Of a DNA stretch of 64,000 nucleotides, positions 1 to 64,000 are shown piece after piece; the stretch's first letter is position 1, and every line of letters starts with the position of its first letter. Below the pieces are notes generated by a model. The model was not told the origin of the DNA. It searched no databases and saw only the letters and a program-made list of their open reading frames with translations. The stretch lies in the NCBI GenBank assembly GCA_965276925.1, contig OZ255711.1, forward strand, positions 3,724,652 to 3,788,651. Direction: 5' to 3'. The translations under genes and the position numbers were made by a program. Origin of the DNA: Hanamia sp. Its GTDB lineage: Bacteria > Bacteroidota > Bacteroidia > Chitinophagales > Chitinophagaceae.

Positions 1-418
1 AGTTGGCTACCTTAGCCGCTTGTACGGTAGAATATACTTTATCATTACCACCGAAATACATGCCGTATCCGGGATGGCTTAACGTAAGATCGTATAGCGT
101 TTGCAGCATTTCAGGATAAACGGGATCATCATCAGTTATCATTACCACATACTCTGAGGTAGCTTTATACAGGCTTTTATTGAAGCTTTTTACCATCCCA
201 AGATTCTCACCATTACACTCATACAATATTCTGCTGTCATTAATCTTTTTAACTACAACTTCGCCGCTTGCCTCAGTATCATTATCCGAAATAATTATTT
301 GAAAATTGGTAAAAGTCTGGTTCAATATAGCATTGAGCTGCTTTCTTAAAAACTCTGGCCGCTTGTATGTGCTCATACAAAATGTAACCCACGGTTCCTG
401 AATTTGAAGCAAGTTCAT
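1..418 (-). CDS. Glycosyltransferase family 2 (runs off the left edge)
   Basis: Not in the ORF track. Hand translation from ATG at 418 (TAATG overlap with the upstream stop) gives MNLLQIQEPWVTFCMSTYKRPEFLRKQLNAILNQTFTNFQIIISDND...NLGMVKSFN...YVVMITDDDP, a GT2 N-terminal fold with a DxD motif. Confidence 0.9.
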   Translation of the reverse strand, partial: MNLLQIQEPWVTFCMSTYKRPEFLRKQLNAILNQTFTNFQIIISDNDTEASGEVVVKKINDSRILYECNGENLGMVKSFNKSLYKATSEYVVMITDDDPVYPEMLQTLYDLTLSHPGYGMYFGGNDKVYSTVQAAKVAN

Positions 419-1152
419 TAGTTAATTCTTTTCAAATAGCCATCCGGGCATACGCTTATTAAAAGCTTGTTGTCAATAGATGTATCTATTTCAAAGTCAT
501 GATTATTTTTTAAAAATTCATGAACAGCTGTTTTGGGATTGTTGCCAACATTCCAGTTACGGTTAGGCAAATAATTTTCCGGAAGATCTTCTACAATGGT
601 ATCAAATACAACAATGTAAGAGCCTTGCGTAACAAATGGAGCATAAAAATTTAACTCATCAAGCACATGCTGGTGTGTATGATTTGAATCAAGGCAAACC
701 AAAACAGATTCTTTGTCCCTCGCATAAGATTTCACTTTCTCCACAGTATTTTTTTCAACAGATGAGCCTTCTATCATGTGTATCCTTTTATACATCGGAT
801 GTTCTTCAATTGCTTTACGATTGTGTTTACGAATGTCAATGTCTACACCTAAAACTTCGCCTTTTCCAATTAGTTCTAATAAGGAAGCATAATAAATTAT
901 GGAACCTCCATGAGCAATTCCTGTTTCTATTATTAAATCAGGCTTTACCTGCCAGATAATTTCCTGCATGGCAATTATATCCTGTGGATATTGGATAATT
1001 GGCCTGCCCATCCACGTAAAATTGTAAGAGTATTTTGCTTTGTTTGACTCCACATTAAATTTATGCGCAGCTTTTTTAAGCGGTTCATTCTTTGAGTTGG
1101 AAAGTATCTGCTCAGTTTTCTCTTTTTCGAACTCTTTTACAGGATCATGCAT
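418..1152 (-). CDS. Cephalosporin hydroxylase (CmcI) family SAM-dependent methyltransferase-like protein
   Basis: WMGRPIIQYPQD, PDLIIETGIAHGGS, LDSNHT and GNNPKTAV motifs are typical of CmcI / rhamnosyl O-methyltransferase family proteins. It is coupled to the GT2 gene. Confidence 0.85.
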   Translation of the reverse strand: MHDPVKEFEKEKTEQILSNSKNEPLKKAAHKFNVESNKAKYSYNFTWMGRPIIQYPQDIIAMQEIIWQVKPDLIIETGIAHGGSIIYYASLLELIGKGEVLGVDIDIRKHNRKAIEEHPMYKRIHMIEGSSVEKNTVEKVKSYARDKESVLVCLDSNHTHQHVLDELNFYAPFVTQGSYIVVFDTIVEDLPENYLPNRNWNVGNNPKTAVHEFLKNNHDFEIDTSIDNKLLISVCPDGYLKRIN

Positions 1153-1167
1153 TGATTAATAAATTGG

Positions 1168-1941
1168 CTATTGAATGTTTGTATACTTAGAATCATTTCT
1201 TTGTATTAATAATTTAGTTATAAAAAAAGACAATGCTTTTTTCTTCTCTTCACTCATTTTAAAACTTATATACCTGGAGTAATAATCTCTTATATCAAAA
1301 ATCTCAGTTTCGTTTTCTTTAGCCACAACTTCTATCTTTTCCAACCCGTATTTATTTACGTCGTTAAAATTTCTTACAAAATCATCATCCAGTTTTTTAT
1401 TACTAATCCATGTTGCAAATACAAATGGCAACGCTGTAAATTTTTTCCATTGCAAACCAAGATCATAAATGTATGTAGAAATTTTTCTTTGCTGCAAAGC
1501 CCTGTCACCAATGATAAGAGCAGCAGTAGTGCCTGATATATTTGATTGATAATTACCTTCTGCCTGTTCAAGTTCAACAGTTAGTTTCCAGTATTCATTA
1601 ATAATGATTTTTAGCAACTCAACAGATGTTCTGCTTTGATAATCCAGTAAAATTTTTCTTATTTTATGTAAAGGCGCTTCGCTGAAAAGACACACGCTTG
1701 CCACCTCGCCATCGCAGCTTATGCAATAATCGGAAATAATAAAATGCTCTTCCATTTGCGGAATGATTGCAACCGGCACAAGACCTACATCAATTTCATT
1801 TTGTAAAAGCATTGAAGCAATTCTTGAAGGAAAATCTATTTTCAAGTCAACATTTTCTTTCATCATTCCATGCTCAAATCCATATATCAGTGGCTTTGTA
1901 TTCAGATAACTTACTGCACCAACCCTTATCTTTGTATCCAA
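1168..1941 (-). CDS. mqnA: Chorismate dehydratase (futalosine menaquinone pathway)
   Basis: VGAVSYLNTKPL start, SRTSVELL, LIIGDRAL, YDLG..W and LPFVFATW motifs. Confidence 0.85.
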   Translation of the reverse strand: MDTKIRVGAVSYLNTKPLIYGFEHGMMKENVDLKIDFPSRIASMLLQNEIDVGLVPVAIIPQMEEHFIISDYCISCDGEVASVCLFSEAPLHKIRKILLDYQSRTSVELLKIIINEYWKLTVELEQAEGNYQSNISGTTAALIIGDRALQQRKISTYIYDLGLQWKKFTALPFVFATWISNKKLDDDFVRNFNDVNKYGLEKIEVVAKENETEIFDIRDYYSRYISFKMSEEKKKALSFFITKLLIQRNDSKYTNIQ

Positions 1942-2025
1942 ACCTGTATATTTATTTTTTGCGCAAAATTAATATAATGCAGATGATTCACCACCTTGTT
2001 TTTTCTTCTATATTTAATCAATAAA

Positions 2026-3378
2026 ATGGAACTTCAACCACTTACTGCTATTTCTCCCATTGATGGCCGTTATCGAAATCAACTTACTCGTCTTGATTTG
2101 TATTTTTCAGAATATGCCTTAATAAAATACAGGATAAAAGTTGAAATTGAATATTTTATTTTCTTATCGGAAAAAAAATTTTTTAAGTTAAATACTATCT
2201 CAAAAAAACAATTGATTGCCATCTACGAAAACTTTAGTATTGATGATGCAAAAAAAATAAAAGATACCGAAAGCATTACCAATCATGATGTGAAAGCAGT
2301 TGAATATTTTTTAAAAGAAAAATTAAAAGAGCTTGGCGCTGATGATCTGCAGGAATGGATACATTTTGGCTTAACCTCTCAGGATATAAATAATACCGCC
2401 ATTCCGCTGATGTGGAAGGATGGCGTACAGCAACAATATTTGCCAGCAATAAATGGATTGAAAGATAACCTTGAAAAGCTTGCTGCAGCATGGAAAAATA
2501 TTCCCATACTTGCCAGAACCCACGGCCAGCCTGCATCGCCAACAAAGCTTGGCAAAGAGATCATGGTTTTCGCTGAAAGAATTACTAACCAGCTTGAACA
2601 GTTTAATCACATTCCTTTTACAGGAAAGTTTGGGGGAGCAACGGGAAATTTTAATGCACATTATGTGGCTTATCCAAAGACTGATTGGATCGGTTTTGCC
2701 AATGATTTTCTTGAAAAGAAATTACATATCAGGCGACAGCAACACACCACGCAGATAGAACATTATGATATGCTTGCTGCACATTTTGATGCAATAAAAA
2801 GAATTAATACCATTCTTATTGATCTGTGTCGCGATGTGTGGACCTACATCAGCATGGATTATTTTAAACAGCAAATAAAAAAAGGCGAGACAGGCAGCAG
2901 CGCTATGCCACATAAAATAAATCCTATAGATTTCGAAAATGCAGAAGGCAACCTGGGTCTTGCAAATGCAATGCTGGAGCATCTTTCAGCAAAGCTGCCT
3001 GTTTCACGGCTGCAGCGAGATCTTACAGATTCAACCGTTATAAGAAATATCGGCGTACCATTTGCGCACACTTTCCTTTCTTTTTTTTCAATAAAAAAAG
3101 GTTTGGATAAATTGATATTAAATGAAAATAAAATTAAAGATGACCTTGAGGCTAACTGGGCTGTGGTAGCTGAGGCGATACAAACAATTTTGAGAAGGGA
3201 ACAATATCCAAAACCTTATGAGGCACTGAAAGAACTGACCAGATCAAATGCAACAATAACCAAAGATGCGATCCATAAGTTTATTGACAGATTGAAAATA
3301 TCACCGGAATTAAAAATTGAATTGAAAAAAATAAGCCCGCATAATTATACGGGGACAATATTTAATAATGCTGTTTAA
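2026..3378 (+). CDS. purB: Adenylosuccinate lyase
   Basis: LTAISPIDGRY, TNHDVKAVEY, RTHGQPASPT and the GSSAMPHKINPIDFENAEGN signature. The start is set at MELQP (ATG 2026). Confidence 0.97.
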   Translation: MELQPLTAISPIDGRYRNQLTRLDLYFSEYALIKYRIKVEIEYFIFLSEKKFFKLNTISKKQLIAIYENFSIDDAKKIKDTESITNHDVKAVEYFLKEKLKELGADDLQEWIHFGLTSQDINNTAIPLMWKDGVQQQYLPAINGLKDNLEKLAAAWKNIPILARTHGQPASPTKLGKEIMVFAERITNQLEQFNHIPFTGKFGGATGNFNAHYVAYPKTDWIGFANDFLEKKLHIRRQQHTTQIEHYDMLAAHFDAIKRINTILIDLCRDVWTYISMDYFKQQIKKGETGSSAMPHKINPIDFENAEGNLGLANAMLEHLSAKLPVSRLQRDLTDSTVIRNIGVPFAHTFLSFFSIKKGLDKLILNENKIKDDLEANWAVVAEAIQTILRREQYPKPYEALKELTRSNATITKDAIHKFIDRLKISPELKIELKKISPHNYTGTIFNNAV

Positions 3379-3613
3379 GTTTATAATTTACAATTATTTA
3401 TTCCTTTAAATTATTAAGGGCTTGAATCCCTCCAGAGGGTAAATCTCTATTATATATTCTTATTTCATCGATAACACCATTGAAATAATCCAGGTGACTA
3501 TCCAATTGTTCATAAATATAAAATCAGCAGTACAGAAAAATCAAAATTGTTTACACAGATAATTTATAGGTGATAAATAAATCTTATTGTCGTGCTATTT
3601 CCAAGGTTAGTGT

Positions 3614-4180
3614 TTACTTGGCCTGGTATCTAATAGCTTGACCATGATAATACTTAAGTGCATAGCTATCGTAATAATATTCATCTGTATATATACTACC
3701 ATCCATGTATCTAATGTTTTCCCATGTTATTAAATAAGTTGTCGACAACGGCGAAGAAGTTGTATGAATTAAAAATGTAAGTTTTGTTTTTTCTGGATTA
3801 ACAAATTGCCAATCTACAAGACCATGCAAAGAGTTATTTGCATCCAACAAAGACCCGGTACCATCTGGGTTAAAAGTGTAAGTCTCTATTGAACGGTCTC
3901 CAAAACCGGTAGTGTTATTAGTCCCTCCCTGAAAATAATAGATAGAATCCCCACCATATACAGCACGCAATTCAGTTGTTTTCCATGGAAACGCCGTTAG
4001 TAACTCTTCAGTAAAAGCAGAATCTTTAATTAACACAGTATCCTTAACAGTTAGTGTGTCATTTTTAGTGACTGATACAGTATCAATAATTGTTTTATCT
4101 TTTGTGCAAGAAGTTAACGATGTTGTAATTGACAAAGAAAAAACCAAAATGATTCCTGATAAACTCAATATAGATTTCAT
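3614..4180 (-). CDS. Hypothetical lipoprotein (cargo between purB and its relic copy)
   Basis: MK + hydrophobic stretch + LTSC lipobox, DT-rich linker, beta-rich lipocalin-like remainder. ATG at 4180 is preferred over TTG at 4186. Confidence 0.7.
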   Translation of the reverse strand: MKSILSLSGIILVFSLSITTSLTSCTKDKTIIDTVSVTKNDTLTVKDTVLIKDSAFTEELLTAFPWKTTELRAVYGGDSIYYFQGGTNNTTGFGDRSIETYTFNPDGTGSLLDANNSLHGLVDWQFVNPEKTKLTFLIHTTSSPLSTTYLITWENIRYMDGSIYTDEYYYDSYALKYYHGQAIRYQAK

Positions 4181-4300
4181 AAGCAATTTTTATAAAAATA
4201 GTTTATTAGTTTAAAATTCCTAATTATTTGAAAAAAAATATAAAAGTTTTGAAAAAAATATATGTATGTATTTATAGAGATTTTGAAAAGGGATTATTAT

Positions 4301-4565
4301 TGCTGGAGCATCTTTCGGTGAAACTTTCAAAAAAATTAATGAAGACCTTGATAACAATTGAGTTGTAGTAGCTGAGGCAATTCAAACGATTTTAAGAAGA
4401 GAAAATAATCCTAATCCATATGAAGCATTGAAAGAGCTTACAAGATCTAATTCTGTCATTACAAAAGAAACCATCGTTACTTTTATAGATACTTTAAAAA
4501 TTTCTGATCTTTTAAAAAAGGAAATAAAAAAAATAACCCCGTATAATTATGCAGGTATTTCCTAA
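4301..4565 (+). pseudogene. Degenerate duplicate of the purB 3' end
   Basis: 4301-4316 is identical to purB 2972-2987. After a net 127-nt deletion, 4332-4565 reads KINEDLDNN*VVVAEAIQTILRRENNPNPYEALKELTRSN...ITPYNYAGIS*, 52/75 aa identical to the PurB C-terminus by hand count, with TGG changed to TGA at 4359. Confidence 0.92.
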
Positions 4566-4613
4566 AAATTCTTATATTCATTTTTTATTAGCCAAAACTT
4601 ATAACTGCTTTTT

Positions 4614-5903
4614 ATGAAAAAATTTTACCTGTTTCCTTTATTTATTTTACTTGTTTTGTCTTCTTTTTCGCAAATTAAACTTGATAGTGGTCTGGTTGCA
4701 TACTATCCTTTTAATGGCAATGCTAATGACGAAAGTGGCAATGGCAATAATCCAATTTTTAATAATGCTACTTTAACCAACGATGAACAAGGTAATCCTA
4801 ACAATGCTTATCATTTTAATGGGATTAATAATTATATAGAAATTCCAAATTCAACAAGTATTAATCCTGTAAATCAAATCTCGTTATGTGCCCTTATAAG
4901 ACCAACTGGATTTTATAAAGGCCCGTGCCATGGAAATTCAATAATTATGAAAGGAGATGCAGATTATTTACAGGGAAATTATGCATTACGATTCGATGAT
5001 AATGCTTATACATACGGACAAAATTGTTCCACGAATATTGTTGATACTATTCATCAAAATTTTTATAGTATGAGTGCCCAAACTCCTTCACCAGGTTACA
5101 TGCCTTATATTAATAAAGATCAGTGGTATTGTATCGTTTATACCTATAACGGCTCCCTCGGAAAGTTTTATTTGGACGGAAATCTTATAGATAGTGAGTA
5201 CTCATCTATTACGGGTTTTTCTAATAACTATAATTTATTTTTTGGGAGATTGAATAACTCAACTTTTCCTTATTGGTTAAATGCAGATTTAGATGAGGTA
5301 AGAATCTATAATCGTGCAATCAATAGCCAAGAAGTAACAGCACTTTGTCCTTCTGCTTCACCTTTACCTGTCACGTTAACTAGTTTTGAAACGAATATCT
5401 CTAACAAACAGATAAAATTAAGCTGGCATGTTGAAAATGAGAGTGGTATTGTAAATTATACAATAGAAAGGTCAACATCCACAAGGTCTGATTTTAAAGA
5501 AATCGGGATGGTCAATGCTGATAAAGCATCATCATACACATATATTGATAAAACAGTCTCAATAAATCAGACCTATTACTATAGACTTAAAATTTTAGAG
5601 AATACAAATGCAATCAGTTATTCAGAAATTAACACCGCTTACTTATCTGATAATAATAAAATTGTATTGGTATATCCAAATCCTTCAAAGGGTAATCTGT
5701 CAATTCAAATAAAAGGTTATAGCGGTATAGCGAAGTTGTCTCTTATAAATAGTACAGGTCAAACTGTTTTCTTAAAAGACGAAATTATTTCAAATAATAA
5801 TTTGTTACCAGTTACGTTTCATAATCTTAGTGGTGTATATTGGTTAAAAATTACAACTGGTAGCAACACCTACACACAAAAAGTAATATTTTTAATGAGA
5901 TAA
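4614..5903 (+). CDS. LamG-like jellyroll protein with T9SS type A C-terminal sorting domain
   Basis: Signal peptide, GLVAYYPFNGNAND...LDEVRIYNRA LamG domain, PLPVTLTSF Ig-like module, and a VYPNP...GVYWLKI...YTQKV tail. Confidence 0.88.
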   Translation: MKKFYLFPLFILLVLSSFSQIKLDSGLVAYYPFNGNANDESGNGNNPIFNNATLTNDEQGNPNNAYHFNGINNYIEIPNSTSINPVNQISLCALIRPTGFYKGPCHGNSIIMKGDADYLQGNYALRFDDNAYTYGQNCSTNIVDTIHQNFYSMSAQTPSPGYMPYINKDQWYCIVYTYNGSLGKFYLDGNLIDSEYSSITGFSNNYNLFFGRLNNSTFPYWLNADLDEVRIYNRAINSQEVTALCPSASPLPVTLTSFETNISNKQIKLSWHVENESGIVNYTIERSTSTRSDFKEIGMVNADKASSYTYIDKTVSINQTYYYRLKILENTNAISYSEINTAYLSDNNKIVLVYPNPSKGNLSIQIKGYSGIAKLSLINSTGQTVFLKDEIISNNNLLPVTFHNLSGVYWLKITTGSNTYTQKVIFLMR

Positions 5904-5912
5904 TAATATTCA

Positions 5913-8900
5913 TTGAAGTTCAGTTTATCGCTAACTATCTTACTTCTTTTTTTGCTTAATTCGTACATTGCAAAATCCCAGGTTAATTTAGCCAATGGCC
6001 TTGTTGCGTATTATCCTTTCAACGGGAATGCTAACGATGCCAGCGGCAATGGTAATAATCCAGTATTCAATAATGCAACGCTCACAACTGATAGAATGGG
6101 AAACGCTAATAGTGCTTACCATTTCAATGGTATAGATAATTATATAGAAATTCCCAATTCGCCAAGTATCAATCCTGCAAATCAAATCTCTCTTTGCGTA
6201 TATGTAAGGCCAACAGGTTTTTATTTAGGCCCATGCCACGGAAACTCAATAATAATGAAGGGAGATGCCGATTATTTACCGGGAAATTATGCATTAAGAT
6301 TTGACGATAACGCTTATACCTATGGGAATAATTGTGCAAACAGTATAGTTGATACAGTTCATCAAAATTTTTATGGAGTTACTGCCCAAGCACAGTCGCC
6401 AGGATATTTGCCATATATAAATAAGAATGAATGGTACTGCGTTGTATTTACTTATGACGGTTCATTAGGAAAGTTTTATGTTGATGGAAACCTTACAGAT
6501 AGTGAATATACCTCTGGTCTAACATTTTCTAATGGTTACGATTTATTCTTTGGCAAGCTTAACAATTCGACTTTTCCTTACTGGCTCAATGGCGACTTAG
6601 ATGAAATTAGAGTTTATAACAGAGCCATAAACGATCAGGAAGTTAAGGCTTTGTGTACAACAACATCCGATACTACTGTCATTAACGATTACACTCCTGT
6701 TATTAATTTTAATATTTGCAAAAATCAATTAACCGTTGCAGATGCAACTAAATATAATATCGGTGACACAGTATTATTAATTCAAATGAAAGGTGCAGTA
6801 ATTGATTCAAGTAATACTGCTTCTTTTGGAACAATAACTAATTATAAAAATGCCGGTAATTATGAGTTTAATTACGTAAAACAAAAGATTGGAAATGTTA
6901 TTGACCTTAAGAATACTGTGACACGTCAATATGATATTGCTAATGGAAAAGTTCAGCTAATTAGAGTTCCTTATTTTACAGATTATAACGTTACTAATAC
7001 GCTTTCTTGCTTACCATGGGATGGAAATATAGGGGGCGTTCTGGCATTCAACGTAAAAAATACATTAACCTTAAATGCAGATATAAATGTTACTGGTAAA
7101 GGATTTATAGGAGGCAGAAGCCCAAATACAAATCTAAATGTAGCTAATTGTTATACTGACGGATATTATTTTCCGGTAGGATCAGTATTAGCTGCGGCTA
7201 AAGGTGAATCCATATATGATTTGGGCGATGATAAAAAATTAGGAAAGGCACCAAATGCAACGGGTGGTGGTGGTGGATTGGATCACAACTCTGGTGGTGG
7301 TGGCGGTGGTAATGGAGGCCTTGGTGGGCAGGGCGGTTATCAGGTTTCAGCGTGCGGCGTAGATTTCGATAACGGAGGAAGAGGTGGTAACATTGCTGCT
7401 TATAATAATATTTCAAATAAAATATTTTTAGGAGCTGGCGGTGGATCAGGACATGCAAATGGCCCCAACGGAATTGATATGAACGGAGGAAATGGCGGAG
7501 GAATTATCTTAATAAAAAGCAATACTATAAATTCAAACTCTTACAATATAATCTCAAAAGGAAGTAATGGCCAATACTGTGATTCTACACTATATGTTTG
7601 CAATGATGGCAATGGTGGCGGCGGTTCAGGTGGAACTATTTTAATTGATAATAATATATACTCAAGTAGTGCAAACATAAATATAAGCGGAGGAAAGGGT
7701 GCTGATCTTACAAGTTATCCGTTTGTTACTAATAAAGTTGGTCCTGGAGGAGGAGGAGGAGGCGGTATTATATGGATTAATAATGCATATACACCATCTA
7801 ATTTAGTATTTGTAATAAATGGTGGATTAAATGGAGTTATTCCTTCAGACAATAACAATCCCTACGGCGCCACTCCGGGCCAGCCTGGTCAAACTCTTTT
7901 CAATCTAAAAATTCCATTTGATACAATTCCCTTCAAGTCAAACATAGATTCAGTAAGATTTAAAGATAGTGCTGTAACCTGCAGTAGTTTTGATTTTAAA
8001 GGATTAGGATTTACAAATACGAACGCTATAACTTCGTGGCAATGGAACTTTGGAGATACATCAACTGCCAGCACACAAAACATAAACCATACTTATACAT
8101 CATCAGGATCATACATTGTAAAACTTATAGCTACAGACATAAACGGATGTAAAGACAGCGTTTCAAGACCTCTTACTACTTCATCTTTCAATGTAGCTGT
8201 GAGTAATGATACTGTGACCTGTTTTGGCAACTCAGTTCAGTTAACTGCATCAGGAGGAAACATTTATGCGTGGACACCCGCATCTACTTTAAATAATTCT
8301 TCTACTGGTAATCCTGTTGCTACACCATCATCCACAACTACCTATCATGTACTAATAACCAACTCACTCGGATGCAGTCAATCAGATTCAATAAAAGTCA
8401 CTGTAAATAGTTTACCTGTTATTACTAAATCAAATGATACAAGTGTTTGTAACAATGCATCTGTTCAGTTATCTGCTGGCGGAGGCACCGCTTATTCCTA
8501 GATGCCTGCTTCGTCCTTAAATGATCCAACTATTGCAAACCCGGTTGCCACACCTCCATCTACAACTTTTTATTATGTCACAGTTACTAACAGTAATGGC
8601 TGCGCAAAAAAAGATTCCATAAAAATTAATACAAGCGTACCCGCTGTTATTACAAAGTCTCGTGATGCAGCAATCTGTAAAGGCACATCAGTGCAAATAT
8701 TTGCAAGCGGAGGCGCAAGTTATTCCTGGTCACCAGCTTCCTCATTAAGTAATAGTTCTACTTCAAATCCTGTTGCATCTCCCTCTTCTTCTACTACATA
8801 TTATGTTGCAGTGGATAACGGTTTCGGTTGTACAAAAAAAGATTCAGTAAACGTTTCTATATACCCTGTGCCTGATATAACTATCTCAAATGATACAAGT

Positions 8901-9839
8901 ATTTGCAACAGTAGTTCTGTAAAGCTTTTTGTAGCCGGAGGACGAAGCTACATCTGGTCGCCTTCTTCATCTTTGGATAATCCCGCAAGCCCTACTCCTG
9001 TTGCTTCTCCACTGATAAATACTTTGTATAAAGTAACAGTAACAGATGCTAATTCATGTTCTTTTCAGGATTCTGTAAATATTTCTATAAAGCCTCCAGC
9101 GGTTTTTACAGTTTCTCCTGATGCATCTGTCTGCACACTAACCCCAAAGCAATTGATAGCTGCCGGGGGCGACACTTATCTTTGGTCTCCTTCTGATGGA
9201 CTGAATCAAATCAATATTCCAAATCCCATTGCAACGCCGGATGCTACAACAGTTTATTCTGTTACTATTGTTGAAAGCGTTTGTAACCAAACAGCAACGT
9301 TATCAACTACCCTTACTGCTTTGTCTCTTCCTTCTGTACATGCAACCAGTTCCAATGATCTTACCTGTTCTTTAGGCTCAAGCCAGCTGAATGCATCTGG
9401 TGCTGAAAGTTATACATGGTCTCCATCATCAGGCCTTAATAACAATAATGTTCCAAATCCTGTTGCAACACCTGCCACCACTACCTTATACCATGTATCA
9501 GGAAAAGATAATAATGGATGCACCGATTCAGATACTGTAACCGTTAAAACAGATTACAACATGAACGCTTTGTATCTTTTACCTAATTCTTTTACACCTA
9601 ATGGCGATGGCCTTAATGATTGCTTTGGAGTAAAATACTGGGGAATAGTAAGCGATCTTGAGTTTAGTATTTATAACAGGTTTGGACAAAAAGTTTTCTA
9701 TACAAATAATGCTGCTAAATGCTGGGATGGCACTTACAGGCAACAGCCTCAGGATGCAGATGTTTACGTTTACATCATAACAGCAAAGACTGCCTGCGGG
9801 CTTGTAAACAGAAAAGGAAGCGTTACTTTAATAAGATGA
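5913..9839 (+). pseudogene. Large T9SS surface protein (LamG + Gly-rich + PKD + Ig-like repeats + type B gliding-motility CTD) interrupted by one in-frame TAG
   Basis: ORFs 5913-8501 and 8502-9839 are contiguous and in the same frame. The junction YS*MPASSL matches the repeat consensus Y.W.P.S.L (YAWTPASTL, YSWSPASSL, YTWSPSSGL). It ends LPNSFTPNGDGLND...IYNRFGQKVF...WDG...KGSVTLIR. It could be a pseudogene, a readthrough gene or a sequence error. Confidence 0.75.
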
Positions 9840-9851
9840 TCGTTATAAAAT

Positions 9852-11438
9852 CTATTTATGAATTTCGCTGGTAAAATGAAATTCAATATCAGGATTATTG
9901 GTTCTTTCGGTATTTAAAAACCATTCGCTTTGAGCAAGATATACTATGTGCCCATCCTTATCCTCCGCTATATTAGATGATTTAAATCTTATAAAATCCT
10001 GCAGCTTTTTCGGGTCGTTTGAGGTAAGCCAGCATGCCTTATAATATGGCAATGAGTTTAATTGTACAGAAGCGCTGTATTCATTCAGCAGACGATATTG
10101 TATCACTTCAAACTGAAGCTCGCCCACACAACCAATAATCTTTTTATTGCCCCCAAACTGTGTAAATAATTGAGCCACGCCCTCATCAGTCAATTGCAGC
10201 AAGCCTTTCTCGAGTTGCTTGGTTTTCATGGGATCTTTGTTCACCACTTCCTTAAATATTTCAGGAGAGAAAGACGGTATGCCCGTAAAATAAAAGTCTT
10301 CGCCTTCTGTAAGTGTATCGCCAATTTTAAAATTGCCTGTGTCAAATAAACCCACCACATCTCCCGGAAACGCTGATTCAATTACATCTTTATCTCTTGC
10401 TAAAAAACTATAGGGATTACTGAATCTTACATCTTTATGCAAGCGAACATGATGAAAATATTTGTTGCGCTCAAACTTGCCGGCGCACACTCTAAGGAAT
10501 GCAATTCTATCTCTGTGCCGCGGATCAAGGTTCGCATGAATTTTAAAAACAAACCCGCTGAACTTATCTTCTTCAGGCTCTACAACCCTTGTAGTTACTG
10601 CTCTGTGCTGGGGCAGTGGCGCTATTTGTATAAACGTTTCCAGCAGTTCTTTTACACCAAAATTATTTATAGCACTTCCGAAAAATACGGGAGCTACTTT
10701 TCCTTTTAAATATTCTTCCCGATTAAAATCTCCATAAACACCTTCAATTAATTCCACATCTTCTCTTAATTGCGCAGCATCTTTTTCACCAATTCTTGTT
10801 TGCAAAATCTCATCACTTAAATTGTCCAATGGCAGATAATCTTCTTCAGTCGCTTTCTGATTGGGATTGAACAGCAACAAACTTTTATCATACAAATTAT
10901 ATACTCCTTTAAAATCTCTCCCCATGTTTATAGGCCAGCTTAAAGGATGCAGGCTGATCTTCAATTCTAATTCTATCTCATCTAAAAGATCAAAAGGATT
11001 TTTACCATCGCGGTCAAGTTTATTCACAAACACGATCACCGGCGTATTGCGCATACGGCACACTTCCATCAATCTTCTTGTTTGCTCCTCCACACCTTTT
11101 ACGCAATCTATTACCAGAACTACGCTGTCAACAGCAGTTAAGGTGCGATAGGTATCTTCTGCAAAGTCTTTGTGGCCGGGCGTATCCAGCAGGTTCACCA
11201 AAATATTTTTATACTCAAAGCTCATTACAGATGTAGCAACAGAAATACCGCGTTGCCTTTCTATCTCCATAAAATCTGATGTGGCGTGCTTCTTTATCTT
11301 ATTACTTTTTACTGCACCTGCAGTTTGAATAGCGCCGCCAAATAATAAAAATTTTTCGGTTAATGTGGTCTTTCCTGCATCGGGATGTGAGATGATTGCA
11401 AACGTTCTGCGCTTCTCTATTTCATTCAAATATTTCAT
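9852..11438 (-). CDS. prfC: Peptide chain release factor 3
   Basis: [41 protein letters not shown] and NKLD GTPase motifs. The start is set at MKYLNE. Confidence 0.97.
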
Positions 11439-11446
11439 AAAAGCCG

Positions 11447-11454
11447 CAAAGGTA
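11447..11454 (-). promoter_or_regulatory. Bacteroidota primary-sigma -7 element (TACCTTTG) for prfC
   Basis: Matches TAnnTTTG 8 nt upstream of the ATG. Similar matches precede fsr (25324), higB (28124), the FAD/FeS oxidoreductase (33618), the M16 protease (40519), degT (47990), waaA (48055), sucD (53196) and tRNA-Val (56408). Confidence 0.65.
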
Positions 11455-11500
11455 GCAATCAATTTGACAATTGAGAATTGACAGAACAGACCGAAATGAA

Positions 11501-12268
11501 TTAATTGAAATTACTGCCAATTATGGCGCCATGAAGGCCGGCCACTGTTCTTAGCAAATTACATCGCTTCGTAAATTCTTCCCAAACGTTGTATATCGCA
11601 GTGTTTTCGAGGTTAAGCTTTGTATAATTTTCTAATGCAGCATCGCATAAGTCACTAAGCATTTTTCGCCTGTCGGCAAGTCCATCTCTGTAGCTAAGAA
11701 ATCTTTCATACTCGTCATCATAACACACAATGTTGATGGAATTGATCTCGTAATTATTTATTTGCCTTGTAGCTATATCGCTGTATTCATCATAAAGAGC
11801 GGTCATCTCTTCTTCATCCATAACGATGAAATCATTCACTTTTTTTTCAAGAATCTTAACATCGCCGTACAGCTTCAGCATATCTTTATGATGACTTTGC
11901 AAAAGCTCAGTTGTGTGCAACTGGCTTTCAGTAAGCTTTTCTAAACTTGCCTCTTCTACAAGATAAGTTGTTCCAGAAAGATTATCGGCCATCTCAGCGC
12001 ATTTTTTATAAACAGCAACCACATCTTCCAATTGCTTCCTCATTTCTTCCACCCCTTTATTTACAGGCACAGAAAATTTATACATTTCATCCACAAAATT
12101 CTGCACTTTAAGTTCAAAATCATGAAGCCTTATCAAGCCTTCAACCAATTGTTCATCTTCTTCTGTCATAATTGTTTTGCCTGGCTCGTAAATTATCTCA
12201 ATATTTCTGCAAGCATGTTTTATAATTTCTTTCTTTACTTCTTGCTGGGACTCTGACATTGTATACAT
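11501..12268 (-). CDS. Hypothetical acidic, helical/coiled-coil protein
   Basis: A 255-aa ORF filling the gap, rich in E/K/L heptads, with no motif I recognise. Confidence 0.65.
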
Positions 12269-12418
12269 AATTATTAAAGGGATGTTTATAAAAAACGCAT
12301 CAATAATTCATTTATTATTTATAAAAAATAAAATAATTTTCAGGAGAAGCGTATTTCGTCTATATGATAACCGTTACCTTACAGGTGTTATTATATTTTG
12401 TAATACTTGCCTCACCCA

Positions 12419-12931
12419 TTATTTCGGGCTGGTAGTTACAGAGCCCGCTCCGTTGCTGTTCTTTTCGTAGGTATCGTATTGAGGTGAACTGCTCCCAAGC
12501 CTTGTGTCAAGAGAGGGTGTTGAAGGCGGCCTTGCAACAGTTGGTTGTTTTTGTGGTACAGGCGCTTGTACAGTTGCCGTAATTGTTTTTGTACTAAGTG
12601 TGTCTTTTACCGCAGATGATGTTTGTATTTTGGATACTGTGGCAGTGGTTGGCATCACTTTTTCGGCAGTATCAATAACTGGTTTGGGTGGTGGCTTTGG
12701 CAGTACAGGTTGTGCAATAACAACCGGAGGAGGGCTTACCCGTGGCGCCGGTGCAGCATATACAGGGGTAGTAATTTTTTTAGCGGTATCAACGGCATTT
12801 TGCGGGTGCGGATAATATTTATCAAGAAGCGGATGGTCTGAAGTTGGTGTGTTTTGCGGGAAGGCTACAACGAAAGCACACATACAAATGCAGGTAAATA
12901 AAAATCTCATTATTTTATACCGCATAATCAT
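12419..12931 (-). CDS. Hypothetical secreted Pro/Thr-rich protein
   Basis: Hydrophobic N-terminal signal, low-complexity P/T/V core, and a C-terminal DTRLGSSSPQYDTYEKNSNGAGSVTTSPK segment. Confidence 0.65.
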   Translation of the reverse strand: MIMRYKIMRFLFTCICMCAFVVAFPQNTPTSDHPLLDKYYPHPQNAVDTAKKITTPVYAAPAPRVSPPPVVIAQPVLPKPPPKPVIDTAEKVMPTTATVSKIQTSSAVKDTLSTKTITATVQAPVPQKQPTVARPPSTPSLDTRLGSSSPQYDTYEKNSNGAGSVTTSPK

Positions 12932-13029
12932 TTACTTAAAGTTATAACATATTCATTTCATTAAGAACAATGAAACGTATGCAGCAGTAATTTTTGATTT
13001 TATTTAACCTTGCAATAAAGTATAGGTAT

Positions 13030-13671
13030 TTATATCGCCTTATTTTTTTTATACAAGTTTTGCTTTTCTGTTTTTTTTGCAATAACATTTCCAATTGCAA
13101 TTACAATTAGAGATACGACTAGAAATAATAAAGTGATTCCTGCACAATTAATAAGTACCGTTTTCATTCCCAGTTTGTTTACCGTAAGAAAAGGATAAGG
13201 ATAAAAACCTGATAAGCCGCCCCTTATTAGAACAAAGAAGATATATACCAAAGGATAAATAAGCCACTGCCCTATCGCATTTATCTTTAAACGGATGGTA
13301 TTGTTATACATGAGCCAGTAAATAATAAACAACAAAGGGTTTATCAGATGAAGTAACTCATCAACGATCATTTGCAGGCCCTGAGGATTCCAGATAAAAC
13401 GAAGTATCGTATTGTAAATAAGCGAAACTATAAATATATAAACTGCTACCGCAGACACTGTTTTTTGCCTTGCAAAAAAATGATCAGGGTTTATTAATAA
13501 AAATATACAGCACAATAAAACTGCTATGTTACTATCAAGGGTAAAATAACTGAAATATCTTATAACCACTTCACCGGCAGAAGCGATGCCACTATGCAGG
13601 CTTATAAAAAATTGAGTGATCAGCGCAAAGCATTCCAATACTAAAAGCACCACCAGTATTGTTTTTCGCAC
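13030..13671 (-). CDS. Pr6Pr-family integral membrane protein
   Basis: About 6 TM segments with YFSYFT..SN, LLH...P and R..LSGFYPYPFL motifs. GTG start. Confidence 0.75.
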   Translation of the reverse strand: MRKTILVVLLVLECFALITQFFISLHSGIASAGEVVIRYFSYFTLDSNIAVLLCCIFLLINPDHFFARQKTVSAVAVYIFIVSLIYNTILRFIWNPQGLQMIVDELLHLINPLLFIIYWLMYNNTIRLKINAIGQWLIYPLVYIFFVLIRGGLSGFYPYPFLTVNKLGMKTVLINCAGITLLFLVVSLIVIAIGNVIAKKTEKQNLYKKNKAI

Positions 13672-13797
13672 TTTAATTGATGTTTGAAAGTTGATAATAT
13701 TATGTAAGAAAAAAGTTCCTGCAATAATTAAAAAAGCATAGTCTTTATGAACGTATCTCCGGTTGCAGCCTAACAGTTATGCAGCACATGTTATCTA

Positions 13798-14691
13798 TCA
13801 CATCTGCCGGAAGCTTTGACCCATAAACTCAAGCGCATCCGTAATGCCGGTGCGCCAATACGTCCAGTTATGCGCTCCGTTTCTTACCCTAAACTCATGG
13901 GGAACTTTCTTTTCAGTTAATGCAATATGTACCAGGTAGTTGCCTTTGCTTAAAAAATCGTCGTCGCCACAATCAATCCAGTAGCGCACTTTACTTAGCT
14001 CTGTCTGCGATTTTGTATCTATAATTTTTAAAACAGAATTATCATAAAAAGCTTTGGAGAGCCTGTCTTTCCCTTTGAGCCCGCGACCAAAAAGCTGCGC
14101 AAAAGTCTGGTTGTAACTTGCATCTGGCATGTTAGTAAAAGTGTCATCATCAAACACTGCAGCGCTGAAAGGCGCACATGCAGCAAATAGCTCAGGATAT
14201 TTTAATGCATAAATAAATGTGCCGTACCCGCCCATGGAAAGGCCTGCGACGCCGCGGTATCTTTTCTCAGCTTTTATTCTGAAATTTTTTTCAACCACAG
14301 GCATAAATTCTTTTATAAAAAAATCCTCATACTTCTCTTTTCCATCATAGCTGTTAATGTAAAAGCTGGAATCACCGTTAGGCATCACAATAATCATTGG
14401 CGGAATGGTACCATCAGCAATGGCTTTATCAGCATAGCGGTTTATTTCGCCAAACTGCACCCAGCCTGTGTTATCATCGGAGTAGCCGTGTAAAAGATAC
14501 ACAACAGGATACCACCTTTCAGATGTGTTATAGTCAGGAGGCAGGTACACACTGTATGCTACACTTTTATTAAGGATACTGCTTTTTATGCTTAGCTTCT
14601 CCACCACTTTGCCGGCATTTTGGCTGTATATATTTGTTATAAATAAAAAAGAAATTAACAGAGCAAAAGGTCTTTTAAAGCTTGCAGTCAT
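13798..14691 (-). CDS. Secreted alpha/beta-hydrolase esterase (putative esterase family)
   Basis: YSVYLPPDY, YLLHG, the GLSMGG nucleophile elbow, DCGDDD and GAHNWTYW. The start is set at MTASFK. Confidence 0.88.
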   Translation of the reverse strand: MTASFKRPFALLISFLFITNIYSQNAGKVVEKLSIKSSILNKSVAYSVYLPPDYNTSERWYPVVYLLHGYSDDNTGWVQFGEINRYADKAIADGTIPPMIIVMPNGDSSFYINSYDGKEKYEDFFIKEFMPVVEKNFRIKAEKRYRGVAGLSMGGYGTFIYALKYPELFAACAPFSAAVFDDDTFTNMPDASYNQTFAQLFGRGLKGKDRLSKAFYDNSVLKIIDTKSQTELSKVRYWIDCGDDDFLSKGNYLVHIALTEKKVPHEFRVRNGAHNWTYWRTGITDALEFMGQSFRQM

Positions 14692-14800
14692 ATCGTAAAA
14701 TTTTGTTTGTAAATGTATATAACAAATCATTTATTGTACAATCATTTTATGCAAAAAAATAAAGGTTATTCTTCTGTAACTTCGGCTATAACTATCGAAT

Positions 14801-15589
14801 ATGAAAATAGCTTTAGCCTCGCCACATTTGCCTGAAAGCATTGCTGATGGGCTGGAAACTTTAAAAGAAATGGTGAAGGAAGCGGCTGCCCGAAGGGCGG
14901 AGATCATCTGCTTTCCTGAATCATACATTCCCGGGTATCCACTCAAAGAACATACTGTGGAAAACAGCTCGGAGCAAAAAATGAAAGATGCATTACAGAA
15001 GGCTTGCGCAATCGCAAAAGAAAATTCAATTGCGATAATATTACCAATGGATTGGTATCATAATAATGAAGCGCTCAATGTTGCCTTTGTAATATCTCCG
15101 GATGGTAAAGTAATGGGCTATCAAACAAAGAACCAACTGGATCCTTCGGAAGATACAAGATGGTTGCCAGGCACAAAAAGAAACATTTTTGAATTGAATG
15201 GCGTACGGTTTGGCATTGTTATATGTCATGAAGGCTTTCGCTATCCTGAAACTGTAAGATGGGCGGCGAGGCATGGCGCTGCAATTGTTTTTCATCCTCA
15301 CTGCACAGGAAGTAATGTGAGCGGCGGCCAGCTTACCGAATGGGGTAATAAAAACAATCCTTATTATGAAAAGGCAATAATGATGCGCGCACTTGAAAAC
15401 ACTATATATTTTGCAGGAGTAAATTATACAATGACCTATCCTGAATCAGCAACTGCATTGATTGCCCCCGACGGACGCTGCATTGCATACGAGAAATATA
15501 ACCACGAAGCAGTATTAATTGCAGATATTGATCCGGCAAATGCTACAGGCCTGCTGGCACATAGGTTCAGACCAGAAGCGTATGGTTGA
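14801..15589 (+). CDS. Carbon-nitrogen hydrolase (nitrilase family)
   Basis: Catalytic E-K-C triad in FPESY, QTKNQL and ICHEG. Confidence 0.9.
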   Translation: MKIALASPHLPESIADGLETLKEMVKEAAARRAEIICFPESYIPGYPLKEHTVENSSEQKMKDALQKACAIAKENSIAIILPMDWYHNNEALNVAFVISPDGKVMGYQTKNQLDPSEDTRWLPGTKRNIFELNGVRFGIVICHEGFRYPETVRWAARHGAAIVFHPHCTGSNVSGGQLTEWGNKNNPYYEKAIMMRALENTIYFAGVNYTMTYPESATALIAPDGRCIAYEKYNHEAVLIADIDPANATGLLAHRFRPEAYG

Positions 15590-15686
15590 GTGGTTGAGTG
15601 GTTGAGTGGTTGAGTGGTTGAATGGTTGAATGGTTGAATTGTTGAATGGTTATGGGTTGAATGGTTAAATTGTTTAATTGGTTGAA
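15583..15686. repeat. 8-mer tandem repeat array (TGGTTGAG)x4, (TGGTTGAA)x3, then degenerate units; about 13 units
   Basis: Read directly. The first unit contains the TGA stop of the nitrilase gene. Confidence 0.95.
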
Positions 15687-15813
15687 TGGGTAGGTTATCA
15701 TAGCTTTTATTATTCACTATTCAGAAAAAGAGCAAGCCTGCCTGCTAACAGACAAGGCTTCATAAAAACCAAATATATTTTTCTTTTATTCTAATATTAA
15801 TCAAAAGATCTTA

Positions 15814-15828
15814 TGGCGTTTTATTTGT
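15814..15828 (+). promoter_or_regulatory. Sigma54-like -24/-12 motif TGGC-N7-TTGT
   Basis: The spacing matches TGGC-N7-TTGC, 31 nt upstream of the small ORF at 15860. Confidence 0.4.
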
Positions 15829-15859
15829 TTATAAAATATAAAACTTATAAAATATTTAT

Positions 15860-16027
15860 ATGAAAGAAAAACAAAAAGATAATGCCAGCACAGAAAGTGA
15901 AAAAACTATAGAGAGAGGTAAGGATGCAGTAAAAGCTCACGAAAAAATATTTGATGATAAAAAGGGCGGCGATAAAAAAAATAAAGACAAGGAAAAAGAT
16001 GCTGAGCAATGGCATAACGAAGGATAA
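15860..16027 (+). CDS. Small hydrophilic protein (55 aa)
   Basis: Not in the ORF track: MKEKQKDNASTESEKTIERGKDAVKAHEKIFDDKKGGDKKNKDKEKDAEQWHNEG*. It has an AT-rich leader and is followed by a terminator. Confidence 0.7.
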   Translation: MKEKQKDNASTESEKTIERGKDAVKAHEKIFDDKKGGDKKNKDKEKDAEQWHNEG

Positions 16028-16038
16028 CAGCGTTCAAT

Positions 16039-16066
16039 AAAAAAGCCACCTCACGGTGGCTTTTTT
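16039..16066. terminator. Bidirectional intrinsic terminator
   Basis: AAAAAAGCCACC-TCAC-GGTGGCTTTTTT between convergent genes. Confidence 0.85.
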
Positions 16067-16102
16067 GGAAAATCCAAATCCCCTTAAAAAATGGTTTCAC
16101 CT

Positions 16103-16444
16103 TTATTGCGTAGAATCAGAAGTATTGCTCCTCATCTTACTTTTACTTTTCATCTTCGTTCCCTTTTTGTTGCCCGTATTATCCCAGGTACCATTACCGG
16201 TAGTTCTGTCAAGACCGTTAGTACCGTTAGATGTTACATGCTTGTTGCTGCTGCTGCTATTACCCGGGCTTGAGATGTCGCCAGCGCCAGTGCTGTCGGT
16301 TGTTCTGTGGCTTCTGTGCATGTGCATTTTTGAAGAGCTACTGCTTCTCATGTGGCTTGTGCCATCAGAGCTTGTATCGCTCTGGCTAAACCCGGTTGTT
16401 GCCACTGCAAGAGCAAATGCTGTTATAAAAAGTTTTGCTTTCAT
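16103..16444 (-). CDS. Secreted low-complexity hydrophilin-like protein (113 aa)
   Basis: The real start is probably MKAKLFITAFALAVATTGFSQ (signal peptide), followed by an S/T/G/N/K-rich tail. The longer called ORF overlaps the end of the upstream gene. Confidence 0.7.
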   Translation of the reverse strand: MKAKLFITAFALAVATTGFSQSDTSSDGTSHMRSSSSSKMHMHRSHRTTDSTGAGDISSPGNSSSSNKHVTSNGTNGLDRTTGNGTWDNTGNKKGTKMKSKSKMRSNTSDSTQ

Positions 16445-16466
16445 TTTTATCTTTTTAAATATAAAA

Positions 16467-17132
16467 TTACTTTTTACCCTTTCCTTCTTCCTCTTCTTCA
16501 TCCTCATCTTCCTCTTCTGATTCATCATCATCTTCTTCTTCATCATCTTCGCCCTCTTCGTCGTCTTCTCCTGCGGCTTCTATATTTATTGTTGATTCAG
16601 CCAGATCAGTATATTTGCTGTCTGCTTCTTTTTCTTCCTCAAGTGTTTGCTGTAAAAGATCGGCAATCTCATCTTCACCCAATGTTTTTGCAAAAGCGCA
16701 TAAAGTTCCATAGCTGGCTATTTCATAATGCTCTACCTTTTGCCCTGCAGAAATAATTCCTGCATCTCTTACCATACCTTCTTCAGTGCTGTCCATTATT
16801 TCCTGTGCTTCTTTTACCAAACCTTCCATGGCTTCACATTTTTTAGCGCGTGCAGGCTTTTCCATCATTTCAAAAACTTTTTCTATACGCTCCACATGTC
16901 CCTGCGTTTGCTCAAGATGTTCATTTATGGCATCAGCCAATTCCTGCGAGGTGGCATTTTTGGCCATTTTTGGCAATGCTTTCGTAAGATGTTTTTCGGC
17001 CCAGTAAATATCTTTAAGTTCATCTTCAAAAAGCTGCCTCAGGCCATCAGCAACAGATGATGAGTTTGTTTTAGGAGATTTTTTAGCACCGGCGCTTGCT
17101 CCTTTTTTTGGAGATTTTGTAGTAGTCTTCAT
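16467..17132 (-). CDS. Ferritin-like DUF892 (YciE/YciF family) protein with basic N-tail and acidic C-tail
   Basis: ELKDIYWAEK, HLEQT..HVERIE..F, KKCEAMEGL and QKVEHYEIASYGTL motifs. Confidence 0.9.
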   Translation of the reverse strand: MKTTTKSPKKGASAGAKKSPKTNSSSVADGLRQLFEDELKDIYWAEKHLTKALPKMAKNATSQELADAINEHLEQTQGHVERIEKVFEMMEKPARAKKCEAMEGLVKEAQEIMDSTEEGMVRDAGIISAGQKVEHYEIASYGTLCAFAKTLGEDEIADLLQQTLEEEKEADSKYTDLAESTINIEAAGEDDEEGEDDEEEDDDESEEEDEDEEEEEGKGKK

Positions 17133-17161
17133 ATAAAATTATTTTGCTTTCCTTTCTTCGT

Positions 17162-17176
17162 TCAGAAAATATGCCG
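17162..17176 (-). promoter_or_regulatory. Sigma54-like -24/-12 motif CGGC-N7-CTGA
   Basis: 29 nt upstream of the DUF892 ATG, with an imperfect -12 box. Confidence 0.35.
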
Positions 17177-17372
17177 CAATAAATTTATCTGATGAGGTAT
17201 AGCGCTAAAAACGTTATTGTACGCCAAAGTGTACAGTTTTCAACAGGCAAAAATTAATTGTTGATATTATACTACATTATTACATTTTGGTTTCGAAATG
17301 CCAAAGCAAAGCGTTATTATTTTTATGTAAATAACAGTTATGCTGTATGCGGAAAATAAATTTACTTGGTTT

Positions 17373-19256
17373 TTATTCAGGGAAATAACAATGAAAAGAG
17401 GCGCCTGCGCCTTGTGTGCTTTCTGCAGTTATAAAGCCGTCGTGCATATCCATTATTTTTTTGCTTATGGCCAAACCAACACCGGAGCCCTTTAGCTTTT
17501 TTTCATGAATGCGGTAAAATATTCCAAAAATATTTTCGATCTCTTCCGCAGGAATGCCTATGCCATTATCACTTATAGTTATTTCATGATACTGTACATT
17601 TTCTACCGCATCTTTATGGGATATTGCAAGGCCGGGCACATGCTGCCTGCAGGAAACAGATATTTCATGCGCCTTATCTGCCTTTCTGAATTTTATGGCA
17701 TTATCAATCAGGTTATGAAACAGGAGCGAGATAAGAAACGGATACCCGGTTACCTGATCCAGTTGTTTACAAATAAAAATTATAGAAAATTTTTCCAGCT
17801 GCTCATCAAAATCTCCGAGTATGTTTTTTATAATAACATTCAGGTCTACTTTTTCTTTTCTTAAATCAATTTCCTTGAGCAACATGTAACTGCGCAGGTC
17901 ATCGGTAAGCAGCTTCATTTTTTGTATGGCAGCCTGTGCCCTGCGCACATTTGCACGGCCTGCATTAGAAAGATTCCTGGCATCATTGGTTACCACAGAT
18001 TCCAGGTAAATGTAAAGCTGGCGCAGGGTTTCAGTATAATTGCTGGCTGCAACGGTGCTGAATGTATTTAATTCGGTGTTTAAAGAAGCAAGCTGCCTGT
18101 TTTTATGCAGCAATGAATCGTTAAGTTCCTTTATTTTTTCATTGGCTTTTTTCTTATGAGTTATATCCTGCGCTATACAGGTTTTTTCAATCGCCTTACC
18201 ATTTTCATCTCTTTTAAAAACCGTGTTCCTGTCTCTGAACCACCATATAATTCCGGTGGCATCTATCATGCGATATTCTATTTCTCTTACTTCTGTGTCT
18301 GAGGCATCTTTCATTGCGTCTACATGAGCAATTATAGCGGGCACATCTGAGGGGTACATGATATCTAAAAACGGATTTTGCATTCTTTCAATAGCTTCTT
18401 CAGTGTATCCTAAAATTTTGGCTACAGAATAATTAGAATAAATAATTTCTTTTGTTTCTATCACCATAATAGAAAGAATATCTGCCAGCCCTTCATTTAT
18501 TTTTTGTATAAAATGCGCCTGTTCTTTTATTTTTACTTCGGCTTCTTTTTCGTTGTGAATATTATAAAACACCACAATTACCCCATCGTTATATGGTGAG
18601 GCAGAAAGATGCACCCACTCGCGCGTAACGGGGCACATAACGTCGGAAATAACCCTGTTGCCATCTTTGGCGTTTATAGTTAATTTCTGGTACTCGCTGT
18701 CAGCGTATTGCGGAAAAACATCCCATATACAATTGTTTAAAAGGCTGGTGCGCTGAACGCCCCAATGATTTTCTGCACGCTCATTTACCCGCCTGAAAAC
18801 AAAATTTTTATCCAGCTCAAAAAAACTTTCGTTCATCACTTCTAATATTATCTCTGCGCTTTTTTGTTCTGTTATATCATCCAGTATGCTCATTATCTTA
18901 AAATCATTATCGCGCCAGGGAGATAACTGCATGATGTGATTCACATAAATATATTTTCTGTTCCTGGTTATAATCCTGTACTCTGTAGAGCATTGCTTGC
19001 CTGTAAGCATTACCATTTCTTCGGCTTGTATAAGTTTATATAAATCTTTGGGGTGAACAAACTGCCGCCATCTTTGCACAGTAAGAAGTTCTGTATAAGG
19101 CTCTAATTCTAATAAATTATAAATGGAATGTGAAGCAGTAATTTTTTTAGTATTCACCGATGTCCACATGTAGCCAAAATGGGTAAATTCCAGCAATGTG
19201 TTCGATGGAGAATGGTGCTGCTTCATATCCAGCAATAAATCTGAATGGGTGCTCAT
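17373..19256 (-). CDS. Multi-PAS sensor histidine kinase-like protein lacking the H-box His
   Basis: Three PAS/PAC-like segments and an intact N (NLIDNAIKF), G1 (DNGIG), F and G2 (GSGVGL) box. The H-box region reads VAASNYTETLR versus the usual VASHDLQEPLR. Confidence 0.85.
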   Translation of the reverse strand: MSTHSDLLLDMKQHHSPSNTLLEFTHFGYMWTSVNTKKITASHSIYNLLELEPYTELLTVQRWRQFVHPKDLYKLIQAEEMVMLTGKQCSTEYRIITRNRKYIYVNHIMQLSPWRDNDFKIMSILDDITEQKSAEIILEVMNESFFELDKNFVFRRVNERAENHWGVQRTSLLNNCIWDVFPQYADSEYQKLTINAKDGNRVISDVMCPVTREWVHLSASPYNDGVIVVFYNIHNEKEAEVKIKEQAHFIQKINEGLADILSIMVIETKEIIYSNYSVAKILGYTEEAIERMQNPFLDIMYPSDVPAIIAHVDAMKDASDTEVREIEYRMIDATGIIWWFRDRNTVFKRDENGKAIEKTCIAQDITHKKKANEKIKELNDSLLHKNRQLASLNTELNTFSTVAASNYTETLRQLYIYLESVVTNDARNLSNAGRANVRRAQAAIQKMKLLTDDLRSYMLLKEIDLRKEKVDLNVIIKNILGDFDEQLEKFSIIFICKQLDQVTGYPFLISLLFHNLIDNAIKFRKADKAHEISVSCRQHVPGLAISHKDAVENVQYHEITISDNGIGIPAEEIENIFGIFYRIHEKKLKGSGVGLAISKKIMDMHDGFITAESTQGAGASFHCYFPE

Positions 19257-19408
19257 TGATCTTTTTAATAAACAGAAAATAAATAAATGCCTTACAAACA
19301 GGCGTGCAATAAGCTATGTGCTAAGTAGCGTTATATTAAATAACTATGTAAGAGTCTCTCGCAAAAAATAAGCAATGCGGTAATCAAATATACTGGTATA
19401 AATCTGTT

Positions 19409-22387
19409 TTAATCATAAATATTATCCGTTATCTGCTGGTAGTTCGCTATAATACCTTTAATGCTTTCATTGTGTAAGAGATTGCGGAAAATAACATCCA
19501 TCATTTTATACTCACCATTTTTATGCTGAAGCCGGAGCTGGCTTTTTATATTTTTACCCGGATTTTTAAGGGCGTCTTCAAAAAGATTTTTATTTAATTT
19601 TCTATCATCAGGATGTATAAGATCCAGGTCAAAAATATTTTTGTTCAGCGTATCCTGCACCTGGTAGCCGAGGCTATTTTCCAGGGCTTCACTTTGATAA
19701 ATAATATTGCCATCTTTTGAATAAATTGTCATTATATCAAAAGCGTTTTCCAGCAAAAGCCGGAAGCGCTCCTCTCTTTCTTTAAGCTCGCTTTGAGCAT
19801 TGTACATCTCAGTTATATCCTGTATTACCAATAAAACTCTATGCTTTTCTACGCCTGAGTTATCCATGCGCATGGCGTTAAACAACAATGTTTTTTCACC
19901 TATGCCTGGCAAGATGCGCGTTACTTGTATATTGTCAAACATTTTTCCATCGTGCGCCACTTGTTCCAGTTTATTTCTCAGGGGATCAAAATTCCACAAG
20001 CCTTTTTCTACATTAAAGAAAAACTGGCCTTCTGTAAAATCAATACTTGTTTTAAACATATTAAAATAGGCCTTGTTAGCAGTGCGAATGCGCATGTCGG
20101 GACTAAGAACCAGCAAAGGCTCATTTATAGTTTGAATGATGGCAGTGGAAAACTGAACAGATTCTCTTAATTCATTATTGCGCTGCTGCATTTCTTCATT
20201 AATGGTAATCAATTCTTCATTGGTGCTTTGCAATTCTTCTTTACTTGTCTCCAGCTCTTCATTAATGCTTTGCAATTCTTCGTTGGAAGACAGCACTTCT
20301 TCATTGGAGCTTTGCAGCTCTTCTCTTGTTGCCTCAAACTCCTCACTCATCCTGCGCATATACTCCCGCGCTTCTGTAAGCTGCTGGCCCAGTTTTGTAA
20401 TGCGCTCATCTTTCGACCCTTTACCCTTCACTTCACTTTTTACCGATACTTTTTCTTCATTGGCTCTTACCACAATTATTTCCCGAAAAAGTATCAGGTA
20501 ATAAAAATCTTTTACAGGTGAATGTACAGGCACCACTTCTATGCTTATATCTCTTTCGGACCCATTAATTGCCAAATGCACATCATCTTTACGTACGGGT
20601 ATACCGCTTTGTTTTGCCTTATTAATAAGGTTTTTTATTTCAATGACCAATTCTTCCTTCACCATTTTTAATAAATGAAAACTGGCTTTGCCGGGAGATG
20701 GCTGCAGGTAGTTGGATGTGTTGCCATGAAAGTGCAGTATTTGCAGGTCTTTATTTACAACCACGCTGGCTGGCACATAGCGGGAAAGCAATAACTTATC
20801 AGTTTCCTTTTCAATATCAATATCAGCTACCGGCTCAGTATTGCCATTTGGTGCTTCTGATAAAGAAGGGTATGATTTTTTCATAGAAAAATCTAACAGA
20901 TGATTTCCCGAAGGCACATCTTTTTTTGTATAGATCTTATATTCTTTATCCATCTGTGAGAAAAGCTCAATGGAATTGCCCACGCTTTCCGATTTTCCCA
21001 ATAATAAATATCCTGTTGGCTTAAGTGAATAGTGAAAGGCCTGTAATATTTTTTTCTGTGGATTACTTTCCAGGTAGATCATCACATTTTGGCAACTGAT
21101 GATATCCATTCTTGAAAAAGGAGGATCTTTTAAAAGGTTATGCGCAGCGAAGATGCATACATCCCGAATTGGTTTTATTATTTGATAGTGGCCATCTGTC
21201 TTTATAAAATATCGCTTCAGGCGGTCTTCAGATACATTCTCCATCACGCCTTTAGGGTACAATCCTGCACGCGCTTTATCAATGGCGGTTTCATTCAGGT
21301 CTGTGCCAAATATTTGTATGGGCGTGGTAAGCGCCTTATCCTGTAAATAATCGAATAAACATATCGCAAGCGAGAAAGCTTCTTCCCCATTGGCACAGGC
21401 GGGCGTCCATATCCGCAGCATATCGGTGGGTTTACGGTCTTTAAAAAGCTCCGGAAAAATTCTGTTTGTCAATGCCTCGTACACGGCTGCATCTCTAAAA
21501 AAGCTGGTAACATTTATAAGCAGATCTTTATATAGCTGCTCTATCTCCTGGTTATTTTCTCTTAAATATTTTGTATAATCTGTTAAGTTAGTAAACCTGT
21601 TTAAGGTCATGCGGCGCAGTATGCGGCGGTTTACAGTAGTTGTTTTATAATATCCAAAATCAACATCTTTTTTATTATGTAATATGGCGCGTATCTTTTT
21701 TAAAGCGGCTGCGTTGGCTTCTGCAAGCTCGTTCATGGTTAAGATGCCCTGCGGATTTTTTACTATGGCTGTTATCTCCTGTGCAATTCGTTTGCAGGGT
21801 AACACAAAATCTGTAAAGCCGGAATCAGACGCAGATTTAGGCATGCCGGAAAACTCAGCTGATTCATCCTGCGCAAAGGTGATGCCTCCATGTTCTTTCA
21901 CTGCCTGCACGCCCTCCATACCATCTGTGCCACTACCAGATAAAATTACAGCCACTGCCTTGGTCTCGTACACCGTTGCCAGTGCATTTAAAAAAAAATT
22001 TACAGAATGATAAACTCCTTTTTCCTTCACCCTTTCTGATAAGGTAAGCTTACTATCTACAATGCTCATGTAAGCATTAGGCGGTATTACATATACATTA
22101 TCCGGCTCTATATGCATGTCATCTGTAACGCTATGAACTTTCATTTTCGTTTTTCGTGCCAGTAACTCAGGCAGTATACTTTCATGTGTAGGCGAAAGGT
22201 GCTGAATAACTACATAGGTCATACCGAGGTCTGTCGGAAGGTTTTCCAGTAATTCATTTAAAGCCTGCAGGCCGCCTGAGGAAGCGCCAATGGCAACCAC
22301 AGGATGTAATTTCTTTAGATCTTCCGGGGAGGTAGCGGCCTGACCGTTATGTTCGGGTGTATGGTTAGTTGTAAATTCTTTTTTCAT
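19409..22387 (-). CDS. CheB methylesterase-CheR methyltransferase fusion with coiled coil and PAS domains
   Basis: CheB GASSGG / QHL / GSGTDG, CheR NVTSFFRD, ACANGEE and DPPFSRMDIISCQNV, an EELQSxNEEL coil and two PAS domains. It has no kinase domain. Confidence 0.93.
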   Translation of the reverse strand: MKKEFTTNHTPEHNGQAATSPEDLKKLHPVVAIGASSGGLQALNELLENLPTDLGMTYVVIQHLSPTHESILPELLARKTKMKVHSVTDDMHIEPDNVYVIPPNAYMSIVDSKLTLSERVKEKGVYHSVNFFLNALATVYETKAVAVILSGSGTDGMEGVQAVKEHGGITFAQDESAEFSGMPKSASDSGFTDFVLPCKRIAQEITAIVKNPQGILTMNELAEANAAALKKIRAILHNKKDVDFGYYKTTTVNRRILRRMTLNRFTNLTDYTKYLRENNQEIEQLYKDLLINVTSFFRDAAVYEALTNRIFPELFKDRKPTDMLRIWTPACANGEEAFSLAICLFDYLQDKALTTPIQIFGTDLNETAIDKARAGLYPKGVMENVSEDRLKRYFIKTDGHYQIIKPIRDVCIFAAHNLLKDPPFSRMDIISCQNVMIYLESNPQKKILQAFHYSLKPTGYLLLGKSESVGNSIELFSQMDKEYKIYTKKDVPSGNHLLDFSMKKSYPSLSEAPNGNTEPVADIDIEKETDKLLLSRYVPASVVVNKDLQILHFHGNTSNYLQPSPGKASFHLLKMVKEELVIEIKNLINKAKQSGIPVRKDDVHLAINGSERDISIEVVPVHSPVKDFYYLILFREIIVVRANEEKVSVKSEVKGKGSKDERITKLGQQLTEAREYMRRMSEEFEATREELQSSNEEVLSSNEELQSINEELETSKEELQSTNEELITINEEMQQRNNELRESVQFSTAIIQTINEPLLVLSPDMRIRTANKAYFNMFKTSIDFTEGQFFFNVEKGLWNFDPLRNKLEQVAHDGKMFDNIQVTRILPGIGEKTLLFNAMRMDNSGVEKHRVLLVIQDITEMYNAQSELKEREERFRLLLENAFDIMTIYSKDGNIIYQSEALENSLGYQVQDTLNKNIFDLDLIHPDDRKLNKNLFEDALKNPGKNIKSQLRLQHKNGEYKMMDVIFRNLLHNESIKGIIANYQQITDNIYD

Positions 22388-22740
22388 TATTATATTTAAA
22401 ATCTGGGGTTGTTAAATATAACGAATAAAATTCATGCCTGTTTTCACGTTTAATTTAGTTACTCTTTGTTTAAACTATTTGATGGATTGATTAAACAAAT
22501 TTTTTTTAAAAAAAAAGAAAAATAATTTTTTGTATTAAATAATTCTGTAATATTGCATACAGCTTTTGACATACTTAAAAAGCGCGTTACCTACATACAA
22601 CAGCATTTCGCCTGTAATTTTTTTTTTCCCGTTTTCTAAATTTTTTTTAATAGTTTTTATAAAATTATTATCCGATACAGTTTTTGCTGTTGCATGAATT
22701 TTCTTAAATAATTTTTATAACAGCAACCCCAAATTGTATT

Positions 22741-23415
22741 ATGAATAATACTATTACTACCGACCTCGAAAGTTCTTTCCGCATACTTGTACACGAACTG
22801 CGCAATCCCCTTACGAATGTGAACCTTGCCAACGTTTGTATAAACGATATGATTGACGGCAACAGCTTTGACGGAATAAATATTAAAACATTTACCAGCC
22901 TTATAGCAAAAAACGTAAGTAAGATGGAGCAAATGCTGAAAACGCTTATAGATTTTAACCAGGACGGCCAGGTGGAACTCTCCCATGCAGATGTTTGCGA
23001 CTGTATAGAGGAAGCGCTGTTGAGAGCTGAAGACAGGATATACCTGCAACACGTAAAAATTAAAAAGCAATTTCTTGCGGAGCCTTTAGTGCCCGGCGAT
23101 ACAGAAAAGTTAGTTATCGCCTTTTTAAACATAATTATTAATGCGTTGGAAGCCATGGAAGCCAAAGACAATGCGTGTCTTGATATAACGGTATATGGCC
23201 TGGACGGAGAAATAAAAGTTGTTATTGAAGATAACGGCAAAGGGATGCAGCCGGATGTAGCAGAAAAAATATTTGACAGTTACTACACCAGTAAGCCTGA
23301 TGGATTAGGCATGGGCCTCTCGCATACAAAAAAAATTTTGGAGATGCATAACGCAACAGTTTCGGTAAAAAGCGAGCCAGACATGGGTACAACAGCAGTC
23401 ATCAGCTTTTCTTAA
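22741..23415 (+). CDS. Stand-alone histidine kinase core (HisKA + HATPase) without sensor domain
   Basis: LVHELRNPL starts 17 aa from the N-terminus, followed by NIIINA, EDNGKG, FDSYYTSK and GLGMGLS. Confidence 0.9.
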   Translation: MNNTITTDLESSFRILVHELRNPLTNVNLANVCINDMIDGNSFDGINIKTFTSLIAKNVSKMEQMLKTLIDFNQDGQVELSHADVCDCIEEALLRAEDRIYLQHVKIKKQFLAEPLVPGDTEKLVIAFLNIIINALEAMEAKDNACLDITVYGLDGEIKVVIEDNGKGMQPDVAEKIFDSYYTSKPDGLGMGLSHTKKILEMHNATVSVKSEPDMGTTAVISFS

Positions 23416-23488
23416 AGAACTTTTCTTTTTATCCTGTGTTTTGGCTTTATTAAATTTTAATAGAAACTATAACAGAAATTATACACTA

Positions 23489-23734
23489 ATGATGAATCAA
23501 ACACTTCCCAAATTAAGGCCTTTACTTTCTGCAACTATGAAAGAAGCGCTAATGAATTGCCACGAAGCTGCCCTGATGAAATTAGAACCTTACGAAGCCG
23601 GTTCTTTAAAATATGCAAAAGGGTTAATTAACAGGGGGCTTCTTGAGCCAAGAACCTTTATCTCAGAAAGAGGTAAGCCGTATACAGCAGTATACATTAC
23701 CCCGCTCGGCGAACATTTTTTAACCAAAATGTAA
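23489..23734 (+). CDS. Small hypothetical protein, possible winged-helix
   Basis: An 81-aa ORF from ATG 23489. The C-terminal LINRGLLE...VYITPLGEHFL resembles a wHTH wing and final helix. Confidence 0.55.
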   Translation: MMNQTLPKLRPLLSATMKEALMNCHEAALMKLEPYEAGSLKYAKGLINRGLLEPRTFISERGKPYTAVYITPLGEHFLTKM

Positions 23735-23847
23735 AATATTATTCATTAAAAAAGAAGCCGCAGGCAGTAGTAACAGGTAGCGCAAAGCTTGGATTGATAG
23801 TTGTTGGGTATTTACACCATAATCTATAACAATTAAAACTTACAACA

Positions 23848-24048
23848 ATGATGAAAGTATTAAATGCTTTTTTAGCAGGCCTTGCAGTAGGCATATTATT
23901 CGCACCGCGCTCCGGTGATGAAACAAGGGAAAAGCTTTCCGGTTTATTTACCGATTATAAAGACACAGCAAAAGATTACTTGTCCGGCGCTGCAGATACT
24001 GTAGAATCAAAAGCTCACCAGGCCAGCGAGGCTATAAAAAGTATGTAA
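23848..24048 (+). CDS. YtxH domain-containing protein
   Basis: FLAGLAVGILFAPRSGDETR motif. Confidence 0.88.
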   Translation: MMKVLNAFLAGLAVGILFAPRSGDETREKLSGLFTDYKDTAKDYLSGAADTVESKAHQASEAIKSM

Positions 24049-24125
24049 TATTCCACCTGATTCACGAACAAAGATTTACGGGTTGAGCGACTTAATGTTA
24101 TCAGCGGGTATTTTTTTCAGGAAAG

Positions 24126-24150
24126 GCTGCATAAAAGTGCAGCTTTTTTT
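24126..24150 (+). terminator. Intrinsic terminator after the YtxH gene
   Basis: GCTGCA-TAAAAG-TGCAGC followed by T7. Confidence 0.7.
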
Positions 24151-24270
24151 ATATCCCTTCCTGTAATTGCCCTTTTGATAATTTAAGCAATACCATAAAA
24201 CACATAATTTTTTCTTACATTAGCTTTGATAGCCATAAGCAAAAAGATTATTTTGGCAATAAGAAAAGTA

Positions 24271-24711
24271 ATGATCACAGAACAATATCCAAAAGCTTAT
24301 CTGTATAAAAGAATTGTTCAGGCAAAGCTTTTTATTGATAAAAATTATGCCTGCAAAATTGATATTGACCACATATCAGGCGAAGCATTTTTTTCTAAAT
24401 TTCATTTCATCCGCCTGTTCAAAGAAGTTTATGGCAAAACACCGCATCAGTATGTAACCTCGGTTAGAATTAATAATGCTATACTATTATTTCAAAAAAA
24501 CAAACCTGTTTCAGAGGTTTGCATTTCAGTTGGCTTTGAAAGCCTGGGTTCTTTCAGCGGATTGTTCAAAAAAAATGTTGGCGTTTCACCGGCTGCTTTT
24601 CTAAAACAAGAACAACATAAAAAGCAACAAATTATAAAAAACCCATTGAATTATGTGTCAGGTTGTTTTGCATATAAAATGGGCTGGATAAAAGACAGCA
24701 ATTTTGAATAA
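24271..24711 (+). CDS. AraC-family transcriptional regulator (HTH only)
   Basis: FSKFHFIRLFK.VYGKTP...VSEVCISVGFESLGSFSGLFKK. The start is set at MITEQ. Confidence 0.9.
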   Translation: MITEQYPKAYLYKRIVQAKLFIDKNYACKIDIDHISGEAFFSKFHFIRLFKEVYGKTPHQYVTSVRINNAILLFQKNKPVSEVCISVGFESLGSFSGLFKKNVGVSPAAFLKQEQHKKQQIIKNPLNYVSGCFAYKMGWIKDSNFE

Positions 24712-24770
24712 GTTAAATAATAATGGTTAGCTGACCTTTGCTCCATTATTATAACTTAAAAAGAAAAACA

Positions 24771-25181
24771 ATGATTAGAAAATTAACTTTCAGCACCGTT
24801 TATGTTTTAAACCAGGAAAGCGCTTATGATTTTTATGTAAACAAATTAGGTTTCAAAGTTCATACAGATGCACCACTTGGAAATAATAACCGGTGGCTAA
24901 CTGTAACGCCGCCCGACCAACCAGAAATAGAACTCTCATTAATGCTGGTAACTGAAGGCAGAATGTTTTCAAAAGAAGCCGTTGTAACAGTAACTGACCT
25001 CATAAAAAAGGGAACATTTGGGCATGGAGGATTTGAGTGCAACGACATTTATGCTACCTATGAAGAGCTGAAAAGCAAAGGCGTTGTATTTGCACAAACG
25101 CCCAAAGAAGAATCTTATGGAGTAGCAGCGGTTTTTACAGATGATTCAGGAAACTGGTTTTCATTAAGCCAAAAACAATAA
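24771..25181 (+). CDS. VOC (glyoxalase/bleomycin resistance) family protein
   Basis: FYVNKLGF, RWLTV.PP and F.DDSGNWFSL. This is the common AraC-VOC pairing. Confidence 0.88.
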   Translation: MIRKLTFSTVYVLNQESAYDFYVNKLGFKVHTDAPLGNNNRWLTVTPPDQPEIELSLMLVTEGRMFSKEAVVTVTDLIKKGTFGHGGFECNDIYATYEELKSKGVVFAQTPKEESYGVAAVFTDDSGNWFSLSQKQ

Positions 25182-25339
25182 TTTTAATAAAACATAAGAG
25201 ATTTATAATATCTAAATTAAGGAAAAGACATTGGATAAATGGTGCTTTCATTTATTCAATTTCAACTACTTTTTTATCCATATAAAATTGCCAATTTGTA
25301 TTGTTGTTGCTTGCTGTATGTATTAATTTTGCATGATAT

Positions 25340-26581
25340 ATGATCACTCAAACGCAACCACAATCTTTAACGGCGAAGAACATTGCAGGGGCTACTGTGT
25401 TTCCAATATTGCTGAGCATCAGCTTTTCGCATTTGCTTAATGATTCCATACAATCTCTTATTCCTTCCATTTATCCTTTGGTAAAAAAATCTTTCAGCCT
25501 GAGCTTTGCACAGGTAGGCCTTATCACGTTAACCTTTCAGTTAGCTGCATCTTTATTACAGCCTTTTGTAGGCTTTTATACTGATAAACATCCCAAGCCT
25601 TTTTCGCTTGCTGTCGGTATGGGGTTCACTTTAATAGGATTAATATTTTTATCATTTTCACAAAGTTTTTCTACCACTCTTTTATCGGTCGGGCTTATTG
25701 GCATTGGTTCTTCCATCTTTCACCCTGAAGCATCAAAGGTGGCCTACATGGCTTCGGGGGGCAAGCGTGGCCTGGCCCAATCCATCTTCCAGGTAGGCGG
25801 CAATGCAGGCAGCGCTTTGGGGCCTTTGCTGGCGGCCATTATTATTGTGCCTTATGGCAGAACACACATCATATATTTTGGTGCGCTTGCACTAATTGCC
25901 ATTATGCTTCTTACAGCTATTGGCAATTGGTATAAAAACAATATGCACCTTATAAAGCCAAAAAACAGTGGTAATCTTACTGAAAATGCGCCTCTTCTTT
26001 CTAAAAAGAAAATTGCCTTTTCCGTTGGCATTTTATTACTGCTCATATTTTCAAAATATTTTTACCTCGCCAGCATGACGAGCTATTATACTTTTTATTT
26101 AATAAACAAGTTTGGCGTATCAGTACAAAACTCTCAGGTACATCTTTTTATTTTTCTGGGAGCAGTAGCGGCAGGTACTTTTATTGGTGGTCCATTGGGA
26201 GATAAATTTGGAAGAAAATATGTTATCTGGTTTTCTATACTCGGTGTAGCGCCCTTTACATTGCTGCTGCCGTACGCCAGTTTATTTTGGACGAGTATTC
26301 TTTCGGTTGTTATTGGTTTTATTCTGGCCTCTGCCTTCTCCGCAATATTAGTATATGCACAGGAATTACTGCCTGGAAAAATAGGAACCGTCTCAGGTTT
26401 ATTTTTTGGTTTTGCTTTTGGAATGGGCGGCATAGGTTCCGCAGTGCTGGGCGTTTTAGCAGACCACACCAGCATCAGTTATGTTTATAAAGTTTGTGCC
26501 TTTCTTCCTTTAATTGGAATTATCACCGGCTTTCTGCCCGACATTGGCAGCAAAAAAAGATTATCAGAAAATAAATCGTAG
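25340..26581 (+). CDS. fsr: Fsr-like MFS transporter (fosmidomycin resistance family)
   Basis: SHLLNDSIQS, SLLQPFVG..TD, FHPEAS, AQSIFQVGGNAG and GGPLGDKFGRK. Confidence 0.85.
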   Translation: MITQTQPQSLTAKNIAGATVFPILLSISFSHLLNDSIQSLIPSIYPLVKKSFSLSFAQVGLITLTFQLAASLLQPFVGFYTDKHPKPFSLAVGMGFTLIGLIFLSFSQSFSTTLLSVGLIGIGSSIFHPEASKVAYMASGGKRGLAQSIFQVGGNAGSALGPLLAAIIIVPYGRTHIIYFGALALIAIMLLTAIGNWYKNNMHLIKPKNSGNLTENAPLLSKKKIAFSVGILLLLIFSKYFYLASMTSYYTFYLINKFGVSVQNSQVHLFIFLGAVAAGTFIGGPLGDKFGRKYVIWFSILGVAPFTLLLPYASLFWTSILSVVIGFILASAFSAILVYAQELLPGKIGTVSGLFFGFAFGMGGIGSAVLGVLADHTSISYVYKVCAFLPLIGIITGFLPDIGSKKRLSENKS

Positions 26582-26704
26582 TGAGTGCTATTCTTATTTT
26601 GCTAAGCGCAAATACTCGGGTATACCTACTCCGCATAAACCTTCGTGTTAAAGCAGCCATAGACTTTGATCTTTTATCTTTACCTGATGAATGGAAACTT
26701 TACA

Positions 26705-28069
26705 ATGTGGAATGATACGATCGCAGCTATCGCCACTCCACCTGGCGTGGGCACCATTGGAGTTATCAGATTGAGCGGCGATAAATCTTTTGATATAATT
26801 AATAAAATATTTCCATCAAAAGATGTTTCTCTGCAACCAGCAAATACTTTGCATATTGGCTATCTGAAAGATGGCGATACAATTATTGATGAAGTGGTTG
26901 TTTCGGTTTTTAAATCCCCTAATTCATACACCGGTGAAGATGTGATAGAAGTAAGCTGCCATGGTTCGGCATTTGTTCAGCAACAGGTTATTAATACGCT
27001 TATCAGCTATGGCGCAAGGCTTGCGAAGCCAGGCGAATTTACACAAAGAGCTTTTTTAAATGGCAAGCTGGATCTTGTTCAGGCTGAAGCTGTAGCCGAT
27101 CTGATTGCCAGCAATACCAGCGCTTCGCAAAATGCTGCATTAAAAAATATGCGCGGCGGCTTTTCAGGCATGCTTAAAAATATGAGGGAGCAGCTTATAC
27201 AATTTGCTGCACTTATTGAGCTTGAGCTTGATTTTAGTGAGGAAGATGTTGAGTTTGCTGACAGAACAAAGTTCATTAACCTGATAAATACTATAACGGA
27301 TACTGTAAATGTTTTACTCAATTCTTTTAAGATGGGCAACGTTATAAAAAATGGTGTGAGCGTTGCAATAATCGGAAGCCCGAATGCAGGAAAATCAACC
27401 CTTCTAAACACTTTGCTAAATGAAAACCGGGCCTTGGTAAGCGACATTGCCGGCACCACGAGAGATACCATTGAGGAGGTCATAAACATTAAGGGTATTA
27501 TGTTCCGGCTAATTGATACTGCCGGCATCCGGGAGCATTCAAAGGATATAATTGAAAATATGGGTGTAGAAAAAAGCAAAGAGAAAATAAAGCAGGCAGA
27601 TATTGTTTTATATCTTTTCGACATTGCTATTCCTGATGATGAATATTATGCAATGAGCTATGAAATAAAAAAGCAAAATGAGAAAGTAGTTTTGGTGGCA
27701 AACAAGATTGATTTGATCAGTGATGACCTGTATGAAACCTTTGAGCAAAAATTTAAAGACGCAGTTTTTGTTTCTGCCAAAATGAATAAAGGTATTCACT
27801 TATTAAAAGAAAAATTGTTTGCCATAGCCTCATCGGATAGTAGCTTAACAGAAAATATAATTATTACAAATGCACGACACCACAGCCTTTTAAAAGAAGT
27901 TGCGCTATCACTTTCCGAAATAAAAAACGGTATTAATCATAAGATTTCAACAGACCTGCTATCTGCTGATATAAAGCGTTGCCTTCATTTTTTAGGCGAG
28001 ATAACGGGAGAGATATCTAATGAAGATATGCTTGATTATATATTCAGTAAGTTTTGTATTGGTAAATAG
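26705..28069 (+). CDS. mnmE: tRNA modification GTPase MnmE
   Basis: AIATPPG, SYTGEDVIE.SCHG, PGEFTQRAFLNGK, GSPNAGKS, DTAG and the terminal FSKFCIGK. Confidence 0.97.
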   Translation: MWNDTIAAIATPPGVGTIGVIRLSGDKSFDIINKIFPSKDVSLQPANTLHIGYLKDGDTIIDEVVVSVFKSPNSYTGEDVIEVSCHGSAFVQQQVINTLISYGARLAKPGEFTQRAFLNGKLDLVQAEAVADLIASNTSASQNAALKNMRGGFSGMLKNMREQLIQFAALIELELDFSEEDVEFADRTKFINLINTITDTVNVLLNSFKMGNVIKNGVSVAIIGSPNAGKSTLLNTLLNENRALVSDIAGTTRDTIEEVINIKGIMFRLIDTAGIREHSKDIIENMGVEKSKEKIKQADIVLYLFDIAIPDDEYYAMSYEIKKQNEKVVLVANKIDLISDDLYETFEQKFKDAVFVSAKMNKGIHLLKEKLFAIASSDSSLTENIIITNARHHSLLKEVALSLSEIKNGINHKISTDLLSADIKRCLHFLGEITGEISNEDMLDYIFSKFCIGK

Positions 28070-28123
28070 TAGTAGTATTAACAGTAATAACCATATTGAA
28101 AAGTTTACTATTAGAAAACCTTA

Positions 28124-28131
28124 TATCTTTG
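28124..28131 (+). promoter_or_regulatory. -7 element (TATCTTTG) for higBA
   Basis: Matches TAnnTTTG and ends 4 nt before the GTG start. Confidence 0.6.
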
Positions 28132-28135
28132 TATT

Positions 28136-28447
28136 GTGTTTAATATTATTGCCCGCAGAACGCTATTGGCATATTGTAAAAAATACCCCGAAACAGCCAC
28201 AGCATTACAAGAATGGTATTATGAGCTTTTAAGAATTGATTTTAAAAATTTTAATGAAGTAAAAAAAGTGTATGGAAATGTTAGTATTGTAGGTGACGAC
28301 AGGGTGGTTTTTAACATTATGGGTAATAATTACCGGTTAGTGGTAAGAATGGTATTTGAATATAAAACAATACAAATAAAATGGTTTGGAACACATGCAG
28401 AATATAATAAAACTGATGTAAGCAGAGTTAAATTTAAAAAGAAGTAA
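28136..28447 (+). CDS. higB: Type II toxin, HigB family
   Basis: NIIARRTL, W....F.EVK..Y..VS, DRVVFNIMGNNYRLVV and WFGTHAEY. Confidence 0.9.
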   Translation: MFNIIARRTLLAYCKKYPETATALQEWYYELLRIDFKNFNEVKKVYGNVSIVGDDRVVFNIMGNNYRLVVRMVFEYKTIQIKWFGTHAEYNKTDVSRVKFKKK

Positions 28448-28449
28448 TT

Positions 28450-28806
28450 ATGACATTAAAACCCATAAAATCAAAAAAAGATTATGAGGCTTATCTAAAT
28501 TGGGTAGATCATCTGTTTGACAAAAAAGTAAAGAATAATACACCCGAAGGAGAAAATTTACATGTTGCTTTATTACTTATCAAGGAATATGAAGATAAAC
28601 ATTACCCTGTTCCCGTACCTGACCCAATCGAAGCTATAAAGATTAAGATGCAACAAAAAGGATTAAAAAATAAAGACCTGGTAGGGAAAATAGGAACAAA
28701 AGGATATGTATCTGCTGTGCTTAATAAAAAAAAGCCGCTCACATTGGAGCTGGCTAAAATATTTCATCGGGAGTTAGGAATATCTGCGGATGTTTTATTG
28801 TCTTAA
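28450..28806 (+). CDS. higA: Type II antitoxin, HigA family (XRE HTH)
   Basis: LKPIKS..DYE, LI.EYE.KHYP, PDPIEAIK..M and a C-terminal HTH. It lies directly downstream of the toxin. Confidence 0.9.
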   Translation: MTLKPIKSKKDYEAYLNWVDHLFDKKVKNNTPEGENLHVALLLIKEYEDKHYPVPVPDPIEAIKIKMQQKGLKNKDLVGKIGTKGYVSAVLNKKKPLTLELAKIFHRELGISADVLLS

Positions 28807-28892
28807 AAGGAGTGAACTTTATTATTTATCACTGACATAAGAATTCTATTTGCGAGCTTATAAATTTAGTAGAATAAATTTAAGCGCTTTTA

Positions 28893-29483
28893 TCACCTCG
28901 TTTCCTTTACATCTTTATCCCAGTACGAAGGTTTTCTTACTTCGCCTTCCACAGTTATATTTTCATTAATGTAATTTCCATAGCACGGCAAGTGTTGGGT
29001 ACTTATGTCTAATAAATTATCACAATAAAAACTAATGCTTTTAACTATCTCATGTAGCGTTGTTTTTAAGCAGGCATTGCGAAGATCAATAATCCATTTG
29101 CCTTTATATTGAAAAGAATTTTTTTCTATCGGCCTGTTCACTCTATGCCTTGGCATTAACGCCATATCCATAGCCGACAGCCAATAGTAATTCATGGTGG
29201 TGTTGTCTCTTATAATTATTCCGGAATAAGGTGCAAAAGCAATAATTTTTCTTACTGCAAGATCATCCATTATGAATGTAAAAATCTCATCGCTGTCTGA
29301 TACCGATGGCCAGTTGGAAGTATTTATTTTTTGCCTTTTTTCCTTTACATCTATGTACACATTTCTTTTATTAAAAAAATTATTCAGTGTAAAATCAAGA
29401 TGTTTATAAGACGCGCAATTATCAGTGAATGCAATATTATTATTCTTTAAAAAATCTTTTAGCTCGCTTTCAAAACTAACCAT
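28893..29483 (-). CDS. Hypothetical protein, putative PD-(D/E)XK nuclease fold
   Basis: N-terminal FESEL helix, then LDF and YIDVKEK, spaced like E...PD...(D/E)xK. Confidence 0.55.
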   Translation of the reverse strand: MVSFESELKDFLKNNNIAFTDNCASYKHLDFTLNNFFNKRNVYIDVKEKRQKINTSNWPSVSDSDEIFTFIMDDLAVRKIIAFAPYSGIIIRDNTTMNYYWLSAMDMALMPRHRVNRPIEKNSFQYKGKWIIDLRNACLKTTLHEIVKSISFYCDNLLDISTQHLPCYGNYINENITVEGEVRKPSYWDKDVKETR

Positions 29484-29667
29484 AGCAAAAAGAGTTGAAA
29501 TTATAAAATAAACAGGTACAATAAATTCACAGTATCCATCGTTTGATGTAAGCTAATAAAATTGTGCAATCACAGCCTTTAGTAAAAATTATTCCGGAAT
29601 CTTTTTCCATAGTTTTTAAACCAATGTTAAATATCCAAGTCTCAAAAAACAATTAAACAAACTAAAA

Positions 29668-30591
29668 ATGTACTCTATGAAATTAAAAAATGTTTTCTTC
29701 GCCTCCTTATTTTTTGCTTTTGCTATTACCTTTAATTCTTGTAAAAAAGATAATAACAGCAGTGGCAATACTACTACAGACGCAAATACAGAAGCCCAAA
29801 CACAATCAAGCGATCAGATCATGTATTCCAATGAATCTGATGCGGCCACCGATGATGTAAATACAGCCATTGATGCAAACGGCGGTTCTTACAATGCAAG
29901 AACCACAGGTATCAACACATTTCCTTTTAAAATTTCGTGCGATGCAACGGTAACGGTAGACACTGCCAGCACCCCGCGCACAATCACCATTAATTATTCA
30001 GGAAATTGTAACGGAGCACGTACGCGTTCCGGCTCAGTGGTAGCATCTTTTTCACCAGATTTTAAATGGGGAAATGCAGGTGCACAGATTACTATCACAT
30101 ATCATAATCTTAAAATCACTTATAAAAATGGCAAAAGTGTGGTTATAAATGGCACAAGAACATTGACCAATACATCCGGCGGATTATTAAGAAATCTTGC
30201 ATCACTTGATAGTGTTGTTCATACTGTAAATGACGTGAACATGAGTGTAACATTTGATAATGGCACACAACGCACCTGGCAAAACAGTTATACGAGAGTT
30301 TTTACTTATAACGATGGAGCTGTTATAACCGTTAACGGTTCAGGCAGTGGCGTTAATCGCTTTGGCCATAATTTTACCACTTCTATTACTCAATTGGTGA
30401 TGAAACAAAGCTGCGATTTCCGTTATACAAGTGGTCAGGTTCAATATACCGGCGCTGTGGTAACAACAACCACCACATTTGGCCTTGATGCAACCGGGCT
30501 TGCTGTAAGCAGTTGTCCTTTGCTATTATATTATAAAATAGTATGGACTGGCTCGCAAGGCACTTCACTATCTTATATCGGTAGTTATTAA
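29668..30591 (+). CDS. Hypothetical lipoprotein (beta-rich)
   Basis: FNSC lipobox followed by KKDNN, and a T/S/N/G-rich beta-strand pattern. Confidence 0.8.
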   Translation: MYSMKLKNVFFASLFFAFAITFNSCKKDNNSSGNTTTDANTEAQTQSSDQIMYSNESDAATDDVNTAIDANGGSYNARTTGINTFPFKISCDATVTVDTASTPRTITINYSGNCNGARTRSGSVVASFSPDFKWGNAGAQITITYHNLKITYKNGKSVVINGTRTLTNTSGGLLRNLASLDSVVHTVNDVNMSVTFDNGTQRTWQNSYTRVFTYNDGAVITVNGSGSGVNRFGHNFTTSITQLVMKQSCDFRYTSGQVQYTGAVVTTTTTFGLDATGLAVSSCPLLLYYKIVWTGSQGTSLSYIGSY

Positions 30592-30610
30592 TAATTAAAC
30601 AGAAAGATAT

Positions 30611-30642
30611 AAAGCCATTAGCCTTTGCTAATGGCTTTTTTT
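30611..30642. terminator. Bidirectional intrinsic terminator
   Basis: AAAGCCATTAGC-CTTT-GCTAATGGCTTTTTTT between convergent genes. Confidence 0.88.
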
Positions 30643-30664
30643 ATGCAAATATTTAAGGGAGAAT

Positions 30665-33589
30665 TTAAATTAAGGCATTGTATAATATTTCTATTGTATG
30701 CAACGCTTTCTTGCCTGCGCCATCTTTTATCTGGTGGCGGCAGCTGGTGCCAGGCGCCGCAATAATAGTTTCTGCTGATAGTTTTCGAATAGCGGGTAAC
30801 AGTACCAGTTCAGCTATCTTCATCGAAAGATCGTAATGTTCTTTTTCGTAGCCGAAAGATCCGGCCATGCCACAACAACCTGATGGAATCACTTCAACAG
30901 AATAGTTCACAGGAAACGATAGTATTTTTATGGATGCAGTTAAAGATGATAACGCCTTCTGCTGGCAATGGCCATGCAGCTGTATTAATTTTTTTTCTTT
31001 CGTAAATAAGTCAGCGTTGATATTTCCATCATCAATTTCTTTGGCAATAAATTCATCAATTAAAAAAACATTTTTTGCAAGCTCTTTTGCTTTTGTATAA
31101 TTGTCATCTTCAGCAAGGTCAATGTATTCATCTCTGAAGGTGAGTATGGCGCTGGGTTCTATGCCAATCAAAGGTGTTTCATTATTGATCAGTTTACTTA
31201 ACAGTTTAATATTTTTATTGGCAATTGTTTTTGCTTGTCTGAGCAATCCTTTAGAAAGCCACGTTCTTCCGCTTTCTATGTGCTTTGGTATAGTTACTTC
31301 ATAGCCAAGTTTTTCCAGTAATTTAATTGCCTGGATACCTATTTGCGTATCATTATAATTAGTAAACTCATCGCAAAAAAGATATACTTTTTTTCTTTTT
31401 GATTGATTGAAAACATCTGTTTTTCCCCCTTTCTTTTTGTACCATTTTTTAAGCGTTATATTATGAAGCTTTGGCAGAGAACGTTGTACAGCAAAGCCGG
31501 CCATACGTTTAATAATGCTGCTTGTTACAGCATTACTAATCGTAAAATTATACAGGCCAGGAGCAAGAGATGCAAGCTTTGAGGAAGTAGTAAACCGGCC
31601 AATAAGCTTCGCACGAAAAGGAACACCATTAGCATCATAATACTGTTGCAAAAACTCTGCTTTTAATTTAGCTACATCCACATTTGACGGACATTCGGAT
31701 TTACAGCCTTTGCAACTTAAACACAAATCCATCACTTCGTAAATCTCTTTATGATCGAACCTGTTTATTTTTTCAGAATTGGTTAAAAACTCACGTAGAA
31801 TATTAGCTCTTGCACGCGTGGTATCTTTTTCATTTTTTGTTGCCATAAAAGATGGACACATCGTACCGCCGCTTAGATGTGTTTTTCGGCAATCACCTGA
31901 GCCATTGCATTGCTCCGCATGTTGCAACACCGTTTGATTATTATACCGAAAGACCGTCTTAAAAGCTGGTGTTTGCTGCCCCGGCGTATACCGCAGCATC
32001 GTGTTCATAGGTGGGGTTTCTACAATTTTATTTGGGTTAAAAATATTTTGAGGATCCCATGTTTGCTTCACTATTTTGAACAGCTCATAATTTTTTTCGC
32101 CAACCATATTTTTTATAAATTCCCCGCGAAGCCTGCCATCGCCGTGTTCACCGCTTAGTGATCCTCTATATTTTTTAACCAAAACTGAAATCTCTTCTGC
32201 AATTGTTCTGAACAGGCGATTGCCTTCAGCAGTTTTTAAATTAATTATAGGACGAAGATGAATTTCGCCTGAGCCGGCGTGCGCGTAATGCACAGAATGT
32301 AGTCCATATTTTTTTAAAATAGAATTAAACTCTTCAATATATGCGGGCAGATCGCCAGTGTCAACAGCAGTATCTTCTACCACAGGCACAGCTTTATCAT
32401 CCCCCGGCAGGTTACCCAGTAAACCAAGTCCTGCCTTTCTGAGCGTCCATATTTTTTTTGTATCATCACCTGTCAACAATGGAAAATGATAACCCAGACC
32501 TTCTTTACGCATTTCTGCTTCACATGCTGCGGCTCTTTCTAAAACATCTTCCCGTGTTGCAGATGTAAATTCTATAACCAGAATTGCACCGGGATCGCCC
32601 TTTACAAAAAACCTGTTTTTACTTTGTTCAATATTTTCTTTTGTACATTCCAAAATATAATGATCAATAAGCTCGCTGGCTGTGGGCTTGTATTTCAGAA
32701 CAATAAGATTAGCCCTCAATGATTCATCTATTGTATTAAAATGCACGCATAACAATCCTGATTCTTTTGGAGGCAATGGAACAACCTGCACCTTTATTTC
32801 TGTTATAAATGCGAGTGTGCCTTCTGAGCCCGCAATCAATTTACAAAAATTAAAATCCGGCGCGCCAGCATCAAATGGTGCAGCATCCATCAGCACGTCA
32901 AGTGCATAACCGGTGTTCCTTCTTTCCACACTTTTCTTGGGAAATTCTCTTTCTATTTCCAGCCGGTTATCTGTATTACTTAATAAGCTTCTGATGGTTT
33001 TATAAATATTGGCTTCAAGCGTAGTGCCTTCGCACTTTTCATGAAAATCATCAATGCGCAGTGCTTTAAATATTGCCTCGCTGCCATCGCTTAGCAGCAC
33101 GACCACTTCCAGCAAATGTTCTCTTGTGCTGCGATACACAATCGAGTTGGAGCCGCAGGAATTATTACCCACCATGCCACCCATCATTGCGCGGTTGGCG
33201 GTAGATGTTTCCGGGCCAAACATGTAGCCATGCGGCTTAAGAAACATATTTAATTCATCGCGTATCACGCCAGGCTGTACGCGCACCCAATGCTCATCTT
33301 TATTAAACTCAATTATTTGCGTAAAATATTTTGATACATCGGCAACAATTCCTTTACCAACCACTTGCCCTGCAAGAGAAGTACCAGCAGTTCTTGGTAT
33401 TAATGAGGTATGATTGGCTAAAGCAAAAGCAATTAGTTTTTTAAGATCATCCTTACTCTTTGGAACGGCCACTGCCAAAGGCATCTCCCGATAGGCTGAG
33501 GCATCTGTAGCATACAAAATTTTCATTGTATCATCATAATACAGTTCGCCTTCCAGGTGCCCGGATAGTTCTTTCAGCTTGTTATTCAT
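30665..33589 (-). CDS. FAD-binding / 4Fe-4S / CCG-domain oxidoreductase (D-2-hydroxyacid dehydrogenase-like)
   Basis: RTAGTSLAGQ, GGMVGNNSCG, SGEHGDG, CNGSGDCR, CLSCKGCKSECP, HGHCQQ and CCGMAGSFGY. Confidence 0.9.
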   Translation of the reverse strand: MNNKLKELSGHLEGELYYDDTMKILYATDASAYREMPLAVAVPKSKDDLKKLIAFALANHTSLIPRTAGTSLAGQVVGKGIVADVSKYFTQIIEFNKDEHWVRVQPGVIRDELNMFLKPHGYMFGPETSTANRAMMGGMVGNNSCGSNSIVYRSTREHLLEVVVLLSDGSEAIFKALRIDDFHEKCEGTTLEANIYKTIRSLLSNTDNRLEIEREFPKKSVERRNTGYALDVLMDAAPFDAGAPDFNFCKLIAGSEGTLAFITEIKVQVVPLPPKESGLLCVHFNTIDESLRANLIVLKYKPTASELIDHYILECTKENIEQSKNRFFVKGDPGAILVIEFTSATREDVLERAAACEAEMRKEGLGYHFPLLTGDDTKKIWTLRKAGLGLLGNLPGDDKAVPVVEDTAVDTGDLPAYIEEFNSILKKYGLHSVHYAHAGSGEIHLRPIINLKTAEGNRLFRTIAEEISVLVKKYRGSLSGEHGDGRLRGEFIKNMVGEKNYELFKIVKQTWDPQNIFNPNKIVETPPMNTMLRYTPGQQTPAFKTVFRYNNQTVLQHAEQCNGSGDCRKTHLSGGTMCPSFMATKNEKDTTRARANILREFLTNSEKINRFDHKEIYEVMDLCLSCKGCKSECPSNVDVAKLKAEFLQQYYDANGVPFRAKLIGRFTTSSKLASLAPGLYNFTISNAVTSSIIKRMAGFAVQRSLPKLHNITLKKWYKKKGGKTDVFNQSKRKKVYLFCDEFTNYNDTQIGIQAIKLLEKLGYEVTIPKHIESGRTWLSKGLLRQAKTIANKNIKLLSKLINNETPLIGIEPSAILTFRDEYIDLAEDDNYTKAKELAKNVFLIDEFIAKEIDDGNINADLFTKEKKLIQLHGHCQQKALSSLTASIKILSFPVNYSVEVIPSGCCGMAGSFGYEKEHYDLSMKIAELVLLPAIRKLSAETIIAAPGTSCRHQIKDGAGKKALHTIEILYNALI

Positions 33590-33785
33590 TGCAGGTCTAG
33601 TCAGTAAAAAAGGAAAGCAAAACTACATGATTTGAAAAGGGCTAATGATTTTTTTTATAAAAAATATGTAATGATTTTTATAAAATATATTATTCATTTA
33701 TCCTGTTTATATTTTTTATTATAAACTTATAAATGATAATTTTAAGAATTGATCCTTATTTATATTAATCACTTTTAATTATTTT

Positions 33786-34229
33786 ATGAAAAAGATATTC
33801 ATTTTTATTCTTCTGCTTTGTTGCATAAAGACGAGCTATAGCCAGCAGGCAAATGATTCTTCTGCAATAAAAATGCTTCTTGAAAAAGAATCTGCTACCT
33901 GGCGCTCCGGAGATTCAACAGCACATGCAGCGTGTTGGAAAGTGCAACCTTACAGCCGCATACTTGTTTCCACTTCTGATGGAAAATCTTTTGACGTTCC
34001 GCCAGAAATGATAATGCATCCTTCTGCAGGCATGATGGGCAAAGGCGGAACTTCTGTAAATACCAATTACACTTTTAGTATACATGGCAACGATGCCTGG
34101 GTAAGCCACAATGAAGAATCTACTGCGGCTGATGGTACAAAAACATACTCAAGAGAAATACGTTTATTAGAAAAAATAAATGGTGAATGGAAACTGGTGG
34201 GCCAAAGTATTCATTTATATAAAAAGTAA
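33786..34229 (+). CDS. Secreted NTF2/SnoaL-like protein
   Basis: Signal peptide, then ...DAWVSH...REIRLLEKINGEWKLVG, an NTF2-type C-terminus. Confidence 0.7.
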   Translation: MKKIFIFILLLCCIKTSYSQQANDSSAIKMLLEKESATWRSGDSTAHAACWKVQPYSRILVSTSDGKSFDVPPEMIMHPSAGMMGKGGTSVNTNYTFSIHGNDAWVSHNEESTAADGTKTYSREIRLLEKINGEWKLVGQSIHLYKK

Positions 34230-34355
34230 AAACTATTGAATAATTAAGAGCTAAATCAGGCGCATCAAAAGCAGCATTTATAATATCAGGTTATAAAAAG
34301 CGTTTATTTAATAACCTGCGTTTATAAATTATTACTTTAATTTTTTAATCTGTAT

Positions 34356-34490
34356 ATGAAAAAAGTTATTAAATTTTCTGCATTTCTCTCGCTGATTACA
34401 TTTACATTTTTAAGTTGCAATAGCTCAAAGTACGCATCAGGCTCCATGCATAATCATGGTGTAAGCAATAGGAGTTACAAAGGTTATTAA
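34356..34490 (+). CDS. Small lipoprotein (44 aa)
   Basis: Not in the ORF track: MKKVIKFSAFLSLITFTFLSC-NSSKYASGSMHNHGVSNRSYKGY*, an SPII signal with an FLSC lipobox. Confidence 0.7.
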   Translation: MKKVIKFSAFLSLITFTFLSCNSSKYASGSMHNHGVSNRSYKGY

Positions 34491-34542
34491 TAAAAGACGG
34501 CAGCATCACGTGTAGAATCTATCAAGCTTTGCTCACTTACTG

Positions 34543-34616
<74 letters not shown>

Positions 34617-34664
34617 CTTTTTATATTTGTGTACTAACAGTTACCTTATAAACGAAACAACTTT

Positions 34665-35990
34665 TTAATCTCCCCAAATTTCTTCTTTTCCTTCCAGCCA
34701 CAGCTTCACCAAACGCGTGGAAACTGACTTAGGCCTCTCCAGCGGAAAGCCTAAAACCCTATCCCAGCAAAGGCTTGCAAGCACACCCAATGATCTCGAT
34801 ACGCCAAATAAAACTGTATAAAATTCATACTCCACCATTCCATAATGTACCAGCAACGCGCCGCTGTGGGCATCTACATTAGGCCATGGGTTTTTTATTT
34901 TTGCGATAGATTTTAATACAGGTGGTACGGCTTCATATATATTCCAAACGGTTTGCACCAAAGGATCATCGGGCATGTGCGCTTTTCCAAATTCCATTTG
35001 CGCTTCAAACCGGGGATCAGTTTTACGAAGCACTGCATGGCCATATCCAGGCACCACCTTGCCTTCCGACAAAGTCTTTTTTACATATTCTGTTATCTGT
35101 TCTTTGGTAGGCAATTCGGTTTTCAGTTCATCCCTCATTTCAAAAATCCACTTGATCACTTCCTGGTTAGCAAGCCCGTGCAAAGGACCTGCAAGCCCAT
35201 TCATGCCTGCGGCAAAAGAAAGATAGGGATCGCTTAATGCTGACCCTACAAGATGCGTGGCATGCGCCGAAACATTGCCACCTTCATGGTCGCAATGAAT
35301 AGTCATATATAGCCGCATAAGCTCTCTGAAGCTTTCATCTTCAAAGCCCATCATGTGAGCGAAATTTCCAGCCCAGTCAAGCAAGCCATTTGGCTGTATA
35401 TGATTTCCCTGCTTATACTTGCGGCGATAAATATATGCGGCAATGCGGGGCAGCCTCGCAATAAGATCCATAGAATCATCAAACACAGCAGCCCAGTAGT
35501 CTTTTTTACTCATGCCTTCGGCATATTTTTTTGCAAAATGGCTCTCCGTTTGCAATGCCATAATACCTACAACAAACTGTGTCATCGGATGAGAGGTTAA
35601 GGGCAAAGCGTCTATAGTGTGAAAGACGTGGCTTGGCACGTGGCTTCTGCGCTGCCATACGTTACTTACATGATGCACATCTTCTTCAGTTGGCAATTCA
35701 CCAACCAGCATCAGGTAAAACAAACCCTCCGGCAATGGCTCTGTGCCTCCTTCTGCCTTCGGCAGCTTTTCTCTTAATTCTGGAATAGAATAGCCGCGAA
35801 ACCTAATGCCATGCTGCGCATCGAGCAACGACGTTTCAGTTACCAAACCTGTAATGCCGCGCATACCCTGGTATACCTGCGAAAGCTTTACTTCGCCAAT
35901 AGTTTTTTCGCCATGCTCTTTTAAAATGTCTTTTACTTCAGCAGATAATATATCTGCTTTTTCCTTAAACTTATCTTTTATTACTCCCAT
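34665..35990 (-). CDS. gltA: Citrate (Si)-synthase, eukaryotic type
   Basis: GMRGI..LV.ETS.LD...GIRFRG, HCDHEGGNVSAH, GLAGPLHGLANQ, VPGYGHAVLRKTDPR and PNVDAHSG. Confidence 0.95.
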   Translation of the reverse strand: MGVIKDKFKEKADILSAEVKDILKEHGEKTIGEVKLSQVYQGMRGITGLVTETSLLDAQHGIRFRGYSIPELREKLPKAEGGTEPLPEGLFYLMLVGELPTEEDVHHVSNVWQRRSHVPSHVFHTIDALPLTSHPMTQFVVGIMALQTESHFAKKYAEGMSKKDYWAAVFDDSMDLIARLPRIAAYIYRRKYKQGNHIQPNGLLDWAGNFAHMMGFEDESFRELMRLYMTIHCDHEGGNVSAHATHLVGSALSDPYLSFAAGMNGLAGPLHGLANQEVIKWIFEMRDELKTELPTKEQITEYVKKTLSEGKVVPGYGHAVLRKTDPRFEAQMEFGKAHMPDDPLVQTVWNIYEAVPPVLKSIAKIKNPWPNVDAHSGALLVHYGMVEYEFYTVLFGVSRSLGVLASLCWDRVLGFPLERPKSVSTRLVKLWLEGKEEIWGD

Positions 35991-36104
35991 TTTTTTATAT
36001 TAATATGGTTGTGCTTATAATGCTGAAAGGCTATAAAGTTACCATTACACTTCTTGCCAAACAAATGAAAAATATTTACAGATAATTTTTTTCCTGAATA
36101 AAAA

Positions 36105-37196
36105 TTATTGCGAATTTTTTCTGTATAAATACCATGCAAGTACGCCGAAAACCACGTTAGGCAACCACGCTGCTATCAATGGATCGAAATTGCCTTTCAT
36201 TGCGAACACCGCAGCAAACCGCCCTACAAGAATATATAAAACGCATAATAAAACACCCATTGCGAGGTGAATGCCGCTGCCGCCGCGGATTTTACGGCTG
36301 GCAATAGATGCCCCGATAATAGTTAAAATAAAAACGGAAACAGGGTTGGCATTCCGGTTATGTTTTTCAAGAAGCAACGAGTTCACATCTTCTGCACCGC
36401 GAACTCTCTCAAGTGCAATAAATTCATTCAGCTCCGGGGTAGAAAGCTTATCTTTCATGTACTCATCCCGCTGCAGGTCGCGCGGCTTGAAATTAAAGTT
36501 CATTTTCATTTCAGGCGATTGCTTTAATGTTTGCCTAAGCCCGTCAATAGTGCGTTCTATTACATTTTCGAGCTTCCATTTTCTGCTGGCAGTATCCCAC
36601 AAAATTGTTTGCGCCCTTAAATTATAAGTGAGCTTTGTGTTATTAAATTTTTGTATAAAAAAAGTATTTCCCCTGCGGTTTATGGTATCATAATATTTTA
36701 CGCCGGCATAAGAAAATGAATCGAGCTTAAAATATTTATCTTGTATAGTAGTGGTATTTTCGTAAGCTGCATAATTCATATCAACATATTTTGAATTAAA
36801 CGTTGCCCATTTATTATTGGCTTCAGGAAGCACGTACTGGTTGCACCACCAAAGAAATAAAGTAAAAAATAAGCCCCCAAAAACATAAGGCTGCAGATAC
36901 CTTCTGAAGCTGACACCGCTGCTGAGTATGGCAATGATCTCCGACCGGTTGGCCATGATTGATGTAAAAAATATTACCGCCAGAAAAATAAACAGCGGGA
37001 ACAACATAGCGTCTATTCTTGGTATAAAGCCAAAATAATATTGGGTAATGATCTGGCTGTAAGGAAGATTGGCTTTAGCGAAATCATCAGTCTTTTCGCT
37101 GAGGTCTATAATAACCACCAGCACAGTAAGCGCTATGATAAAAAAGAAAAAAGTGAGAAAAAATTTTTTAAGTATATACCAGTCAATAATTTTCAT
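36105..37196 (-). CDS. LPS export ABC transporter permease LptF/LptG family
   Basis: IDWYILKKF start, N.SEIIAILSSGVS, and AAWLPNVVF at the C-terminus. Confidence 0.9.
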   Translation of the reverse strand: MKIIDWYILKKFFLTFFFFIIALTVLVVIIDLSEKTDDFAKANLPYSQIITQYYFGFIPRIDAMLFPLFIFLAVIFFTSIMANRSEIIAILSSGVSFRRYLQPYVFGGLFFTLFLWWCNQYVLPEANNKWATFNSKYVDMNYAAYENTTTIQDKYFKLDSFSYAGVKYYDTINRRGNTFFIQKFNNTKLTYNLRAQTILWDTASRKWKLENVIERTIDGLRQTLKQSPEMKMNFNFKPRDLQRDEYMKDKLSTPELNEFIALERVRGAEDVNSLLLEKHNRNANPVSVFILTIIGASIASRKIRGGSGIHLAMGVLLCVLYILVGRFAAVFAMKGNFDPLIAAWLPNVVFGVLAWYLYRKNSQ

Positions 37197-37265
37197 ATAA
37201 CCTTTGTGGACGCCAATTTCAGTCAAATGTAAAGCAATCTGCTGCGTGAGGCTTTATATAAAAAG

Positions 37266-37589
37266 TTATTTCTTTTTTGTAACCAAATCATAAGAATCTT
37301 TTATAAAATTCTTAAGCTGGCTGGCAGAAAGCTCACCATTGACAACAATCGTATTCCAGTGTTTTTTATTCATGTGATAGCCTGGCAGCACCGAAGAATA
37401 GCGCTCTCTCAACTCTGTAATTTTTTCCGGATCGCACTTCACATTGAACTGAAGCACATCGGATGAAAGCGAAGCCAGTAAAAAGATCTTATTATTTATT
37501 TTAAAAACCAATGTATCATTTCCGAAAGGAAATTCTTCCGAAACATTTGGCAGCGATAAAGCGTAAGCTCTTATTTCTTCTATGTTCAT
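37266..37589 (-). CDS. MmcQ/YjbR family protein
   Basis: EEFPFG..TLVFK, NVKCDP and PGYHMNKKHWNT. The start is set at MNIEE. Confidence 0.9.
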   Translation of the reverse strand: MNIEEIRAYALSLPNVSEEFPFGNDTLVFKINNKIFLLASLSSDVLQFNVKCDPEKITELRERYSSVLPGYHMNKKHWNTIVVNGELSASQLKNFIKDSYDLVTKKK

Positions 37590-37621
37590 TATTATTTTTA
37601 TCAGGTTAAAATTACGGCATA

Positions 37622-37651
37622 AAAAAAGGCTGCATTGGTAACAGCCTTTTT
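37622..37651 (-). terminator. Intrinsic terminator after the M16 protease gene
   Basis: AAAAAGGCTG-CATTGGTAA-CAGCCTTTTT. Confidence 0.7.
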
Positions 37652-37678
37652 GCAAAAAATAATTTTAAATAAAAATTT

Positions 37679-40489
37679 TTATTTATCGGGCCTTAAAATT
37701 CCTGTAACTACATTATTAGTTGTTAATAATAATTTCGCTGCATCCTGAATGTCTTTAGGCGTTAACGCATTCACATATTTTTCATAATGTATAAAGTAAT
37801 CAGGATTATCTCCCGGAAAATTAAAGCTTTGCAATTCTGAAAGCCATGTTCCGTTTTCTTTCATATTTACTTTATGTTCTTCTAACCATTCTTGTTTTAC
37901 TTTATCAAGATTTACTTTGGAAGGGCCGTTATTTATAAGATCTTGTATCTCTTTATTAGCGGCAAAAATAAGTGTATCCACCTTTTCCGGGCCGCAAGGC
38001 AACTGAAGGAAAAATGAATAATGCGGATACGGAAATTTCTCCACCCTTGCCTGCGTGCCGCCGCCATAAATGCCCTGAATTTTTTCTCTTAATTCTTCTA
38101 TGATCCTGATGTTTAAAATTTTACTTATTGCTTCAGCTTTCAATGCAAGCTCATCGCTGTAAGGCGCTTCACCACTGTATATGGCAAGTATCAGCGCCTT
38201 TTGCTCTTTGCCTTTATTTACATTTACTGTTGCCTTACCCTTTAGCGGCCTTACATTATTATCCGCAGTAAACGTATACCTTTTTATGTCAGAAGGAAGA
38301 GAGGCTATATATTTTGTAATTAAACTTTTAAGGGTATCATTATTAAAACTACCTACAAACGTAAAGTGCATTCCATTTGCATTGCCGAATCTTTCTTTAT
38401 ATATCTGCATGGCTCTGTCAACGTTTATCTTATCAAAATATTCTGGTTTTGGAATAGCAATTGGCGCCAGCGGATTGTTATTATATAATGTTTTATATAA
38501 GCTATCAACAAAAACAACCTGCGGATTAGCGCTTAAAAAAGCAAGCTGGGATTTATTTTTTTGAACAAAAGAATGGAACAAGCTGGTATCCATGCGCGGA
38601 GAAGTAAAGTATAAATAGGTAAGCTGCATCATGGATTCCAGGTCTTTTACGGAGCTGCTGCCGCTTATACCTTCTGCAATATTAGTGAAGGAAGGATTTA
38701 CTCTTACCGTTTTCCCGGAAAGCGTTTTTTGCAGATCAACCGGAGAAAAATTACCTACGCCCATGCTGGCAACCACCGCTGTTGCATATTCGGCATTATA
38801 TTTATCCGACAATCCATAATTATTTTTGCCGCCCGGCCTTATGGCGCTCATTACTATTTCATCATTTTTAAACTCAGTTGGTTTTAGGGTAACTGTAACG
38901 CCATTACTTAATGTAAGATCGGTTGTTCCTAATGTTGTATTTGTTTTGGCGCCGGTAATAGTTCCCGCCGTGGGAACAGAAGTTAAAAGCGTGGCAGAAA
39001 TTTCTTTTTCTTCGTAAGGTTTTATGTTCATTGCGTTAACAGAAGAAGCTATCGCCAGCAGATCTTCCTTCGTGGGCATTTGCCTGCCTGCAGCGGGTTC
39101 CGGGCCCAGCATAGCAATAAATTCATGTGTATTTTTATTAAGCTTTTTAGCAATATTATTTACATCATCAACGCTTATCTCAGGCAGCATTTCTTTATAA
39201 TATTCATACTCTTTTTGTATGCCTGGTATAGGTTCCTGTGTAGTAAAATTTCTTATATATTCTTCAGCATAATTAGCTGATTCAGTTTTATTTCTTTCAG
39301 CATACATGGTTTCCATGCCGGAAAGCATATCTTTTTTTTCACGCTCAAGTTCTGCTTTTGTAAACCCATATTTTTTTACCCTTTCCAATTCTTCTTCAAA
39401 AGCCTTTAATCCTTTTGTTGTATCGCTGTTACCGGTTCCTATGCTGGCGCTAAAAGATTCGTAACCTCTCGCAAAAGATTCAAAATCTGAAAAGGCATAT
39501 ACAAACGGAGGGTTCTCTTTTTGTGTAAGCTCTTTAAGTCTTTGGTTTAATATAGAGGTAAAGATTTCTTTTACCAGGTCATGCTTATAATCTTCAAGAG
39601 TCGTGTCAGGAGAAATTTTTTCTGCTGAATAATTTATAATTGTTGTATAGCCTGTAGCTTCTTTGTCCGTTACCACCTGCGCTTCATCTTTAGAATATGC
39701 CGGTACTTCCGGGTGTATTCTTGGCCTTTCATTTACAGGATTTTTTAAGCCTCCAAAATGTTGTTTTATTAAAGCTTCGGCTTTATCAATGTCAATGTCG
39801 CCCACCACTATCACTGCCATAAGATCGGGCCTGTACCAGTCTCTATAAAATCTTTTTACTGTAGCATAGTTTGCATTTTTCACTATACTGTCAAGGCCTA
39901 TAGGAAGCCTTTTGCCATACAATGATCCTGCAAAAATCTCGGGATAAATTTTCCTGTACATACGGTCGTTAGCGCCTTTGCCCAGCCGGCTTTCTTCCAA
40001 TACCACAGGCCTTTCTCCATCAATGTCTTCATTTTTATAAGTTACATTATGCGCCCAGTCTTCTAATATTTCAAAGCCCTTATCAATATTAGATGGCTTA
40101 TCAGTTGGTATAGGAAGTATGTAAATGGTTTGGTCAAAACTTGTATTTGCATTCAAATCATTTCCAAAGCCCACACCTATAGATTGCAGAAAAGAAACTA
40201 TATCATTTTTTTGAAAATGAGTGGTTCCGTTAAAAGCCATGTGCTCGCTCAAATGCGCCAGGCCTTGCTCATCCTCATCTTCCAGAACTGAACCGGCATT
40301 TACCACCAGCCGAAGCTCTACCTTTTGTTCAGGTTTTTTATTATTCCTTATATAATAAGTAAGACCGTTGCTTAGCTTGCCAATTTTTACGTCCGGGTCA
40401 ATGGGTAATTTATCAGTAAGATTTTGCTGTGCAAGAAGACAAGATGTTGAAAAAAAAAGTAAGAAGATGGTGAGCCTGAAACTTTTCAT
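37679..40489 (-). CDS. M16 family zinc protease (PqqL-like)
   Basis: Signal peptide, GKLSNGLTYY, the HLSEH inverted zinc motif, LNANTSFDQT and RFYRDWYRPD. Confidence 0.92.
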   Translation of the reverse strand: MKSFRLTIFLLFFSTSCLLAQQNLTDKLPIDPDVKIGKLSNGLTYYIRNNKKPEQKVELRLVVNAGSVLEDEDEQGLAHLSEHMAFNGTTHFQKNDIVSFLQSIGVGFGNDLNANTSFDQTIYILPIPTDKPSNIDKGFEILEDWAHNVTYKNEDIDGERPVVLEESRLGKGANDRMYRKIYPEIFAGSLYGKRLPIGLDSIVKNANYATVKRFYRDWYRPDLMAVIVVGDIDIDKAEALIKQHFGGLKNPVNERPRIHPEVPAYSKDEAQVVTDKEATGYTTIINYSAEKISPDTTLEDYKHDLVKEIFTSILNQRLKELTQKENPPFVYAFSDFESFARGYESFSASIGTGNSDTTKGLKAFEEELERVKKYGFTKAELEREKKDMLSGMETMYAERNKTESANYAEEYIRNFTTQEPIPGIQKEYEYYKEMLPEISVDDVNNIAKKLNKNTHEFIAMLGPEPAAGRQMPTKEDLLAIASSVNAMNIKPYEEKEISATLLTSVPTAGTITGAKTNTTLGTTDLTLSNGVTVTLKPTEFKNDEIVMSAIRPGGKNNYGLSDKYNAEYATAVVASMGVGNFSPVDLQKTLSGKTVRVNPSFTNIAEGISGSSSVKDLESMMQLTYLYFTSPRMDTSLFHSFVQKNKSQLAFLSANPQVVFVDSLYKTLYNNNPLAPIAIPKPEYFDKINVDRAMQIYKERFGNANGMHFTFVGSFNNDTLKSLITKYIASLPSDIKRYTFTADNNVRPLKGKATVNVNKGKEQKALILAIYSGEAPYSDELALKAEAISKILNIRIIEELREKIQGIYGGGTQARVEKFPYPHYSFFLQLPCGPEKVDTLIFAANKEIQDLINNGPSKVNLDKVKQEWLEEHKVNMKENGTWLSELQSFNFPGDNPDYFIHYEKYVNALTPKDIQDAAKLLLTTNNVVTGILRPDK

Positions 40490-40607
40490 AATTAAAATTT
40501 ATTTTTTTTCATTAGGCGCAAATATAAATACTAAAGCAAAAATTATTTTTAAAGAAAATAATATCTAATAAAATTATTAGGTGTTGGAAAGAATACTTAC
40601 AAAAAAA

Positions 40608-41501
40608 TTAATTTTTTGACAGTAAAGAAGTAAGGCATTTATGAAGGCTTACTTTCCAATCAGGAATTTGTATGTGTAGAGCTTCTTTTATTTTAGAAGT
40701 GTCTAAAACTGAATACTGTGGCCGCTTTGCGGGCGTTGGATATTGTGAGGAAGGTACTGGGTTAATATTACAAGCGCTGTTTACAAATTCTTTAATTGCT
40801 AACGCAAAATGATACCATGTAGTAACACCGCTGTTACTATAATTCATGATACCACTATACTCATTACCGCTTTGCATTTCATCTATAAATTTCAAGATAA
40901 CAACTGCAAGGTCTGCAGCATAAGTAGGGCTGCCCTGCTGGTCGCTCACCACATTCAGGCTTTCTTTTTCCTTAAAAAGGCGCAGCATTGTTTTTACAAA
41001 ATTGCTTCCATAGGTAGAATATACCCATGATGTTCTTATAACTAATACAGATGAATTATTTTTTATAGCGAGTTCTTCGCCACGCAACTTTGATAAGCCA
41101 TACACATTTAAAGGCGCTACAGCATTGGTTTCCTGCAAAGGTTTTTCAGCAGTTCCCTCATACACATAATCGGTTGAAATATGAATGAGCTTAGCATGGT
41201 GTTGTTTGCAAACAGTGGCCAAAACTCCCGCTGCATCAGCGTTTATTAGAAATGCTTTTTCTTTTTCGCTCTCTGCTTTATCTACTGCTGTGTAAGCGGC
41301 GCAGTTAATACAATAATTTGTCTGTTGCTTTTCAAAGAATTCTTTTACTGCAATCTCATCTTCTATTGCGAGCTCTTCTTTTGAAGTAAATAAAAAATTA
41401 TATGATGGAAATTGTGAGGCTATATTTCTTATTTCGCTCCCAAGCTGGCCACCAGCGCCGGTTACAAGAATAGTAGCAACAGAATGCTGAGGCAAAGCCA
41501 T
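40608..41501 (-). CDS. rfbD: dTDP-4-dehydrorhamnose reductase
   Basis: VTGAGGQLG, NCAAYTAVDKAE, HISTDYV, YGLSK and YPTPAKRP. Confidence 0.95.
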   Translation of the reverse strand: MALPQHSVATILVTGAGGQLGSEIRNIASQFPSYNFLFTSKEELAIEDEIAVKEFFEKQQTNYCINCAAYTAVDKAESEKEKAFLINADAAGVLATVCKQHHAKLIHISTDYVYEGTAEKPLQETNAVAPLNVYGLSKLRGEELAIKNNSSVLVIRTSWVYSTYGSNFVKTMLRLFKEKESLNVVSDQQGSPTYAADLAVVILKFIDEMQSGNEYSGIMNYSNSGVTTWYHFALAIKEFVNSACNINPVPSSQYPTPAKRPQYSVLDTSKIKEALHIQIPDWKVSLHKCLTSLLSKN

Positions 41502-41507
41502 AATTTT

Positions 41508-42068
41508 TTATTTTTTAAAAATAAAATTATGATTACAGTTTTGTAAGCTTGGAAGCAGCGCATCCTTTTCAGAAATTTTCGCTTTTTCTACAGGCACCTG
41601 CCAGTTTATTGCCAGTGCAGGGTCGTTCCATGCAATGCCACCTTCGCTTTCTTTATGATAAAATTCATCGCATTTATAAAAAACTTCTGCCACATCGCTT
41701 ATAACAGAATAGCCATGAGCGAAACCTTTTGGAACCAGCAATTGCTTTTTATTTTCTGCAGATAATGTTATTGTATATGCCTGCCCATAAGTTGGCGAGC
41801 CTTTTCTGAGGTCAACTGCTACATCAACAATGGCGCCGCTCAATACTCTTATTAACTTTGTTTGTGCATGGGGATCAAGCTGGTAATGCAAGCCTCTCAC
41901 AACGCCGAATGCAGAGCTGGCCTGGTTATCCTGGATAAATACGGTTTCAACAGCTTCCTTTGCCAAAGTATTTTTATTATAACTTTCAAAAAAATAACCC
42001 CTGTGGTCTTCAAAAACATTCGGCTCAAAAATTAATAATCCGGGAAACGGGGTTTTGGTTATAGGCAT
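41508..42068 (-). CDS. rfbC: dTDP-4-dehydrorhamnose 3,5-epimerase
   Basis: DHRGYFFE, QDNQA, RGLHYQ, VDLRKGSPT and KGFAHG. Confidence 0.95.
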   Translation of the reverse strand: MPITKTPFPGLLIFEPNVFEDHRGYFFESYNKNTLAKEAVETVFIQDNQASSAFGVVRGLHYQLDPHAQTKLIRVLSGAIVDVAVDLRKGSPTYGQAYTITLSAENKKQLLVPKGFAHGYSVISDVAEVFYKCDEFYHKESEGGIAWNDPALAINWQVPVEKAKISEKDALLPSLQNCNHNFIFKK

Positions 42069-42093
42069 TATAAAAATAAATTGGTTAAAACAA

Positions 42094-43083
42094 TTAGTGC
42101 GAATATAAGGCTTTGAAAAATTCTATAGTTTTCATAAGTCCTTCTTCGAATTTAATTTCAGGTTCATAATTAAGCAATTTTTTTGCCAGAGAAATATCTG
42201 CCAGTGAATTACGAACATCGCCGGAGCGCTGCTGGCGATGAACAGCATCAGCATTACTTTGTAAATAACTTTTTATTGAATTATATAAAAAATTTACAGA
42301 ATAATTTTCTCCTATGGCAACATTATATATTTTATTTTTCGCATCATCATTTTCCGTTAGCATTCCTTTAATGTTTATTTGCACCGCATTTTCTACATAG
42401 GTAAAATCACGGGTTTGCTCACCATCGCCATTTATAAAAACAGGCGTATTGCTCATAATGGCTTTAATAAAAATGGGTATTACTGCAGCATACGGACCAT
42501 CCGGGTCTTGCCGCGGGCCAAAAATATTAAAGTACCTGAAACCCAACACAGGCAAGCCATACAGCTTTGCAAATACATCTGCATAAAGTTCATTGGCCTT
42601 TTTGCTAACGGCATAAGGCGACAAACAATTCCCTGTTCTTTCTTCTTTTTTTGGTAAAGAAGGCTCATCGCCATACACGGATGATGAGGATGCATAAACA
42701 AACTGTTTTACCCGCTTTTCAACAGCAGCGTTTATGATATTCACAAAGCCGCCAACATTCACATCGTTAGTGTTGAAAGGTTCTTTTACAGAGCGGGGAA
42801 CAGAACCCAATGCTGCCTGGTGGCTTACATAATCAATACCTTCGCAGGCATGCCTGCATGTTTCAATGTTTCTTATATCGCCTTCAATAAATTCAAATGA
42901 CTTATACTGTTGTAAAATAGTAAGGTTGCTCTGAAAACCATTGGATAAATTATCCAGCACCTTCACTTTACCTGCCTTGTTTTTAAGCAAATATTCTGCA
43001 AGATGGCTTCCAATAAAACCCGCGCCGCCAGTGATTAAAAAGCTGCAATTGCTTATATCTTTTTTGTGATAAATATTATTCAA
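42094..43083 (-). CDS. UDP-HexNAc(A) 4-epimerase, WbpP/TviC-like SDR
   Basis: TGGAGFIGS, HQAALGSVPRS, YASSSSVYG, SPYAVSK and GPRQDPDGPYAAVIP. The likely start is TTG at 43083, just after the upstream stop. Confidence 0.88.
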   Translation of the reverse strand: MNNIYHKKDISNCSFLITGGAGFIGSHLAEYLLKNKAGKVKVLDNLSNGFQSNLTILQQYKSFEFIEGDIRNIETCRHACEGIDYVSHQAALGSVPRSVKEPFNTNDVNVGGFVNIINAAVEKRVKQFVYASSSSVYGDEPSLPKKEERTGNCLSPYAVSKKANELYADVFAKLYGLPVLGFRYFNIFGPRQDPDGPYAAVIPIFIKAIMSNTPVFINGDGEQTRDFTYVENAVQINIKGMLTENDDAKNKIYNVAIGENYSVNFLYNSIKSYLQSNADAVHRQQRSGDVRNSLADISLAKKLLNYEPEIKFEEGLMKTIEFFKALYSH

Positions 43084-43093
43084 AAATTTTTTT

Positions 43094-44383
43094 TTATAAA
43101 CTCCAGTATGTTCTTCCCGAGATTTTTCCACGATAAATCCCTTTGATGTCAGCAATCAATGCATCATCTTTTGTTACGCTTTTGAAATAGGTTTCATTCA
43201 TGTTTAAATAAGCAGCGTGAGGAACGGCAACGATCACAGCGTTATAATCATTATCAATATTTTTTGTAAGGCGAAACCCGTATTCATGGTGCAATTCATC
43301 GCTATCTGCGTGAGGATCTGTTACATGAACATTAAGGGAATAATTTTGTAATTCCTTTATTACATCGGCCACTTTAGAATTTCTGATGTCGCTTACGTTT
43401 TCTTTAAAAGTTGCACCCATTACCAGCACTTTAGATTTTTTTATATCACCATTATTTTTAATTATATGCTGCAAAACTTTCTTTGCAACATACGCTGCCA
43501 TTCCATCATTTATTGATCTTCCTGCAAGAATTACCTGCGCATCATAACCCAGTTTATTGGATTTATAAGTAAGATAATACGGATCAACGCCAATGCAGTG
43601 GCCGCCTACAAGCCCAGGCTGAAATCTTAAGAAATTCCATTTGGTGCCGGCAGCTTCCAGCACTTCAAAAGTATTTATGTTCATCTTATCAAAAATTATT
43701 GACAGCTCGTTCATTAAGGCAATGTTCAAATCGCGCTGTGTATTTTCAATGATCTTGGCTGCTTCCGCCACCTTAATAGATGATGCTTTATGCACACCAG
43801 CTTTAACCACTAATTCATATACTTTCGCAATGGTATCAAGACTTTCGGAATCGCATCCGCTCACCACTTTAACAATGCTGCCAAGTGTATGCTCTTTATC
43901 TCCGGGGTTTATTCTTTCGGGTGAGTAGCCCAACTTAAAATCTTTAATAACTTTTAACCCAGATAGTTTTTCTATAACCGGTAAACAATCTTCTTCTGTA
44001 CAGCCAGGATAAACAGTGCTCTCAAACACGACATAATCGCCGTTCTTCAGCACTTTACCAATGGTATCGCTCGCTTTTTGCACCGGAACAAGATCAGGAA
44101 TATTGTTGCTATCAACAGGAGTGGGCACGGCAACAATAAAAAAATTTGCCTGTTTTAAAATATCAAGACTGTTCGTAAATTCTATATCGCAATCCTTAAA
44201 GTCATCGGCTTTCAGCTCTTTGCTCGGGTCAATGCCTTTCTTCATTAGCTCAACTCTTTCTGCATTTATGTCAAAGCCAATTACAGAAATCTTTTTAGCA
44301 AATGCTAACGCAATAGGCAGCCCAACATAGCCAAGGCCAATAACTGCCAGCTTCTTTTTTTTTTCAATTAATTCAGTGTACAT
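43094..44383 (-). CDS. UDP-HexNAc 6-dehydrogenase, WbpO/TviB-like
   Basis: IGLGYVGLP, ESTVYPG.TE, YSPERINPGD, ENTQRD and GGHCIGVDPYY. Confidence 0.9.
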   Translation of the reverse strand: MYTELIEKKKKLAVIGLGYVGLPIALAFAKKISVIGFDINAERVELMKKGIDPSKELKADDFKDCDIEFTNSLDILKQANFFIVAVPTPVDSNNIPDLVPVQKASDTIGKVLKNGDYVVFESTVYPGCTEEDCLPVIEKLSGLKVIKDFKLGYSPERINPGDKEHTLGSIVKVVSGCDSESLDTIAKVYELVVKAGVHKASSIKVAEAAKIIENTQRDLNIALMNELSIIFDKMNINTFEVLEAAGTKWNFLRFQPGLVGGHCIGVDPYYLTYKSNKLGYDAQVILAGRSINDGMAAYVAKKVLQHIIKNNGDIKKSKVLVMGATFKENVSDIRNSKVADVIKELQNYSLNVHVTDPHADSDELHHEYGFRLTKNIDNDYNAVIVAVPHAAYLNMNETYFKSVTKDDALIADIKGIYRGKISGRTYWSL

Positions 44384-44432
44384 ACATTTTTATTGCGTTT
44401 CATTTAAGTAATAAAATCATCAATTCACCTGC

Positions 44433-45416
44433 TCATCTTTTACTTTCAAATTCTTTGGGAAGCTTAAATAGATCTTCCCGCGGCAAAGATTTGAAATAAT
44501 CATAAGTTATCTTCAAACCTTCTGCCCTATCCACTTTTGGCTCCCAGTTTAAGAGTTCTTTTGCCTTGGTGATATCCGGCTGGCGTTGCTTTGGATCATC
44601 CTGTGGTAATGGCTTATACACAATTTTTTGCTTTGTGCCTGTAAGTAAAATTATTTCTTCTGCAAAATCTTTCAATGAGATTTCTGTTGGGTTTCCAATG
44701 TTTACCGGCATTGAATAATCACTTAGTAATAATTTATAAATGCCCTCAATGAGATCATCTACATAACAAAAGCTTCTGGTTTGCGAGCCGTCGCCAAATA
44801 CAGTTAAGTCTTCACCGCGCAAAGCCTGCCCAATGAAAGCCGGCAAAGCCCTGCCATCATTTAGCCTCATGCGCGGGCCGTATGTATTAAATATTCTTAC
44901 AATTCTTGTTTCTAACCCATGAAAAGTATGATAAGCTGTTACAATCGCTTCCTGGAAACGCTTTGCTTCATCATACACGCCTCTTGGTCCTATCGGATTC
45001 ACATTCCCCCAATAATCTTCCTTTTGCGGATGTATCAAAGGATCTCCATATACCTCACTTGTTGAGGCAACCAGTATTCTTGCCTTCTTGGAAAGCGCAA
45101 GGCCAAGACAGTTGTGGGTTCCAAGCGAACCAACCTTTAATGTTTGTATAGGAATTTTTAAATAATCAATCGGGCTTGCAGGCGATGCAAAATGTAAAAT
45201 ATAATCGAGCCGCCCGGAAACATGAATAAATTTTGATACATCGCAATTATAAAATTCAAAGTTCTTTAGCTTAAATAAATGCTGAATATTTTTAAGATCA
45301 CCGGTTATAAGATTATCCATACCTATAACCTGCATACCTTCTGCAATGAATTTATCGCAAAGATGAGAACCCAGAAAACCTGCGGCACCTGTTATAAGAA
45401 TCCTTTTATCTGACAT
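44433..45416 (-). CDS. UDP-glucuronic acid decarboxylase family (UDP-xylose synthase)
   Basis: [30 protein letters not shown] and [10 protein letters not shown]. Confidence 0.9.
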
Positions 45417-45492
45417 TAGTTATGATTGCTGTTACTGATTATTATATTGTCTGTTGCCCTTTTGTCCATCGTCAATTTTCAATTGCCCAATA

Positions 45493-46836
45493 CTATTTCC
45501 GAACCGCTCCTCTACCCACACTTTCATAATGAAATCCTTTCTCTTTCATCTGATATAATTCAAAAAGATTTCTTCCATCAAAGATCACTTTGCTTTTCAT
45601 CAGCGAAATCATCTTATTAAAATCTGGCGTTCTGAATTCGCTCCATTCGGTCGCAATAACCAACGCATCTGCATCATTCAGTGCATCATACTGGTTTTCT
45701 GCATAACTGATAACATCGCCTATTTGCCTTTTTACATTCGTCATGGCTTCCGGGTCAAAAGCAGTTACCGATGCTCCGGCTTTTATTAATTCATCAATAA
45801 TTTTTAAAGCAGGCGCTTCTCTTATGTCATCTGTATTTGGCTTAAAAGCAAGGCCCCATAAGGCTATGCGCTTTCCTTTTACATCGTTATTAAAGTAAGA
45901 AAATATTTTTGGCAATAAATGCACTTTTTGTTTTTCATTCACCTGCATTACGGCTTCCAGTATTTTAAAATCATAATCTGCATCTTTTGCAGACCTGGCA
46001 AGCGCCTGCACATCTTTCGGAAAACAGCTTCCGCCATAGCCAATGCCGGGAAATAAAAAACGCTTGCCAATGCGGTCATCACTGCCAATACCTCTGCGTA
46101 CCATATCCACATCCGCGCCCAGCTTTTCACAGAGCAGGGCTATTTCATTCATAAAAGAAATCTTTGCGGCAAGAAAAGCGTTAGCCGCATATTTGGTAAG
46201 CTCAGCCGATCTTTCATCCATATAAATTACAGGATTGCCCTGCCTTACAAATGGCGCATATAATTCTCCAAGCAGTTTTTTTGCCTTATCAGAATCAGTG
46301 CCAATGACCACGCGGTTAGGCTTCATAAAATCTTCAACCGCCACACCTTCCCGCAAAAATTCAGGGTTGCTTGCTACATCAAAAAGAGCTTCAGGATTTT
46401 CTATATTTCTTTTTTGCAAAGCTTGTATAACCGTATCATGCACACGAAGAGCGGTGCCTACAGGAACCGTGCTTTTATCAATGATGATCTTATAATCGTT
46501 TGGCTGCAGCAGGGCGCCAATGTCTTTTGCCACGCCCAGCACATATTGCAGGTCAGCGCTTCCATCTTCTGCAGGTGGTGTGGGCAATGCAAGAAAAATG
46601 ATCTGCGCATCTTTTATTCCTTCTTTAAGAGATGTGGTAAACCGCAAACGCTGTTCTTTTTCATTTCTCTCAAACAGTTTTTCAAGGCCGGGCTCGTATA
46701 TGGTTATTTTACCGGATGATAAGCTTTTTACTTTGCTTTCATCAATATCCACGCAGGTTACAAGGTTTCCGGTTTCGGCAAAGCAGGTTCCTGTTACAAG
46801 GCCTACATAGCCTGTTCCTATTACTGAAATGTTCAT
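45493..46836 (-). CDS. ugd: UDP-glucose 6-dehydrogenase
   Basis: IGTGYVGL, KSTVPVGT, SNPEFLREG, GYGGSCFPKD and FKPNTDDIREAP. Confidence 0.95.
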   Translation of the reverse strand: MNISVIGTGYVGLVTGTCFAETGNLVTCVDIDESKVKSLSSGKITIYEPGLEKLFERNEKEQRLRFTTSLKEGIKDAQIIFLALPTPPAEDGSADLQYVLGVAKDIGALLQPNDYKIIIDKSTVPVGTALRVHDTVIQALQKRNIENPEALFDVASNPEFLREGVAVEDFMKPNRVVIGTDSDKAKKLLGELYAPFVRQGNPVIYMDERSAELTKYAANAFLAAKISFMNEIALLCEKLGADVDMVRRGIGSDDRIGKRFLFPGIGYGGSCFPKDVQALARSAKDADYDFKILEAVMQVNEKQKVHLLPKIFSYFNNDVKGKRIALWGLAFKPNTDDIREAPALKIIDELIKAGASVTAFDPEAMTNVKRQIGDVISYAENQYDALNDADALVIATEWSEFRTPDFNKMISLMKSKVIFDGRNLFELYQMKEKGFHYESVGRGAVRK

Positions 46837-46838
46837 TT

Positions 46839-47969
46839 TTATTTATTAATAAATTCAATTACTTTTTCTGTTATAAAATTCAATTGTTCATTGTCAAGCT
46901 CAGTATGCATGGGCAAAGAAATTACTCTTTCGGTAAGCCAATCTGTTTTTTCAAGATTAAAATTATTGCCACCGAATGATGCAAACATTTTTTGCTTATG
47001 TGCCGGTACAGGATAATAAAGCATAGAAGGTATATCGTTTTTTGCTAAAAAATTTACAAGCCCGTTCCTGTCGGTGTTTTCAAGTATTAATGTGTATTGA
47101 TGAAAAACATGTTTACAATATGGAGCCCTGAAAGGTGTCGTGATCTTTGCATTTCCTGCAAAAGCCTTATCATAAAAATCAGCAGCCTTTCTGCGGGCGT
47201 CAATATAGCGGTCTAATAACGGTAACTTAATATTTAATATTGCCGCCTGAATTGCATCCAGCCTGGAATTGCATCCTACTACGTCATGATAATACTTTTC
47301 GCTTTGCCCATGATTAGCAATCATTTTTATTTTGGCAGCCAGCGCATCGTCATTGGTAAAAATGGCTCCTCCATCTCCATAGCAGCCAAGGTTTTTACTG
47401 GGGAAAAAAGAAGTACAGCCAATGGTACCAATGCTTCCGGCCTTTTTTATGTTGCCATCTTTATATACATAATCGCCACCAATAGATTGCGCAGCATCTT
47501 CAATTACATATAAATTATTTTCTTCTGCAATGGCCATTATTGCCTCCATATCCGCTGACTGACCATATAAATGTACAGGTACTATTGCCTTGGTTTTTGG
47601 CGTAATAGCTTTTTTTATCGCATCGGGGTCTACACAAAATGTTTGTGTATCTACCTCTACAAAAACTGGTTTTAATTTTAATAAAGCAATAACTTCTGTA
47701 GTAGCCACATAAGTAAATGAAGGGGTAATTACCTCATCGCCCGGTTGCAGATCAAGCGCCATCATAGCGATCTGCAGAGCATCAGTGCCATTGGCACAAG
47801 GTATCACATGCTTTACGCCAACATACTCAGATAAATTTTTTGCAAACGCTGAAACCTGCGGCCCGCCTATGAACACAGCGCTTTCTATTACCTCTTTCAC
47901 TGCAGCGTCTATTTCATTTTTTATTTTAAAATACTGCTGCTTCAGGTCCACCATTTGTATAGGAATCAT
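46839..47969 (-). CDS. DegT/DnrJ/EryC1/StrS PLP-dependent sugar aminotransferase
   Basis: NGTDAL, PVHLYGQ, EDAAQ, SFFPSKNLGCYGDGG and NSRLD. Confidence 0.93.
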   Translation of the reverse strand: MIPIQMVDLKQQYFKIKNEIDAAVKEVIESAVFIGGPQVSAFAKNLSEYVGVKHVIPCANGTDALQIAMMALDLQPGDEVITPSFTYVATTEVIALLKLKPVFVEVDTQTFCVDPDAIKKAITPKTKAIVPVHLYGQSADMEAIMAIAEENNLYVIEDAAQSIGGDYVYKDGNIKKAGSIGTIGCTSFFPSKNLGCYGDGGAIFTNDDALAAKIKMIANHGQSEKYYHDVVGCNSRLDAIQAAILNIKLPLLDRYIDARRKAADFYDKAFAGNAKITTPFRAPYCKHVFHQYTLILENTDRNGLVNFLAKNDIPSMLYYPVPAHKQKMFASFGGNNFNLEKTDWLTERVISLPMHTELDNEQLNFITEKVIEFINK

Positions 47970-48079
47970 AACTTTTATTTTAAAAGCGGCAAAGATAACA
48001 ATTGAAAAGACAAAGTGAATAGCGGTATTGTAATGAAAATTTATTTATAAGAAATAGATTTGCCCCCAAATAAAAAGCA

Positions 48080-49354
48080 TTGATTATACTGTATAGAATT
48101 TTTCTTTTTGCGTATGCTTTGGGTATCCGCATCGTTTCTTATTGGAATAAAAAAGCAGCCCTTTGGATTAGCGGAAGAAAAAATTTTTTTGAAAACCTGC
48201 CTTCATCATTTGGTAATGACAACCAAAAAAAAATATGGATGCATTGCGCAAGCCTTGGCGAGTTTGAACAAGGCAGACCTGTATTGAAAAAGATCATTGA
48301 ATCTTATCCTGGTATAAATATTATCATTACTTTTTTTTCGCCATCTGGCTATGAAATAATAAAAAGTAATAAAGAGTTTAAAAACGTTTTTTACCTGCCG
48401 GCAGATAGCGCTTCCAATGCAAAAAAGCTGATCGCTGTTTTTAAACCAAGCCTCGTGCTTTGGGTAAAATATGAATACTGGTATTTTTATTTAAAAGAAA
48501 TACAACACCAAAATATACCTCTCTTAATGATATCCGGCATGTATGAAAAGAGCCAGCCTTTTTTTAAATGGTATGGAAATTTTTATAAAAAAATGCTTGA
48601 CAGCTTTACACATTTTTTTGTTCAAAATGTTTCCTCACAGCAACTGCTGCAAAAATTAGTTGCTTCGCAAAAGATCACCATTTCAGGCGATACCCGATGC
48701 GACCGGGTTATCAGCATTTCAGAAAATATTACAGAAGTTGATGGCATTGCATCTTTTTGCGATGGTAAAAAAACTATAGTGTGTGGCAGCACCTGGGAAG
48801 ACGATGAAGCAGAATGGATACACTTTGTAAAAACGCATCCTGAAATAAAATTTATTATTGCTCCGCATGAAATAGATCAGGAAAACCTGGATGATGTAAA
48901 GAAGCAATTTTCCGGCGCGTTGTTTTACTCAGAATGGATACAACGTTTGCAGCATAACAGTTATGCCTCAAACGATTCTACATGCAACTGCCTGATCATT
49001 GATAATATTGGAATGCTTTCCCGCCTGTACTACTATGCTTCTGTAACGTACGTTGGTGGCGGCTTTGGCTACAAAGGCCTTCACAACATTCTTGAAGCTG
49101 CAGTATATGGCAAGCCGGTCATCTTCGGGCCTGAATATGAAAAAAACTTTGAAGCTGAAGAACTGATTGATTGTGGAGGAGGCATTAGCATAGAAAATGC
49201 GCTGGAGCTGGAAAAGATTGTAAATGAGTTATTGAATGATCAGGAAATGCTATCAACGAAAGGCAACGCCGCTAAAAATTATGTATATAAAAATGCAGGT
49301 GCTTCGCAAAAAATAATATCTTTTATTCAGGAAAACCGCCTTCTCACCAGCTGA
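48080..49354 (+). CDS. waaA: 3-deoxy-D-manno-octulosonic acid transferase
   Basis: WMHCASLGE, TFFSPSG, GDTR.DR, GSTW, IAPHE and HNILEAAVYG. TTG start. Confidence 0.92.
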   Translation: MIILYRIFLFAYALGIRIVSYWNKKAALWISGRKNFFENLPSSFGNDNQKKIWMHCASLGEFEQGRPVLKKIIESYPGINIIITFFSPSGYEIIKSNKEFKNVFYLPADSASNAKKLIAVFKPSLVLWVKYEYWYFYLKEIQHQNIPLLMISGMYEKSQPFFKWYGNFYKKMLDSFTHFFVQNVSSQQLLQKLVASQKITISGDTRCDRVISISENITEVDGIASFCDGKKTIVCGSTWEDDEAEWIHFVKTHPEIKFIIAPHEIDQENLDDVKKQFSGALFYSEWIQRLQHNSYASNDSTCNCLIIDNIGMLSRLYYYASVTYVGGGFGYKGLHNILEAAVYGKPVIFGPEYEKNFEAEELIDCGGGISIENALELEKIVNELLNDQEMLSTKGNAAKNYVYKNAGASQKIISFIQENRLLTS

Positions 49355-50070
49355 TCAAATTGCTTTACAACAGGATCATTATCCAGCCATCCTATTTTTA
49401 TTTTCAGTTCTCTTCTTATCCAGTATTCAGCTTCAGCAAATATGGAAAAATTTTGGATGGTTTTTATGCTTCGCTCGTACATGGCTTCATCTCCACGAAA
49501 AAGTTCGTTGATAAATAAAAAACGATCATTAATGCCTATAGCTCTTTTAAGATCCTTTATGGGCGCATCTGTCAGCTTTTCCGAGAGCTCAATGCGCACT
49601 TCTTTCAGTCGGTCGTTCAGAGATTCCGGGTAAGTGAATGGCGGTTCTTTTTTTGGCTCTTCAGGGTCTTCTTTGGGCGTCTGGTGGGTAAGCGTGGGCA
49701 CTTCTTCCACCGGGTCGTAATAGAACGGTGGCCTGGCATGCGTGCCCATAGAATTAATAGCTTCAGCATTACGCTTTATTTGATCCAGCTCTTCTTCTAT
49801 TGCCTTTTCATCTACCTGCAAAACTTCAATAATTTTTTCTTCAGCAGGAATAGTATTTATTTGCTCAGCCTCTTTTTTATTATTATTAAATGATTGAAAA
49901 GAAGACGGTAAAATAACAGAAACATTATTCTGCAATGCAGGCTGATCCTGAGCTTGCTGGCTCTGCAGCTCCGACTGAAGCATTTGTACGGTATGCAAAA
50001 GTATGGATGCGGATGCTTTATCATCCAATTGTTGTTGCAATTTTTTTATGAGAGTTGAGACTCTTTCCAT
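49327..50070 (-). CDS. Hypothetical protein with conserved-looking C-terminal domain
   Basis: IKDLKRAIGINDRFLFINELFRGD...W...FDQLVRRRF. It overlaps the waaA 3' end by 28 nt. Confidence 0.8.
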   Translation of the reverse strand: MERVSTLIKKLQQQLDDKASASILLHTVQMLQSELQSQQAQDQPALQNNVSVILPSSFQSFNNNKKEAEQINTIPAEEKIIEVLQVDEKAIEEELDQIKRNAEAINSMGTHARPPFYYDPVEEVPTLTHQTPKEDPEEPKKEPPFTYPESLNDRLKEVRIELSEKLTDAPIKDLKRAIGINDRFLFINELFRGDEAMYERSIKTIQNFSIFAEAEYWIRRELKIKIGWLDNDPVVKQFDQLVRRRFS

Positions 50071-50202
50071 GTAAAATATATGCGCTTGCGTCTGGATCTT
50101 TTTTGCAGGAAATGAAATGTTTGTTTTTGTATTAACCTAAAATCATTTTAACCTTGCAGTGAGGGCTAAGATACAAATTGATATGAAAATGAAATATAAA
50201 AA

Positions 50203-50778
50203 ATGTTTATAGAACCCAATTTCAGAGGAGAGCGGCGCGGATGGATAGAAGTTATTTGCGGCAGCATGTTCAGCGGAAAAACTGAAGAACTGATACGAAG
50301 GCTGAAGCGCGTAAAGATTGCAAATCTGAAAGCTGAAATTTTTAAGCCTTCTGTGGATAAAAGGTATGATGAAATAAAAATTGTAAGCCATGATGAAAAT
50401 AAAATACAATCAACACCGGTGGATGATTCACAAAAAATTTTATTGCTGGCAAAAGATGTGGATGTGGTGGGCATTGATGAAGCGCAGTTTTTTGATGAAA
50501 AAATCACAACGGTGTGCGAGGAACTTGCAACAAATGGCATCAGGGTAATTGTGGCCGGGCTTGACATGGATTATAAAGGCAATCCTTTCGGGGAAATGCC
50601 CAAACTGCTTTCCATTGCCGATTACATAACCAAGCTTCATGCGATATGTGTAAAGTGCGGAAACATCGCTAATATAAGTTATCGAAAGGTTACAATGGAG
50701 GCGCAGGTGTTGGTAGGCGAAAAAGATTTGTATGAGCCGCGATGCCGCATCTGCGCAGCTTTAGGAGATGCTCTATAA
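50203..50778 (+). CDS. tdk: Thymidine kinase
   Basis: [29 protein letters not shown], zinc Cys pairs and YEPRCR. Confidence 0.96.
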
Positions 50779-50800
50779 ATAATAGTGATTAATATAAACC

Positions 50801-51457
50801 ATGAGCAACCCTGTTTTCACTTTATTAAAAAAAGACTTATTGCTTGAGTTAAGGCAGCAATATGTTTTTTATGGAATATTACTTTATGTGGCCTCCACCA
50901 TTTTTGTTTTATATCTCGCCATGAGCCAGCCCGAAGGCGCAGTGTACAATGGTCTTTTTTGGATGATACAATTGTTTGTTTGCATCAATGCGGTAGCCAA
51001 AAGTTTTTTACAGGAAAGCAGAGGAAGAATGTTATATTATTTTACCATCGCAAGCCCGGTAAGCTTCATTGTTGCGAAGCTTATTTATAACACCCTTGTA
51101 ATGCTGCTGATGGTAATACTTAGCCTGTTACTTTTCAGAATATTATTAGGTAACCCTGTAAATGATTATGTAAAATTTATTGGCATTGCTTGTCTGGGCG
51201 GCATCAGCTTAAGTCTTGTTTTTACTTTGATGGCCGCTATTGCCGCTAAGGCGCAGCAGAATGCAGCAGTGATGGCTATACTTGGTTTTCCGCTAATTAT
51301 ACCTCAATTATTATTATTAATAAGGCTATCAAAATCTGCATTTGGCGAGGCTTTCAGAGGAGGTGCTTTAATGCAGATCACACTTTTATTAATTGCTTTG
51401 GATGTGTTGGTTATTGTATTGGCTATTGTGCTGTTTCCCTTTTTGTGGAAGGATTGA
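50801..51457 (+). CDS. ccmB: Heme exporter protein CcmB
   Basis: LLKKDLLLE start, 6 TM segments, LMAAIAAKA, ILGFPLIIP and LFPFLWKD. Confidence 0.8.
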   Translation: MSNPVFTLLKKDLLLELRQQYVFYGILLYVASTIFVLYLAMSQPEGAVYNGLFWMIQLFVCINAVAKSFLQESRGRMLYYFTIASPVSFIVAKLIYNTLVMLLMVILSLLLFRILLGNPVNDYVKFIGIACLGGISLSLVFTLMAAIAAKAQQNAAVMAILGFPLIIPQLLLLIRLSKSAFGEAFRGGALMQITLLLIALDVLVIVLAIVLFPFLWKD

Positions 51458-51498
51458 AAAGTAAGTTCCTGATTGTTTTGCAAGAATACTATCTCAAT

Positions 51499-52179
51499 CT
51501 ATTTTGCAATAATTACTGTTCCTCCGGAATCTGGTAAGGGTAAATAATTAATTTTTTGTTCCATACAAAATTGTTCCACCGCTTTTCGTGAACCTTTATA
51601 ATTATCATTATTAAAGTCATGAATAAAGATGTAACCGCCGGAAACTAATTTTGGATAAAAAAAAACCAAGCCGTTGTAAATTGGTTCATATAAATCTGCA
51701 TCAATACTCACAAACACAAAAGCTGATCGGATATTTTTCGCAGATTCCGGAAAAAAACCCTTTACGGGTATACATTTTTCAACATATGGCATCAATTTAA
51801 GAACTGCTTCTACAGAAGTATTTGAAAAGTCTTGTTCTCCGGAAGAGAATTTATTTTCTTTTTCAGTGATGATATCCTTATTATCAAAACCTTCAAAAGT
51901 ATCAAAAAGGTATAATGAACGTGTTGGGAAATACTGGTTAATATATCTTGCAAACTTTCCCTTATATACTCCCAATTCCGCAACATCTCCATCAAGTTTT
52001 TTTTGGTAAATCTCCTGGCTTATCAGCTCAAGTGTTGCAAGGCGTATATAGTCAAAATAATTTCTATCTATTTTTCTTTCCCGATTATAATAGCTCAGAG
52101 AGTTTCCTATAAAAACCTTTTTTTTATGAAATGCTTTCCCAAAAAAGAAATTCATACCCTTGCCAAATACTTCTATCAT
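51499..52179 (-). CDS. TylF/MycF/NovP-family O-methyltransferase
   Basis: GDVAELGVYKG, LYLFDTFEGF, KGFFPES, SIDADLYEP and GGYIFIHDF. Confidence 0.9.
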   Translation of the reverse strand: MIEVFGKGMNFFFGKAFHKKKVFIGNSLSYYNRERKIDRNYFDYIRLATLELISQEIYQKKLDGDVAELGVYKGKFARYINQYFPTRSLYLFDTFEGFDNKDIITEKENKFSSGEQDFSNTSVEAVLKLMPYVEKCIPVKGFFPESAKNIRSAFVFVSIDADLYEPIYNGLVFFYPKLVSGGYIFIHDFNNDNYKGSRKAVEQFCMEQKINYLPLPDSGGTVIIAK

Positions 52180-52203
52180 AAATATGAAATAGCAGTTAAA
52201 TCA

Positions 52204-52233
52204 ATTGTACTGTTTCCTTTTGTATGGAAAGGT
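52204..52233 (+). repeat. Diverged direct repeat of the last 10 codons of ccmB (51425-51454)
   Basis: ATTGTACTGTTTCCTTTTGTATGGAAAGGT versus ATTGTGCTGTTTCCCTTTTTGTGGAAGGAT: 24/30 nt, IVLFPFVWKG versus IVLFPFLWKD. Confidence 0.75.
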
Positions 52234-52298
52234 GGAATAGTGTGAAAATTGGAAAATTGGAAGACTGCAATTTTCACATTTGCTAATTATCAAGTTTG

Positions 52299-53177
52299 CT
52301 AATTGGTTTTCTTCATCACCTCTGCCATTGTTTTTCCAATATCAGCGGGGCTTGCAACCACATGAACACCGCATTCAGCAAGTATCTTCATCTTTGCCGC
52401 AGCAGTATCTTCAGCGCCACCAACTATTGCACCTGCATGGCCCATTCGCCTTCCTGCGGGCGCCGTTTGCCCGGCTATGAACCCAACAACCGGCTTGCGG
52501 GAATTTTCTTTTATCCATTTAGCAGCATCCGCTTCCATGCTTCCGCCAATTTCCCCAATCATTACAATACCATCGGTTTCTTTATCATTCATAAATAATT
52601 CCACTGCTTCCTTTGTTGTGGTTCCGATTATCGGATCGCCGCCAATGCCTATTGCTGTTGATATGCCAAGGCCAGCCTTTGCAACCTGGTCAGCAGCTTC
52701 GTAAGTAAGCGTTCCGGATTTGGACACAATTCCTATTTTTCCTTTCTTAAAAATAAAACCAGGCATAATACCCACTTTACACTCATCGGCAGTGATAACG
52801 CCCGGGCAATTTGGGCCTATTAATCTTGAATTAGTATCTAACAAATAACTTTTAACCTTCACCATATCCTGCACTGGTATGCCTTCTGTAATGCAAACAA
52901 TCAATGCTATGCCCGCTTCTGCAGCTTCCATAATTGCATCTGCGGCAAATGCAGGAGGAACAAAAATGATACTTACATCAGCGCCTGTTTGTTTTACGGC
53001 TTCTTCTACTGTGTTAAAAACAGGATTATCCAAATGTGTGGTGCCGCCTTTGTTAGGCGTTACGCCACCCACCACCTTAGTTCCATATTCGATCATTTGC
53101 GTGGCATGAAATGTTCCTTCAGTGCCTGTAAAACCCTGCACAATGATCTTTGAATTTTTATTTACTAAAACTGACAT
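52299..53177 (-). CDS. sucD: Succinyl-CoA synthetase alpha subunit
   Basis: [30 protein letters not shown] and RRMGHAGAI. Confidence 0.97.
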
Positions 53178-53213
53178 GAATAAATTTTAAGTTGGCAAAT
53201 ATATGAAAAGAAC

Positions 53214-53297
53214 AGCCCCTATCCCCGAAGGGGAAATCAAAAACTATTTCATTTTAAGTATTGTCCTTCCCTTTCGGGGAAGGGTTGGAATGGGGCT
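53214..53297. repeat. Inverted pair of REP-like GC hairpin units
   Basis: AGCCCC-TA-TCCCC-GAA-GGGGA (53214-53234) and CCTTCCC-TTTCG-GGGAAGG...GGGGCT (53265-53297), with AGCCCC/GGGGCT inverted ends. Confidence 0.7.
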
Positions 53298-54915
53298 TTA
53301 ATTTAAACTCATCCCCATCAAATAAACCCAAATCACTAAGCTTTATATGGGGAATAACCAGCAACGCCATAAAAGATAAAGTCATGAAAGGTGCGGATAG
53401 CTGTGAGCCCAAAGACCCGGCTGCAAGATCAATGTCAGTATAGTTTTCAGCCACTTTATACCCATCTTCATTGCTCATTAAACCCGCAACCGGCAATGGC
53501 AAAATTTTCCGGAAACCGTTGCCCACACAACTAATGCCTCCCTTACCATCAATTACTAAATTTATTGCTTCGCAAATACTTGTATCATCTGCGCCAACGG
53601 CAATTATGTTGTGGCTGTCGTGCGCAACAGACGATGCAATAGCGCCTTTTTTTAAACCAAAATTTTTTATAAAAGCAACAGCAATAGGTGCATCTTTATA
53701 ACGATTAATCACAACTATTTTTAAAAGATCATTAACAACATCACTTACATAAAAGCCATTTTCAGCTTTCGGATTTACAAATATTTTATTGGTAATTAAT
53801 TGCCCATCCAACGCTTCGATTGCATACATTTTCTCTTCAGTATTTTTTTTAAATAAAAAATCTGATATCTTTTTTTTATTACAATTAAAATTATTTATTA
53901 AGCCAGCTTTCTTTGTTTCAATCTTTGAAACGCCATTCTCTGCAACAAGATTTCCGTTTATATAAGTGGATAAAACTTTAAACTCTTGCAAGTTGTTTAT
54001 GATGATGAAATCGGCGCTGTCATTAGGTTTCAGCGTTCCCACTTTCATGTTGTAATGCTTAACAGGATTAATGCAGGCAGCTTTTAATATTATAAAAACA
54101 TCAATATTCTTTGCAACTGCTCTTTTGCAAAGCTCATTAATGTGGCCTTTCACCAGGCTATCAGGATGCTTATCATCACTGCAAAACATCATATCATCTT
54201 CATGTTCATTCAGCAGCTCAATTAACGCTTCAAAGTTTTTTGCAGCGCTTCCTTCACGAATTAATATCTTCATTCCATATTGCATTTTTTCCAGCGCTTC
54301 TTCTTTGGTAAAACATTCATGATCGGTGCTGATGCCCGCTTCTATATATTTTTTTGCATCTGCGCCACGCAAGCCCGGCGCATGGCCATCAATAGGTTTA
54401 TTATAAATTTTTGCAGACATAATTTTTGCTTCCACTTCCTCATCGTGATGCAAAACACCAGGAAAATTCATCATCTCACTTAAATAATTTATTTCATTTT
54501 TTTGCAAAAGTGTATCCACTTTATTTGCATTCAGTGAAGCTCCTGCAGTCTCAAAATCAGTGGCGGGCACACAGCATGGCGCTCCAAAATAAAATTTAAA
54601 AGGAACTGTTTTGCCGTTTTCAATCATGTACCTAACGCCCTGAAAGCCGCACACATTAGCTATTTCATGCGGATCGCTTACGGTGGCTACCGTGCCATGA
54701 ACCACAGCAAGCTTTGCAAATTCTGATGGCACCAGCATAGAGCTTTCTATGTGAATATGGGCATCAATAAAACCTGGTAAAATATAGGGTTCATCTTTTT
54801 TTTCAACATCAATTTTTTCTATCAAAAAAATCTTTTCACCGGTAATATTTATTGAGCCATAAAAAATCTTTTTATTTTCTATGTCAACAATATTTCCTTT
54901 TATAATAAGAGACAT
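53254..54915 (-). CDS. ade: Adenine deaminase
   Basis: [46 protein letters not shown] and AHDSHN. Confidence 0.95.
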
Positions 54916-55019
54916 GTTCGTTTAAAATAAGTGAATGCGTTTAAAATTGTATTAAAAATAAAGCTGAAAAAATAAGGCTTTAATTTATCTCTTACCTTGC
55001 ATCATTAAAATTTTACATA

Positions 55020-55751
55020 ATGAAAAATATAATTCTTTTTATTGTTTTTATATTATCGCTGGTATTAGTGCAATTTGCCAGTGGCCAATCGGTAGATGAT
55101 GTGATAAACCAATATATAGCAGCACGCGGCGGAAAGGATAAGCTTACAGCTATAAAAACTTTATACCTGGAAGGCACCAGGCAAATGATGGGAAACGAAG
55201 TGCAGGTAAAGGTTACAAAGGTTGATGAAAAATTAAACCGTGTTGATTTTGAGTTTGGAGGTAATTCCGGCTACACTATTATTACACCGGATAAAGGATG
55301 GACATATATTCCTATGCGTTCGGATAAGCCAGAAGAAATGCCACAGGCAAGGGTAAAAAATATGCAGGATCAACTTGATATTGCCGGGCCGATGGTTGAT
55401 TATAAAACCAAAGGTTATAAAGCAGAACTGGGTGGTAAAGAAACTGTAAATGGCAAGGAAGCCTATAAAGTGGAGCTCACCAATGCTGCCGGAAAAGAGT
55501 TTACTTATTACATTGACACTAAAACTAATTTGCTGATACAAACAAAACAAATGAGTGAAATGGGCGGCCAAAATGGAGGCAAGCCTGTTGAAGTAATTAC
55601 CGACTTAAGCGATTATACCAGCGTGGATGGCGTTATGTTTCCTCAAACTATAACCACCGAAGGAACGGGCATGGGCGCGGGTTCCATGACCTTTGATAAA
55701 ATACAAATTAACAAGCCGGTTGATGAAAGCTTGTATAAACCATCTAATTAA
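55020..55751 (+). CDS. Secreted LolA-like / lipoprotein-sorting-fold hypothetical protein
   Basis: Signal peptide, YIAARGG..KL, G.ETVNGKEAYKVEL, YYID.KT.L and DY..VDGVMFP. Confidence 0.65.
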   Translation: MKNIILFIVFILSLVLVQFASGQSVDDVINQYIAARGGKDKLTAIKTLYLEGTRQMMGNEVQVKVTKVDEKLNRVDFEFGGNSGYTIITPDKGWTYIPMRSDKPEEMPQARVKNMQDQLDIAGPMVDYKTKGYKAELGGKETVNGKEAYKVELTNAAGKEFTYYIDTKTNLLIQTKQMSEMGGQNGGKPVEVITDLSDYTSVDGVMFPQTITTEGTGMGAGSMTFDKIQINKPVDESLYKPSN

Positions 55752-55902
55752 ATTTTAAGTCGTTCTAATAATTATCTGCTTCATTTATATTTTATTATCA
55801 GAACTCTTTAGCATGTTATTAAACTTTTTTCTGTAAAATTGGTTAACATTATTAAAAGTATACAGAGTTGTTTACTTACTTCTATAGAAAATTATTTAAG
55901 CC

Positions 55903-56358
55903 ATGTCACCACTTATAAGCTGGGATGTTGCTCAGGAAGGTATGCAAAGGAGAATAGCGTTGCAAAAGGACCTGGCAAAGCTTGACATGTTTGCAAGCAG
56001 CAATAAATGGAACACCAAAGCTCAATGGCGTAATGGTCTTATTTGGGAAGATAAGACTATAATACTTACCGATCCTGTTTTGAAAATTGTTTACGCCTCT
56101 GAAAACATTTTCAGCATGAACGGCTATAGCCAGCAAGAAGTGATAGGAAAAACGCCAAGAATATTTCAGGGAGAAAAAACTGAGCGAAATGAGTTAGCGG
56201 AAATAAGAAGATCAGTAAAAAAACAAATTGCTTTTGAATCTTTTATAATTAATTATAAAAAGAACGGAGAAATATATAATTGCCACATTGAAGGCTACCC
56301 CGTATTTAACAGACAAAAAGAATTGTTACATTTTATTGCGCTCGAAAATGTCGCCTGA
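55903..56358 (+). CDS. Stand-alone PAS (LOV-like) domain protein
   Basis: IVYASENI..MNGY...EVIGKTPRIFQG and NYKKNG. It lacks the LOV NCRFLQ cysteine. Confidence 0.85.
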   Translation: MSPLISWDVAQEGMQRRIALQKDLAKLDMFASSNKWNTKAQWRNGLIWEDKTIILTDPVLKIVYASENIFSMNGYSQQEVIGKTPRIFQGEKTERNELAEIRRSVKKQIAFESFIINYKKNGEIYNCHIEGYPVFNRQKELLHFIALENVA

Positions 56359-56407
56359 ATTTATAGAAGCGTTTACTTATAAATTTTTTTGAATACAATA
56401 CGTCTCT

Positions 56408-56415
56408 TATATTTG
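56408..56415 (+). promoter_or_regulatory. -7 element (TATATTTG) for tRNA-Val
   Basis: Matches TAnnTTTG 17 nt upstream of the mature tRNA 5' end. Confidence 0.75.
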
Positions 56416-56432
56416 CACTCCCAAAAATAAAC

Positions 56433-56507
56433 GGGAGCATAGCTCAGCTGGTTTAGAGCATCTGCCTTACAAGCAGAGGGTCCGCGGTTCGAACCCGTGT
56501 GCTCCCA
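56433..56507 (+). tRNA. tRNA-Val(TAC)
   Basis: GGGAGCATAGCTCAGCTGGTTTAGAGCATCTGCCTTACAAGCAGAGGGTCCGCGGTTCGAACCCGTGTGCTCCCA, a cloverleaf with a TAC anticodon. Confidence 0.97.
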
Positions 56508-56508
56508 C

Positions 56509-56543
56509 AAAAAAGCCGCCTCACAAGTATGGGGCGGCTTTTT
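56509..56543. terminator. Bidirectional intrinsic terminator
   Basis: AAAAAAGCCGCC...GGCGGCTTTTT. Confidence 0.85.
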
Positions 56544-56587
56544 ATTTCTATATTCTTTCAGAATAAATTAACCAGCATTTACCTCGC

Positions 56588-56818
56588 TTAAATTTTAGTA
56601 ACAGTAAGCGTGGTTACAGTTGCTGGCGCAGACTGTGCTTCGCTTGATATAACATTTACTTTTTCTACGGGTACTGTGTTTCTAATGGTATCATTTGAAA
56701 TTCCTAATGCGAATAAAACAGGTATGGCAATGCCTACAATCAGTACCTGGAAAGAATATACACTTCTTTTTACTGTTTCAAAAGCTGAATTTTTGCTGTT
56801 ATTAATCTTAGTTTTCAT
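56588..56818 (-). CDS. Small single-TM hypothetical protein (76 aa)
   Basis: ATG start, one hydrophobic helix (VLIVGIAIPVLFALGIS), and its own TATCTTTG element at 56856-56863. Confidence 0.65.
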   Translation of the reverse strand: MKTKINNSKNSAFETVKRSVYSFQVLIVGIAIPVLFALGISNDTIRNTVPVEKVNVISSEAQSAPATVTTLTVTKI

Positions 56819-56877
56819 TGTTTAATATTTAATAGTTTAATTGTTATTTACTATGCAAAGATATATAGATAATACTG

Positions 56878-56896
56878 TACTATGCAATACATAGTA
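56878..56896. promoter_or_regulatory. Operator-like palindrome TACTATG-N5-CATAGTA
   Basis: A perfect 7-5-7 inverted repeat 15 nt upstream of the -7 element of the 76-aa gene. Confidence 0.45.
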
Positions 56897-57017
56897 TATT
56901 GAATGGCATAATAGCTTTTTAAAAGGCATTTAAAAATATATAAGTGGTAAAAAATAACAGATTCTATTCCTCTTTACCAAAGGTTATAAGCATAATAACC
57001 TGCAAAATTCTTAAAAT

Positions 57018-57197
57018 AAAAAAAAGCGCTGAATACACAGCACTTTCACAACGTTGGTTTTTCTGTTCAGGAGTAAAAAGAATTATCGGCTAAACTGTAA
57101 GCCGCATAAAATATTATATTGTAAAAAGGAAGTATTGGTTGATAAAATAAAAAGGTATCGTTCTATGCGAGCAGGCGCTTGTCGCAGGGTATCGGGT
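57018..57197 (-). ncRNA. Candidate small RNA (about 180 nt)
   Basis: A TACTTTTG -7 element at 57210-57203, no ORF longer than 5 codons seen, an internal hairpin, and an intrinsic terminator ending at 57018. Confidence 0.35.
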
Positions 57198-57283
57198 TTG
57201 TTCAAAAGTATTTATAGAATGTGATAATAAAAAAACCAAATTGCGATATATTAAATACAAACATCATCAAACAATCATTTTAT

Positions 57284-59737
57284 TTAAAAAGGATAATCAA
57301 TGCCAATAGTTGCATTAAAATTTTCATAGCGCCATATCCTGTCGTCGAGCGATGTTCCAAAAAGATGGCCTAAGGTTACGGCGGGCAATTGCCATCCGTT
57401 ATTGGCAGTTACATCAGGCCGTTTAAAGCGCAAGCCCACATCAAACCTCAATAAAAAGTAAGTAAAATCGAAGCGAAAACCTACGCCGGAAGACACGCCC
57501 ATTTGCTTGTATAGGTTTTGAAACTTAAACTGTGTAGTGTCGGCGCTGCCATCAGGCTTTGTATTTTTAAAATTCCATACATTGCCTACATCAGTAAACA
57601 AAGCCATTTTAAATAAGATTGCATTGGAAAAAAGCGGCGCTACATTAAACCTGTATTCCGCATTTCCTTCCAGTTGTATATCGCCTGTACGGTCGTTGAA
57701 CAAAATGTTAGAATAAGGGGCTAAAGGCTGTCCGCCAATGCCAATGCCCCGCACCGGCCAGCCGCGCATACTGTTTGGGCCGCCTCCAAAATATTGCTTA
57801 AAGAAAGGTAAGGTGGTATCCGCTTTAGTAAGCGGAATGCCAATGCCGGCAAAGCTTCTGAGAGCTATTGCCGACTTTGGATGATTGATTGTATATGTAT
57901 ATTGAAAGTCTGTTTTTATAAACTCTTTCAAATATTTATTGAAAAAATTTCCATCATCAGCGTTTTTATTTTTTAATTTCAATATCCCCCATATCAATCC
58001 TGATTCTTCTAAATTTGCTTTGAAAGTGCTTACCAGCTTAGGATTGCGGGCATTTGCGTGAGCCAGCGAATAGCTTAAAACCTGCCCCATCACCAAAGCG
58101 GTATTAAAAGAATAGCGCAGGTAAGGATATAAATTTAAAGTGCTGTCGAAGCTATACGACCTGTTGTAGATGCGGTGGTAATCAAAGTTGAAAGGCTTAT
58201 AGGTCCAGAGATGATTTTCTTTTCTCGACCAGTTGTAACCAAGGGAAAGATTGAACACCTGCTGATCAAAAAAATTAATTCTTTTTATTAAAGAAAGATT
58301 GGTGTTTATAAACGTTTGCTTGGTAAGCAGCTTTTTACGATTAAGCGTTCCAAAAGGTGTAATGAATCTTGGAAACAGTATGCTGTTTGTATAAGTAATC
58401 TCAGTGGAGTTTATAGCCGTGCTATAATTATTTAAATGCGCTGTGTTGAACTCTGCTCCCACTCTTATTGCATTGCTCATGCGTGCTGCCTGCTTCCAAA
58501 GGTTACGGTTGGTTATGGAAATATTGCCTGCTATACCCAAAAGATTACCTGTGTTGGTAGCCACAATTGTGGATGCTGTATTAGCTGAATAGCTCAATTC
58601 CAAATTACCTTCAAACGCATATTTCTTTACCGGTGTAAGCTTTATAATCACATCAAGCAGGTTAGAATCTTTTTTCTCCAAAAGGTCTATTGACGGGCTT
58701 TCCCACGCACCAAGCTTATAATAACTGTTGATAGTTTTATAATAATTATCCTCGCTGTATACATCTCCTTTTTTAATAAAAAGCCCTATGCCAGGTATAA
58801 AATATTTATAGAGTTTATTATGATATTTTGTAATAAAATTTTTTGAAATATGCGCTTGCAATTTTGGGTCTGTGTATTCATCGCCGGGTATATAATCGGG
58901 CAGTATGTAAATATTATTGATATAATATTTTTTCAACTTGGTGCTGTCAGATGAATTATTTAGCTGAAATCCCATGCGGATAGTTGGCTTGTTTCTTTTT
59001 TCGTTTGCCTGTGCCAGCAGGCGCAATTGCTCAAACGGATCTTCTGCCACTGATGTTAATGCTTCGATAGATGTGTCGCCGGTTACCCGTATTTCATCAG
59101 CAGTAAATTTGTAATAGCCATTATTTCTAAACAAACCTGTAAGCCTTGCAGACTCAATCTGGACGCTGTTCTTAGTTACCGGATCACTTTTTTGCAACAG
59201 CGATTGACCCTTCGCGGATAGTGCAAGTTGTTCTAAAGCATTATTGGAAAAAAGATAAGCCAGCGTATCAACCAGGGTTCGTTTTCCTGCTACAACTTTA
59301 TAATTTATGATAACCCTCTTTTGCTGGTTTTTAAAATTAACAGTATCGTAGCTGTAAGTAACTTCAGGATGGTAATAGCCAAGATTTACCATCGCTGTTC
59401 TCATGCTTTGCGCAGATTGAATAATGGCAAGCGTATCAAAAGATGGGGGCCTTATAATAGTGTGAAAAATAAAAGCAACATCTTTTATTCTCACTTTTGC
59501 ACTATCATCAAGTTGCGTATTGAGCTTGGAGTTTACGGTTACTTTTTCATCACTGCTTAGGTCTGGAGCAATAAGTAAAATATTATTTTTATAAACAAAA
59601 GGTATATTTTTTTGATATTTATGCACAGATGTGAAGCCTGCATATTTTTCAGAAGAACTACAACCGTATAAGAAAATGAGAGCAGTTATATAATAAAAAA
59701 AAAGAGGAAATTTTTTTAATCCAAACGTTCCGGTCAT
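57284..59737 (-). CDS. Omp85 (BamA/TamA-family) outer membrane protein
   Basis: Lipobox-like YGC, a POTRA-like region, YFGGGPNSMRGW, GDIQLEGNAEYRF and a terminal GIDYPF. Confidence 0.9.
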   Translation of the reverse strand: MTGTFGLKKFPLFFYYITALIFLYGCSSSEKYAGFTSVHKYQKNIPFVYKNNILLIAPDLSSDEKVTVNSKLNTQLDDSAKVRIKDVAFIFHTIIRPPSFDTLAIIQSAQSMRTAMVNLGYYHPEVTYSYDTVNFKNQQKRVIINYKVVAGKRTLVDTLAYLFSNNALEQLALSAKGQSLLQKSDPVTKNSVQIESARLTGLFRNNGYYKFTADEIRVTGDTSIEALTSVAEDPFEQLRLLAQANEKRNKPTIRMGFQLNNSSDSTKLKKYYINNIYILPDYIPGDEYTDPKLQAHISKNFITKYHNKLYKYFIPGIGLFIKKGDVYSEDNYYKTINSYYKLGAWESPSIDLLEKKDSNLLDVIIKLTPVKKYAFEGNLELSYSANTASTIVATNTGNLLGIAGNISITNRNLWKQAARMSNAIRVGAEFNTAHLNNYSTAINSTEITYTNSILFPRFITPFGTLNRKKLLTKQTFINTNLSLIKRINFFDQQVFNLSLGYNWSRKENHLWTYKPFNFDYHRIYNRSYSFDSTLNLYPYLRYSFNTALVMGQVLSYSLAHANARNPKLVSTFKANLEESGLIWGILKLKNKNADDGNFFNKYLKEFIKTDFQYTYTINHPKSAIALRSFAGIGIPLTKADTTLPFFKQYFGGGPNSMRGWPVRGIGIGGQPLAPYSNILFNDRTGDIQLEGNAEYRFNVAPLFSNAILFKMALFTDVGNVWNFKNTKPDGSADTTQFKFQNLYKQMGVSSGVGFRFDFTYFLLRFDVGLRFKRPDVTANNGWQLPAVTLGHLFGTSLDDRIWRYENFNATIGIDYPF

Positions 59738-59742
59738 ACATT

Positions 59743-60489
59743 ATGTTGAGCAAAAAGATGGTCAAATATATTCAAAGTTTAAGCCATAAAAAAGTAAGGG
59801 AAGAGCAGAATGCCTTTGTTGCAGAAGGCCCTAAGCTTATTGCAGAATTCTTATCATCAGGAAAAATTATTTGCAAAAAATTATTTGCAAAAAAAGAATG
59901 GCTTATTGAAAACCAACACTTGTTTCAATACATTATCAATGAGAATATTTTTGAAATTGACGATGATGATTTAAATAAAATATCGCAACTGCAAACACCC
60001 AACAAAGTAATAGCCGTTTTTAATAAAAAACAAAACGATACGTATCCTTCTTTGACCGGAAAGCTATCATTGATGCTGGATGATATACAGGATCCTGGCA
60101 ACCTTGGTACGATCATACGCATTGCAGACTGGTTTGCTATTGATACAATTATTTGCAGCGAAAACTGTGCGGATTGTTACAATTTTAAAGTGGTGCAAGC
60201 CTCAATGGGCAGCCTTGCAAGAGTGCAAATTTTTTATACATCCTTATTATCTTTTATAGACCAGCACAGTGACATTTCAATTTATGCAGCGGCTTTAAAG
60301 GGCAGCTCAATTTATAAAACTTCTCCAATAAAAGAAGGTATCATTCTTATAGGAAATGAATCCAAGGGAATCAATGAAAGCCTTTTGCACAGGGCTTTTC
60401 AAAAGATAACTATCCCGCGCTTTGGAAATGCAGAATCGTTGAACGCAGCGGTTGCAACCGGCATCATTTTATCACATATCAGGAATTGA
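59743..60489 (+). CDS. TrmH/SpoU-family RNA methyltransferase
   Basis: FVAEGPK, DDIQDPGNLGTIIR, IGNESKG and ESLNAAVA. Confidence 0.93.
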   Translation: MLSKKMVKYIQSLSHKKVREEQNAFVAEGPKLIAEFLSSGKIICKKLFAKKEWLIENQHLFQYIINENIFEIDDDDLNKISQLQTPNKVIAVFNKKQNDTYPSLTGKLSLMLDDIQDPGNLGTIIRIADWFAIDTIICSENCADCYNFKVVQASMGSLARVQIFYTSLLSFIDQHSDISIYAAALKGSSIYKTSPIKEGIILIGNESKGINESLLHRAFQKITIPRFGNAESLNAAVATGIILSHIRN

Positions 60490-60523
60490 TATCACCAATT
60501 AATATATTTTTCATAATAATAAT

Positions 60524-60570
60524 ACAATTAAACAATTAAACAATTAAACAATTAAACAATTAAACAATTA
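60524..60570. repeat. 8-mer tandem repeat (ACAATTAA) x about 5.9
   Basis: Read directly, between the convergent TrmH and lolC/E genes. Confidence 0.95.
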
Positions 60571-60575
60571 CCTAA

Positions 60576-61811
60576 TCATCTGAACTCAATCGCTTTTACC
60601 GGTTGTATTTTCCTCACCAGTAAAGAAGGAATAATCAGCATAAAAAAACATACGGCAAATGTAGCGGCATCAACCGCTGCAACCTGCCACCACACTACAT
60701 CTGCATGGGCGGCTTTCATATAATACGCTTCTTCATCAAGCTTTATAAAACCAGTTGTATTTTGAAAATAACATATGGCAAGTCCCAATAAAGTTCCTGC
60801 AATAATTCCTGCTATGGCAATAAAGGTGGTGTTGTATAAAAATATTTTTTGAATGGTTCCATTGCTTGCACCAAGCGCTTTTAATACACCAGTCATTTTT
60901 GTTCTTTCCAACACCAGGATGATCAGGCAGGTTATTAAATTAACCACAGCCACCACCATCATTATTCCAAGTAAAATATTCTTTATTCTTCCCTGCAGGT
61001 TTAGCCAGTCAAATATGTTTGGATAAATTTCCTGTATGGTTTTACTGTACCATTTGCCGGGCAATTCTTCTGCATTAAACAACAAATTATTTACTGAATC
61101 TGTCTGGCGATAATCTTTCAAAAAAACTTCATAGCCACCAATTTCATTGGGTTTCCAGTCATTAAGTTTTTGTAAGAGGCGAAGATCTCCTATACAAAAA
61201 TTATTATCATATTCATCTATACCAGTCTTGAAGATGCCTGCTATCCTCAGTTTGCGGGCACGCTGGCTTCCGTCGCTTTGTATAAACAAAATAATAACGC
61301 TATCATTTACATTTGCCTCGAGCTGGCTGGCAGTGTAGGCAGATATATCAATGTCTTTACTGTAACCGCTGTCTTTAAAAGAAAGCCATGATCCTTTTTC
61401 TAAAAAAAAATTGATCCGGCTGAAATCAAAGCTGCTGTCTATACCTTTCATTAAAACACTTTCTATATCATCATGAAATCGTATGATGGCAGATTTTGTT
61501 GCATACCGTTCTACACTTTTTACCTGGGATAAAGCATGCAAAAAATTTTCAATAGTATCATTCTTCTCTATGGGTGATTCTTCAGCAAGGTTCGTTTGCG
61601 ACATAACGTTTTGCTGTATGCGTATGTGCCCCCAGAAGCTGAAAACCTTATTGCTTATTACATTTTGAAAACCATTAACAAAGCTTAATGCAACTATCAT
61701 TACTGCAACACTTATCATCGTGGCGGTAACTGCAAGGCCGATTATAAATTTTGAAAAAGTTTTTTGTTGATTAAAAGCAATGCGTTTTGCTATGAAAGAA
61801 GAAACATTCAA
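60576..61811 (-). CDS. LolC/E-type ABC transporter permease (FtsX/MacB family)
   Basis: FIAKRI, a periplasmic MacB domain, [19 protein letters not shown] and the terminal PVKAIEF. Confidence 0.9.
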
Positions 61812-61861
61812 AGGGCTTACATTTGGTATCTTGTAAAACTAATTTTTTTTAAAATATTATA

Positions 61862-63157
61862 ATGAAATCATACAAATTGGTTCTTTCGTTTGTAATGCAA
61901 ATAATTTTTATTCTTACTTTTTATACAACAAATGCACAGGCTGCTGACAGTATATATACGCCCAACATCAAGTCTGCAAGGCTTTACAGCTATGGCAATG
62001 AGTTAGGCATGCCTGTTATTAATTTAAACAGCGGCGACAGATGTGAGCTTCATTTTGACGACCTTGATGCCGATGTAAAAAATTATTATTACACTTACCA
62101 GCTTTGCAATAGCGATTGGTCGCCTGTTGATTTTAACCAGCTTGATTATATAAAAGGCTTTGCGCAAATGCGCATTTCTACTTATCGTTTTTCATCAATA
62201 GCGCTTACAAGATATACACATTATTCCGCTGTACTACCTGACAGGTCTTGCCTTCCGACGAGGTCGGGCAATTATATTTTAAAAGTTTTTATAAACGGCG
62301 ATACTTCACAGCTCGCTTTTACCAGGCGCTTTTTTGTGCTTGATGGCAAAGCATCTGTGCTTGCAAGAATTGTTCAGCCGTATGCACCTGATCTTTTTCA
62401 AACACATCAAAGACTGCAATTTACTGTGTCTGCAAAAGGCATTGATGCATTTAATGCAGGCCAGCAATTGAAGGTTGTTGTATTGCAAAATAATCGCTGG
62501 GATATTGCCCAAACCAACATTCCGCCCACATTTATAAGAGGCACATCTTTGGAATATAATTCTGAAAATGTGGGTGTTTTCCCTGGTGGCAACGAATGGC
62601 GATGGCTGGATATTACAGATTTTCATTTACAAAGCGACAGAGTGGCCAAGGCGGATTACAATAAGCTTTCAACAGATATTTATTTAAAGCCTGACAGGCC
62701 AAGAGATGCATTGCGATATATCTATTACCATGATTATAACGGAATGTTTTTTTCTCCTTCTTTGCGTGGCCTTAATCCTTATTGGGAAGCAGATTATGGC
62801 ACGGTTTATTTTTCTTTTGCGCCCCCTGCAGGCACTCCATATCCGGAAAGTGATCTCTATCTTTTCGGACAGCTTACAAATTATAATTTTAATGATAGCT
62901 TAAAGATGGTTTTCAACCCTGATAAAGGAGTGTATGAAACACACCTGTTATTAAAGCAGGGCTATTACGATTACACTTATCTGGCGGTTAGCAAAAGCAA
63001 TCCTGCCGTGCATTTCGAGTTGGATGGCAATCATTTTGAAACTGAAAATCTTTATACCATTTTAGTGTATTACAGATCATTTACTGATCGTTCAGATCAA
63101 TTAGTTGGTATTGCAAGTTTTGATTCGAGAACCGATAAAAACGGATTGAGTTTTTAG
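61862..63157 (+). CDS. DUF5103 / T9SS plug-type protein
   Basis: LHFDDL, YTHY, GNYILKV, QNNRW, GGNEWR, LLKQGYYDY and ETENLYTILVYYR. The family was recognised from memory. Confidence 0.75.
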   Translation: MKSYKLVLSFVMQIIFILTFYTTNAQAADSIYTPNIKSARLYSYGNELGMPVINLNSGDRCELHFDDLDADVKNYYYTYQLCNSDWSPVDFNQLDYIKGFAQMRISTYRFSSIALTRYTHYSAVLPDRSCLPTRSGNYILKVFINGDTSQLAFTRRFFVLDGKASVLARIVQPYAPDLFQTHQRLQFTVSAKGIDAFNAGQQLKVVVLQNNRWDIAQTNIPPTFIRGTSLEYNSENVGVFPGGNEWRWLDITDFHLQSDRVAKADYNKLSTDIYLKPDRPRDALRYIYYHDYNGMFFSPSLRGLNPYWEADYGTVYFSFAPPAGTPYPESDLYLFGQLTNYNFNDSLKMVFNPDKGVYETHLLLKQGYYDYTYLAVSKSNPAVHFELDGNHFETENLYTILVYYRSFTDRSDQLVGIASFDSRTDKNGLSF

Positions 63158-63236
63158 CAGGATAATAAATTTTTCTTGAAGAAGATTTACACGCGCTTCT
63201 CTATAGAAAATAAAAAGATATTTTGCTGAAAGCAAT

Positions 63237-63261
63237 AAAAAAGCCACCAAAACGGTGGCTT
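63237..63261 (-). terminator. Intrinsic terminator
   Basis: AAAAAAGCCACC-AAAAC-GGTGGCTT downstream of the last minus-strand gene. Confidence 0.75.
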
Positions 63262-63279
63262 CATATTTATAAAAAAAAA

Positions 63280-64000
63280 TTATGCTACCTTTTTTATAGC
63301 GCCGCCCAATGTTGCGCTGCCTTTTGCTTTTGTACCTGCGGTTAAAGTAATTTGTTGCTCAACGGGTGCATAACCCGGGCAAGAAATAGTGATGAAATAA
63401 GTGCCTGCGAGCATACGGTTGATGCTATAGTGCCCTTTTGCATTAGTGATTGCCCTGTAACCTAACTCATCTGATGTAATAACTGCTCCTGAAATAGGCA
63501 GCTTACTTTCATTAGTAATATAACCTGCAAGGCTTGCCACACCTGTGCCCTGGCGCAATTGCAATTGCGCATCGAACACAAATAATGCTTTTGTAGCCGG
63601 ATCGTTCCTAAATACTTGCTGCCCATCTTTCATCATGGCCATTAATGTATTATTAATTCCATTATTAGCCTCTATTTTATCTGCTACCAAAATCTTTTTT
63701 TGGTTATCAGCATTATAGAACAACAACGCCTGGTTAATAAAATCTTCACCAGCCCTGGCAAAGGCTTTTGGAAAAGTGCCAGGCATGTTATCATTAGCCA
63801 TAAGCTCATCCAAATGGGCATCTATAAAATTGTTAGCGGCATTTATTAAATCTGACATAGCTGTCCAGTTATTTGCATCAGCCTTTGCGTAGTAGGACGC
63901 TCCTGCCCCATCCAGCATAGCCGGTACCAGCTCTGCCGAAAAAGCAGCGGTTATATACATTTTCAGGTTTTGCCAGTAGTTTTTTACCGGTACCCCACTT
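63280..64000 (-). CDS. Protein with C-terminal carboxypeptidase-regulatory-like (transthyretin-fold) domain; 5' end off the right edge
   Basis: The frame stays open from 63960 to the edge (SGVPVKNYWQNLK-MYIT). C-terminal LAGYIT...PISGAVI...TNAKGHY...GTYFITISCPGY. Confidence 0.75.
   Translation of the reverse strand, partial: SGVPVKNYWQNLKMYITAAFSAELVPAMLDGAGASYYAKADANNWTAMSDLINAANNFIDAHLDELMANDNMPGTFPKAFARAGEDFINQALLFYNADNQKKILVADKIEANNGINNTLMAMMKDGQQVFRNDPATKALFVFDAQLQLRQGTGVASLAGYITNESKLPISGAVITSDELGYRAITNAKGHYSINRMLAGTYFITISCPGYAPVEQQITLTAGTKAKGSATLGGAIKKVA

What the first reader, a model, noticed from the sequence alone, without database searches (positions are those of the whole stretch)
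2972..4565. purB carries a displaced, decayed copy of its own 3' end 1.2-1.3 kb downstream, bracketing a cargo lipoprotein
Seen: 4301-4316 (TGCTGGAGCATCTTTC) is identical to purB 2972-2987 and continues LEHLSVKL versus LEHLSAKL. After a 127-nt frameshifting deletion, 4332-4565 is 52/75 aa identical to the PurB C-terminus, with TGG changed to TGA and its own TAA. Many differences are synonymous (GCG ATA CAA ACA ATT TTG versus GCA ATT CAA ACG ATT TTA). So these look like two alleles that each evolved under selection, not a fresh duplication. Known: phage 21 and e14 insert in E. coli icd, supply a replacement 3' end and leave an icdC relic. Inference: an element entered purB at or near the 16-bp block and replaced the gene's tail. 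No integrase remains in the 0.9 kb between the copies.
Basis: partly seen in the sequence, partly recalled or inferred. Interest (0 to 1): 0.68.

Follow-up and report, generated by a model that had tools for sequence, protein, structure and literature searches.

The report
Displaced purB tail: recombination scar
A dead second copy of the end of the purine gene purB marks where a small lipoprotein gene, carrying its own working purB end, was recombined into a gene-swapping hot spot without any integrase; it is a clear scar of a known kind.

Summary
An intact purB (2026-3378) is followed by a minus-strand lipoprotein gene (3614-4186) and then a same-strand purB 3' relic (4300-4565). The relic is 52/75 aa identical to the working tail, has TGA for Trp378, a 127-nt internal deletion and its own TAA.

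The relic differs from the working tail mostly at third codon positions, as functional purB genes of different species do. It is therefore a formerly selected allele, not a decayed local duplicate.

The phage 21/e14-icd mechanism is not supported. There is no integrase here or in 28 related spacers. The 16-mer is an ordinary conserved coding stretch, identical in 13 of 53 other species.

purB and prfC form a conserved convergent pair across the genus, and their spacer runs from 16 bp to 7.8 kb with varied cargo. The same purB-lipoprotein-relic layout occurs in one other genome and two metagenome contigs. In those two contigs a 31-nt prfC-tail scar abuts the relic, and the module is 93-98% identical while its flanks are 70-82%.

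Best reading: tail displacement by homologous plus illegitimate recombination, as at rhs/CDI/T6SS loci. Which tail is native in this genome is only weakly resolved. This scan has noted similar displaced tails on other DNA.

The parts
2026..3378 (+). Intact purB (adenylosuccinate lyase, 450 aa)
   Evidence: Open frame. Pfam Lyase_1 plus ASL_C. It is the only full purB in the genome.
2972..2987 (+). 16-nt block shared with the relic (codons M316-S321, MLEHLS)
   Evidence: Exact repeat. The same 16-mer is in 13 of 53 other species' purB, so it is conserved coding sequence rather than an att core.
3379..3613 (.). 235-nt spacer between the purB stop and the lipoprotein stop
   Evidence: About 10-40 nt in the related purB-lipoprotein loci G015, G118, L113 and L115. 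No repeat elsewhere in the genome.
3614..4186 (-). Cargo: 188-190 aa lipoprotein of unknown function (lipobox LTSC; start ATG 4180 or TTG 4186)
   Evidence: ORF. No Pfam or NCBIfam match. 65-76% identical orthologues in 3 genus genomes and 9 metagenome contigs, usually just downstream of prfC. The AF2 model has low confidence, pLDDT 44.
4187..4274 (.). AT-rich upstream region of the lipoprotein gene, ending at the junction with purB-derived sequence
   Evidence: Read directly. A prfC-tail scar like that of L113/L115 is not demonstrable here: 113 of 300 shuffles score as well.
4275..4289 (+). Probable decayed purB remnant (codons about 303-309, IDFEN)
   Evidence: 14/15 match to other species' purB; 16 of 300 shuffles reach the score.
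4300..4328 (+). Relic piece a: purB codons 316-325 (LLEHLSVKLS)
   Evidence: 24/27 nt identical to purB of G132 and G004, closer than to the genome's own working copy (21/27).
4332..4565 (+). Relic piece b: purB codons 369-445 plus TAA. TGA at 4359-4361. Follows a 127-nt deletion relative to purB.
   Evidence: 52/75 aa identity, E = 2e-23. Codon-position pattern of a selected allele. 5 of 43 highly conserved columns changed, including W378*.
4566..4613 (.). 48-nt spacer from the relic stop to the first LamG gene, of the native type
   Evidence: Relatives with purB directly followed by this LamG gene have 36-51 nt here, with a similar CAAAAC motif shortly before the ATG.
4614..9839 (+). LamG / PKD / CHU_C type IX-secreted protein cluster (3 genes: 4614-5903, 5913-8501, 8502-9839). 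Older cargo of the same hot spot.
   Evidence: Pfam. The same cluster lies between purB and prfC in G130, G042, G128, G012, G137 and G059.
9852..11450 (-). prfC (release factor 3), convergent partner of purB and right border of the hot spot
   Evidence: tblastn. The purB/prfC convergent pair is kept in about 49 of 51 genus genomes where both lie on one contig.

Best explanation
The relic is a recombination scar at a cassette hot spot, not the footprint of an integrase element.

In this Chitinophagaceae genus (relatives include Hanamia caeni and a Ginsengibacter MAG), purB and prfC converge on each other. The spacer between their stops is exchanged between species by recombination in the two conserved genes. 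A small module was cut from a genome with the order purB> <lipoprotein <prfC. It consists of the last part of purB, the lipoprotein gene and that gene's upstream region.

The module was joined into a genome with the order purB> LamG cluster> <prfC. One end recombined homologously inside purB. The other end was joined illegitimately to purB sequence near codon 300-316. As a result purB now ends in the incoming tail and stays functional. The resident tail, still attached to the LamG cluster, was pushed 1.2-1.3 kb downstream, where it picked up a stop codon and deletions.

Once built, such a module has purB homology on both sides. It can then move on to other genomes by ordinary homologous recombination, either by double crossover or through a small circle.

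Shown: the anatomy, the hot spot, the absence of recombinases, the selected-allele signature, and module transfer between two metagenome lineages.

Inferred: the order of events and that the relic is the native tail in this genome.
For: 1. Hot spot. purB and prfC are convergent neighbours in about 49 of 51 genus genomes where both lie on one contig. The gap runs from 16-68 bp (6 genomes) to 7.8 kb. Cargo includes LamG/PKD/CHU_C proteins, a GNAT acetyltransferase, a histidine kinase, a PIN toxin, a methyltransferase, an LRR protein and the lipoprotein. No integrase or transposase was found.

2. Association. Of 127 genus genomes, only G000 and G015 carry a purB tail relic beside an intact purB, and both have the lipoprotein gene between the two copies. 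Metagenome contigs L113 and L115 show the same layout.

3. Selected allele. Relic versus working tail differs at 17/13/53% of codon positions 1/2/3, like functional inter-species pairs. The relics are nearly pristine at conserved columns: L115 0/37, L113 1/39, G000 5/43.

4. Origin of the module. In L113 and L115 a 31-nt copy of the prfC 3' end, including the stop codon (28/31), is fused directly to purB codon 377. This is an illegitimate junction that preserves the lipoprotein-prfC neighbourhood seen in G118, G041, L117 and L118.

5. Transfer. L113 and L115 differ by about 18% across purB nt 1-1110. They differ by only about 7% from there through the tail, the lipoprotein gene, the prfC scar and the first ~75 nt of the relic. 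They then differ by 22-30% and carry different downstream cargo.

6. Native context. The spacer from the relic stop to the LamG gene matches the spacer from the purB stop to the LamG gene in insert-free relatives.

7. Mosaic purB tails. G015 purB is 85-94% identical to G059 up to about nt 1000, then 71-78%. Its 5' sister is G059 (support 0.96) but its 3' sister is G005. The similarity profile of the G000 working tail is discordant with that of its 5' part (Spearman -0.14, second lowest of 50), while the relic's is +0.16.

8. A second scar with the same topology lies in this window at ccmB> <methyltransferase, relic, <sucD.
Against: No close relative of G000 is sampled. Its purB is 64-76% nt identical to all others and synonymous sites are saturated, so trees of the 198-350 nt tail regions are poorly resolved. 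The discordance statistics are not significant on their own.

The structure is symmetric. The same map arises if a purB-tail + LamG-cluster + prfC piece was imported into a purB-lipoprotein-prfC genome.

The junction differs between lineages: purB codon ~303-316 in G000, ~294 in G015, 377 in L113/L115. A prfC-tail scar is not demonstrable in G000 or G015. So either there were several independent events or later deletions must be assumed.

The G015 relic is not close to the tail of its nearest relative G059 (73% identity).

No reads could be examined. Competence or another DNA-uptake route in these bacteria is unknown.
Confidence: 0.6

Rival explanations
1. Same kind of scar, opposite polarity. 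The genome originally had purB> <lipoprotein <prfC. A donor piece made of a purB tail fragment, the LamG cluster and part of prfC entered by a homologous crossover in prfC and an illegitimate join upstream of the lipoprotein gene. Under this reading the relic is foreign and the working tail is native.
For: The map is symmetric, so this gives the same structure. Genomes with purB-lipoprotein-prfC exist close to G000: L117 prfC is 94% and L119 purB is 79% identical to G000. Contigs with LamG/orf3> <lipoprotein <prfC (L111, L112, L118) show that the two cargos combine in more than one order. Both tails of G000 are of the same 'TRSN' sequence type.
Against: For L113/L115 the highly similar block has a left boundary inside purB (about nt 1110). 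This fits a tail+lipoprotein module coming in, not a right-hand import. The G000 working tail, not the relic, is the part discordant with the 5' profile. The relic's best match, G014 (75%), is among G000's nearest relatives by ccmB (86%) and prfC (94%).
Confidence: 0.25
2. Integrase-mediated element of the phage 21/e14-icd type. It inserted at the 16-bp core with a replacement 3' end, and its integrase and most of its genes were later deleted.
For: Direct 16-nt repeat, unique to these two places in the genome. A replacement tail keeps purB intact. The relic lies downstream in the same orientation.
Against: No recombinase in the 0.92 kb between the copies, in the 12 kb around them, or in 28 related spacers. 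Among about 49 genus genomes with both genes on one contig, none has a purB-prfC gap above 7.8 kb, and the 28 spacers examined hold no mobility gene. The 16-mer is identical in 13 of 53 other purB genes. Relic homology extends upstream of it in G000 and G015. The junction lies at different purB codons in different lineages and, in L113/L115, abuts a prfC tail fragment.
Confidence: 0.05
3. Remnant of a whole second purB (a paralogue or imported copy) that has been mostly deleted.
For: Two MAGs hold additional full-length but frameshifted purB copies (G011:C2, G007:C23).
Against: Those extra copies lie in complete duplicate syntenic regions (MqnA-like gene, purB, LamG) on other contigs of bins with 3-4% contamination, so they are most likely second strains or poor contigs. 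In four independent genomes only a 3' fragment is present. It starts next to the lipoprotein promoter region or a prfC tail scar and ends in the native downstream context.
Confidence: 0.04
4. Local tandem duplication of the purB tail followed by neutral decay of one copy, or an assembly chimera of two strains.
For: Direct repeat 1.2-1.3 kb apart. Read-level data could not be checked.
Against: 28% nt divergence concentrated at third codon positions, with only one stop in 77 codons, is incompatible with neutral decay from an identical copy. The genome is one 3.82-Mb contig with 0.27% contamination. The same architecture recurs in G015, L113 and L115.
Confidence: 0.03

Closest known systems
C-terminal (3'-end) displacement at rhs, CDI and T6SS effector-immunity loci (Jackson et al. 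2009, PMC2935791; Kirchberger et al. 2017, PMC5361080)
   Same: An intact gene is followed by a dissociated 3' fragment in the same orientation, and that fragment keeps a piece of the conserved region. The incoming tip arrives with an adjacent gene. No recombinase is involved. The proposed mechanisms are homologous recombination in the conserved part plus an illegitimate end (HFIR) or a small circular intermediate. Modules later spread by plain homologous recombination.
   Different: Here the gene is a housekeeping enzyme and the two tails are isofunctional alleles (69% aa identity), not different toxins. The cargo is a hitch-hiking lipoprotein gene on the opposite strand, not an immunity gene. 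There is one displaced tail, not an array.
Phage 21 / e14 insertion in E. coli icd
   Same: Insertion within the 3' end of a housekeeping gene. The insert supplies a replacement tail, and a relic of the old tail remains downstream.
   Different: Those elements use a tyrosine integrase and a defined att core and carry a prophage-sized element. Here there is no integrase, no specific core and only one cargo gene, and the site is a general cassette hot spot.
Minimal mobile elements of Neisseria (Saunders & Snyder 2002; Snyder et al. 2007; definition quoted in PMC3082526)
   Same: Two conserved flanking genes (purB, prfC) with different whole-gene cassettes between them in different lineages. The cassettes carry no mobility genes and are incorporated by homologous recombination in the flanks.
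   Different: The classic exchange leaves no scar. Here one end was illegitimate, so a flank-gene tail was duplicated and cargo was added rather than replaced. Exchange is between species at about 75% nt identity. Competence is unknown in this group.
Homology-facilitated illegitimate recombination (de Vries & Wackernagel 2002; Prudhomme et al. 2002; Meier & Wackernagel 2003; cited in PMC5361080; E. coli conjugation case PMC3240628)
   Same: One homologous anchor (purB, or prfC under the rival polarity) plus one junction between unrelated sequences. In L113/L115 that junction joins a prfC tail to purB codon 377 and shares at most 2-3 nt (read).
   Different: HFIR was defined in laboratory transformation. 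This is a natural product inferred from comparative data, and the uptake route is unknown.

Membership tests
Integrase-mediated insertion with replacement 3' end (phage 21/e14-icd type) | A tyrosine or serine recombinase gene in or next to the insert, or in larger versions of the insert in relatives | tested here: not met
   The only ORF between the copies is the lipoprotein gene, which has no Pfam or NCBIfam match. The 28 related purB-prfC spacers hold no integrase or transposase.
Integrase-mediated insertion with replacement 3' end (phage 21/e14-icd type) | A specific identical core (attL/attR) that marks the limit of homology between the two copies | tested here: not met
   The 16-mer is present in 13 of 53 other species' purB. 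Homology continues on both sides of it. Junctions lie at different codons in G000, G015 and L113/L115.
Integrase-mediated insertion with replacement 3' end (phage 21/e14-icd type) | The replacement tail keeps the target gene intact and the old tail remains as a relic | tested here: met
   purB is open and full-length with both Pfam domains. The relic lies downstream.
C-terminal displacement (rhs/CDI/T6SS type) | An intact gene followed by a same-strand dissociated 3' fragment that retains part of the conserved region | tested here: met
   The relic covers codons ~303/316-325 and 369-445. G015 has the same with codons 294-320 and 385-449.
C-terminal displacement (rhs/CDI/T6SS type) | Resident and displaced tips are separately evolved alleles, not local duplicates | tested here: met
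   Codon-position divergence is 17/13/53%, equal to inter-species functional pairs. Few changes at conserved columns.
C-terminal displacement (rhs/CDI/T6SS type) | Tip plus neighbouring gene moves between genomes as a module by homologous recombination | tested here: met
   L113 versus L115: the module is 93-98% identical and the flanks 70-82%, with boundaries at purB nt ~1110 and relic codon ~402. This was shown in relatives, not in the window's own genome.
C-terminal displacement (rhs/CDI/T6SS type) | Polymorphic toxin with variable toxic tips and cognate immunity genes | tested here: not met
   The gene is adenylosuccinate lyase, the tails are isofunctional, and the cargo is a lipoprotein.
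Minimal mobile element / cassette hot spot between conserved genes | The same two conserved genes flank different whole-gene cassettes in different lineages | tested here: met
   purB/prfC pair with gaps of 16 bp to 7.8 kb and at least 7 kinds of cargo.
Minimal mobile element / cassette hot spot between conserved genes | Incorporation by homologous recombination in the flanking genes | tested here: inconclusive
   Mosaic purB tails in G015 versus G059 and in L113 versus L115 fit this. No breakpoint could be located in G000 because no close relative is sampled.
Homology-facilitated illegitimate recombination | A junction between non-homologous sequences at one end of the insert | tested here: met
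   A prfC 3' tail (31 nt, 28/31) is fused to purB codon 377 in L113/L115. In G000 the lipoprotein upstream region is fused to purB-derived sequence at about 4275-4300.
Homology-facilitated illegitimate recombination | Uptake of linear foreign DNA (transformation or conjugation) and RecA dependence | not testable with these tools
   This needs experiments in a cultivable relative.

The most novel reading that the evidence does not exclude
The tail + lipoprotein + tail-fragment unit behaves as an integrase-free 'self-healing knock-in cassette'. Because it has purB homology on both sides and carries a working purB end, it can enter the 3' end of purB of any related species by RecA-type recombination, either by double crossover or through a circle of about 1.3 kb, without harming the host gene. 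It adds cargo instead of replacing what is already in the hot spot. The near-identical module in two otherwise 18-30% diverged metagenome lineages (L113, L115), and a second scar of the same topology 47 kb away at ccmB, would then point to a regular route of gene gain in Chitinophagaceae.
Probability: 0.35. Interest if true: 0.6.

Novelty: new member of a known kind. Interest (0 to 1): 0.38.

Why it matters
The case shows how a housekeeping gene can serve as a landing pad for new genes without any mobile-element machinery. The incoming DNA brings a spare gene end, and the old end survives as a dated scar.

Such scars record the direction, partners and relative age of gene transfer in bacteria that have few recognisable mobile elements. 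They also warn annotators that 'pseudogene fragments' next to intact genes can be recombination footprints rather than decay.

The related contigs add two uncommon details. One is a prfC-tail scar that reveals the donor's gene order. The other is direct evidence that the module later moved between species by homologous recombination.

The principle itself is already described for rhs/CDI/T6SS loci and for HFIR, so this is an informative example rather than a new mechanism.

Tried and rejected
1. Phylogenetic polarity. Identity tables, sliding windows and FastTree trees of purB 5', 3' and relics did not resolve it. G000 is about equidistant (64-76% nt) from all sampled purB genes, so the donor and the native tail could not be fixed. 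Only a weak discordance of the working tail was seen.

2. A prfC-tail scar in G000 and G015 like the one in L113/L115 was looked for. Alignment scores were no better than shuffles (113/300 and 53/300).

3. An exact-protein look-up of the lipoprotein in public assemblies found nothing.

No read-level test was possible for a circle, an empty site or a chimera.

5. Cargo function. There is no Pfam or NCBIfam match. The AF2 model from a 9-sequence alignment had pLDDT 44, so no fold search was run.

6. The 235-nt and 114-nt non-coding stretches are not repeated elsewhere in the genome, so there is no MITE or IS. The promoter/terminator scan gave nothing above shuffles apart from one terminator-like hairpin inside the purB tail on the minus strand.

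7. A genome-wide scan for tails of at least 28 aa repeated within 6 kb downstream found only 5 other candidate loci (6 hit rows, two of them the same stretch), so long displaced tails are not pervasive.

8. The extra full-length frameshifted purB copies in G011 and G007 were considered as a source of the relic. They were set aside as duplicate syntenic contigs of mixed bins.
Full report
**Observation**

purB occupies 2026-3378 (+) and is intact, with Pfam Lyase_1 and ASL_C domains. A 188-190 aa lipoprotein gene lies at 3614-4186 on the minus strand.

A purB-derived stretch follows on the plus strand. The 16-mer at 4301-4316 equals 2972-2987. Codons for LLEHLSVKLS (4300-4328) are followed by a 127-nt gap relative to purB. 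Then 4332-4565 reads as PurB residues 369-445 with TGA for Trp378 and its own TAA.

tblastn of PurB against the whole 3.82-Mb single-contig genome finds only the gene itself and this relic (52/75 aa, E = 2e-23). The 16-mer occurs nowhere else in the genome.

**Is the relic a decayed local duplicate?**

No. Relic and working tail differ at 17%, 13% and 53% of first, second and third codon positions. Pairs of functional purB genes from different species of the genus differ at 23/12/53%.

At alignment columns that are at least 90% conserved among 50 genus sequences, the relic has 5 changes in 43, one of them the stop. Functional genes have 0-5. So the relic was a working allele for nearly all of its divergence and was silenced fairly recently.

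**Is the 16-mer an attachment core?**

No.
- The same 16-mer is identical in 13 of 53 other species' purB and within one mismatch in 21.
- Other species share longer exact runs (17-19 nt) with the relic than the genome's own purB does.
- Relic homology continues upstream of the block. 4275-4289 matches the IDFEN codons 14/15 (16 of 300 shuffles do as well).
- In the related genome G015 the relic begins at codon ~294.

**What the locus is**

Across 127 genomes of the genus, purB and prfC are convergent neighbours in about 49 of 51 cases where both genes lie on one contig. The genus includes Hanamia caeni BO-59 and a Ginsengibacter MAG.

The gap between their stops is 16-68 bp in six genomes. 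In others it is about 0.5 kb and holds a GNAT acetyltransferase next to prfC. In the rest it is 0.7-7.8 kb.

Cargo found in the gap:
- LamG/PKD/CHU_C type IX-secreted proteins
- a histidine kinase
- a PIN toxin
- a methyltransferase
- an LRR protein
- the lipoprotein

No integrase or transposase was found in the 28 spacers examined. This fits the definition of a minimal mobile element site: two conserved genes with different whole-gene cassettes between them (PMC3082526).

In the window the gap is 6.47 kb. It holds the lipoprotein gene, the relic, three LamG/CHU_C genes (4614-9839), and then prfC (9852-11450, minus strand).

**The relic goes with the lipoprotein gene**

Close orthologues of the lipoprotein (70-76% aa) occur in only three other genus genomes and nine metagenome contigs. 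The arrangements seen are:

| Arrangement | Where seen |
|---|---|
| purB> <lipoprotein <prfC | G118, L117 |
| LamG cluster> <lipoprotein <prfC | L111, L112, L118 |
| purB> <lipoprotein, relic> <prfC | G015, L115 |
| purB> <lipoprotein, relic> LamG cluster> <prfC | this genome, L113 |

Among the 127 genomes, a purB tail relic beside an intact purB occurs only in this genome and G015. The remaining partial hits are contig edges or duplicate frameshifted syntenic contigs in mixed bins.

**Origin and mobility of the module**

In L113 and L115 the relic starts at codon 377. It is directly preceded by a 31-nt inverted copy of the last nine codons and stop of prfC, matching a real prfC tail 28/31. 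That junction joins unrelated sequences. It preserves the lipoprotein-prfC neighbourhood of the first arrangement in the table above. So the module was cut from such a context and joined illegitimately to purB sequence.

L113 and L115 belong to different lineages, with about 18% mismatches over purB nt 1-1110. From nt ~1110 through the purB tail, the lipoprotein gene, its upstream region, the prfC scar and the first ~75 nt of the relic, they differ by only about 7%. After that they differ by 22-30% and carry different downstream cargo: a LamG cluster in one, prfC in the other.

So the module moved between lineages, with one crossover in the purB tail and one in the relic. Their relics are pristine at conserved columns (0/37 and 1/39), as expected for freshly displaced resident tails.

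purB tails are mosaic elsewhere too. G015 is 85-94% identical to G059 up to nt ~1000, then 71-78%. Its sister in the 5' tree is G059 (support 0.96), but in the 3' tree it is G005.

**This genome**

The 48 nt between the relic's TAA and the first LamG gene resemble the 36-51 nt between the real purB stop and that gene in insert-free relatives, including a similar CAAAAC motif before the ATG. The relic plus the LamG cluster is therefore one unbroken piece of the 'purB-LamG-prfC' type. purB plus the lipoprotein gene is a piece of the 'purB-lipoprotein' type. The join lies at about 4275-4300.

Which piece is resident cannot be settled. G000 has no close sampled relative (64-76% nt to all) and the tail trees are weak. 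Three weak hints favour an incoming working tail:
- The working tail's similarity profile across species is discordant with that of the 5' part (Spearman -0.14, second lowest of 50 genomes; background median 0.34). The relic's is +0.16.
- The relic's best match is G014, a near relative by ccmB and prfC.
- Genus representatives near G000 by prfC and ccmB lack the lipoprotein gene.

Against this, metagenome contigs with purB-lipoprotein(-prfC) that are about as close to G000 do exist (L117, L119). I put about 0.6 on 'resident tail displaced by incoming tail + lipoprotein' and 0.25 on the mirror-image event.

**Open points**

Junction positions differ between lineages: codon ~303-316 here, ~294 in G015, 377 in L113/L115. 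Both G000 and G015 have an internal deletion starting at codons 321-326.

In G015 the left fragment is clearly decayed (6 of 22 conserved columns changed). The right fragment is almost intact, with 3 of 33 changed, all within its first seven codons. This suggests an old scar on the left and a younger tail on the right. Whether these reflect one origin followed by deletions and recombinational refreshment, or several independent events, is unresolved.

**Comparison with known systems**

The topology is that of phage 21/e14 in icd, but the defining recombinase and att core are absent.

The closest described process is C-terminal displacement at rhs, CDI and T6SS effector-immunity loci. There, an incoming tip with its neighbour gene displaces the resident tip downstream. 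The proposed routes are homologous recombination with a small circle (PMC2935791) or homology-facilitated illegitimate recombination (PMC5361080; HFIR also occurs in E. coli conjugation, PMC3240628).

The differences here are a housekeeping enzyme, isofunctional tails and a hitch-hiking lipoprotein gene.

**Related notes from this scan**

The last ten codons of ccmB (ending 51457) recur at 52203-52232, after a minus-strand TylF-like methyltransferase gene.

The repeat is followed by a spacer and sucD that match the insert-free ccmB> <sucD sites of G018, G001 and G014. Three other genomes carry the methyltransferase without a relic.

Earlier follow-ups of this scan on other genomes (glnS, phaB, uvrB, mnmG and others) describe similar recombinase-free displaced tails. 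They agree with this reading but were not tested here.

**Limits**

The cargo's function is unknown.

**Verdict**

This is a real, well-documented recombination scar of a known kind. The integrase interpretation is not supported. Interest is moderate.

Noticed in passing
window 50801-52299: A second tail-displacement scar. ccmB (50801-51457) is followed by a minus-strand TylF-like methyltransferase gene (51499-52179), then a repeat of ccmB's last 10 codons (52203-52232), a native-type spacer and sucD. Relatives G013, G014, G004, G018 and G001 have ccmB directly facing sucD. G021, G011 and G080 have the methyltransferase without a relic.
   Followed up: partly
purB-prfC spacers of 16 genus genomes, e.g. 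L091 (G042), L095 (G130), L093 (G128): A conserved 164-176 aa GNAT-type acetyltransferase gene sits directly downstream of prfC, in the slot that the lipoprotein gene occupies in other genomes. It is missing at this locus in the window's genome, where CHU_C gene 8502-9839 ends 12 nt from the prfC stop.
   Followed up: partly
G011:C2 (L032 5189-11321) and G007:C23 (L033): Whole duplicate syntenic regions (MqnA-like gene, purB, LamG genes) with many frameshifts and stops, on separate contigs of two MAGs. They probably come from second strains or poor-quality contigs in mixed bins, not from real pseudogene arrays.
   Followed up: partly
genome G000:C1 at 963468-963551, 2171569-2171751, 2504111-2504200, 2815712-2815870 and 3475214-3475444: Five further places where the last 28-77 residues of a gene recur on the same strand within 6 kb downstream, outside any long ORF. 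They are possible additional displaced tails.
   Followed up: no
L115, reverse strand of 490-520 (junction of prfC scar and purB relic): In L115 an ATG contributed by the inverted prfC tail is in frame with the purB relic and gives a 74-aa ORF. In L113 the same ATG is out of frame, so the ORF is probably accidental.
   Followed up: partly
window 4614-9839: Three tandem LamG/PKD/CHU_C type IX-secretion cargo genes with internally repeated Ig-like modules. Gene number and repeat number vary widely between relatives at the same site.
   Followed up: no

Follow-up and report, generated by a model that had tools for sequence, protein, structure and literature searches.

The window analysed here, a 64-kb stretch of the 3.82-Mb genome of Hanamia sp. 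(G000), contains two loci with a common layout. At each, an intact gene is followed by an antisense cargo gene and then by a dead copy of the intact gene's 3′ end. This layout was first described in a sequence-only reading of the window, and alignments confirm it at both loci. The same reading called both cargos surface-related, which suits the lipoprotein gene of the first locus and is unproven for the methyltransferase gene of the second.

The purB locus

The purB gene encodes adenylosuccinate lyase (Pfam Lyase_1 and ASL_C) and is intact on the plus strand (1996–3378). Translation probably begins at the ATG of position 2026; alignments with purB of the genus relatives, which is 74–78% identical, start at residue 10 or 11. 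Alignment to the relic shows that the live tail, from codon ~306 to the stop (2917–3378, plus strand), has a second copy downstream. The start of the duplication, KxNPIDFEN at codon ~306, was read from the uninterrupted relic of contig L150. The repeat measures ~465 nt and is single copy in most genus genomes. The segment 2917–3378, or at least its 3′ portion, is a replacement tail of imported origin. The nearest-neighbour identities of the live tail, compared as native versus imported over 189 nt, are very noisy.

Between purB and the cargo lies a dead C-terminal fragment of LamG type (Laminin_G_3; 3398–3505, minus strand). Its ORF translation is similar to the LamG proteins at 4614–5903 and 5913–8501, and it is single copy in the genome. 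Cargo 1 is an antisense lipoprotein gene (3614–4186, minus strand) with an ORF of 188–190 aa. The protein has a signal peptide, Cys27, a disordered linker and then a small beta-barrel. It has no match in Pfam, and its family comprises only 43 proteins among 5.8 billion. An AlphaFold2 model (pLDDT 78) displays a barrel of 8–9 strands with weak fold matches of lipocalin, avidin or TbpB-like type. The DNA upstream of the cargo (4187–4272, minus strand) moves with the cassette: its counterparts in contigs L129 and L130 are 95–99% identical to each other, against ~80% in the flanks of these contigs.

The purB relic (4273–4565, plus strand) was identified by its match to the purB 3′ end and begins ~87 nt upstream of the cargo-1 start codon. 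Piece A (~4273–4331) corresponds to purB codons ~305–335. Piece B (4332–4565), which follows an internal deletion, runs from codon 379 to the stop, with W387 changed from TGG to TGA. The relic has 69% protein identity over 72–75 aa at 4332–4556 (local tblastn E 1e-28), and its DNA is ~72% identical to the live tail over 245 nt. A variable block of secreted proteins with LamG, PKD and T9SS-tail domains (Pfam; 4614–9839, plus strand) fills the space to prfC, and in relatives it is present, missing or different. The prfC gene (release factor 3; 9852–11462, minus strand) is the conserved right flank, 89–94% identical in relatives; Pfam GTP_EFTU and RF3_C were found on the prfC homologue. In relatives the purB–prfC interval ranges from 0.5 to ~8 kb and differs in content between conserved flanks.

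The relic and the live tail differ by dN 0.196 and dS 1.71 (saturated), with omega 0.11. The medians for 57 orthologue pairs from different species are dN 0.21, dS 1.83 and omega 0.11. Differences between relic and live purB fall 12/8/33 on the three codon positions. Because the divergence of relic and live tail equals that between orthologues of different species, the comparison demonstrates that the relic is a displaced, once functional xenologous tail and not a local duplicate. That this is a true replacement of the 3′ end, as the sequence-only reading had it, is borne out by these orthologue-like values. In-situ duplication followed by neutral decay is excluded by omega 0.11, saturated dS and the codon-position bias, and the same values exclude a recent conversion of the relic in this genome by its own live tail.

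Could the relic be kept for a function, as the promoter or 5′ region of the cargo or as a small ASL_C-like protein? About 67 codons are in frame in G000, G015, L129 and L130, omega between relics is low, and only 23 nt separate the cargo-2 start from the relic of the second locus. However, as a conserved small ORF the relic was rejected: no start codon is conserved across genomes, in L129 the frame comes after a TGA, possible starts vary by genome, and so do frameshifts and internal deletions. Six loci keep cargo 1 without a relic. A scan for the Bacteroidota −7 box (TAnnTTTG) in front of the three cargos described here gave no match, which says little. At purB the suggestion that the relic is retained for the cargo promoter is not supported, given these six loci; the conserved part is a cassette-specific upstream stretch of 235 nt. 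A functional relic is thus very improbable.

Mosaic purB units in relatives

The purB unit with its relic is present in 8 of about 15 loci, and in none of the ~15 is there a recombinase. Searches of the purB–prfC intervals of 12 relatives with the 14 integrases of this genome, an IS3 transposase and a RAYT found nothing, and the called genes around 8 further loci include no integrase. Neither an excised circle nor an empty-site sister strain was seen.

Two independent contig pairs share a ~1-kb block, made up of tail, cargo and cargo upstream DNA, that is 94–100% identical; outside it, the flanks and relic tails are 68–84% identical. Between L129 and L130, identity is 77% in mqnA, 81–84% in purB codons 12–385, 94% in the tail, 94% in the cargo, 95–99% in the cargo upstream DNA and 79% in the relic, and past the relic the sequences are unrelated. 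From purB nt ~900 to ~65 nt into the relic, cargo included, L149, L150 and L151, which come from the same sample, are 99–100% identical. Elsewhere they are 67–76% identical in mqnA and 68–82% in the relic tails, and their downstream genes differ. G000 and its close relative L148 rise from 60–88% to 97–100% identity at purB nt ~300. The alignments demonstrate that the ~1-kb blocks around cargo 1 are mosaic.

The left breakpoints in three pairs are at purB nt ~300, ~900 and ~1165, a spread of ~850 nt, which is not the pattern of a fixed att site. The right ends of the shared blocks lie inside the relic in two independent pairs. Variable left breakpoints together with right breakpoints inside the relic point to host homologous recombination. 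By these comparisons the purB unit is one that has moved between lineages ~80% identical. This movement and the type of breakpoint fit one option of the earlier proposal, in which DNA is anchored through the tail of a homologous gene. The mosaic blocks could represent allelic exchange among genomes already carrying the unit instead of new insertions. Metagenome contigs with identical blocks may in part represent chimeric paths; the shared block would still stand.

The two purB copies within a unit also exchange sequence. In L150 the relic and the live purB copy are identical over ~150 nt, and an 80-nt core is near-identical between the two copies within L129 and likewise within L130. Sequence identity of this kind demonstrates gene-conversion tracts between the purB copies. 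In L129 and L130, host-specific variants occur in either copy of the core repeat, and they fit a simple one-step model only with added conversion.

The ccmB locus and the genome-wide survey

At the second locus, a ccmB-like heme exporter permease gene (Pfam CcmB) is intact on the plus strand (50801–51457). Its last ~11 codons (51425–51457, plus strand) are duplicated, as judged by alignment to the relic. Cargo 2 (51499–52179, minus strand) encodes a SAM-dependent O-methyltransferase of TylF/MycF type (Pfam TylF 1e-16) from a large family with 1443 relatives at E<=1e-60. Its 23 nt of upstream DNA (52180–52202, minus strand) are common to other cargo-2 loci and were defined by comparing the intergenic sequences of G011, G373, G422 and G237. 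The 43-nt relic of the native ccmB tail (52203–52245, plus strand), recognized by alignment and collinearity, begins 24 nt upstream of the cargo-2 start. Its original stop codon has been lost to mutation, and TGA 52243–52245 now closes the frame. The native ccmB–sucD spacer (52246–52298, minus strand) and sucD (52299–53177, minus strand) are collinear with empty-site relatives.

The ccmB relic matches the live tail at 29/38 nt and 9/14 aa with a local E of 0.002, which alone is not genome-wide significant, with ~5 chance matches expected at that level. From 52204 to 52328 the sequence follows that of empty-site relatives collinearly through the ccmB tail, the intergenic spacer and the end of sucD, and the tail and first spacer bases match G423 at 38/46. 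The stretch TTYCCNTTYNTNTGGAA is present twice only in this genome and in L157, a near-identical relative; 36 other ccmB loci have it a single time. The relic is accepted because of this collinearity and because TTYCCNTTYNTNTGGAA is doubled only here and in L157. Empty ccmB–sucD sites, where the two genes converge 12–116 nt apart, occur in at least 14 genus genomes. The same methyltransferase gene occupies this site, with no relic beside it, in at least 8 further genomes or contigs; the relic is missing from all other methyltransferase loci and limited to the lineage of this genome. This makes ccmB a weaker case. The length of its relic, 30–43 nt, is near the lower limit for RecA pairing.

The whole genome was scanned by local tblastn of gene tails, gene by gene. 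One further small case was found, at a DUF488 gene: two copies of its tail (76/95 nt) flank a 2.1-kb radical-SAM/DUF4130 pair. The pair is found in other contexts in relatives, and the DUF488 relic is limited to the lineage of this genome; direct repeats around the pair in 7 relatives are short ones at chance level only. This third example adds a further case, yet three small cases in 3.8 Mb, and same-strand downstream relics not clearly enriched genome-wide over control categories, do not amount to a frequent route in this genome, and the two cases in 64 kb that had hinted at a general mechanism do not extrapolate. All three cargos are antisense, a number too small for a test of orientation. 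The junction motif that the purB, ccmB and DUF488 loci might have had in common is lacking. Repeated or MITE-like DNA at the junctions was rejected, as the intergenic segments are single copy in the genome. A TonB-like match at a distance of 51 kb (2942371 and 2890633) was taken for a paralogue fragment.

[quoted passage not shown] The relic would then have no role, the unit would not be mobile as such, and the mosaics would merely reflect a recombination-rich variable region. Consistent with this, the ccmB and DUF488 relics are each limited to one lineage, the purB–prfC interval, with its variable LamG/T9SS genes, is a hotspot in general, no clear relic excess over controls exists, and cargo 1 often lies directly behind prfC, where the relic is absent. 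However, between L129 and L130, and between L149 and L150, the relics have diverged far beyond the cargo block, and by coding-type substitutions; functional tails must therefore have given rise to new relics on more than one occasion. That the shared blocks end, on their right side, inside the relic in two independent pairs also speaks against such accidents, which we regard as an unlikely account.

The genome contains a 9-kb case with this geometry and also a 55-kb integrase element whose geometry is identical. In the latter, the gene at 1622570–1623742 (minus strand) is followed by the integrase at 1620775–1622106, and a displaced tail of ~75 codons with 72% protein identity lies at ~1567120–1567330. 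Because of this element, the layout alone is not diagnostic of integrase independence. The small units might be remnants or cis-mobilisable derivatives of such elements, which aim at gene 3′ ends and bring a surrogate tail, as e14 and phage 21 do at icd; a tyrosine recombinase with its gene elsewhere would have inserted or moved them, with the integrase module later deleted. The bona fide 55-kb element favours this, and so do the 14 tyrosine recombinases (PF00589) encoded by the genome, which could act in trans. The 5′ end of the relic is also constant, at the identical purB codon ~306 in G000, G015, L149, L150 and L151, inside the conserved lyase signature. On the other side stand the ~850-nt spread of left exchange breakpoints in purB, the lack of a common junction motif, and conversion tracts of 80–150 nt that far exceed an integrase overlap region. 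At and around the purB, ccmB and DUF488 sites, the relatives and contigs examined show no integrase. Nor do the relatives examined hold an intact integrase island there of which these loci would be the eroded form. The window itself, as the sequence-only reading stated, has no recombinase, with no match to PF00589, PF00239, PF00665 or PF01797. An integrase origin is accordingly improbable, a shade more so than the one-off accidents.

Proposed tail-anchored import and known systems

The preferred reading, to which we assign a probability of roughly 60%, is that the purB and ccmB scars arose when a foreign tail and an antisense gene were recombined in, and that the purB unit has been spread by host homologous recombination. 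A short piece of foreign DNA, with its own copy of a conserved gene's end and one antisense gene, would recombine into that gene. The gene would now end in the imported tail, and the resident tail would lie dead behind the cargo. The purB unit comprises tail, lipoprotein gene, the upstream DNA of that gene and then the relic, without a recombinase. Incoming DNA could pair on the left with purB and on the right, via the relic, with the recipient's own purB tail. A double crossover, or a single crossover of a circle excised between the repeats, would put the cargo into a naive genome whatever the downstream context. Every insertion would leave a fresh native tail as the new relic. The two purB copies also convert one another.

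RecA dependence and the route of DNA entry are what we infer for such exchange, as is the first event creating the duplication, either illegitimate or of Campbell type. A ComEC homologue is present in the genome; the ComEC family is near-universal. At ccmB and at DUF488 the scar is all that is seen, each time in a single lineage, and a process like that at purB is likely there. It is a more tentative step, which we place a little short of even odds, that the relic is a working part of a recombinase-free mobile unit that host RecA alone homes into naive genomes. Two copies of the gene's 3′ region bracket the cassette and would provide both homology arms for a single-copy gene. A new relic made from the recipient tail at each insertion would render the design self-perpetuating.

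In E. coli, e14 and phage 21 bring diverged replacement last codons to icd and leave the native tail as a pseudogene, using their own integrase and recombination at a fixed core. The present loci are alike in that a tail brought by the element restores the target gene, whose native tail ends up at the far side of the insert. They differ in that the purB and ccmB units have no recombinase and the purB breakpoints vary instead of falling in one fixed short core. CIMEs are small, integrase-free ICE derivatives with att-like direct repeats at a gene 3′ end, which need the integrase of a related ICE and keep its att sites. Our units are likewise small, integrase-free and bounded by direct repeats at a gene 3′ end, but no related ICE or att core is seen at the purB, ccmB and DUF488 sites in relatives.

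Minimal mobile elements were reportedly described in Neisseria by Saunders and Snyder in 2002 as alternative cassettes that share their conserved flanking genes. They have no mobility genes and are swapped by homologous recombination of imported DNA. Similarly, purB–prfC contents vary between conserved flanks, the ccmB–sucD site is empty or occupied, and purB-unit breakpoints lie in flanking homologous sequence. The arms of a minimal mobile element are two different flanking genes, whereas here the right arm can be the left gene's own displaced tail, so that insertion would not depend on the variable sequence further downstream.

Insertion with long target duplication involves no mobility gene and direct repeats of >30 bp (46–420 bp) (Nobusato et al. 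2000; Furuta, Abe & Kobayashi 2010, PMC2853133). The repeats are single copy in the empty-site genome, and some overlap a gene 3′ end (Furuta, Abe & Kobayashi 2010, PMC2853133). Cases are mostly from naturally competent species with restriction-modification genes as cargo, and the mechanism was left open (PMC2853133). The ccmB and purB inserts resemble these in being <20 kb, with repeats >30 bp (38–43 nt at ccmB) that are single copy at the empty site and no mobility gene in or beside the insert. They differ in that target repeats in those cases are near-identical and truly duplicate the target, while the purB copies are 72% identical and orthologue-like and the ccmB copies match at 29/38. In place of restriction-modification genes, the cargos here encode a lipoprotein at purB, a methyltransferase at ccmB and a DNA-repair pair at DUF488.

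Small accessory genes without a nearby mobility gene are usually taken as immobile or unexplained. The purB comparisons provide direct comparative evidence suggesting that a 1-kb unit with a spare essential-gene tail crosses species by host recombination only. A displaced gene tail is a practical marker for recent imports in genomes and metagenomes. Geometry alone, however, cannot tell integrase-free cassettes from integrase elements. Tail-anchored transfer would explain single genes at the identical spot in different genomes, and the diverged, still coding-looking dead ends behind housekeeping genes. The self-homing relic unit, if true, would be a barely described class of gene mobility.

Anatomy of the purB locus and nature of its relic

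The window, G000:C1:3724652-3788651, lies within the complete 3.82-Mb source genome (G000). Gene purB (1996-3378, plus strand) encodes a protein with the Pfam domains Lyase_1 and ASL_C. Cargo 1, called as an antisense ORF of 190 residues, is at 3614-4186 on the minus strand, and between them lies a dead LamG-type C-terminal fragment (…FNGVIDEIRIYNR…; 3398-3505, minus strand). Beyond cargo 1, tblastn against live purB locates a relic of the purB 3′ end on the plus strand, with a main piece at 4332-4556 and a shorter piece at ~4273-4331 that matches codons ~305-335. The main piece exhibits 69% protein identity to live purB over 72-75 residues (E 1e-28 in a local 12-kb search space). The DNA identity between relic and live tail is ~72% over 245 nt. 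The relic carries TGA in place of the TGG for W387 and has its own TAA stop.

Over 63 alignable codons, comparison of the relic with the live tail gives dN 0.196, dS 1.71 and omega 0.11, and the differences at the three codon positions number 12/8/33. Live purB tails compared among 16 genus members give median values of dN 0.21, dS 1.83 and omega 0.11. In-situ duplication followed by decay would spread changes about evenly over the three codon positions, which is not seen. Recent conversion of the relic by the resident gene would give a low dS, and the dS is 1.71. Since neither pattern is present, one of the two purB tails in G000 is, judging from its substitutions, a former working purB tail of another lineage.

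The cargo 1 protein has a signal peptide in which Cys27 is invariant, a linker of low confidence and a confidently predicted beta-barrel of 8-9 strands (pLDDT 78). Its fold matches are weak (E >= 0.013) and comprise lipocalin-, avidin- and TbpB-handle-like folds; from the predicted model, the protein is most aptly termed a lipocalin-like lipoprotein.

Probable exchange of the purB unit among relatives

The order mqnA-purB is conserved in the genus, and a variable interval follows purB, closed by prfC (9852-11462 in the window). Depending on the genome, the interval holds LamG/PKD/T9SS-tail genes, nothing, or cargo 1. Cargo 1 is present in 4 of 127 genus genomes, and its family numbers only 43 members in a set of 5.8 billion proteins. 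About 15 loci with cargo 1 were collected; in full, the purB unit comprises the live tail, cargo 1, its upstream DNA and the relic. The relic lies just 5′ of the cargo 1 start in eight (G000, L148, G015, L129, L130, L149, L150 and L151) and is lacking in six (G112, G331, L132, L152, L154 and L155); the other contigs do not extend far enough to be scored. The relic in L150 runs continuously from codon 307 to 414, and thus the original purB duplication was ~465 nt, starting at KxNPIDFEN just past the lyase signature loop. Internal deletions interrupt the relics of G000 and G015; they differ between the two genomes and are secondary.

A methyltransferase fragment like cargo 2, the gene at the ccmB locus, lies immediately 3′ of purB in the genus member G007 (G007:C26:214771-214938; L123 18269-18436), with 54% identity to cargo 2 over residues 7-62, and a TylF gene adjoins mqnA in L152. 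The cargo found at the purB site may vary between species. Near full-length second purB copies with many stops (5-8 TGA plus TAA) occur in two genomes of the genus, at G007:C23:18562-19897 and G011:C2:31993-33334; they could be pseudogenes, bin contamination or recoded DNA.

The metagenome contigs L129 and L130 were compared segment by segment. Their identity is 77% in mqnA and 81-84% in purB codons 12-385, then 94% in the live purB tail, 94% in cargo 1 and 95-99% in the 235 nt upstream of cargo 1. It falls to 79% in the relic, beyond which the sequences are unrelated. Contigs L149 and L150, from one ENA sample, are 67-76% identical in mqnA and 99-100% identical from purB nt ~900 through cargo 1 to the first ~65 nt of the relic. 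Identity then drops along the relic (94, 82, 73-76 and 68%) into unrelated DNA. L151 combines an L149-like left flank with an L150-like relic start. Contig L148 is from a close relative of G000, with both cargos 98% identical, and identity between the two jumps from 60-88% to 97-100% at purB nt ~300. By these alignments, a block of ~1 kb consisting of the tail, cargo 1 and the cargo-upstream DNA is common to backgrounds that show species-level divergence.

The left ends of the shared blocks fall at differing positions in purB, and the right ends lie inside the relic in two independent pairs. Between L129 and L130, differences at the three codon positions number 11/4/27 in the relics and 7/0/7 in the live tails, a pattern indicating that new relics were formed from working tails once the hosts had separated. 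The L150 relic has ~150 nt identical to its live purB copy, and a near-identical core of 80 nt is found between the two copies within L129 and within L130; thus the two purB copies also convert each other.

The absence of a recombinase from the window, noted in the sequence-only reading, was borne out: searches for tyrosine and serine recombinases and for rve and Y1 transposases found none there. Nor was a recombinase found in the fetched flanks of the collected purB-unit loci. Host homologous recombination produces just such a combination of variable breakpoints and long conversion tracts with no recombinase present; a site-specific integrase would not. The proposal in that reading of integrase-free capture by way of a homologous gene tail therefore gains support at purB from the mosaic blocks and breakpoints; at ccmB the data are only consistent with it.

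The ccmB locus and similar layouts in the genome

At the second locus, ccmB (50801-51457, plus strand) is followed by cargo 2 (51499-52179, minus strand), a TylF/MycF/NovP-type O-methyltransferase gene. A relic of the last ccmB codons lies at 52203-52245, 24 nt beyond the cargo 2 start. Relic and live tail match at 29 of 38 nt (IVLFPFVWKG versus IVLFPFLWKD; local E 0.002), a level at which ~5 chance matches per genome are expected. As the score alone is prone to chance, the relic was checked against relatives. In at least 14 genus genomes ccmB and sucD are convergent and 12-116 nt apart, forming an empty site with which window 52204-52328 is collinear; across the tail and the start of the spacer, 38 of 46 positions agree with G423. 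A degenerate ccmB-tail motif occurs in two copies only in G000 and the near-identical relative L157, and in one copy in 36 other ccmB loci. L157 (2874-3000, against window 52180-52298) has the same relic with one mismatch, plus an extra 8-nt tandem copy (GTGAAAAT) directly after it. Thus both relics noted in the sequence-only reading are real, that at purB by alignment and that at ccmB by collinearity and motif count.

The methyltransferase gene lies between ccmB and sucD without a relic in G011, G373, G422, G237, L159 and L161-L163. Genes of the cargo 2 type also occur elsewhere in other contexts, once directly 3′ of a LamG gene. Because the ccmB relic is confined to the G000 lineage, this locus is a single scar; it is consistent with, and may stem from, the same process as at purB. 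Next to each of the two cargos there are dead LamG C-terminal fragments: in G000 behind purB, and in L058 (G373), L057 (G011) and L062 (G237) 5′ of the methyltransferase. In L160 the methyltransferase gene comes immediately behind an intact LamG gene. LamG genes may have moved together with the two cargos.

The last 80 residues of every ORF were searched against 6 kb on either side and against the whole genome. One further small case emerged, at a DUF488 gene (genome 960764-961318, plus strand), followed by a widespread radical-SAM/DUF4130 pair as antisense cargo and a 95-nt relic (76/95) with its stop codon in register. In relatives this pair is found in other contexts, with no flanking repeats. 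A 9-kb island (genome 1711929-1722459) lies behind an OprB-like porin gene (1711929-1713272) and ends in a copy of the porin's last 80 codons, in two pieces of 94% and 73% protein identity. Within the island are a RAYT-like gene, small hypothetical genes and an IS3 copy belonging to a set of eight identical ones; no integrase was found in it. RAYT/IS200-like Y1 transposase genes (genome 3132784-3134620 and 3189456-3192044) have nearby partial N- and C-terminal duplicates (100% over 21 residues, 86% over 51), and a short REP-like motif that matches the C-terminal end of ORF 3211119-3211838 is repeated four times in intergenic DNA nearby.

A 55-kb integrative element of mobilisable type (genome 1567120-1623742) carries Mob-like genes and a tyrosine integrase (1620775-1622106); its insertion site is the 3′ end of a membrane acyltransferase-like gene (1622570-1623742). 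The last ~75 codons of that gene were moved 55 kb, and the native tail, frameshifted, lies at the far end of the element. The tail-displacement layout alone is thus not diagnostic, and the shared geometry taken earlier as a sign of integrase independence loses that value; the purB breakpoints do favour such independence. The suggestion of a general mechanism gains the DUF488 case, but its extent in G000 is modest: the small form is rare, with three examples in 3.8 Mb, and downstream same-strand relics show no clear enrichment over control categories.

Known systems and a proposed path

Prophage e14 and phage 21 at icd bring in a surrogate gene tail, as at purB, but use their own integrase. Minimal mobile elements share flank-anchored exchange with the purB unit and differ in that two different flanking genes are used. 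Of the published descriptions, insertion with long target duplication comes closest; its inserts carry no mobility gene and are flanked by near-identical direct repeats of 46-420 bp (PMC2853133). These repeats are single-copy in the empty genome, some overlap a gene 3′ end, the species are mostly competent, and the mechanism was left open (PMC2853133). In contrast, the purB copies are xenologous, and their breakpoints point to homologous recombination.

In the simplest path, which we propose, the founding duplication, not itself observed, must have been illegitimate or of Campbell-type. Incoming DNA would then pair on the left with purB and on the right, by means of the relic that it carries, with the purB tail of the recipient, and a double crossover would insert the cargo. 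Alternatively, the unit could be circularised between its repeats, in which case a single crossover would suffice. By the proposed pairing, the recipient's own purB tail would stay behind as the new relic, and the relic may act as a portable homology arm.
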